Shown: positions 1 through 26,073 of the stretch, piece by piece | Layout: each line of letters starts with the position of its first letter | How positions within the stretch are numbered: the first letter of the stretch is position 1 | From: Candidatus Xenobia bacterium | GTDB taxonomy: Bacteria > Vulcanimicrobiota > Xenobia > Xenobiales > QWHO01 | Reading direction: 5' to 3' | Assembly (NCBI GenBank): GCA_045863235.1 | Contig: BTUM01000101.1 | Coordinates: forward strand, 1 to 26,073 | DNA length: 26,073 bases | Notes under the pieces: generated by a model | What the model was told of the DNA's origin: nothing | What the model saw: only the letters and a program-made list of their open reading frames with translations | The model's database searches: none | Position numbers and translations under genes: made by a program

Positions 1-55
1 GGAGCGTGTCCGTTTTTAAACCGGATCCGTGTCCGTTTCCTAACCGGATATCACA
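1..55. mobile_element. Probable terminal inverted-repeat end of an IS21-family insertion sequence (body lies left of the window)
   Basis: Two direct repeats with 23-bp period, CGTGTCCGTTTTTAAACCGGAT (5-26) and CGTGTCCGTTTCCTAACCGGAT (28-49), followed by ATCACA ending in CA at 55; reverse complement starts TGTGATATCCGG. Tandem subterminal repeats with a TG...CA end are typical of IS21 ends. No transposase visible. Confidence 0.5.
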
Positions 56-154
56 CCGATCAGGAACTGGGCGCGTATCAAGTGGTTTCTACAGTAGCGG
101 GCACTGATATCTGACAGTGCAGGAATCCAATCCACCCGGGTCAGTCGACCTCGT

Positions 155-203
155 GTTCATCAACTGTTCATCTGGTTGCCCCGCATTCAACGCTTCCTCA
201 ACG
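155..203 (+). promoter_or_regulatory. Shared upstream motif, copy 1 (heptamer direct repeat plus bipartite motif)
   Basis: GTTCATC at 155 and 166 (11-bp period); GTTCAT(166)-N18-ACGCTT-N4-AACG(203); 63 nt before the GTG start at 267. Confidence 0.55.
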
Positions 204-266
204 CCCCGGCTCCCCGTCGAGAGACGCCGGGGCCGTTTCATGAGGCAGACAGATTCGGAGGTTACC

Positions 267-1355
267 GTGAACGCGAACTTCTTATACGAACCACCACATA
301 GTCCGCGGGATGAGAGCGAGGCTCTGCAGCTCTACTTTCGCCAGTTGCTCGAAAGCGAGGAATTGGAGCAAGCCGCTGAGGTTCTCCTTCAGCTGGCGGA
401 GATTTCCGATACCCAGGTCCGGGCTGGAATGCACGAAGTGACGAGGCTCGGGCAGTTGGAGCAGATCATGGAGAAGGTGGGACAGGGAGACAGCTGGATG
501 CGGCTGGCTCGCGTCTCCGTACTCCAAGGACTGCGCAGTATGGCCGGTCCTAACGCCGCCCCCCCCCCGACTGTGTGGTCCGACCAGCCTCGGGCTGAGC
601 TCTTCGGCGCTCTGCGCCTGAGCTACCAGTGCCGAACTCTAGCCCCGGAACGCTGGCCCAGCGCCAAAGCGATGCGGCTCTTCGCTTGCCTGGTCGGACG
701 CCAGGGAGCACCTGTCAGCTGCGCGGCCGCCATCGAGATGCTGTGGCCCGAACTGACCCCCGGTCGAGGCAGGTCTTCGCTACGCAACTGCATCTATCAG
801 ATCCGCTACGCGCTTCGCGATCTCCTGGGCTTACCGGGTGAGGGGTTGGTACGCTGTCGCATGCAGGACACCCTTAGCCTGGATGCGCGGTTTGAGACCG
901 ACGTGGACTCATTCGAACAAGCCGCTGAGCAAGCCCGCAAGCTCCAATACAATCAGCCGCTGGATGCATTGCGCCTGGCCAGTTCGGCAGACAGCCTCTA
1001 TCGCGCCCCATTCCTGGAGGGACTGGAGGATGCCTGGATCCAGCCACTGCGAGCGCGCCTGGCGGCGGCCCGGGGGAATCTGCTGCACGTGCTGGCCAAT
1101 TGTCAGCTGACCCTGGGCCATGCCCAGCTGGCCGAGCAGACCGCACGCCGCGCTCTGCAGCACGACGATCTGTGCGAGCAGGCCTGGGCCGATCTGCTGG
1201 CCGCCCAAATCGGTCAGGGTCGAGAGTCGGAGGCCCGACGCCTCTATCGCGATGCGGTGGCCCATTTCCAGAGCGAGCTGGGATTCCGGCCCACCGTCCT
1301 GGGCGAGGCATACGACCGGCTGCTGGCCCCACCCGCTTTCCGCAAAGTTAGCTAA
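267..1355 (+). CDS. SARP-like transcriptional regulator (OmpR-type wHTH + BTAD/TPR domain)
   Basis: ELFGALRL...WPSAKAMRLFACL...AIEMLWPE...SLRNCIYQIRYAL (wHTH), then TDVDSFE...LYRAPFLEG...W...ALQHDDLCEQAW...ELGFRP (BTAD). Start set at GTG 267 because GGAGG (257-261) lies 5 nt upstream; ATG 240 is an alternative. Confidence 0.85.
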   Translation: MNANFLYEPPHSPRDESEALQLYFRQLLESEELEQAAEVLLQLAEISDTQVRAGMHEVTRLGQLEQIMEKVGQGDSWMRLARVSVLQGLRSMAGPNAAPPPTVWSDQPRAELFGALRLSYQCRTLAPERWPSAKAMRLFACLVGRQGAPVSCAAAIEMLWPELTPGRGRSSLRNCIYQIRYALRDLLGLPGEGLVRCRMQDTLSLDARFETDVDSFEQAAEQARKLQYNQPLDALRLASSADSLYRAPFLEGLEDAWIQPLRARLAAARGNLLHVLANCQLTLGHAQLAEQTARRALQHDDLCEQAWADLLAAQIGQGRESEARRLYRDAVAHFQSELGFRPTVLGEAYDRLLAPPAFRKVS

Positions 1356-1378
1356 ATCAATCAAAAGGAGCCCTACAA

Positions 1379-2059
1379 ATGAACATCGCAACCGCCCCCA
1401 ATAGCAGTATCATCCATATCCCCCAGCGGTCCCAGGGTCAGATTCCCCAGGATCCCTCCACCGAACCGGTCGACCGCGTCGAGCGAGGAATCGTGTTCGA
1501 GGCTGCCAGTCGCACGATCGGAGTGGCCAGCGGTATTGCCCTGACCTTCAACCGGATGATCGTGGGCGGATGTGCCGGAGCCGGCCAGGGAATCGTCAAG
1601 GCAACCGGTCTCAAGGACGACCAGGCGGACCTCGGTTTCAAGGTTGCCATGACAGCCAACCTGGCAGCGACCGGAGCCCTGGCAGGCGGCTTCGGCTATG
1701 AGGCCCTGGCCCTCAGCCCCGCCCAGGGTGCCGCGGCGGGAGCAGTCACCAATGCTCTGATCGGTAACCAGGATTGGAAATCGGCTGCCCCGGCGTTCCA
1801 GAATCAGGTCCGCACAACCGCTGATGAATGGGTGGAGGCCAGCCTGGCCAAGCTGCCCGAGCCCATCTCCCAGGGCCAGGGGGTTGCCGCAAATGTGGCT
1901 CGGGGCCTGGTGGGAGAGGTTGTGGGGCTCTCTGCCGGCGTGTTCGCCAGCAGCGCGGTTGCCCCCCAGAGCTTTCAGGCCGGCTATGACTGGGGTACTC
2001 GCAATGTCGAGCGCCTGGCCAACTGGATGTCTCCGGCTTCTGACGAGAACAAGGCATAA
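1379..2059 (+). CDS. Hypothetical Gly/Ala-rich (glycine-zipper-like) membrane-associated protein
   Basis: 226-aa ORF with AAGGAG RBS 23 nt after the regulator stop region; several GxxxG-rich hydrophobic helices; low-complexity N-terminus MNIATAPNSS. Confidence 0.75.
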   Translation: MNIATAPNSSIIHIPQRSQGQIPQDPSTEPVDRVERGIVFEAASRTIGVASGIALTFNRMIVGGCAGAGQGIVKATGLKDDQADLGFKVAMTANLAATGALAGGFGYEALALSPAQGAAAGAVTNALIGNQDWKSAAPAFQNQVRTTADEWVEASLAKLPEPISQGQGVAANVARGLVGEVVGLSAGVFASSAVAPQSFQAGYDWGTRNVERLANWMSPASDENKA

Positions 2060-2094
2060 CGCTCCGCCATCTCTGGTCGATTCCCAGCGCAACC

Positions 2095-2128
2095 AAGGAG
2101 AGCCTGCAGCAGGCTCTCCTTTCCTTTT
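2095..2128 (+). terminator. Rho-independent terminator
   Basis: AAGGAGAGCCTGC-A-GCAGGCTCTCCTT inverted repeat followed by TCCTTTT, 35 nt after the 1379-2059 stop. Confidence 0.75.
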
Positions 2129-2182
2129 CCGGAGCTTTCCTGCGACAATCGGAAACACGAGTCGCGCCAATCAAGAGCGAGA

Positions 2183-2910
2183 TCACTTGCCGGCCGAGCG
2201 GAAAACCCCGCTTACCGGTTTGGCAGCGTTACCGGGCTGAGCAGGCGAGCCGCCCGGTAGGAGCGGTCACGCCGGCCGAGCGGTAAACCCGCCCCGCGCT
2301 CGCTTACCGGTTAGGCTGAGCAAGCGGGACACCGCCCGGTGGGAACGGTCACGCCGGCAGAGAGGTTAAACCCGCCCCCGCGCTCGCTTACCGGTCCACT
2401 CTGAGCAGGCGGGACCACCGCCCGGTGGGAACGGTCACGCCGGCACGTTAAACCCGCCCCCGCGCTCGCTTAACGGTCCACTCTGAGCAGGCGGGACCAC
2501 CGCCCGGTGGGAACGGTCACGCCGGCAGAGCGGTTAAACCCGCCCCCGCACTCGCTTACCGGTCCACTCTGAGCAGGCGGGACCACCGCCCGGTGGGAAC
2601 GGTCACGCCGGCAGAGCGGTCAACCCGCCCCCGCGCTCGCTTACCGGTCCAAGATGCAGCAGGCGGGATGCCGTCCGGTGGGAACGGTCACGCCGGCCGA
2701 GCGGTTAAACCCGCCCCCGCGCTCGCTTACCGGTCCGAGATGCAGCAGGCGGGATACCGCCCGGTGGGAACGGTCACGCCGGCAGAGCGGTTAAACCCGC
2801 CCCCGCGCTCGCTTACCGGTCCAAGATGCAGCAGGCGGGACACCGCCCGGTGGGAACGGTCACGCCGGCAGAGCGGTAAACCCCGTCCCGGGGCAGCGTT
2901 ATCTAACTGA
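2183..2910. repeat. Non-coding tandem array, about 8.5 copies of an ~86-bp unit
   Basis: Core GT(A/G)GGA(A/G)CGGTCACGCCGG at 2257, 2339, 2425, 2507, 2593, 2678, 2764, 2850 (spacing 82-86). Consensus CCGGTGGGAACGGTCACGCCGGCAGAGCGGTTAAACCCGCCCCCGCGCTCGCTTACCGGTCCACTCTGAGCAGGCGGGACCACCGC. Unit length is not a multiple of 3. Confidence 0.95.
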
Positions 2911-2973
2911 CCTGGAGGCGAGAAGCCGAGCTGGGCGCGGCGCTCTATCGGACACAGCCCGATGGGCCGAGCG

Positions 2974-3021
2974 GTTCGTCCCGGTTCACAGCTCGGTGTT
3001 CCCCAAGACGTCTCGATGACA
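2974..3021 (+). promoter_or_regulatory. Shared upstream motif, copy 2
   Basis: GTTCGTC(2974) and GTTCACA(2984); GTTCAC-N18-ACGTCT-N4-GACA; 61 nt before ATG 3083. Confidence 0.5.
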
Positions 3022-3082
3022 ACCACAAGTCTCTGGCAATGCATGATCGCCCAACCCAAGCAACCAAGGAGGATTCCTCGCC

Positions 3083-3661
3083 ATGATCATCACCAACACC
3101 GCCCTCCCCCGGATGGCATCCCGGGCCCTGAGTGAGCCTCCCCCGCCGCCCGAGCCCCCGCCGCCGCCCGAGCCCCCGCCGAGCGAACCCAAAATCTACT
3201 TTCGCGACAGCGCCCGCAGTGGTCGTCGTGACCTTCTCCTGGGAGTCGCCCTGGCGGCTGGGACGCCCGGAGTGCTTCCGCCCACCGCCGGCAAGCTGGT
3301 GGGCGGAATCGTGGGCGGACTGGGCCTCATCTCGGGCTACGGCGAGGTGCGCGAAGGGATGCGCCGCTCCGATGTCCACCAGGTGCTCGACGGCGCGCTC
3401 CATATGGGGATCTCGGTCTCCTTGCTGGCGGTGGCGGCTGTCTCCAGCCCTCTGGTAGGGGCCTTTCTCAGCACCGGCGGCTACACGCTGCTGGCCGGCA
3501 AGATGCTCTACGACCATCCCAAGGACGTGCTCGACGTTGTCGCCCTGCAGCCGCTGGGACTGGTCCGGGATGCGGGCCGCAGCATTTGGCTCGAGTTCCG
3601 GCCCGAGCCCAAGCCCGAGAATCCCACGCCAGCGCCGGCCGAACAGGAGAAGCAGCCGTGA
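3083..3661 (+). CDS. Hypothetical membrane protein with N-terminal poly-Pro tract
   Basis: AAGGAGG RBS; MIITNTALPR start; EPPPPP repeats; 3-4 Gly-rich hydrophobic segments. Confidence 0.75.
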   Translation: MIITNTALPRMASRALSEPPPPPEPPPPPEPPPSEPKIYFRDSARSGRRDLLLGVALAAGTPGVLPPTAGKLVGGIVGGLGLISGYGEVREGMRRSDVHQVLDGALHMGISVSLLAVAAVSSPLVGAFLSTGGYTLLAGKMLYDHPKDVLDVVALQPLGLVRDAGRSIWLEFRPEPKPENPTPAPAEQEKQP

Positions 3662-4050
3662 ACATGACCATCACCAACCACTCCCCGGCCCGTAGTCCCT
3701 CCCGGTCGGTCCGGCTGGCCGAAGGGGCCGCAGGTGCCATCGTTGGCGGCCTCGTGGATGGCGTGGGAATCGGCGGAGCCACGCTGATTCGCACTCCCCA
3801 GCTGGTGGGCAAGGCCTACTGCGATCTGTGGACCTCGGAGAAGACCCTGGCCTACAAATCGACGACCTCCCTCATCATCCCGGCCGTGGCCCTGCTGGCC
3901 ACTCCTCTGGCGACGGCAGTGGGGCTGGCCGTGGGCGCCTACCAGGGGGCCCAGGAGGGCTATGCCAACGGCCTGCCGGTGGCCGCCCAGCGCTCTGTGG
4001 AGATGGTTCTCTCCTATGACCAGTTCCTTCAGGACACATTGAAAGGCTGA
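3658..4050 (+). CDS. Hypothetical glycine-zipper membrane protein
   Basis: GTGA start/stop overlap with the upstream gene and AGGAG upstream (ATG 3664 is an alternative); GAAGAIVGGLVDGVGIGG and AVGLAVGAYQGAQEG segments. Confidence 0.7.
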   Translation: MNMTITNHSPARSPSRSVRLAEGAAGAIVGGLVDGVGIGGATLIRTPQLVGKAYCDLWTSEKTLAYKSTTSLIIPAVALLATPLATAVGLAVGAYQGAQEGYANGLPVAAQRSVEMVLSYDQFLQDTLKG

Positions 4051-4058
4051 TTGAGACA

Positions 4059-5573
4059 ATGCAGATCACCAACGTTCGAGTCAGTTATCTTCCTCAAGAT
4101 CCTCTGGTCAGCCGGCCGGCCGAGATGACCCTGGACAGCAGCGAAGTCGGGGACCGCCTGGAAGGCCCGCGCCTCCGAGTGGACGATGGCGAGCCGGCCC
4201 GGCCCGACGCTCAGGGAAACTACCTCTTCCAGCCTGGCACTCGCGAATTTCAGCAGGCGAACTCGCTGGTATGCGCCACCAAGACTCTGCGCCTCTTCGA
4301 GCAAGCCCTGGGGCACGAGATACCGTGGGCCTTTCGCGGCAAGCTCCAGATCCATCCCCACTACGGACAGGGCTTTAATGCCTTCTACCTGCGCCAGGAT
4401 CACTCCATCAATTTCTTCGATGGCCTGGATACAACCACCAACAAAGTGGTGGCGGGCAGCGAGTCGCTGGATGTGGTCAGCCATGAAACCGGACATGCCT
4501 TGCTGGACGCCCTCCGACCGGGGCTGGTGGGCTGGTTCGGCAGCGAACAGGCGGCTGCGTTTCACGAGTCCTTCGGCGACCTGGCCACCATTCTCACCTC
4601 GCTGCACGACCCGCACGTGCTGGACAAACTGTTGCAGGATACCGGAGGCGACCTGCGCCGGCCCAACCAGGTAGCCCGTCTGGCCGAGGAGTTGTCGCTG
4701 GGAATCAATCACGTCCACCTGGGTGGCAGCCGCCCGGAAGACTGGGCCATGCGCGACGCCAACAACAACTTTACCTACGTCCCGCCCTCCCAGTTACCCG
4801 ATCGGGCGCCACCCGAGGAGCTCTCTCGCGAGCCGCACAGCTTCAGCCGGATCTTCACCGGTGCCTGCTGGGACGTTCTGGCACGCATGACTGAAGAGAA
4901 CATGCGCCAGGGCCAGGATGCTCGCCAGGCCATTGTGGCCGCCCGCGACGCCATGCTCACGCTGTGCGCTCACGCCGTGGAGCTTGGCCCCAACCGCCTC
5001 AAGCGGCTGGGCCAGATGTCCGAGTCCATGCTCAAGGCTGACCGACGCTACCTGGCCGGCAAGTTCCAGCCACTTCTGACCGAGGTCATGACACGGCGCG
5101 GCCTGCTCTCGTCCGTCGCGCCCGAGGAGCTGCCCCCGATCCGTCTCGAGCAGATCCCCACCTCGGCGGCCGAGGCGAGGGCACTCCTGGGCGAGCAGCT
5201 GGGGCTGGGTCAACTCCCTGCCCTCAACTGCGAGTCCATCCAGCGCAACCTCCAGGGAGAGACCTTCCTCCGCTACACTCAGGTGCGCGAAGTGGAGCTC
5301 GAGCCGGGCACCTCCACCGACCTGGCCGCCAGCCTCACGCTGGGATTCGATCGCGAGGGGCGCCTCTTCCACCGGCTGTGGGAGCCGATCGACCAGGAGG
5401 CGGTGGAGCTGGCTCGCCAGGAGGTCGAGGTGCGCACCTCTCAGGGCGCCATCCGGGCCGTTCCCCCCCAGAGCTCCGCCGAGCTGATGAAAACAGACGA
5501 CGGGATCTACGCCGGTTACGTGGTCGGGTCCCCTGGAGGCCACCAGAAACTGGTGCGCATCCCTGGCGCCTGA
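4059..5573 (+). CDS. Zinc metallopeptidase, gluzincin clan (M4 thermolysin / M36 fungalysin-like), no signal peptide
   Basis: FNAFY, DVVSHETGHALLD (HExxH), FHESFGD (third ligand Glu), EPHSFSRIFTGACWD. Confidence 0.85.
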   Translation: MQITNVRVSYLPQDPLVSRPAEMTLDSSEVGDRLEGPRLRVDDGEPARPDAQGNYLFQPGTREFQQANSLVCATKTLRLFEQALGHEIPWAFRGKLQIHPHYGQGFNAFYLRQDHSINFFDGLDTTTNKVVAGSESLDVVSHETGHALLDALRPGLVGWFGSEQAAAFHESFGDLATILTSLHDPHVLDKLLQDTGGDLRRPNQVARLAEELSLGINHVHLGGSRPEDWAMRDANNNFTYVPPSQLPDRAPPEELSREPHSFSRIFTGACWDVLARMTEENMRQGQDARQAIVAARDAMLTLCAHAVELGPNRLKRLGQMSESMLKADRRYLAGKFQPLLTEVMTRRGLLSSVAPEELPPIRLEQIPTSAAEARALLGEQLGLGQLPALNCESIQRNLQGETFLRYTQVREVELEPGTSTDLAASLTLGFDREGRLFHRLWEPIDQEAVELARQEVEVRTSQGAIRAVPPQSSAELMKTDDGIYAGYVVGSPGGHQKLVRIPGA

Positions 5574-5614
5574 ACCGGGCGCCACAACACCATGCAAGAT
5601 TTCAAGGAGGAACC

Positions 5615-7594
5615 ATGAACGTTACCCCAACCCGAGACCTGGGCGCGCATCGGCCCGGCGAGCTTCTGGTGCGACTCAACGAGGGAGCCAGTCTGGCAAC
5701 AGACGTGGTCTCCGACCTCGAGGCTCAGATCGTCGATCGTTTCGAGCTTCCCAACCCCGGCTCCAGCCTGGACGGGGGGGCCACCGTGCTGCACCTGAAG
5801 CTGCCCGAGTCCACCAGCACCGAGCAGGCTATCGACAGATTGGAGAACGATCCTCGCGTCCGCTACGCGGTCCCCAACCACATCTTCGAGCTCGACGCCC
5901 AGGAGCGCAGACCCGACGACCTCTCCCAAGAGCTGTGGGGCATGCAAGCCATCCATGCTCCCGAGGCCTGGGCCGTCACCACCGGCTCGAACAACGGTCC
6001 GGTCATCGCCGTCCTGGACACGGGGGTGGATCTCGCCCACCCCGATCTCATGGCCAACCTGTGGACCAATGCGGGCGAGATTCCCGGGAATGGGATCGAT
6101 GATGACGGCAACGGCGTGGTGGACGACGTCCACGGCTACAATCCCAACGACAACTCCGGCAATGTCCAGGACGGGCACCGCCACGGCACCCACACGGCAG
6201 GGACCATCGGGGCCGTGGGAAACAACGGGCAGGGCGTGGTGGGCGTCAACTGGCAGGCCCGCATCATGGCGATCAAGATCTTCGATGACAACGGCCGGAC
6301 CAGCGCCGCCAGCATCATCAAGGGGCTCGAATATGCCAACAAGATGGGCGCCCGCATCACTTCGAACTCGTGGGGTGGGACTCAGTACAACGAGGCGATC
6401 AAGGACGCCTTTGCGGGCTCTTCAGCCCTGCACATCGCGGCCGCCGGGAACAGTCGCACCAACACCGACCTGAAGGGTCACTACCCCAGCACCTACGACC
6501 TTCCCAACATGGTCAGCGTGGCGGCCACCACCCGCAACGACTCACGGGCCAGTTTTTCCAACTACGGAGCCAGGACGGTGGATCTGGCCGCTCCCGGGCA
6601 GGACATCGTGTCCACCGTCCCGGGGGGCGGAACCGAGTCCCTCAACGGCACCTCGATGGCCTGCCCCCACGTCAGCGGCGTGGCCGGGCTGATCGCCACC
6701 CTCTACCCCGAGGCCAGCAACGAGGAGATCAAGAGGCGCCTGCTTTCGGGCGTGGATCAGGTCGACTCGCTGCAGGGCCTGGTGGCCACCGGCGGACGCC
6801 TCAATGCCGCCCGCAGCCTGGAAGACGACAAGACCGCCCCGGGCAGTCCCGGGCAATTCCAGGTGGAGTCCAGCGACTCGCGCAGTCTGACTCTGACCTG
6901 GATCGCCCCCGGGGATGACCAGAGCCAGGGGACGGCCGCCCGTTACGACCTGCGCGTCAGCGACCGGCCCATTACCGATGAGGAGAGCTTCCAGAAAGCC
7001 CGGGCCGTGCCCGTGACCGGTCCGCGCTCGGGAGGCAGCCGGGAGGAGCTCGTCCTGCCGGTCCGTCCCTCGGAGTCGGCCCAGGAGGTCTACCTGGCGC
7101 TCAAGGCCAGCGACAACGTGGGCAACATCTCGCCGATGGTCAGCGCCCGGGGCCAGGTGAGACCCTCCCTGAAAGCCTTCCAGGACGGCGGGCCTGCCTC
7201 CTGGACCATCCAGGGCGACTGGGCCCAGATCGAAGGAGGGGTCTGGACCGACAGTCCTGGCGGAGACCTGGTGCCAGGTCGGAACAGCGTTCTCTCCAGC
7301 CAGCCCTTCTCGCTCAAGGGCCTGAAGAACGCCACGCTGGTCTTCGACGCCAAACACGACCTGGATGACAGCGGTGGCGACGTGGTCTGGGTCCAGGTCA
7401 GCAAGGACGGGGGCCGCAACTGGTCTCCGGTGGGCTCGCTCACCGGCCGGTCGGACTGGCAGCCGCACGGGATGGACCTGTCAGCTTACGACGGCAAGAA
7501 GATCCAGTTCCAGTTCACCCTGGTTTCTGGGGGCTTTGGACGGCGCGACGGGATCTACCTCAAGGACCTCAAGGTTCTGGGAGAACCGCGCTAA
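5615..7594 (+). CDS. S8 subtilisin-like serine peptidase with prodomain, FN3-like and C-terminal jelly-roll domains, no signal peptide
   Basis: Catalytic triad VIAVLDTGVD / HGTHTAGTIGA / GTSMACPHVSG; DDDGNGVVDDVHG loop; LTWIAPGDD...YDLR FN3-like segment. ATG 5615 follows AAGGAGG. Confidence 0.92.
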   Translation: MNVTPTRDLGAHRPGELLVRLNEGASLATDVVSDLEAQIVDRFELPNPGSSLDGGATVLHLKLPESTSTEQAIDRLENDPRVRYAVPNHIFELDAQERRPDDLSQELWGMQAIHAPEAWAVTTGSNNGPVIAVLDTGVDLAHPDLMANLWTNAGEIPGNGIDDDGNGVVDDVHGYNPNDNSGNVQDGHRHGTHTAGTIGAVGNNGQGVVGVNWQARIMAIKIFDDNGRTSAASIIKGLEYANKMGARITSNSWGGTQYNEAIKDAFAGSSALHIAAAGNSRTNTDLKGHYPSTYDLPNMVSVAATTRNDSRASFSNYGARTVDLAAPGQDIVSTVPGGGTESLNGTSMACPHVSGVAGLIATLYPEASNEEIKRRLLSGVDQVDSLQGLVATGGRLNAARSLEDDKTAPGSPGQFQVESSDSRSLTLTWIAPGDDQSQGTAARYDLRVSDRPITDEESFQKARAVPVTGPRSGGSREELVLPVRPSESAQEVYLALKASDNVGNISPMVSARGQVRPSLKAFQDGGPASWTIQGDWAQIEGGVWTDSPGGDLVPGRNSVLSSQPFSLKGLKNATLVFDAKHDLDDSGGDVVWVQVSKDGGRNWSPVGSLTGRSDWQPHGMDLSAYDGKKIQFQFTLVSGGFGRRDGIYLKDLKVLGEPR

Positions 7595-7605
7595 GGTAGA
7601 GCGAA

Positions 7606-7742
7606 GCGCGGAAGTCGGGCCCGTAACTTGCCGTGAAGAACCTGTTCTGAGCGCCCCCACGGGCCCGACTTCTGCGCGCAGCGGAGTTTTGCGCGCATCG
7701 CGAGAGTTTGGCACAAAACTTGACCGCGCTCCCGGAGCGCGG
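7606..7742. other. Cluster of three inverted repeats in the intergenic region (terminator, structured RNA or miniature element)
   Basis: 19-bp arms 7606-7624 and 7659-7677 (one G.T mismatch); TGCGCGCA...TGCGCGCA 7673-7697; CCGCGCTCC-C-GGAGCGCGG 7724-7742. Confidence 0.6.
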
Positions 7743-7749
7743 GGGGCCG

Positions 7750-7798
7750 GTTCATCTCTCGTTTACCTTCCCGGTCGGCATGCAACGCTGCCTTGACG
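7750..7798 (+). promoter_or_regulatory. Shared upstream motif, copy 3
   Basis: GTTCATC(7750) and GTTTACC(7761), 11-bp period; GTTTAC-N18-ACGCTG-N4-GACG; 56 nt before GTG 7855. Confidence 0.6.
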
Positions 7799-7854
7799 GA
7801 ATCGGAACCTCCACCTGGTTTCATGACCGTGAGACAAGAAAGGAGTCAGCAACC

Positions 7855-8871
7855 GTGCAGATCACGACCACCCCCTTCCCAACCCGCCCCAGCAACGCCG
7901 CCAGCCGTGCCCCGGTGTCGGGCCATGACGCCGCCACCGTAGAATTGGAGGACCGGCCCGTGCAGGCCGATACCCACTATGAGGACGGGACCCCCCGCTC
8001 CGATCTCTCCACCTATGCCCAGATCCGCACCGGCAGCCCTTCGACCTCGCCCCTGGGCAAGGTGGTGGCTGCAGCCATGCTGGGCGGAGGCCTCTGGACG
8101 GCCGCCAACATCGCCAGTCAGGTGGCTTCGGCCGGCCCGGCCGGAGTCGCCCTGGCTGCGGGCGCGCTGGTAGCGGGCTACGCTGCCGCCGATCTCTCCA
8201 GCGGGATCTTCCATCACTGGGTGGACAACTACCCCACTCCGGAAACCCCCGTGGTGGGCAAGATGGCCAAAGAGTTCCAGGAGCACCACTTCCGCACTTA
8301 TGACCTGCTGGAGGTCTCCTTCCTGGACAATTGCGTCAACGCAGGCCGATTCCTGGCGCCCGTCATGGGCCTGGTGGCCGCGGCCAACCCGCATTACGCG
8401 GTGGCAGCCAGCGCCCTGGCCTTCCTGACGGGTGGCTACCTGGCTCAGGGCTCGCATCGCTGGACCCACATGGAGAACCCGCCCCGCATCGGCAAAGTCT
8501 TGCAGAATCTGGGCCTGGCCCAGAGCAAAAAGAGCCACGCCATGCACCATCGCATGCCCTGGAGCGACTACTACTGCATCGTCAACGGCATGTGGAACCC
8601 GCTCCTGAGCAAAGTCGACTTCTGGCGCAAGCTGGAAAATGTCTACTTCCAGGCCACCGGAGCCGAGCCCAAGTCGTGGCGAGACCAGGGTGTGAAGCAA
8701 TTGGCGCTGGGCCAGATCAGCAAGCAGGAGTTTCTGGCCAACCAGAACGTCAACCGCAAAGCGTTTGGCCAGCTAATCCACCAGGAGCGCGAGTTCTGGC
8801 GCCAGCAGGACCAGGCTCGCCGGCACGAGCTGAGCGCTAACAGCCAGCCCCAACCAGGGCAGCGCCCCTGA
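7855..8871 (+). CDS. Lipid desaturase of the FAD4/CarF/TMEM189 (PEDS1) family with N-terminal extension
   Basis: ADLSSGIFHHWVDNY..PETPVVG, FQEHH, SHRWTH, HAMHHRMP..YCIVNGMWN, FWRKLE..TGAEPKSW: the His-box pattern of this family. GTG 7855 follows AAGGAG. Confidence 0.88.
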   Translation: MQITTTPFPTRPSNAASRAPVSGHDAATVELEDRPVQADTHYEDGTPRSDLSTYAQIRTGSPSTSPLGKVVAAAMLGGGLWTAANIASQVASAGPAGVALAAGALVAGYAAADLSSGIFHHWVDNYPTPETPVVGKMAKEFQEHHFRTYDLLEVSFLDNCVNAGRFLAPVMGLVAAANPHYAVAASALAFLTGGYLAQGSHRWTHMENPPRIGKVLQNLGLAQSKKSHAMHHRMPWSDYYCIVNGMWNPLLSKVDFWRKLENVYFQATGAEPKSWRDQGVKQLALGQISKQEFLANQNVNRKAFGQLIHQEREFWRQQDQARRHELSANSQPQPGQRP

Positions 8872-9885
8872 AGCTTCGGCCGCCGCCAGGCTCACGCGGT
8901 GCCTCCCGGGCTCGCGCCGTGCCTGCCGGGCTCACGAAGGGTCTCCCCGGACCCACGCGATGCCTCCCGGCAAGCGCGGTGCATCCCAGGCTCGCGCTCG
9001 GCCGCGTCCAGGCTCACGCGCTGTTCCTCCCAGGCTCACGCGCTGTGCCTGCCGGGCTCACGCGCGGCGCCTCCCAGGCTCACGCGCTGTGCCTGCCAGG
9101 CTCACGCGCTGTGCCTGCCGGGCTCACGCGCGGTGCCTCCCGGGCTCGCGCGGTGCCTCCCGGGCTCACGCTCCCCGGACCCACGCGATGCCCCCCGGGC
9201 TCGCGCTCGGCTTCCTCCGGGCGGTGCATCCCGGGCTCACGCTCGGCCGCCGCCAGACTCATGCGGTGACTCCCGGGCTCGCACGGTGACTCCCGGGCTC
9301 ACGCGCGGTGCCTCCCGGGCTCGAGCGTGCCCCGGACCCACGCGATGCCTCCAGGGCTCACGCGCTGTGCCTCCCGGGCTCACGATCGGCCGCGCCAGAC
9401 TCATGCGGTGCCTCCCGGGCTCGCGCGTACCTCCCCGGACCCACGCGATGCCTCCCGGGCTCACGCGCGGAGCCTCCCGGGCTCGCGCGGTGCCTCCCGG
9501 GCTCACGCTCGGCCGCCGCCAGACTCATGCGGTGCCTCCCGGGCTCACGCGCGGTGCATCCCGGGCTCACGCTGGGCCGCCGCCAGACTCATGCGGTGAC
9601 TCCCAGGCTCACGGCTCCCCGGACCCACGCGATGCATCCCGGGCTCACACGCGGTGCCTCCCAGGCTCACGCTCGGTGCCTGCCGGGCTCACGCGGGGGC
9701 TGGACCCGCGCGATGCATCCCGGGCTCGCGCGCAGTGCCTCCCAGGCTCACGCCTCGGTGCCTGCCGGGCTCACGCGGGGGCTCCCCGGACCCGCGCGGT
9801 GCCTCCCAGGCTCATGCGGTGACTCCCGGGCTCGCGCAGAGCCTACCGGGCTCACGCGGGTGCTTCCCAGGCTCGCGGGGCGCCT
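8872..9885. repeat. ~1-kb modular short tandem repeat (core ~22 bp) filling the gap between convergent genes
   Basis: Roughly 40-50 variants of GCCTCCCGGGCTCACGCGCGGT interleaved with CTCCCCGGACCCACGCGAT and GCTCGGCCGCCGCCAGACTCATGCGGTG modules. Confidence 0.95.
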
Positions 9886-11832
9886 CTACTTCTTGGCGGT
9901 ATGCACCTCGGCGACCACTCGGAACCCCGTGTAGTTGCTGCCCCGGTCGGGTCGAGCGTGGGCTCGGGCTGCCGAGCGGCAGTTCCAGGCGTAGCTGTAC
10001 CAGCCGCCGCCGCGCAGGACGCGCTCGGTTCCTTTCTCGGGCCCTCGCGGGTCCTTCTCGGTCTTGCCTGAGTACGGGCCGTAGTAGTCCAGGCACCACT
10101 CCTCGACGTTGCCGTGGACGTCGAGCAGGCCAAACAGGTTCGCCGCCCCCGTCTCTCCCACCGGGGCCGCCGACAGCCTGGGCTCGCTCAACACCGGTCC
10201 CTCTCCGTAAGCCTGGGTGGGATTGTAGATGGCGACCTCGGGACTGATGGTGGGCCCGAAGCAGAAGGGAGAGCTGGTGCCGGCCCGGCAGGCATACTCC
10301 CATTCGGCCTCGGTCGGCAGCCTGTAGGTGCGCCCCGAGAGCCGGGAGAGGCGACGGCAAAACTCCAGGGCGTCCTCGTAGCTGACCGAGTCGACCGGAA
10401 GCTGATCTCCGCGCGACTCGGACGGTTCGAGCACCAGGGGGGTCTTCTCCTGAGGAAGCCCGGCCACCGCCTTCCACTGCTCCTGGGTGATCTCGCGCCG
10501 GCCGATGTAGAACGAGCTGAGCTGGACGGTGTGAGGGGGCCCTTCGTGCGGCTCCGACTCGGGCTCGAGCTCGGGAACCCCCATGGTGAAATCGCCGCCC
10601 GGCAACAGAACCATTTCGATGGCCTCCGAGCCCGTCAGTTCCTCGGCGTAGCCCTGGGCCTCCCCGGCTTCGCTCCCGAGGATTCGGCCGGTGTTGTTGA
10701 GGGTTGGAGCCTCGAAGGGCATCGGGTAGAGCGTCAGCGGCGTCACCGAAGGCCCCGGGTCGGGCCTGGGGCCCTTCCAGAGCAAAACCCCCACGACCAG
10801 GACAAAAAGCACCGAAAGGACCACCAGCCCCGCCACCAGGGCCGGGGAAACCCGCCGGGAGGGGGGCAACGGCAGGGGCTCCGGGGCCGGCACGGGCACA
10901 GGCTCGAGCTCGATGGTGCCCTTCTTCTTCTCCGGGCGCTTGAAGGGCTTGATCTCCATCTCGACGGGCTCAGGGTCGGGCGCAGGGGCGGGCTCCTCCT
11001 GCTCCTCGGCCTCGGGAGACTTGCCGTCCAGCCATTCCAGAATCTGGCGCTCGGTCCAACGGGCGGACGGCTCGGGTCGGAAGCAGGCGATGAAGAGCTC
11101 TCGCCAGTCATCCGAGAGCCCCTCGTCGAGGTTGGGGCCCTCCTGCTCGGACCGGTAGGCCAGCTCCGAGGGAGTGGACCCGGCCAGGTGCGCAAACGGA
11201 TGGTGCGAGGTCAGGGCCTCGTGCAGCACGCAGGCCAGGCTCCAGACGTCGGACGCCGGCACGGGTCGACCCAGAACCCCTTCCGGGGCACCGTAGTGCA
11301 GGGTGTCCGAGCCCGCTTCGAGTCGCACCAGGTGCCCCTTGATCCGGGGCAGCTCGTAGTCGGAGAGCTTCCACACCTCCACCGACTGCACCACGTTTCC
11401 GGTGCGAAGCTCACCGTGCACGCGACGATGGATGTGCAGATACTCCAGCGCTTCGGCCAGGCTGCGGGCCAGGTTGCGCACCTCGTTCTCGGGCATCTGG
11501 CGCACCCGGGCCAGGTGACGGCGCAGCGTGTTGTTGCTCAGCTCCACGACGCAGTAAATGCGCCTCTCCTCTTCCTCCAGCTCGCCCAGGGCCTGCATGG
11601 CAACCAGGCCCGGGTGTTTGAGGCCCAGCAGCGATTGCAGCTCCTCATTGACCTCATCGCGCAGGGCGTTGGGCTTGAGCTGGAAGACCTTGACCGCGCA
11701 ACGCCCCACTCCTCGACCCATGGCCAGAATCTCGGCTTCGAAGACCCGGCTGAACTGGCCTGACCCCTGATACTGGGCCAGCCGGAAGCGTCCCTGCAGC
11801 TCGAGCCCGATCAGCTCCTCGGGCTCGATCAC
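9886..11832 (-). CDS. Ser/Thr kinase-like domain (probable pseudokinase) + TM helix + FGE-sulfatase (SUMF1-type) domain
   Basis: GSGQFSRVF, AVKVF, HPGLV, VHGELRTGNV, KLSDYE, YGAPE, SDVWSL; Pro/Glu linker; TM LVAGLVVLSVLFVLVVGVLLW; FTMG, EITQEQW, YRLPTEAEWEYACRAG, NLFGLLDVHGNVEEWC, RVLRGGGW, GFRVV. Confidence 0.9.
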   Translation of the reverse strand: MIEPEELIGLELQGRFRLAQYQGSGQFSRVFEAEILAMGRGVGRCAVKVFQLKPNALRDEVNEELQSLLGLKHPGLVAMQALGELEEEERRIYCVVELSNNTLRRHLARVRQMPENEVRNLARSLAEALEYLHIHRRVHGELRTGNVVQSVEVWKLSDYELPRIKGHLVRLEAGSDTLHYGAPEGVLGRPVPASDVWSLACVLHEALTSHHPFAHLAGSTPSELAYRSEQEGPNLDEGLSDDWRELFIACFRPEPSARWTERQILEWLDGKSPEAEEQEEPAPAPDPEPVEMEIKPFKRPEKKKGTIELEPVPVPAPEPLPLPPSRRVSPALVAGLVVLSVLFVLVVGVLLWKGPRPDPGPSVTPLTLYPMPFEAPTLNNTGRILGSEAGEAQGYAEELTGSEAIEMVLLPGGDFTMGVPELEPESEPHEGPPHTVQLSSFYIGRREITQEQWKAVAGLPQEKTPLVLEPSESRGDQLPVDSVSYEDALEFCRRLSRLSGRTYRLPTEAEWEYACRAGTSSPFCFGPTISPEVAIYNPTQAYGEGPVLSEPRLSAAPVGETGAANLFGLLDVHGNVEEWCLDYYGPYSGKTEKDPRGPEKGTERVLRGGGWYSYAWNCRSAARAHARPDRGSNYTGFRVVAEVHTAKK

Positions 11833-12257
11833 AGCTGCTTTCGCATGCGCCGGTGCTGGATGCCGGCGTCGAGAAAGATTTCGCCCTCGGCGGCGTAGCC
11901 CAGGCGCTCGTAAAAACCGATCACGGCCAACTGGGCATCGAGATAGAGCTCGGAGAGACGCATCTGGCCCGCCTGCTGCTCCAAGAACCGCATCAGCTCG
12001 ACCCCGGTCCCCTGGCCGCGCGCCTGACTCAAGACCGCGACCCGCCCGATCTTGCCCCGCGCTCCGTCGCTGACCAGCCGGGCCGTGCCGAGCAACCGGC
12101 CGTCCTGAAAAGCCATGGCGTGGAGGGCCGAGCCGTCATGCTCGTCGCGCTCGAGCTCGGGAGGCACGCCCTGCTCCTCCACAAAGACCATGTGGCGCAA
12201 CTGCAAGGCCTGCTCGAACTCGGGCTGATCGGCCAGGATCAAACGGCAGGTCACCAT
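11829..12257 (-). CDS. GNAT family N-acetyltransferase (ElaA/YjcF-like)
   Basis: LRHMVFVEEQGVP, GTARL, KIGRVAVL..ARGQGTG, LDAQ..VIGFYERLGY, FLDAGIQHRRM; stop overlaps the kinase start (GTGA). Confidence 0.9.
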   Translation of the reverse strand: MVTCRLILADQPEFEQALQLRHMVFVEEQGVPPELERDEHDGSALHAMAFQDGRLLGTARLVSDGARGKIGRVAVLSQARGQGTGVELMRFLEQQAGQMRLSELYLDAQLAVIGFYERLGYAAEGEIFLDAGIQHRRMRKQL

Positions 12258-12343
12258 GGCCGGCAGCTTTGCCCACCGCGAGGCCAAATCCTACACGGGG
12301 CGGAGGATTCCCGCCCCGGTGGCCGAAAACGCGGGCCGCGAGA

Positions 12344-13135
12344 ATGTACCTCGAAAAGATTCTGAATACGCGTCGGCAGTCGAGCGAATTTCAGTCAGGT
12401 CCGGCCCGCCAGCGCGAATTCGAGCAGGCGGCCGCGGCGGCCGGGCCGGTCCGCGACTTTGCCGCCGCTCTGAAGGCTGGCCCCTGGCCCCGTATCATTG
12501 CCGAGATCAAGCGGGCTTCTCCCTCACGCGGGGTGCTCAACCGCTCCCTCGACCCGGCCGACCTGGCGCGCCGCTATGCGGCCGGGGGAGCTTGCGCCCT
12601 GTCGGTTCTGACCGAAACAGAGCACTTCCAGGGCCGCCCCGATGACCTGAAGTCCGCTCGCCAGGCCGTCGAGCTGCCCGTGCTGCGCAAGGATTTCTTG
12701 CTCGAACCCTGGGAAATCTATGCTTCGCGCGCCATGGGGGCCGACGCCGTGCTGCTCATCGTGGCCGCCCTGAGCGACGAGTTGCTGGCACAGATGCAAT
12801 CACTGGCCAGAAGGTTGGGCATGGCCGCCCTGGTCGAAGTGCATGACGAGGCCGAGCTGGAGCGGGCTCTCCCCCTCAACCCCTCCCTGGTCGGAATCAA
12901 CAACCGCAACCTGACCAGTTTTCAAGTTGACCGGAAAATCTCTCAGAAATTGGGAACTCGCCTGCCCCCCTCGGTCGTCCGGGTCAGCGAGAGTGGGTTC
13001 TTCAGTCGTCTCGAGCTCGAGGAGCTGCCGGAAATGGATGCGTTTCTGGTAGGCGAATCGCTGGTGACGGCAGAAGATCCGGCTCTCGCTTTGCGACGGC
13101 TGCGGGAAGGTCAGGAGAACTCCGTTGAGGCATAG
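12344..13135 (+). CDS. trpC: Indole-3-glycerol phosphate synthase
   Basis: MYLEKIL, IIAEIKRASPSRG, ALSVLTE..HFQG, PVLRKDF, ADAVLLI, LVEVH, GINNRNL, VSESG, FLVGESL. Confidence 0.95.
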   Translation: MYLEKILNTRRQSSEFQSGPARQREFEQAAAAAGPVRDFAAALKAGPWPRIIAEIKRASPSRGVLNRSLDPADLARRYAAGGACALSVLTETEHFQGRPDDLKSARQAVELPVLRKDFLLEPWEIYASRAMGADAVLLIVAALSDELLAQMQSLARRLGMAALVEVHDEAELERALPLNPSLVGINNRNLTSFQVDRKISQKLGTRLPPSVVRVSESGFFSRLELEELPEMDAFLVGESLVTAEDPALALRRLREGQENSVEA

Positions 13136-13141
13136 GAAACG

Positions 13142-15685
13142 ATGTTAGTGGATTACGCTCGCAAGCTTATTGGGAGCTCGGCTCGTCCGGCCGCCTCCGC
13201 AGGCCAGCAGACGGCGCCCGGGGTGACCCGCCTGGCCCTGCGCCTGATCCTGGCCTTCTCGCTGCTGGCCTCCGGCGCACCGGCTCAAGAGCCCGATCAG
13301 CCCCCGCCGGGAGCGCCCAACACCACGGCCGTGCCGGCCCCGACTGTGCCGGCCTCTCAGCCCACCTCCACCCCGGGCTCCCTGCCTCCCCTGGTGTTGC
13401 CGGACATGCCCGACGTCCCCCCCGACCCGGATGAGGACTTCGAACCGACCGAGTTGCCTCCCGACGAGCCTCCTGCCGATGCCACCCGGCCCGCCCCTCT
13501 GACCCCCCGGCCCATGCCGGCCGGCCCACCCGTGGTCAAGGCCAACCTTCCCGTGGGCAATGCCGCCCTGTTCGAGATCCTCTATGACGACAAGCTGGTC
13601 GGTTTCTCGATGTATCAGGTGACCGGCTCCATGGGCCTGGCGGGCGAGCAGTATTACATCCTCGATTCGCGGGGCCGCATCAAGCTGGGCGTGGGAGGGG
13701 TGACCGACACCGTCTTCCAATCCAAGCTGATCGTGGAGAAGAACAGCCTGGAGCCTTCGCTCTTCACCTGCAAGCAGGGCTCAGGCAAAAAGGACGACAT
13801 CTTCGGCCTCGAGTGCGTCTACACCGAGGGAGCCATCGCCCAGACCAACACAGCCGGGAAGATCCAGCAGCAGCACCTGTTCAGCTTCCCTCAGGGCGAA
13901 ACCCCGCGCCTTTTGTTCAACAACCTGTGGGGGGCTCTGGATACTTTCCCCGAGCACTACTGGCTCTTAATCCGCTCGGCCGTCAACGGGGGCGTGCTCA
14001 CGGCTTACGACCCGATCTTGCGCGGCAGCGGGCAGATCGTCGTGTATGCCCCCAAGGTCGAAAAGATCAAGTGGGGCGGCAAGGACGTCAGCACGCGTCT
14101 TTACATGATCACCGACCTCAAGGGCGAGCTGCTGGCCAACGTGCGCGTGTCGGAGCCCAACCTGGAATTGCTGGAGGTCAACGAGATCGGGCGGGGCCTG
14201 ATTCTGCGCAGGGTCTCCGATCCCAAGGTCATCCAGAAGGTGGAGGCCTCCAAAGGGCTCGACCTCTGGCCTCGCAAGGTGCGCGCTTCCAACGTCTTCT
14301 TCCCGGACCCCGAGAAGCTCACGGCCCTGGAGGCCGACGTAGAGATCTCGCTGCGGGGCGGGCAGTTTGCCGATCACAAAGTGCCCGGCTATCGCCAGTA
14401 CTTCACCGGCGAGTTGCGCGAGGGATACATGAAGGGGCGCGTGGTGGTGCGCTCGGTGCCGGTCGAGATCGAACGCCGCACACCCTATCCCTATCGCGAT
14501 GCCGTCCCCGACGACATTGCCCCCTACCTCAAGCCCGGTCCCGGCGTGGAATCGGATTTTTCTCCCATCGTCAACAAGTCGCTCGAGCTGACCTGGAAAG
14601 CCGAGAACACCTACTCGGCGGCCCGCCGGCTTTGCAACTACGTGCAGTCGCAGATCGAGGAGGGGGTCTCGCTGCCCTCGGCCCGCTACGCCCTGGAGAG
14701 CGGCGTGGGCAACCCCGAGAGCAAGGCCCTGGTGCTGGTGGCCATGGCCCGGGCGGCCAAGCTGCCGGCGCGCCGTGTAGGGGGACTGTTGTTCCGTGAC
14801 GGCTCCTTCGTGCCCCATCACTGGGCCGAGATCTGGCTGGGCCCGAACGAGGGCTGGACCCCCTTCGACCCGACCACCCAGGAGCAAGGCCACGTGGGAG
14901 CAAGCCATATCGCGCTCTGGGAGAGCGGCGACGTGCAGAGCCTGGACGTCAAGGTGATCAGTTACGCCCCCCGCGCTCCGAGCAAGGTGGCGTTCTTCAA
15001 CAGCGAGCTGAGCTGGCCGGTAGGTGAGGAGCGAGTCTACACCATCGTCAAGGACGGCCAGAAGATCGGCCAGGAGACGGCCGGCATCACCGAGCTGGTG
15101 GTGCGGGGCGACAAAGAGGGCTACGTCTTCCTGGCCGCCGCCGAGATCAACCAGCAGCAGACGGTGCCCTTCAAGGCCGATTCCGAGCTTTTCGTGGACA
15201 CTCGCGGTCTGCCTCTGGAGTTCAAGCTCCAGGCCATGGAGAACGGCCAGAAGACCATGGAGCAGAGTTTCGCCTTCAGCCGCGACGTGGCCCGACAGGA
15301 GCGCCAGGAGAAGAGCGGACCGGTGGTGCGCGAGGTGCCCTTCTCGCAGGGCACCTACCTGACCGACCAGCGCTTCCTCTCCCAGTGGGCCCTGGTGGTG
15401 GGCCAGACTCCCAAACCCGAATCCGGCAAGACCTACAACGTGGGTGACAAGTACACGTTCCATATCTTCGTTCCCGAAGAGCTGCGGACCCGCGAGATGG
15501 TGCTCGAGGTGCGCGGACAAGAGCCGCTGGCCGGCCCGGACGGCGAGGAGATGCAGGTCTGGAGGCTGGAGTCGGACGGAGGCATGGCCTTCTTCCTCAA
15601 CGAGAAGAACCAGGTGGTCAAGATCGCCATCCCCACCCAGAACCTGGAAGTGGTGCTGCAAGAGACCCGCTTCAAGATGCAGTAA
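13142..15685 (+). CDS. Exported transglutaminase-like domain protein (catalytic Cys apparently absent)
   Basis: Signal-like segment RLALRLILAFSLLASGAPAQ (alternative start GTG 13223); Pro-rich linker; core GVGNPESKALVLVAMARAAKLPARRVGG...HHWAEIW...GWTPFDPT. Confidence 0.8.
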   Translation: MLVDYARKLIGSSARPAASAGQQTAPGVTRLALRLILAFSLLASGAPAQEPDQPPPGAPNTTAVPAPTVPASQPTSTPGSLPPLVLPDMPDVPPDPDEDFEPTELPPDEPPADATRPAPLTPRPMPAGPPVVKANLPVGNAALFEILYDDKLVGFSMYQVTGSMGLAGEQYYILDSRGRIKLGVGGVTDTVFQSKLIVEKNSLEPSLFTCKQGSGKKDDIFGLECVYTEGAIAQTNTAGKIQQQHLFSFPQGETPRLLFNNLWGALDTFPEHYWLLIRSAVNGGVLTAYDPILRGSGQIVVYAPKVEKIKWGGKDVSTRLYMITDLKGELLANVRVSEPNLELLEVNEIGRGLILRRVSDPKVIQKVEASKGLDLWPRKVRASNVFFPDPEKLTALEADVEISLRGGQFADHKVPGYRQYFTGELREGYMKGRVVVRSVPVEIERRTPYPYRDAVPDDIAPYLKPGPGVESDFSPIVNKSLELTWKAENTYSAARRLCNYVQSQIEEGVSLPSARYALESGVGNPESKALVLVAMARAAKLPARRVGGLLFRDGSFVPHHWAEIWLGPNEGWTPFDPTTQEQGHVGASHIALWESGDVQSLDVKVISYAPRAPSKVAFFNSELSWPVGEERVYTIVKDGQKIGQETAGITELVVRGDKEGYVFLAAAEINQQQTVPFKADSELFVDTRGLPLEFKLQAMENGQKTMEQSFAFSRDVARQERQEKSGPVVREVPFSQGTYLTDQRFLSQWALVVGQTPKPESGKTYNVGDKYTFHIFVPEELRTREMVLEVRGQEPLAGPDGEEMQVWRLESDGGMAFFLNEKNQVVKIAIPTQNLEVVLQETRFKMQ

Positions 15686-16368
15686 TGTGCGGCCGCATCA
15701 CGCTTACCGTGAGGCCCGAGCAGCTCATCGAGGAGTTCGGGGTTCAGGAGGTGGACGAGCACTTCGTGCCGCGCTACAACCTGGCTCCCACCCAGGGGGC
15801 CGCGGTCATCTCCGACCACGAGAGCGGCAAGGTCCAGCTCTTTCGCTGGGGGCTGGTGCCTTTCTGGGCCAAAGACCTCAAGATCGGTGCCAAGCTGATC
15901 AATGCCCGCAGCGACAGCGTGGCCTCCAAGCCTGCCTTTCGCAAGTCCTTTGAAGGCAAGCGCTGCCTGATTCTGGCGGACGGCTTCTACGAGTGGAAGA
16001 CGACCGCCGCGCGGCGCAAGCAGCCCTACTTCATCGGCTTGAAGGACCGCCGCCCCTTCGCCTTCGCCGGCCTTTGGGCCAGCTGGCGGCCAGCCGAGGG
16101 TGAGAGCGTGCGCAGTTGCAGCGTGATCACGACGGACGCCAACGCCCTGGTCAGCCGGCTGCACGACCGGATGCCGGTGATCTTGCCCCGAGAGGCCCGC
16201 GCCCTCTGGCTCGACCACAGCACCAGCCCTGAGGTTCTCCAGGACCTGCTGCGACCCTATCCGGCCGAGGGGATGGAGAGCTTTGCCGTGTCCCCCGCGG
16301 TCAACTCTCCGGCCCACGAGGGGCCGGACTGCCTGACCCCGGTGCAGGAGCAGGCCGAGTTGTTCTGA
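15685..16368 (+). CDS. SOS response-associated peptidase (SRAP/YedK/HMCES family, abasic-site protection)
   Basis: N-terminal MCGR, PRYNLAPTQ, WGLVPFW, INARSD, RCLILADGFYEW, AFAGLW, HDRMPVIL; TAATG coupling to the upstream gene. Confidence 0.93.
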   Translation: MCGRITLTVRPEQLIEEFGVQEVDEHFVPRYNLAPTQGAAVISDHESGKVQLFRWGLVPFWAKDLKIGAKLINARSDSVASKPAFRKSFEGKRCLILADGFYEWKTTAARRKQPYFIGLKDRRPFAFAGLWASWRPAEGESVRSCSVITTDANALVSRLHDRMPVILPREARALWLDHSTSPEVLQDLLRPYPAEGMESFAVSPAVNSPAHEGPDCLTPVQEQAELF

Positions 16369-16586
16369 AATCCGCTCCTCGAAGGTGCCGTAGCGACCCT
16401 CAATCTCCGCCATCTTCTGCCCGCAGGTGAGTCGCGTCGGACCGACAGAAGTGCGCTCGCGACGAATTCTCGATGAGAGCTTGTTGCGGGGTGGGATCGC
16501 AGCCGCCCCCTGGACACACGGTTTTCCGGCTGCGCTCTTGGTTTTTGACTACGAAGCCGGGCAGTTCGAGGCTGTTGGAGTACTGA

Positions 16587-17987
16587 TTGGACGAGATTCT
16601 CGGTGGGCTGCGCCGGGAAGGTCGACTGGAAGGCCGGGGCGCCTTCACGGTGGACCTGGAGCAGGCCATGCGCAAGCTGGCCGAGCGCCAGCTCGACCTG
16701 CCCGGCCTTTACCTGCTGAAAACGATCCAGGCGGCGGTGGCCCTGCAGGCTCTGGACATCGACATCCGCATCGGCGCCGCAGAGGTGCGCTGTAGCGCAA
16801 CGCTCCCGGCCCAGGGCGACTTGCCCGAGGACGTCCCCCGCGTGCTGGAAGGGCCCTTCCAGGAGTTTGGCTCTCCCGCTCTGCGGCACCTGGCCTGGGC
16901 CTGGACTGCGCTGGCCGCGCTCGAGCCGGAATGGGCCACCCTGTCGGTGGCCAACTGCACCCTGCGGCTGGAGCGTGGAGAAACGTCCTGGAGCTCGCTC
17001 CAGACAGGCAACCAGCTCTGCCTGAAACTGCGGCGCTCAGCCGGCAGCTGGTGGCGACGCCTGCTGCCGGCACTGGCCCGGCGCACGGCCGAGCACGCCA
17101 TGGTGAGCCGATTGGCGGCCTTCTGCCCGGTGCCGGTCCGGCTCGACGGCCGGCAGGTGGACGGCAGCGAGCCCCGCCTGGACAGCTGGCAGAAGCGTCC
17201 CCTCGGAATTCTCACGACGGCCTTCTACCAACCCATCCGCAAGGACCACCTGGTGGGACACCGGCTGATCCTCCGCCCCTCGGGACGAGTGTCGGCCCTC
17301 CCTCCCCTGCTCCAGAAGGCTGGGAGCGTGGCCGTGAACGACCGCGAGATCGTCACCGGGAGTTATCTCCAATCTCCGCTGGTCTACAGCTGGAAGCTCC
17401 CCGAAGCCGAGCCCGTGCTGCTACGAGGTATCTACCACCCCGAGCACATCCAGCTCGACCAGTGTTACGTAGTGGGCATGAACAGCGGATACGTGGGCCA
17501 GGAAGCGCACTACGACGTCGACCGAATGGCCTGTCTGGGCCTGCTCCTGCCAGCGGTTCATTCTCATCTGGGGCCTGGCTCGCGCAACATCCCGAGCCGG
17601 GTCCTGACCCCTCCCCGACCGTTCTATCGCCCACCCGCCGAGCAGGCCGTCCCGCTCTGCTGGGCCCATCTCTGGCTGCCGGCCGACCAGGGCGACTTGC
17701 CGGGCCGTGTCTACCCCTGTCAGCACGGCGTTCTGCTCGATCCGGTGGAAGGCGACCTGGGCTACCCGGGGGCCCTGGCCGTGGTCTCGGCCGACCACCT
17801 CCAGACCGACCTCTCTCAACTGGCGGTGGTGCGGGATGAGAGCTGGAATGCCCTGTGGACGGACCTGCAGGACGAGGTGCTCGAGTTCCGCTCGTGGCTT
17901 ACCCGGTCTGAAGGAGTGCGCCTGCTGGCCGACCTGGACTACCTGGTGATGAGTCACATCCAGCGCAGGCTGACTGCTCCTCCGTGA
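16587..17987 (+). CDS. Hypothetical protein, possibly with a degenerate GHKL/Hsp90-like N-terminal fold
   Basis: 466-aa ORF, TTG start after GGAG; GAFTVDLEQAMRKLAERQL..P..YLLKTIQAAVALQALDIDI and CPVPVRLDG weakly resemble GHKL-type N-domains without the ATP-binding Asn/Asp/Gly motifs. Confidence 0.65.
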   Translation: MDEILGGLRREGRLEGRGAFTVDLEQAMRKLAERQLDLPGLYLLKTIQAAVALQALDIDIRIGAAEVRCSATLPAQGDLPEDVPRVLEGPFQEFGSPALRHLAWAWTALAALEPEWATLSVANCTLRLERGETSWSSLQTGNQLCLKLRRSAGSWWRRLLPALARRTAEHAMVSRLAAFCPVPVRLDGRQVDGSEPRLDSWQKRPLGILTTAFYQPIRKDHLVGHRLILRPSGRVSALPPLLQKAGSVAVNDREIVTGSYLQSPLVYSWKLPEAEPVLLRGIYHPEHIQLDQCYVVGMNSGYVGQEAHYDVDRMACLGLLLPAVHSHLGPGSRNIPSRVLTPPRPFYRPPAEQAVPLCWAHLWLPADQGDLPGRVYPCQHGVLLDPVEGDLGYPGALAVVSADHLQTDLSQLAVVRDESWNALWTDLQDEVLEFRSWLTRSEGVRLLADLDYLVMSHIQRRLTAPP

Positions 17988-18000
17988 CGAAAGCTGGCCA

Positions 18001-18333
18001 ATGCTCAAGCGTCTTCTTCTGGTCATCATGCTTCAAGTTGCGGTGCTGGCTCAGACTGGACAACCTCGCAGCGACCGGGTCGTCGGCTATTGGGTCTCAT
18101 CGAGCGGAAAGGAGGTCACCCTGGCCTACTCAGGCCAGCCGGAGACCTTTCTGGTCCAGGTCTACAACCAGAGCGGCCCGCCCACCGAGTACACCGCCCA
18201 CTGGACCTCTGACAGCGAGTTCTATTACGATGCCCGGGACGAGCGCGTGCTGGGCCTCTACCGCCCCGACTCGGACAGCGTGAAGATCTTCAACCAGAAG
18301 CGCTCCTGGTCGGCAGTCTGGAAGCGCCGCTGA
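18001..18333 (+). CDS. Small secreted hypothetical protein
   Basis: Sec signal MLKRLLLVIMLQVAVLA; aromatic beta-rich mature part; 13 nt and 7 nt from its neighbours. Confidence 0.75.
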   Translation: MLKRLLLVIMLQVAVLAQTGQPRSDRVVGYWVSSSGKEVTLAYSGQPETFLVQVYNQSGPPTEYTAHWTSDSEFYYDARDERVLGLYRPDSDSVKIFNQKRSWSAVWKRR

Positions 18334-18340
18334 AAGGGGC

Positions 18341-18967
18341 ATGCTCAACCAGCTGCGCCAGACGGTTATGCCGGTCAAAATGGGGCTGGCTCGCCCCATC
18401 GCCGCTACCGGCATCCCCCCCAACCTGCTCACTCTACTGGCCGTTCCTCTATCCCTGGGAGCGGCCGGGCTGATCCTCCAGGGCCAGCCGGGCTGGGCCT
18501 TCGCGCTGGCCCTGCCCTCGGTGCTGGTCGACTTCGTGGATGGCCCGGTGGCCAAGCTCCAGGGCCGGGTGACCCCCTATGGCAACCTGCTCGAGTCGGT
18601 GGTGGACCGCGTGGTGGAAGCCGCTCTGCTGGCCGGCCTGGCCAGCGTTTTTCCGCTGGCCGCCGCCTCGGCGCTGGGCTGCTCGACCGTGGTCAGCTAC
18701 GTGAAGGCCCGCACTGGCCTGGTGATCGTCTCGGACAACCGCGAGTGGCCCGGCTGGGGCGACCGCTCCGATCGGGTCGTGCTGGTGCTGCTCTCGCTCT
18801 TGCTCCTGGCCCTGGGCTGGCGCGAGTGCGCCCAGCTGGCCCTGTGGACGGTGGCCAGCCTGTCAGCCGTGGGAGCGGTCCAACGGCTGATCTACGCCCG
18901 CAGCCTGATCCAGACGGGAGAGCTGCTCCCCTACCTGCGCCAGGACGGTCAGGCCCAGGACAGGTAA
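18341..18967 (+). CDS. CDP-alcohol phosphatidyltransferase family protein (PIP/AIP synthase-like)
   Basis: PNLLTLL, DFVDGPVAK..TPYGNLLESVVDR, VSYVKAR, RSDRVV; multiple TM helices. Confidence 0.88.
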   Translation: MLNQLRQTVMPVKMGLARPIAATGIPPNLLTLLAVPLSLGAAGLILQGQPGWAFALALPSVLVDFVDGPVAKLQGRVTPYGNLLESVVDRVVEAALLAGLASVFPLAAASALGCSTVVSYVKARTGLVIVSDNREWPGWGDRSDRVVLVLLSLLLLALGWRECAQLALWTVASLSAVGAVQRLIYARSLIQTGELLPYLRQDGQAQDR

Positions 18968-19908
18968 CCGCCCCGCGCGCCGGCTGCCCCGCTCACCACC
19001 AGCGCGCCCATGAAGTCGCGCCGTTCGTTGGCCACCGAGTCTCCCAGGTCAGGAGCCGAGCTCTCCAGCTTCTGGATGCTTTCCTCGACCAGCTCGTGGG
19101 TGGATCGGGCTCCTTTCAGGGAAGCCGCCAGGGCCAACCCTCCCCCGACCAGGGCCACGGGCGCTCCCAGCGTGGTCGCGCCCACGATGACCACTGCGGC
19201 CACCGAGCCCGCTCCCACCAGCAGGGGAGAGGCCAGTTGCTCCTGGTCCAGAGCGATGGCCAGCCCGTCCGCAACCGCCCCCGGAAAGAGCAAGACAGCG
19301 GTCGCACCGCCAGCCAGGCGGGCCCACCAGCTCTGGGGGTCGTCCCCCTCCTGCAAGATGACCGGCACCATCCGGGTGCCCTCCCAGAGACCGGCAGCGT
19401 CCCCACGACCCTCGGTGCAGGCCGTAGAGATGCCCTCCGCCACCGCCGTCCTCACGCCCTGACCCGCGCCCTTCACGGCCCGCTCGACGAGGTTGCCTTC
19501 CGGCTTGTGGGAGGCCAGCTCGCGAGCCACCCTGGAGTGATCCCCGGCAGGCGCCAGGAGCTGCTTGCCGATCTTGAGCGCCGAGCCGGCCAGCGGCTGA
19601 ACACGAGACTTCTTCTTGCCCCGACCACGGGTCAGAGCGGCCAGAACCGCCAGCTGAACACCCGTGGCCACTTCGAGCACCCGAGCCAGCTCTTTCTCCT
19701 TCAGTCCGCCGCTGGCCCCGTTGACGGCTCCGGCAACCAGGCCGGGAAGGACGGCGATTGGGACCTTGCCGGCCGCCTGCACCGTCTGACACACCCTTTC
19801 CAGGGCCACCCGGGCCAGCGGCTCGGAGTCGCCCGGCGGATCGGAGGCAGCGCCAGCCCTCTTGGGGCGGGCCGCGAGCGGCGGTGACCAGGAGACGGGA
19901 AGAATCAT
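18949..19908 (-). CDS. Hypothetical Gly/Ala-rich membrane-associated protein
   Basis: 319-aa ORF fills the gap between genes; LPGLVAGAVNGASGG and LFPGAVADGL quasi-repeat; hydrophobic hairpin near the C-terminus; 19-nt convergent overlap with the transferase. Confidence 0.65.
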   Translation of the reverse strand: MILPVSWSPPLAARPKRAGAASDPPGDSEPLARVALERVCQTVQAAGKVPIAVLPGLVAGAVNGASGGLKEKELARVLEVATGVQLAVLAALTRGRGKKKSRVQPLAGSALKIGKQLLAPAGDHSRVARELASHKPEGNLVERAVKGAGQGVRTAVAEGISTACTEGRGDAAGLWEGTRMVPVILQEGDDPQSWWARLAGGATAVLLFPGAVADGLAIALDQEQLASPLLVGAGSVAAVVIVGATTLGAPVALVGGGLALAASLKGARSTHELVEESIQKLESSAPDLGDSVANERRDFMGALVVSGAAGARGGYLSWA

Positions 19909-19963
19909 CGTCTACAGATTTACCGCGCAGGCCTGAAAGGAAGTTGATGGCGAACCTTCCGAC

Positions 19964-20293
19964 ATGACCGCTCGCCTGGCAGTCTTGCTTTTCTTCCTGG
20001 CCGCGCTGTGCGCCTGGAGTCTTTATCCGCCCTGGCGCGTCGAGCTGCTCGAGCCTGTCCCCGACGAGAGCAAGCCCACCGGCTTCACCGCCGAGCGCAT
20101 CGAGCTCCACTCGATCTTCTGGTCTCCCCCGCAGCTCTCGAACGCCGGTCCGGGGCGCCTGACGGAGGACCTGGAGTCGGACCCGGTGTCGTTTCGCCAG
20201 AGCCACATCCACTGGAAGCTGCTGTTTCTGGGCGATGGCCTGATCCTGATCGGACTGGCCCTCTCCCTCAAAGCGACCAGGCGGGTGCCTTAA
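19964..20293 (+). CDS. Small hypothetical membrane protein (two TM segments)
   Basis: N- and C-terminal hydrophobic helices flanking YPPW...IFWSPP; 4-nt convergent stop overlap with the next gene. Confidence 0.65.
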   Translation: MTARLAVLLFFLAALCAWSLYPPWRVELLEPVPDESKPTGFTAERIELHSIFWSPPQLSNAGPGRLTEDLESDPVSFRQSHIHWKLLFLGDGLILIGLALSLKATRRVP

Positions 20294-21114
20294 GGCAGCA
20301 GCTGCTTCTCGAGCTCGAGCAGAGCCTGATAGACCCGTCGGAAGGGGGGAACGTCGTCGTTGGACCACACCCCTCGCACGCGCTCCTCCCCGCCAGCGTT
20401 GACCAGCTTGATCTGGGGGCAGGCCTCGTCGGGCACGATCGGCCTCCGGGGCGGATTCACGAAGCCCAGCAGATCGTTTTGAACCACCAGCTCGAAGAGG
20501 GCGCTGGCGTTCACCTTACCCTGACCGTGGCGCCCGGCCGGTATCGTCTCCACCTCGGCCCGGCCGTCACCGTGCACGATCAGGCGGCGGCCGCCGTGGA
20601 GGCCGTGCACGTCGTCGAGCTCGAGCCGGGCCCGCTCAAAACCGTCTAGAAAGAAACCAGCGGTGGGATTCTGGCTTTCCACCTCGGCCACAGCCCGGGC
20701 CGGAGCGATCCCATCGATGACGCGAATGAAGCCAGGCGTGTACTTCCTCATCATGGCGTGATTGGTGGCCAGCAGGGGGCCGAGCAACCCATCGGTCATC
20801 GGTCCCTCGTCCAGGGCCACGTAGGTCTTGTAGCGCACCTCGCCATCGGAGTAATCGAGCTCGAAGTTGCCCACCGCCATGCCGTAATTGGCCCGGGTAA
20901 TGAACTCGGCCACAGCCGGGCGATGCTCCTGGGGGATGTTGGCGGGCAGGACTCCGTAGCAGAGCAGCTCGCGAGCGTTACGCTCGCTGACGAAGCAGGC
21001 CCAGTCGACCACTCCCGAGCAGGTGAAACGGAGGGTGGGCTTCTCGGGGTGGGCCTGGACCTCGACGCCCTTGGACTGCAGATGGTTGCGCACAAAATCG
21101 AGCAGGTATCCCAT
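20290..21114 (-). CDS. YbjN-domain protein (type III chaperone-like fold) fused to an extra C-terminal domain
   Basis: IPQEHRPAVAEFITRANYGMAVGNFELDYSDGEVRYK is the YbjN signature; C-domain LDDVHGLHGGRRLIVHGDG..VPDEACPQI. Start set at ATG 21114. Confidence 0.8.
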   Translation of the reverse strand: MGYLLDFVRNHLQSKGVEVQAHPEKPTLRFTCSGVVDWACFVSERNARELLCYGVLPANIPQEHRPAVAEFITRANYGMAVGNFELDYSDGEVRYKTYVALDEGPMTDGLLGPLLATNHAMMRKYTPGFIRVIDGIAPARAVAEVESQNPTAGFFLDGFERARLELDDVHGLHGGRRLIVHGDGRAEVETIPAGRHGQGKVNASALFELVVQNDLLGFVNPPRRPIVPDEACPQIKLVNAGGEERVRGVWSNDDVPPFRRVYQALLELEKQLLP

Positions 21115-21230
21115 AGCCCGGCGCAATTCGAGCCAGACGGTCGGTCCGCCCTGCTCAGCGCCGCGATAGACGCGAAGCTGCTCCAGGAGCAAGAGCGCTG
21201 CGGCGAACGGAACTGCGTTCCACCAAGGTG

Positions 21231-22250
21231 TCAGGGTCCCTGGCGCTCACGCGAGCGGATAAACACGCCACCCACGCGCAATCCCCCGTCCTCCACCTGC
21301 ACCGCCGCCGATGGACCGCCGGCGCTCAGGCGGCTGGCCTCCTCGCGGATGGAGCGGGCCTGCTCGCGACGATCGTGCAACAGTGGGGTCCAGCGCTCGA
21401 CCAGGTCCTCCATGCCGACCTTCGCGAAGCGCCCCCCCAGGTCGCGGCCGAGGCTGTGGCCGACCGAGCGCAGCACGATGGTGGACAGGAATCCGCCGCT
21501 GGCCGTGCCCACCAGAGCCAGCCCCAGCCCCACCGTGGGATCGGTCAGCATCGCGCCAGCCAGGGCTCCAGTCAGGGCCAGACCAAGCCCCAGCCCGATG
21601 CGCCCCCCGTTCACGGCCCAGCGCCTGGCTCGCAGACAGCCTGCCTGCATCTCTTCCAGGGTCTCTCCACGAGCCTGACCGGCCAGGCTCCGGTCGATCT
21701 CCAGCGATGCCAGCGCGGCGGCCTTCTCGGGGCCTTCCGGCAGGGCCACCACCTGAGTGCGGATCTCATCGAGCAGGCCGGTCAGCTCGTTGTCTCGTCC
21801 GGATGGCGTGGCCGCCGGCAGGCTGGGGGGCGTGGGATCCTTCCAGCGCTCGATGACCGCTCCCAGGCCGGGGGTCTGAACGTGCCGGGCGGTCCAGCTC
21901 TGAGCCCCGTCGTGGGCCAGGTGAGCGAGCACCAGACCGGGCAGAAGGCCGGCCGAGAGGCCACCCAGGATACCCAGGGGACCTGCGCCCTGAGCTGCCA
22001 GCTGCCAGGCCAGCGCGCCACCCAGCCCCAGTCCCGCCATCAGGCCCGCGCCAGCGGCCGTGCGCTCGATCAAGACGGCCCGCCCGGCCAGTCGCTCCAT
22101 TTCCTCAACGCTCTCGCCCCGTCCCGATCCCAGCACCAGCTCATCCTGAGCCAGCCTTTGCATGGCGGCCGTCTTGGAGGGCGAGGCCTCCATCCGGGAG
22201 AGATTCTGGCGCGACTGCTCGAGGCGTGCCTGCAAGACCTGGACATGCAC
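21231..22250 (-). CDS. Hypothetical membrane protein with internal duplication of a TM-hairpin module
   Basis: RGESVEEM...GLGLGGALA...VIERW repeated as RGETLEEM...GLALTGALA...LVERW; starts 9 nt after the RUS1-like stop. Confidence 0.75.
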   Translation of the reverse strand: MHVQVLQARLEQSRQNLSRMEASPSKTAAMQRLAQDELVLGSGRGESVEEMERLAGRAVLIERTAAGAGLMAGLGLGGALAWQLAAQGAGPLGILGGLSAGLLPGLVLAHLAHDGAQSWTARHVQTPGLGAVIERWKDPTPPSLPAATPSGRDNELTGLLDEIRTQVVALPEGPEKAAALASLEIDRSLAGQARGETLEEMQAGCLRARRWAVNGGRIGLGLGLALTGALAGAMLTDPTVGLGLALVGTASGGFLSTIVLRSVGHSLGRDLGGRFAKVGMEDLVERWTPLLHDRREQARSIREEASRLSAGGPSAAVQVEDGGLRVGGVFIRSRERQGP

Positions 22251-22259
22251 AGGGATAGA

Positions 22260-23777
22260 CTATTCCGACCCGCCCAAAGGTCTCTGAAACACCGCCCGGG
22301 GCCCAACAAGACTCACTCGCGGCGACGGCAGGCTGGGGGCGGCCGCCAGGTTCAGGCCCAGAACGGCAGCCCGGAGCCAGTTCCCTGATGAAGAGGGCGC
22401 TTTCCCCGCACGGTCTGGCTCGAGCCGAGACTCCGGGGGCGGCTCTTCGCCGGGGGCCGGATCCTCCCAGCGCGCCCGGATTCCGGTGTCGGAGAGGCGG
22501 ATCAGGTCGGTGCTCCAGCCGGCTTTCTTCATGTCGGCGAGCAGAGGCTGAACATCGGCCGGGGTCTGGCTCAGACTCTCCTTCACCAGCCAGCGCTCGG
22601 CTGCGGCGGTGCCCTGCTCGAGCTGCAGCCTGGCAAAGGCGTGGCTGGCCCGCAGACCCTCCAGGCGGATGATCTGGAGGGTGGCCTGCATCCGGTCCTG
22701 GGGCTCGCAGCCCTCTCGCAGCAAGACGTAGGGCTCGCCCTCGCGCAGATCGAGCAGATACTGCCGGCCTTTGTAGAGATGGCGAAGCTGCTCCCAGCGC
22801 TGGGGGTTCTCGAGCAGAGGCCGGCCCGAGCGTCCCAGAACGATCCGGTCGCGGCACCTGAGCGAAGCCATCATCGGCAGAAAGCGGTCTCGGGCGGGTC
22901 CCACCACCTGGCCCTCGCGGTCGAGGTGGTCGACCACGCGGCGCAGGCCCTGCTCGTTGACCGGGTGGTAATCGAGGTGCTTGACGAACTGGGCCATGGT
23001 TACCACTCCTAGAATCCCCACCACACCCGCCACCATCAGCGCGCTGGCGCCTCCGCTCAGGTGGCGGGCGAGCTCGAGCCCGGCCAGCCCCCCCACCAGC
23101 GAGACGACCGTGCCCTGGTTGCCGTTCTTGACCTGCAGTTCGCCCAGGTTGTCGCCCACCGCCTGGCGGGGATTGATGCTGGCCGAGGCCGCCCCGCTCA
23201 TGACTCCGGCGATGGTGCTGATGGCAAAGGCGGACAGGGTCACGGCCAGGATGCCGCCGGGGACCTGCGAGGTTACCGCGGGCAGGGCCGCGCAGGCCTG
23301 CACCAGGGTGCCGACGTTGGCGATGACCTCGCCCCCCAGGATCCAGGCCCGCGGATTCTTCATGGCCTTGTCCACGTGGAAGGAGGTCACGAAGCCGACG
23401 GCCTGGCACATCCGGTCGCGGATCATGTTGTAGGTCTGCATCCCGGCTCCGCCCCAGAGCGGGTCGAGCCCGAGGGCGGCGAACACGGCGGCGCCGACCA
23501 CGAAGCCGCCCACGGCGTGGACCAGGTCGCGGGCGCAATCCCAGGCGCGCGTGGGCAGGTAGTCTCGGCTGACCGACCGGTGCATGTCCACCGGGAAGAA
23601 CATGTTCTTCAGCAAGAGGGTACCGCTGCCCGAGGCGCGACCATTGCCCCCCTCCTGAACGAACACCTCTCCCTGCTCGTCCGCGGCATAGACGGTGGCC
23701 TTGCCGTGAACGATGTCGGTCACCTGGCGGCTGGCGCTGGCCAGGACGAAGGGGGGCCGCGTGGATTGAATCAGCAT
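22260..23777 (-). CDS. RUS1/DUF647 (root UV-B sensitive / RUSF1)-like membrane protein
   Basis: FFPVDMHRSVSRDYLPTRAWD, NPRAWILGGE, IAGVMSGAASASI..NLGELQVKNGNQGTVVSLVG, PVNEQGL..GQVVGP, IVLG, YLL, DMKKAGWSTD follow in order the remembered RUS motifs (FLPxGxPxSVSxDYL..W; PKxWR; GATRA..NxAD..AK..SQ; TLN; GW). Confidence 0.8.
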   Translation of the reverse strand: MLIQSTRPPFVLASASRQVTDIVHGKATVYAADEQGEVFVQEGGNGRASGSGTLLLKNMFFPVDMHRSVSRDYLPTRAWDCARDLVHAVGGFVVGAAVFAALGLDPLWGGAGMQTYNMIRDRMCQAVGFVTSFHVDKAMKNPRAWILGGEVIANVGTLVQACAALPAVTSQVPGGILAVTLSAFAISTIAGVMSGAASASINPRQAVGDNLGELQVKNGNQGTVVSLVGGLAGLELARHLSGGASALMVAGVVGILGVVTMAQFVKHLDYHPVNEQGLRRVVDHLDREGQVVGPARDRFLPMMASLRCRDRIVLGRSGRPLLENPQRWEQLRHLYKGRQYLLDLREGEPYVLLREGCEPQDRMQATLQIIRLEGLRASHAFARLQLEQGTAAAERWLVKESLSQTPADVQPLLADMKKAGWSTDLIRLSDTGIRARWEDPAPGEEPPPESRLEPDRAGKAPSSSGNWLRAAVLGLNLAAAPSLPSPRVSLVGPRAVFQRPLGGSE

Positions 23778-23813
23778 CGCCCCCCTATTGCACCACAGGG
23801 CGCGTCCGAGCTT

Positions 23814-23851
23814 CGTCGTCTCAGCGTCAAATCGGCTGGCGGAAGGTAAAC
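23814..23851 (-). promoter_or_regulatory. Shared upstream motif, copy 4
   Basis: Minus strand GTTTACCTTCC-N13-ACGCTG-N4-GACG, with the same three blocks and spacing as 7761-7798; preceded by an A8 tract; 36 nt before ATG 23777. Confidence 0.6.
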
Positions 23852-23933
23852 TTTTTTTTGCGGGTGGTCGCCTGACGTCGTGCGCTCACCCAGAGCAGCC
23901 AGGGATCGGGGACCGAGGGCCTAAGGATACCGC

Positions 23934-24356
23934 ATGCGCACTCTATCGCTGGGCCTGATAGCGCTCTTGCTGGTGGTGAGCGCGCGGGCCGAGGACCTGG
24001 TGACTCTGGCCCGCGAATATCGCCAGTTGCGTGAGGTGCGAGGCTGGTTCTCGGGCGGGGACCAGTGGGTCGAGGCGGTGGACTCGTGGAACGGGCGCAA
24101 GCACCGGGTGATGGGGCGGCTGGGAGCGTTACTGGGGGACGGCCGCCACCGGGCGGTGGAGGTGGAGGAGCTGATGGGACCGCCGGACAAGACCGCTGCC
24201 CCGGGCTCGAATCTGTGGGCTCTGGCCGGAGGGGAATGCGGGGAGGGCACCCAGCGGATGCTCATCTACTCCTGGCGAGGCGGGCACGACTTCCTGTGCT
24301 TTTGGTACCGCGATGGGCAGATCACCGGTAGCCACTGGTGGATGGCCGGAGAATAG
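23934..24356 (+). CDS. Small secreted hypothetical protein
   Basis: Sec signal MRTLSLGLIALLLVVSARA; AAGGA upstream; EVEELMGPPD...LIYSW resembles a SmpA/BamE-like fold motif. Confidence 0.75.
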   Translation: MRTLSLGLIALLLVVSARAEDLVTLAREYRQLREVRGWFSGGDQWVEAVDSWNGRKHRVMGRLGALLGDGRHRAVEVEELMGPPDKTAAPGSNLWALAGGECGEGTQRMLIYSWRGGHDFLCFWYRDGQITGSHWWMAGE

Positions 24357-24399
24357 CGTCTCTCTTATCATCGCCCCGAGGGCCTAAGCTCAGGACCTG

Positions 24400-24690
24400 T
24401 CAAGACCTGGTGCGGGTGCGCACTCCTGCCACATCCAAGAAGCCCGCCCCGTGGAGGATGCCGCCGCCGCCCCCCTGGAGCCCTCCCGCGAGCTGCTCGA
24501 CCACAGTCTCAGCTGGCCGCTCGAAAGAGGGGGGGAGCTGGTTGCGGGAGCTGAGCAAGGCTTGCTGCAACCGGTCGACCTCGAGCGAGGCCTTTATGAC
24601 AGAGCGATGTAACGCTAACGAGCTTAAGCTTTGAACCGCTTAAGGTGCCTGATGTCGAGATGGTACGGTGCTCTGGAGTTCCTGTGTCAT
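24400..24690 (-). pseudogene. Possible interrupted small gene (in-frame TAA at 24642-24640)
   Basis: Hand translation: MTQELQSTVPSRHQAP*AVQSLSSLALHRSVIKASLEVDRLQQALL...GGGGGILHGAGFLDVAGVRTRTRS*. The C-terminus resembles that of 21231-22250. Confidence 0.35.
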
Positions 24691-24808
24691 GCCGTTCTCT
24701 CGACCTCGGTCTGGGCAGAATCCCCTGCAGTGTTGCTCCGAGCTGTTTCAGCAAGCAGGCCCGGCGGGGTGCGCAGGGCTCTGCCGCCGCCTCAAAGAAG
24801 GCCTGGCT

Positions 24809-25834
24809 ATGAAGTTCTACGAGGGAGATGATCGGGTCGCTCTGGTTGAAGAGCTGGGCCGACCAATGCGCCTGGGCCGCTGGAGTGAGCTCGAGGTCTC
24901 TGACCTCGACCGCTGCCAGGCCGCCCTGCGCGAGCAGAACCTGGAGCGCGCCCTCGAATATCTTCCCCACGTCTTCGTGGGCCAAGCGGTCATGCTCAAG
25001 ATCGCTTACGAGTGGGTTCTACGCTGGTTGGCGTTTGCGCCGCCAGAGGCCGTCGCCCCCGGAAACCAGACCTTCGAGGCCAGCCTTTCCGAGCCCGAGC
25101 GCGAGGTGGGTCAATCCATCCTGCATATTCTCACGCCGCAACCGGAATCGGTGTCCGGACCGATGACCCGGCTGGAAGAGCGCTTTCCCTGGCTCGGCCA
25201 GGGCTACGCGCAGGTCGTCGAGGGTGCCAGAAACGGGGAATGGGACAACTCTCACCACGAGTGCGAGCGTCTCTTCCGACTGCACCGCCTGGTCCACGAC
25301 CTCCTGTTCCGCCACTCCTGGGCGCTCATGAGCCAGCTTCCCCAGCCCCTGGTCGAGCAGGGTTTGCGCGAGGTGCTTACTCAGAGCAGCTTCTACGAAG
25401 CCAGTTGGCAGCAGAGCGAGGGAATGACGGCAGAGGAGATCGCGGTGATGCTGGCCGAGCACATGCGCATGCACTTCTCGGGACCCGATGGAACGGGCAA
25501 GGTCACCATTGCCGATCAGGGCGAGAGCATCCTGCTAAGCTTCGACCCTTGCGGCAGCGGAGGAGCCATGCGCCGCAGGCTTGGGGACCAAGCGGTGTTC
25601 GCCAATCTGCCTCATAGCTCGCCCTTGACCTGGGGCCGGGCCGGTGAGGTGCCGGCATACTGTGCTCACTGTGCCGTCAACGAGCTGGAGGCCGTGCGCC
25701 GCCGGGGCCACCTGGTGTGGGCCACCGAGTTCGATCCTGACGCCTCCAGGCCATGCGGCTGGAGGATATTCAAGGATCCTGCGAGGATTCCTGAGGCCTA
25801 CTACCAACGTTTGGGCCTTCGGCCCCCTTCCTGA
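24809..25834 (+). CDS. Hypothetical protein with a Cys-rich putative metal-binding C-domain
   Basis: LVHD, FDPCGSGG, VPAYCAHC, PCGWRIFKDPARIPEAYYQRLG; start set at ATG 24809 (MKFYEGDDR). Confidence 0.75.
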   Translation: MKFYEGDDRVALVEELGRPMRLGRWSELEVSDLDRCQAALREQNLERALEYLPHVFVGQAVMLKIAYEWVLRWLAFAPPEAVAPGNQTFEASLSEPEREVGQSILHILTPQPESVSGPMTRLEERFPWLGQGYAQVVEGARNGEWDNSHHECERLFRLHRLVHDLLFRHSWALMSQLPQPLVEQGLREVLTQSSFYEASWQQSEGMTAEEIAVMLAEHMRMHFSGPDGTGKVTIADQGESILLSFDPCGSGGAMRRRLGDQAVFANLPHSSPLTWGRAGEVPAYCAHCAVNELEAVRRRGHLVWATEFDPDASRPCGWRIFKDPARIPEAYYQRLGLRPPS

Positions 25835-26073
25835 CGGCCTCCTTTCCCGGAGCGGGAACAGGTACTCAGGACCAGGCAAGCCCTCGAACAGCCCATCCGA
25901 AGCGTTTGTTGATTGCCAGTTGATACCCGTCTGTTAGGCTTCCAGAACCATCATTCGGTCGGGGAGGGATGGGGATGATCGCCGGATCAAATCGCCATTA
26001 CCGCATGCAAACACGGTTGTCTGTGTCTCACGAGGTGGTGTAACTTGGGGGACGAGGGGTAACGCTACCTCGC

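Follow-up and report, generated by a model that had tools for sequence, protein, structure and literature searches.

Introduction

One DNA motif precedes four separate transcription units in a window of 26,073 nt (contig BTUM01000101.1, the whole stretch of DNA analysed) from a Candidatus Xenobia bacterium, and the question raised by this locus is which factor reads it. In the first-pass annotation the motif was taken for the operator of the SARP/BTAD-type regulator encoded at 267..1355, co-regulating signal-less proteins with autoregulation included, or else for the promoter of an alternative sigma factor. The best reading obtained here is that of a SARP sub-regulon, under positive autoregulation, within a global export regulon: the element upstream of each unit has two modules, A and B, and module B is likely bound by the 267..1355 SARP, which would activate its own gene and about nine other units with predicted non-Sec export (estimated probability, about 0.6).

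Presence and statistics of the sites

The four motif strings were found at 166(+), 2984(+), 7761(+) and 23851(−) as annotated, with 0 mismatches to GTTYAY-N18-ACGYYK; the extra copies of GTTC(A/G)TC start at 155, 2974 and 7750 (11, 10 and 11 bp 5' of the respective sites), the site at 23851(−) being without one. Distances from the motif end to the start codons at 267, 3083, 7855 and 23777 were 63, 61, 56 and 36 nt, in agreement with the annotated range of 36–63 nt. The annotated absence before trpC and the GNAT gene was borne out by matrix scores of −6.3 and −17.6; of 19 gene starts in the window, only the four site-led ones scored above 0, on a matrix that includes the sites themselves.

The annotation had further suggested tests by shuffling and by genome-wide scanning. 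Four matches were seen in the window against a shuffle mean of 1.16, 3 of 100 shuffles reaching 4 in this post hoc test; the bare core GTTYAY-N18-ACGYY was not enriched genome-wide (20 matches; 10–43 at spacings 10–26), and ACG-N8-ACG alone was not enriched in upstream regions. A held-out matrix, built from 13 sites that all lie outside the window and are not orthologous to its sites, placed 166, 7761 and 23851 at ranks 2, 6 and 9 of 16,698,644 positions; the site at 2984 was weak (rank 1069), fitted module B poorly (−1.6 bits when left out) and, judged by its sequence, is a divergent member. The four sites were confirmed as conserved elements. About 10 sites were counted in the genome of the window (G000), 4 of them on the contig of the window, which makes up 0.3% of that genome; seven candidates of generic-type or ambiguous, borderline architecture (C5+178183, C26, C110, C1-189855, C64, C22-98770 and C39) were excluded from the count. 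In the spacing control, 11 matches at the true spacing stood against 0–7 at 24 shifts; this control is not independent, since training sites were included. Two matrix procedures were given up in favour of fixed-block models: unconstrained iteration, which drifted into a generic family of 231 sites, and an 8-site iteration, which was overfitted.

Composite structure of the element

The motif is a composite of modules A and B, intergenic and conserved. Module A, GTTCAT-N5-GTTYAY, belongs to a GTTHAC direct repeat of 11-bp period with hundreds of copies (772 intergenic matches at 11-bp spacing versus 164–341 at six other spacings), which is present across the large Xenobia genomes (families f1 and f2). 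All 16 exact copies of module A are intergenic; 12 of them are without module B and 1 is unclear. Module B, WTCRACG-N4-WTCRACG, is rarer than the module A box and was found at about 10 promoters; in 23 aligned sites its heptamers stand at +20 and +31 as direct repeats of 11-bp period, the heptameric arrangement of SARP operators. At the sites on C32, C16 and C44 the second A block is poor and module B is full. Since the GTTYAY half is part of a genome-wide box, the specificity of the motif resides in the ACG pair. In a list of 13 OmpR-type genes, C28:74271-74945 alone has a box, of moderate strength, in its upstream region.

Features of the window

Site 1 (+ strand) comprises module A at 155..171 (GTTCAT at 155-160 and at 166-171, 11-bp period; both hexamers unchanged in the G001, G003 and G004 orthologues) and module B at 186..203 (TTCAACG at 186-192 and CTCAACG at 197-203, 11-bp period), the latter likely being an autoregulatory SARP site, so far a putative one. 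An additional GACG lies at 223-226, and phase analysis gave a predicted weak −10 hexamer, TTTCAT, at 236..241 (+) with a predicted start site near 248. The gene of the small SARP-type regulator (267..1355, +; 362 aa; N-terminal domain of about 100 aa, OmpR-type winged helix, BTAD) is followed after 23 nt by that of a 226-aa leader-bearing membrane-type protein (1379..2059, +; no match in the Pfam search), probably co-transcribed with it; a terminator-like hairpin lies at 2095-2121, after the second gene.

Site 2, the divergent one (2973..3021, +), reads GGTTCG/GTTCAC at 2973-2989, CAAGACG at 3004-3010 and GATGACA at 3015-3021, with a predicted −10 CATGAT at 3042-3047 (+), and is retained in G001, G003 and G004. 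The operon behind it (3083..7594, +) encodes proteins of 192 and 128 aa, a 504-aa HExxH metallopeptidase-like protein (Peptidase_M4 at E 0.006 only) and a 659-aa subtilase with a MAM domain; the leader percentiles of the four are, in order, 0.985, 0.980, 0.985 and 0.881.

Site 3 (7750..7798, +) has GTTCAT at 7750, GTTTAC at 7761, TGCAACG at 7781-7787 and CTTGACG at 7792-7798, with a predicted −10 TTTCAT at 7819-7824 (+). It precedes the gene of a lipid desaturase-domain protein of the TMEM189/PF10520 type (7855..8871, +; E 1.1e-43) with an export-type leader. Of 15 loci examined, only this gene and its 80%-identical G004 orthologue carry the site, which in the orthologue is retained with an A-B spacing of 21.

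Site 4 (23814..23851, −) is without the first A block and reads GTTTAC at 23851-23846, TTTGACG at 23831-23825 and GACGACG at 23820-23814; the predicted −10, TGCAAT, is at 23792-23787 (−), and the site is retained at a 65%-identical G003 orthologue. The gene downstream (22260..23777, −) encodes a RUS1/UVB-sensitivity-domain protein (PF04884, E 2.3e-22, and PF24160) with an export-type leader (percentile 0.995); 9 nt 3' of it lies the gene of a 339-aa protein (21231..22250, −) that ends C-terminally in the VGGV-type motif of the lineage and is probably co-transcribed with the RUS1-like gene.

Predicted promoter geometry

By phase analysis, module B lies 27/38 nt before a weak −10 box, the same register as that of the generic box to its strong −10 at +27/28. 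All 14 non-orthologous sites have a −10-like hexamer at one of two distances, +58/59 or +69/70, where shuffling gave a mean of 2.3; this rule was set post hoc, and many of the +58/59 hexamers (TTTCAT) are without the −11 A. From this phasing, the weak −10 would be expected at core+58/59, or a helical turn beyond, with the start site at core+70/71, which would put module B at about −50/−39 and module A at about −81/−70. A start codon without ribosome-binding site stands at +70/71 in 4 of 21 sites; leaderless genes are common here (62 + 33 strong −10 boxes at 12–13 nt before starts, fewer than 10 at most other distances). No sigma-70 consensus promoter was found at the three sites in positions 1–10000 of the window, and the phased hexamers are weak; a suboptimal −10 and a poor −35, as at SARP operators, are thus seen. 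Between the last strong repeat and the predicted −10 there are about 20 nt; the canonical position is taken by a weak RAC(G/C) copy at 9 of the 21 sites.

Conservation among relatives

In seven orthologous promoter pairs the blocks are kept and the spacers changed: identity was seen at 170 of 196 positions in blocks and at 80 of 147 in spacers (p 3e-11, from kin that are not independent). The regulator's own site was retained in 4 of 4 genomes in which the gene was found, down to 63–64% protein identity, and the contig with the G004 regulator carries a second site. The module-B pattern, written from sites of this same genus, gave 15 matches versus 1 control in the genus (5 genomes) and 4 versus 5 in the other 39 genomes; of 44 genomes, 4 yielded the N-terminal domain of the regulator, and these 4 belong to the one genus. 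Co-occurrence of module B and regulator within a single genus therefore counts as one event only, and in G002 (65% complete) sites were present and the regulator was not found. The desaturase and RUS1-like genes, separate units in G000, form a single motif-led operon in G004, where the RUS1-like gene is only 35% identical; this run (desaturase, RUS1-like, 281-aa protein; gaps of 4, 11 and 12 nt) ends in a gene for a STAND-TPR-SARP protein, and another site lies 3.6 kb upstream of it.

The regulator and its paralogues

In the 267..1355 protein the BTAD domain was recognised at residues 211-343 (PF03704, E 6.6e-18); Trans_reg_C of Pfam remained under the cut-off (E 0.012), and a continuous alignment over residues 115-356 to EmbR (E 1.4e-5) and AfsR (E 1e-4) covers both domains and places an OmpR-type winged helix N-terminal to BTAD. 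The recognition helix, GRGRSSLRNC-YQ-R, is nearly invariant in 8 homologues. The DNA-contact residues W74, P79, R87 and R94, as described for AfsR in PMC10936776, are kept, and the base-reading T88, R92 and K95 of AfsR are N, Q and Y. A metagenome scan yielded 4 loci, all 91–93% identical to the regulator and without added diversity. There are about 20 SARP-domain proteins in the genome, and in a relative the STAND-TPR-SARP gene lies inside a motif-led operon, so that the 267..1355 protein is a candidate factor, though the likely one. The annotated proposal thus stands as far as the likely factor and its autoregulation are concerned (conservation of its own site, co-location, co-occurrence in the genus, promoter geometry); it was amended in that there are two modules and the GTTYAY half is a genome-wide box.

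Target units and export

The 9 first genes of the target units all reach the 97th percentile or higher for the N-terminal non-Sec leader of the lineage (p 4e-10; start codons were picked by hand for the targets and automatically for the background); one window gene without a site also has a leader score of 0.958. The products, which include proteases, a lipid desaturase, an acyltransferase-PKS unit, the RUS1-like protein and unknowns, are predicted from these leaders to leave the cell by a Sec-independent route. The PKS-type unit (acyltransferase, type I PKS and condensation domain) lies on another contig and is 1 of 10 in G000, so that targets in a biosynthetic cluster of the regulator, as known for SARPs, were not found.

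The C27 cluster encodes a flagellum-derived export apparatus (FliF/G/M/N/H/I/J/O/P/Q/R, FlhA/B, FlgB/C-like, FliK). Flagellin gave no match in the genome, and the only MotA/ExbB match adjoins ExbD- and TonB-like genes. The generic box stands before the flgB-like, hook/rod-like and adjacent C27 genes, module B being absent there. The leader may direct type III export.

Proposed mechanism and alternatives

By analogy with SARP and OmpR biology, SARP protomers would line up head-to-tail on module B, each on one 11-bp repeat, and would bring RNA polymerase to a poor promoter, a separate global regulator reading module A. With two modules read by two factors the promoter would therefore need two inputs, and self-activation by the SARP may render it switch-like. 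The targets are predicted to be a sub-set of the substrates of the flagellin-less type III apparatus; the global box stands before genes of that apparatus as well.

Assignment of module B to the large STAND-ATPase/TPR/SARP paralogue (905 aa; C31:52020-54737), a ligand-sensing AfsR-like protein with the small SARP as its target or cascade partner, appears unlikely but is a serious alternative. This paralogue has the closest recognition helix (8/15 identical) and the closest paralogous SARP domain in the genome (37%), its G004 counterpart ends a motif-led operon as described above, and AfsR-type cascades are known (PMC10936776); against it, no site was found near the gene in the loci of G000 and G001 (15 and 14 kb), and it is the small SARP that has a site in 4 of 4 genomes. 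That all four blocks are bound by a single global regulator of OmpR/SARP type, with module B a low-affinity or inverted GTTHAC variant and no specific factor, is rather improbable. Module B does retain T, A and C, the best-conserved positions of the generic box, it stands to −10 in the register of that box, and its bottom strand resembles module A (mean −0.4 bits inverted versus −9.3 direct), but its deviations (TCRACGCT) are fixed and conserved at unrelated promoters, and it is restricted to the genus that has the small SARP, whereas the generic box occurs in families f1 and f2.

The sigma-factor option of the annotation (−35 GTTTAC, 17-bp spacer, −10 (A/G)ACGCT, start near core+35) was judged less likely because some 70 nt separate the core from the predicted start site, and its probability is low. 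The geometry of two hexamers 17 bp apart is that of textbook promoters, A24 is invariant, T28 occurs in 18 of 23 sites, AACGCT at +23 scores 1.9 on the −10 matrix (the +58/59 hexamer, 2.0), and the genome holds 20 sigma-70 region-2 genes; yet the ACG block belongs to an 11-bp tandem pair, the C32, C16 and C44 sites keep module B in full despite a poor second A block, the A pair stands alone at 12 of 16 exact copies, and the four start codons at +70/71 have no ribosome-binding site. GTTC-N7-GTTC is the LexA box type of alphaproteobacteria, and it occurs exactly within site 1; module A also resembles the Streptomyces Pho box GTTCACC as given in PMC7040171. Both identities are very improbable and were rejected: PstS-family proteins and PhoU were not found in the 97.6%-complete genome, no site lies before recA or the 3 lexA-like genes, and the targets are neither phosphate nor SOS genes.

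Relation to known systems

The SARP sub-regulon preferred here shares with the Streptomyces SARPs (AfsR with its afs box at afsS; ActII-ORF4, DnrI, PimR, PapR2) an activator of winged helix plus BTAD and repeats of 11-bp period, which PMC10936776 places near the −35 region of promoters that are suboptimal. The AfsR consensus CGTT(T/C)ATCGNN (PMC10972967) is matched by module A, and the TCA triad (PMC7040171) is often found in both modules. In contrast, two repeat pairs 20–21 bp apart are present here; the strong repeats are predicted at −50/−39 rather than −40/−19, 10–20 bp further upstream, canonical boxes ending 8 bp before −10 (PMC10936776); the regulator has an extra N-terminal domain and differing base-reading residues; the host is non-actinobacterial (Eremiobacterota); and, one PKS-type unit apart, most targets are scattered leader-bearing proteins and not one biosynthetic cluster.

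PhoP and CtrA bind OmpR-family direct repeats of 11-bp period with a hexamer similar to GTTHAC. The period of PhoB/PhoP- and CtrA-type repeats equals that of the genome-wide box and the hexamer is similar, but here the box lies before export-apparatus and lineage-specific genes and no pst/phoU was found. The HilA box of Salmonella is a repeat of TTTCAT-type hexamers, again of 11-bp period; resemblance to it and to other type III master boxes (PIP box of HrpX/HrpB, hrp box) is most likely convergent, the apparatus here being flagellum-derived and without a flagellin match.

A literature search found no regulon study for this uncultured class; the present analysis offers for it a candidate activator together with a predicted regulon and a map of its promoters. 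The mechanism class, winged-helix tandem repeats, is already well known. SARP-type control would not be limited to Actinobacteria or to antibiotic clusters and would include proteins that are probably exported, and the larger box common to the export apparatus and leader-bearing genes would make the effector repertoire testable without cultivation. A predatory or host-interacting lifestyle, which would become testable in the same way, has been suggested for these bacteria, in a source on a related family (PMC9259500). A two-tier code in Xenobia for a flagellin-less, flagellum-derived injection/export system may tentatively be considered, in which a single master box of 11-bp period, shared by hundreds of promoters of apparatus and substrate genes, would be supplemented by some 20 signal-sensing SARPs, each adding a private repeat pair for an effector sub-set; the window might then hold a self-amplifying effector module directed against eukaryote-like lipid and protein targets. 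The SARP design in such a code would be one taken over from the antibiotic-activator type.

Occurrence and conservation of the element

The four motif strings of the first-pass annotation were found exactly as written at 166(+), 2984(+), 7761(+) and 23851(-), upstream of the SARP regulator gene, the protease operon, the desaturase gene and the RUS1-like gene, respectively. The host genome G000, in which the window is contig C101, comprises 8.36 Mb (66% G+C; 9% intergenic). Three of 100 shuffles of the window reached four sites (a post hoc and weak test), and the bare core pattern was not enriched across the whole G000 genome; independent tests gave strong support. A genome scan with a matrix built from the four sites alone gave 6 matches of at least 18 bits elsewhere (4/6 intergenic). 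A held-out matrix (13 training sites; window sites and their orthologues excluded) ranked sites 166, 7761 and 23851 2nd, 6th and 9th of 16,698,644 positions, and site 2984 1069th.

The sites of the regulator and of the protease operon are kept in the orthologous promoters of the related genomes G001, G003 and G004, that of the desaturase in G004 and that of the RUS1-like gene in G003; over 7 orthologous pairs, identity was 170/196 at block positions vs 80/147 at spacer positions. The element is almost certainly real and conserved. It was absent from paralogues (13 further desaturase, 12 RUS1-like and 12 metallopeptidase loci, the search reaching only 1.5 kb past the match). No earlier description of this motif was found in the literature searched.

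Module structure

With position 0 set at the initial G of GTTYAY, module A consists of blocks at -11 and 0 (GTTCAT, GTTYAY) and module B of blocks at +20 and +31 (WTCRACG twice), both with an 11-bp period; modules A and B are spaced by 20 in G000, and by 21 at two promoters of G004. Free matrix iteration drifted to a far larger family of tGTTHACA repeats with an 11-bp period, which has 772 intergenic matches at this spacing vs 164–341 at six other spacings; exact GTTHACA-N4-GTTHAC occurs 29 times in G000 vs 1 control match, and in 4/4, 13/13 and 2/13 genomes of families f1, f2 and f3 (f3 mostly small). Exact module A has 16 copies in G000, all intergenic: 12 without module B, 3 with it and 1 ambiguous. 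Module A is therefore assigned to this global box, and what is specific to the element is module B. About ten module B sites are present in G000, the four in the window and those on contigs C103, C147, C44, C32, C16 and C118; the second A block is poor at C32, C16 and C44.

The GTTHACA direct repeat stands at hundreds of promoters in G000, and also in G001–G030, 27/38 nt upstream of a sigma-70-type -10 box, export-apparatus genes included; large Xenobia genomes have it, and small ones lack it almost entirely.

Promoter geometry

The generic family shows a strong -10 hexamer peak 27/28 nt past the second block, which therefore places the generic box near -50/-39. When 21 specific sites were scanned outside the motif, -10-like sequence scored best at +58/59 and peaked again at +69/70; relative to module B, both are in the register of the generic family. 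A simple -10 rule, set after seeing the data, is obeyed by 14 of 14 non-orthologous sites, against an average of 2.3 after shuffling. The start codon lies at +70/71, the predicted start site, in 4/21 sites. Leaderless transcription looks common in G000, strong -10 boxes peaking 12–13 nt upstream of start codons. From this register and the leaderless starts, module B would fall near -50/-39 and module A near -81/-70; at the regulator's own promoter both modules would lie one turn further upstream. In canonical SARP operators the box stops 8 bp short of the -10 (PMC10936776); here just 9/21 sites have a weak copy in that place, which counts against a SARP as the factor.

The motif could instead be an alternative-sigma promoter with GTTTAC as -35, a 17-bp spacer and AACGCT as -10, and on the -10 matrix AACGCT does equal the +58/59 hexamer (1.9 vs 2.0). 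That assignment is improbable and does not account for module B being a tandem pair, for sites whose A blocks are poor or for the leaderless starts.

Candidate regulator

The product of gene 267-1355 (+) has a SARP domain, recognised by its BTAD and by unbroken similarity to EmbR and AfsR. Aligned with the AfsR residues of PMC10936776, it keeps the DNA-contact residues W74, P79, R87 and R94 and has N, Q and Y for T88, R92 and K95; its recognition helix is almost invariant across 8 homologues (63–93% identity). Repeats with an 11-bp period at suboptimal promoters are the known binding sites of SARPs (PMC10936776, PMC10972967, PMC7040171). The best-scoring site is upstream of this gene and is present in 4/4 genomes in which the gene was found. 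Four of the ten sites lie on the regulator's 26-kb contig (chance by length 2.5e-6, inflated by clustering of related genes). The N-terminal domain occurs in 4/44 class genomes, all of one genus. The module B pattern, written from that same genus, which is a single lineage, gave 15 matches vs 1 control there; the remaining 39 genomes yielded 4 vs 5.

Most likely (probability about 0.6), the element supplements the global box with a pair of sites for activation by the small SARP encoded next to it. Of the SARP operators originally proposed, autoregulation agrees with the regulator's own site; the GTTYAY half belongs to the global box. Module B might alternatively be read by a 905-aa STAND-TPR-SARP, one of about 20 SARP-domain proteins in G000 (19 matches in one search) and the closest paralogue by helix sequence. 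In G004 its orthologue comes last in a motif-led run, behind desaturase, RUS1-like and 281-aa genes (gaps 4–12 nt); no site was found near the paralogue's gene in G000 or G001, and this assignment is unlikely. As a class the mechanism is known already; within the literature searched, novelty lies in the host, in the design with two modules and in the targets, which are probably exported.

A Pho box, the outcome foreseen had matches fallen mainly at pst/pho genes, was rejected (no PstS or PhoU match in G000), as was a LexA site (recA and lexA without site). The G004 locus (L107:5094-14627, on contig C1) also carries a motif-led acyltransferase gene; the 281-aa protein is zinc-peptidase-like. 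Window 9886-11832 (-) encodes a fusion of a Ser/Thr kinase with an FGE-sulfatase domain and has no motif upstream; by analogy with AfsK/AfsR it is a possible SARP-phosphorylating kinase. The regulator homologue P0003 is annotated with additional N-terminal sequence similar to the desaturase's export leader, which may reflect a wrongly called start or a fusion to a leader.

Target genes and predicted export

Within the window, the targets comprise the protease operon, with its metallopeptidase-like protein and subtilase, a lipid desaturase and a RUS1-like protein; the C44 unit encodes an acyltransferase, then a type I PKS and a condensation domain, and several further targets have no Pfam match. 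With a model of the lineage's N-terminal leader trained on 212 other genes with DxVxLS or C-terminal VGGV motifs, 9/9 first genes of target units reached the 97th percentile or higher (p 4e-10 for 14 target genes against 6670 background genes); a strongly hydrophobic N-terminus was found in 0/9 (10-residue hydropathy ≤1.5). This agrees with a leader of non-Sec type. In the one flagellum-derived type III cluster of G000, on C27, several genes have the generic box upstream; the box is also enriched before DxVxLS genes (20/261 vs 56/2976, odds ratio 4.3, p 1e-6); this narrow motif is missing from most box-bearing genes. A link of the targets to type III export is predicted at roughly even odds.

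The cluster (C27:54348-79252) has duplicated FliG, FliN and FliQ. Behind it, with a generic box upstream, stand three Gln/Ala-rich 81-aa genes in tandem that look identical and are candidates for filament or needle subunits; G000 has no flagellin match and no candidate for a motor MotA. Besides full FlhA, six partial FHIPEP matches were seen (C80, C3, C1, C106, C107, C24), 5/6 covering the C-terminal part. About 100 G000 proteins, window 21231-22250 included, end in [IVL]x[IVL]GG[VI]x[LIV] within the last 25 residues, 88 of them having it 10–19 residues from the end. Leader-bearing families are expanded in G000, which has 8 desaturase and 9 metallopeptidase matches and 3 RUS1-like loci, and other motif sites adjoin caleosin and animal-type haem peroxidase genes. 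Intergenic tandem arrays directly follow motif-led units at 2236-2883 (86-bp unit × 7.7) and 8886-9886 (degenerate 20–22-bp unit × 48).
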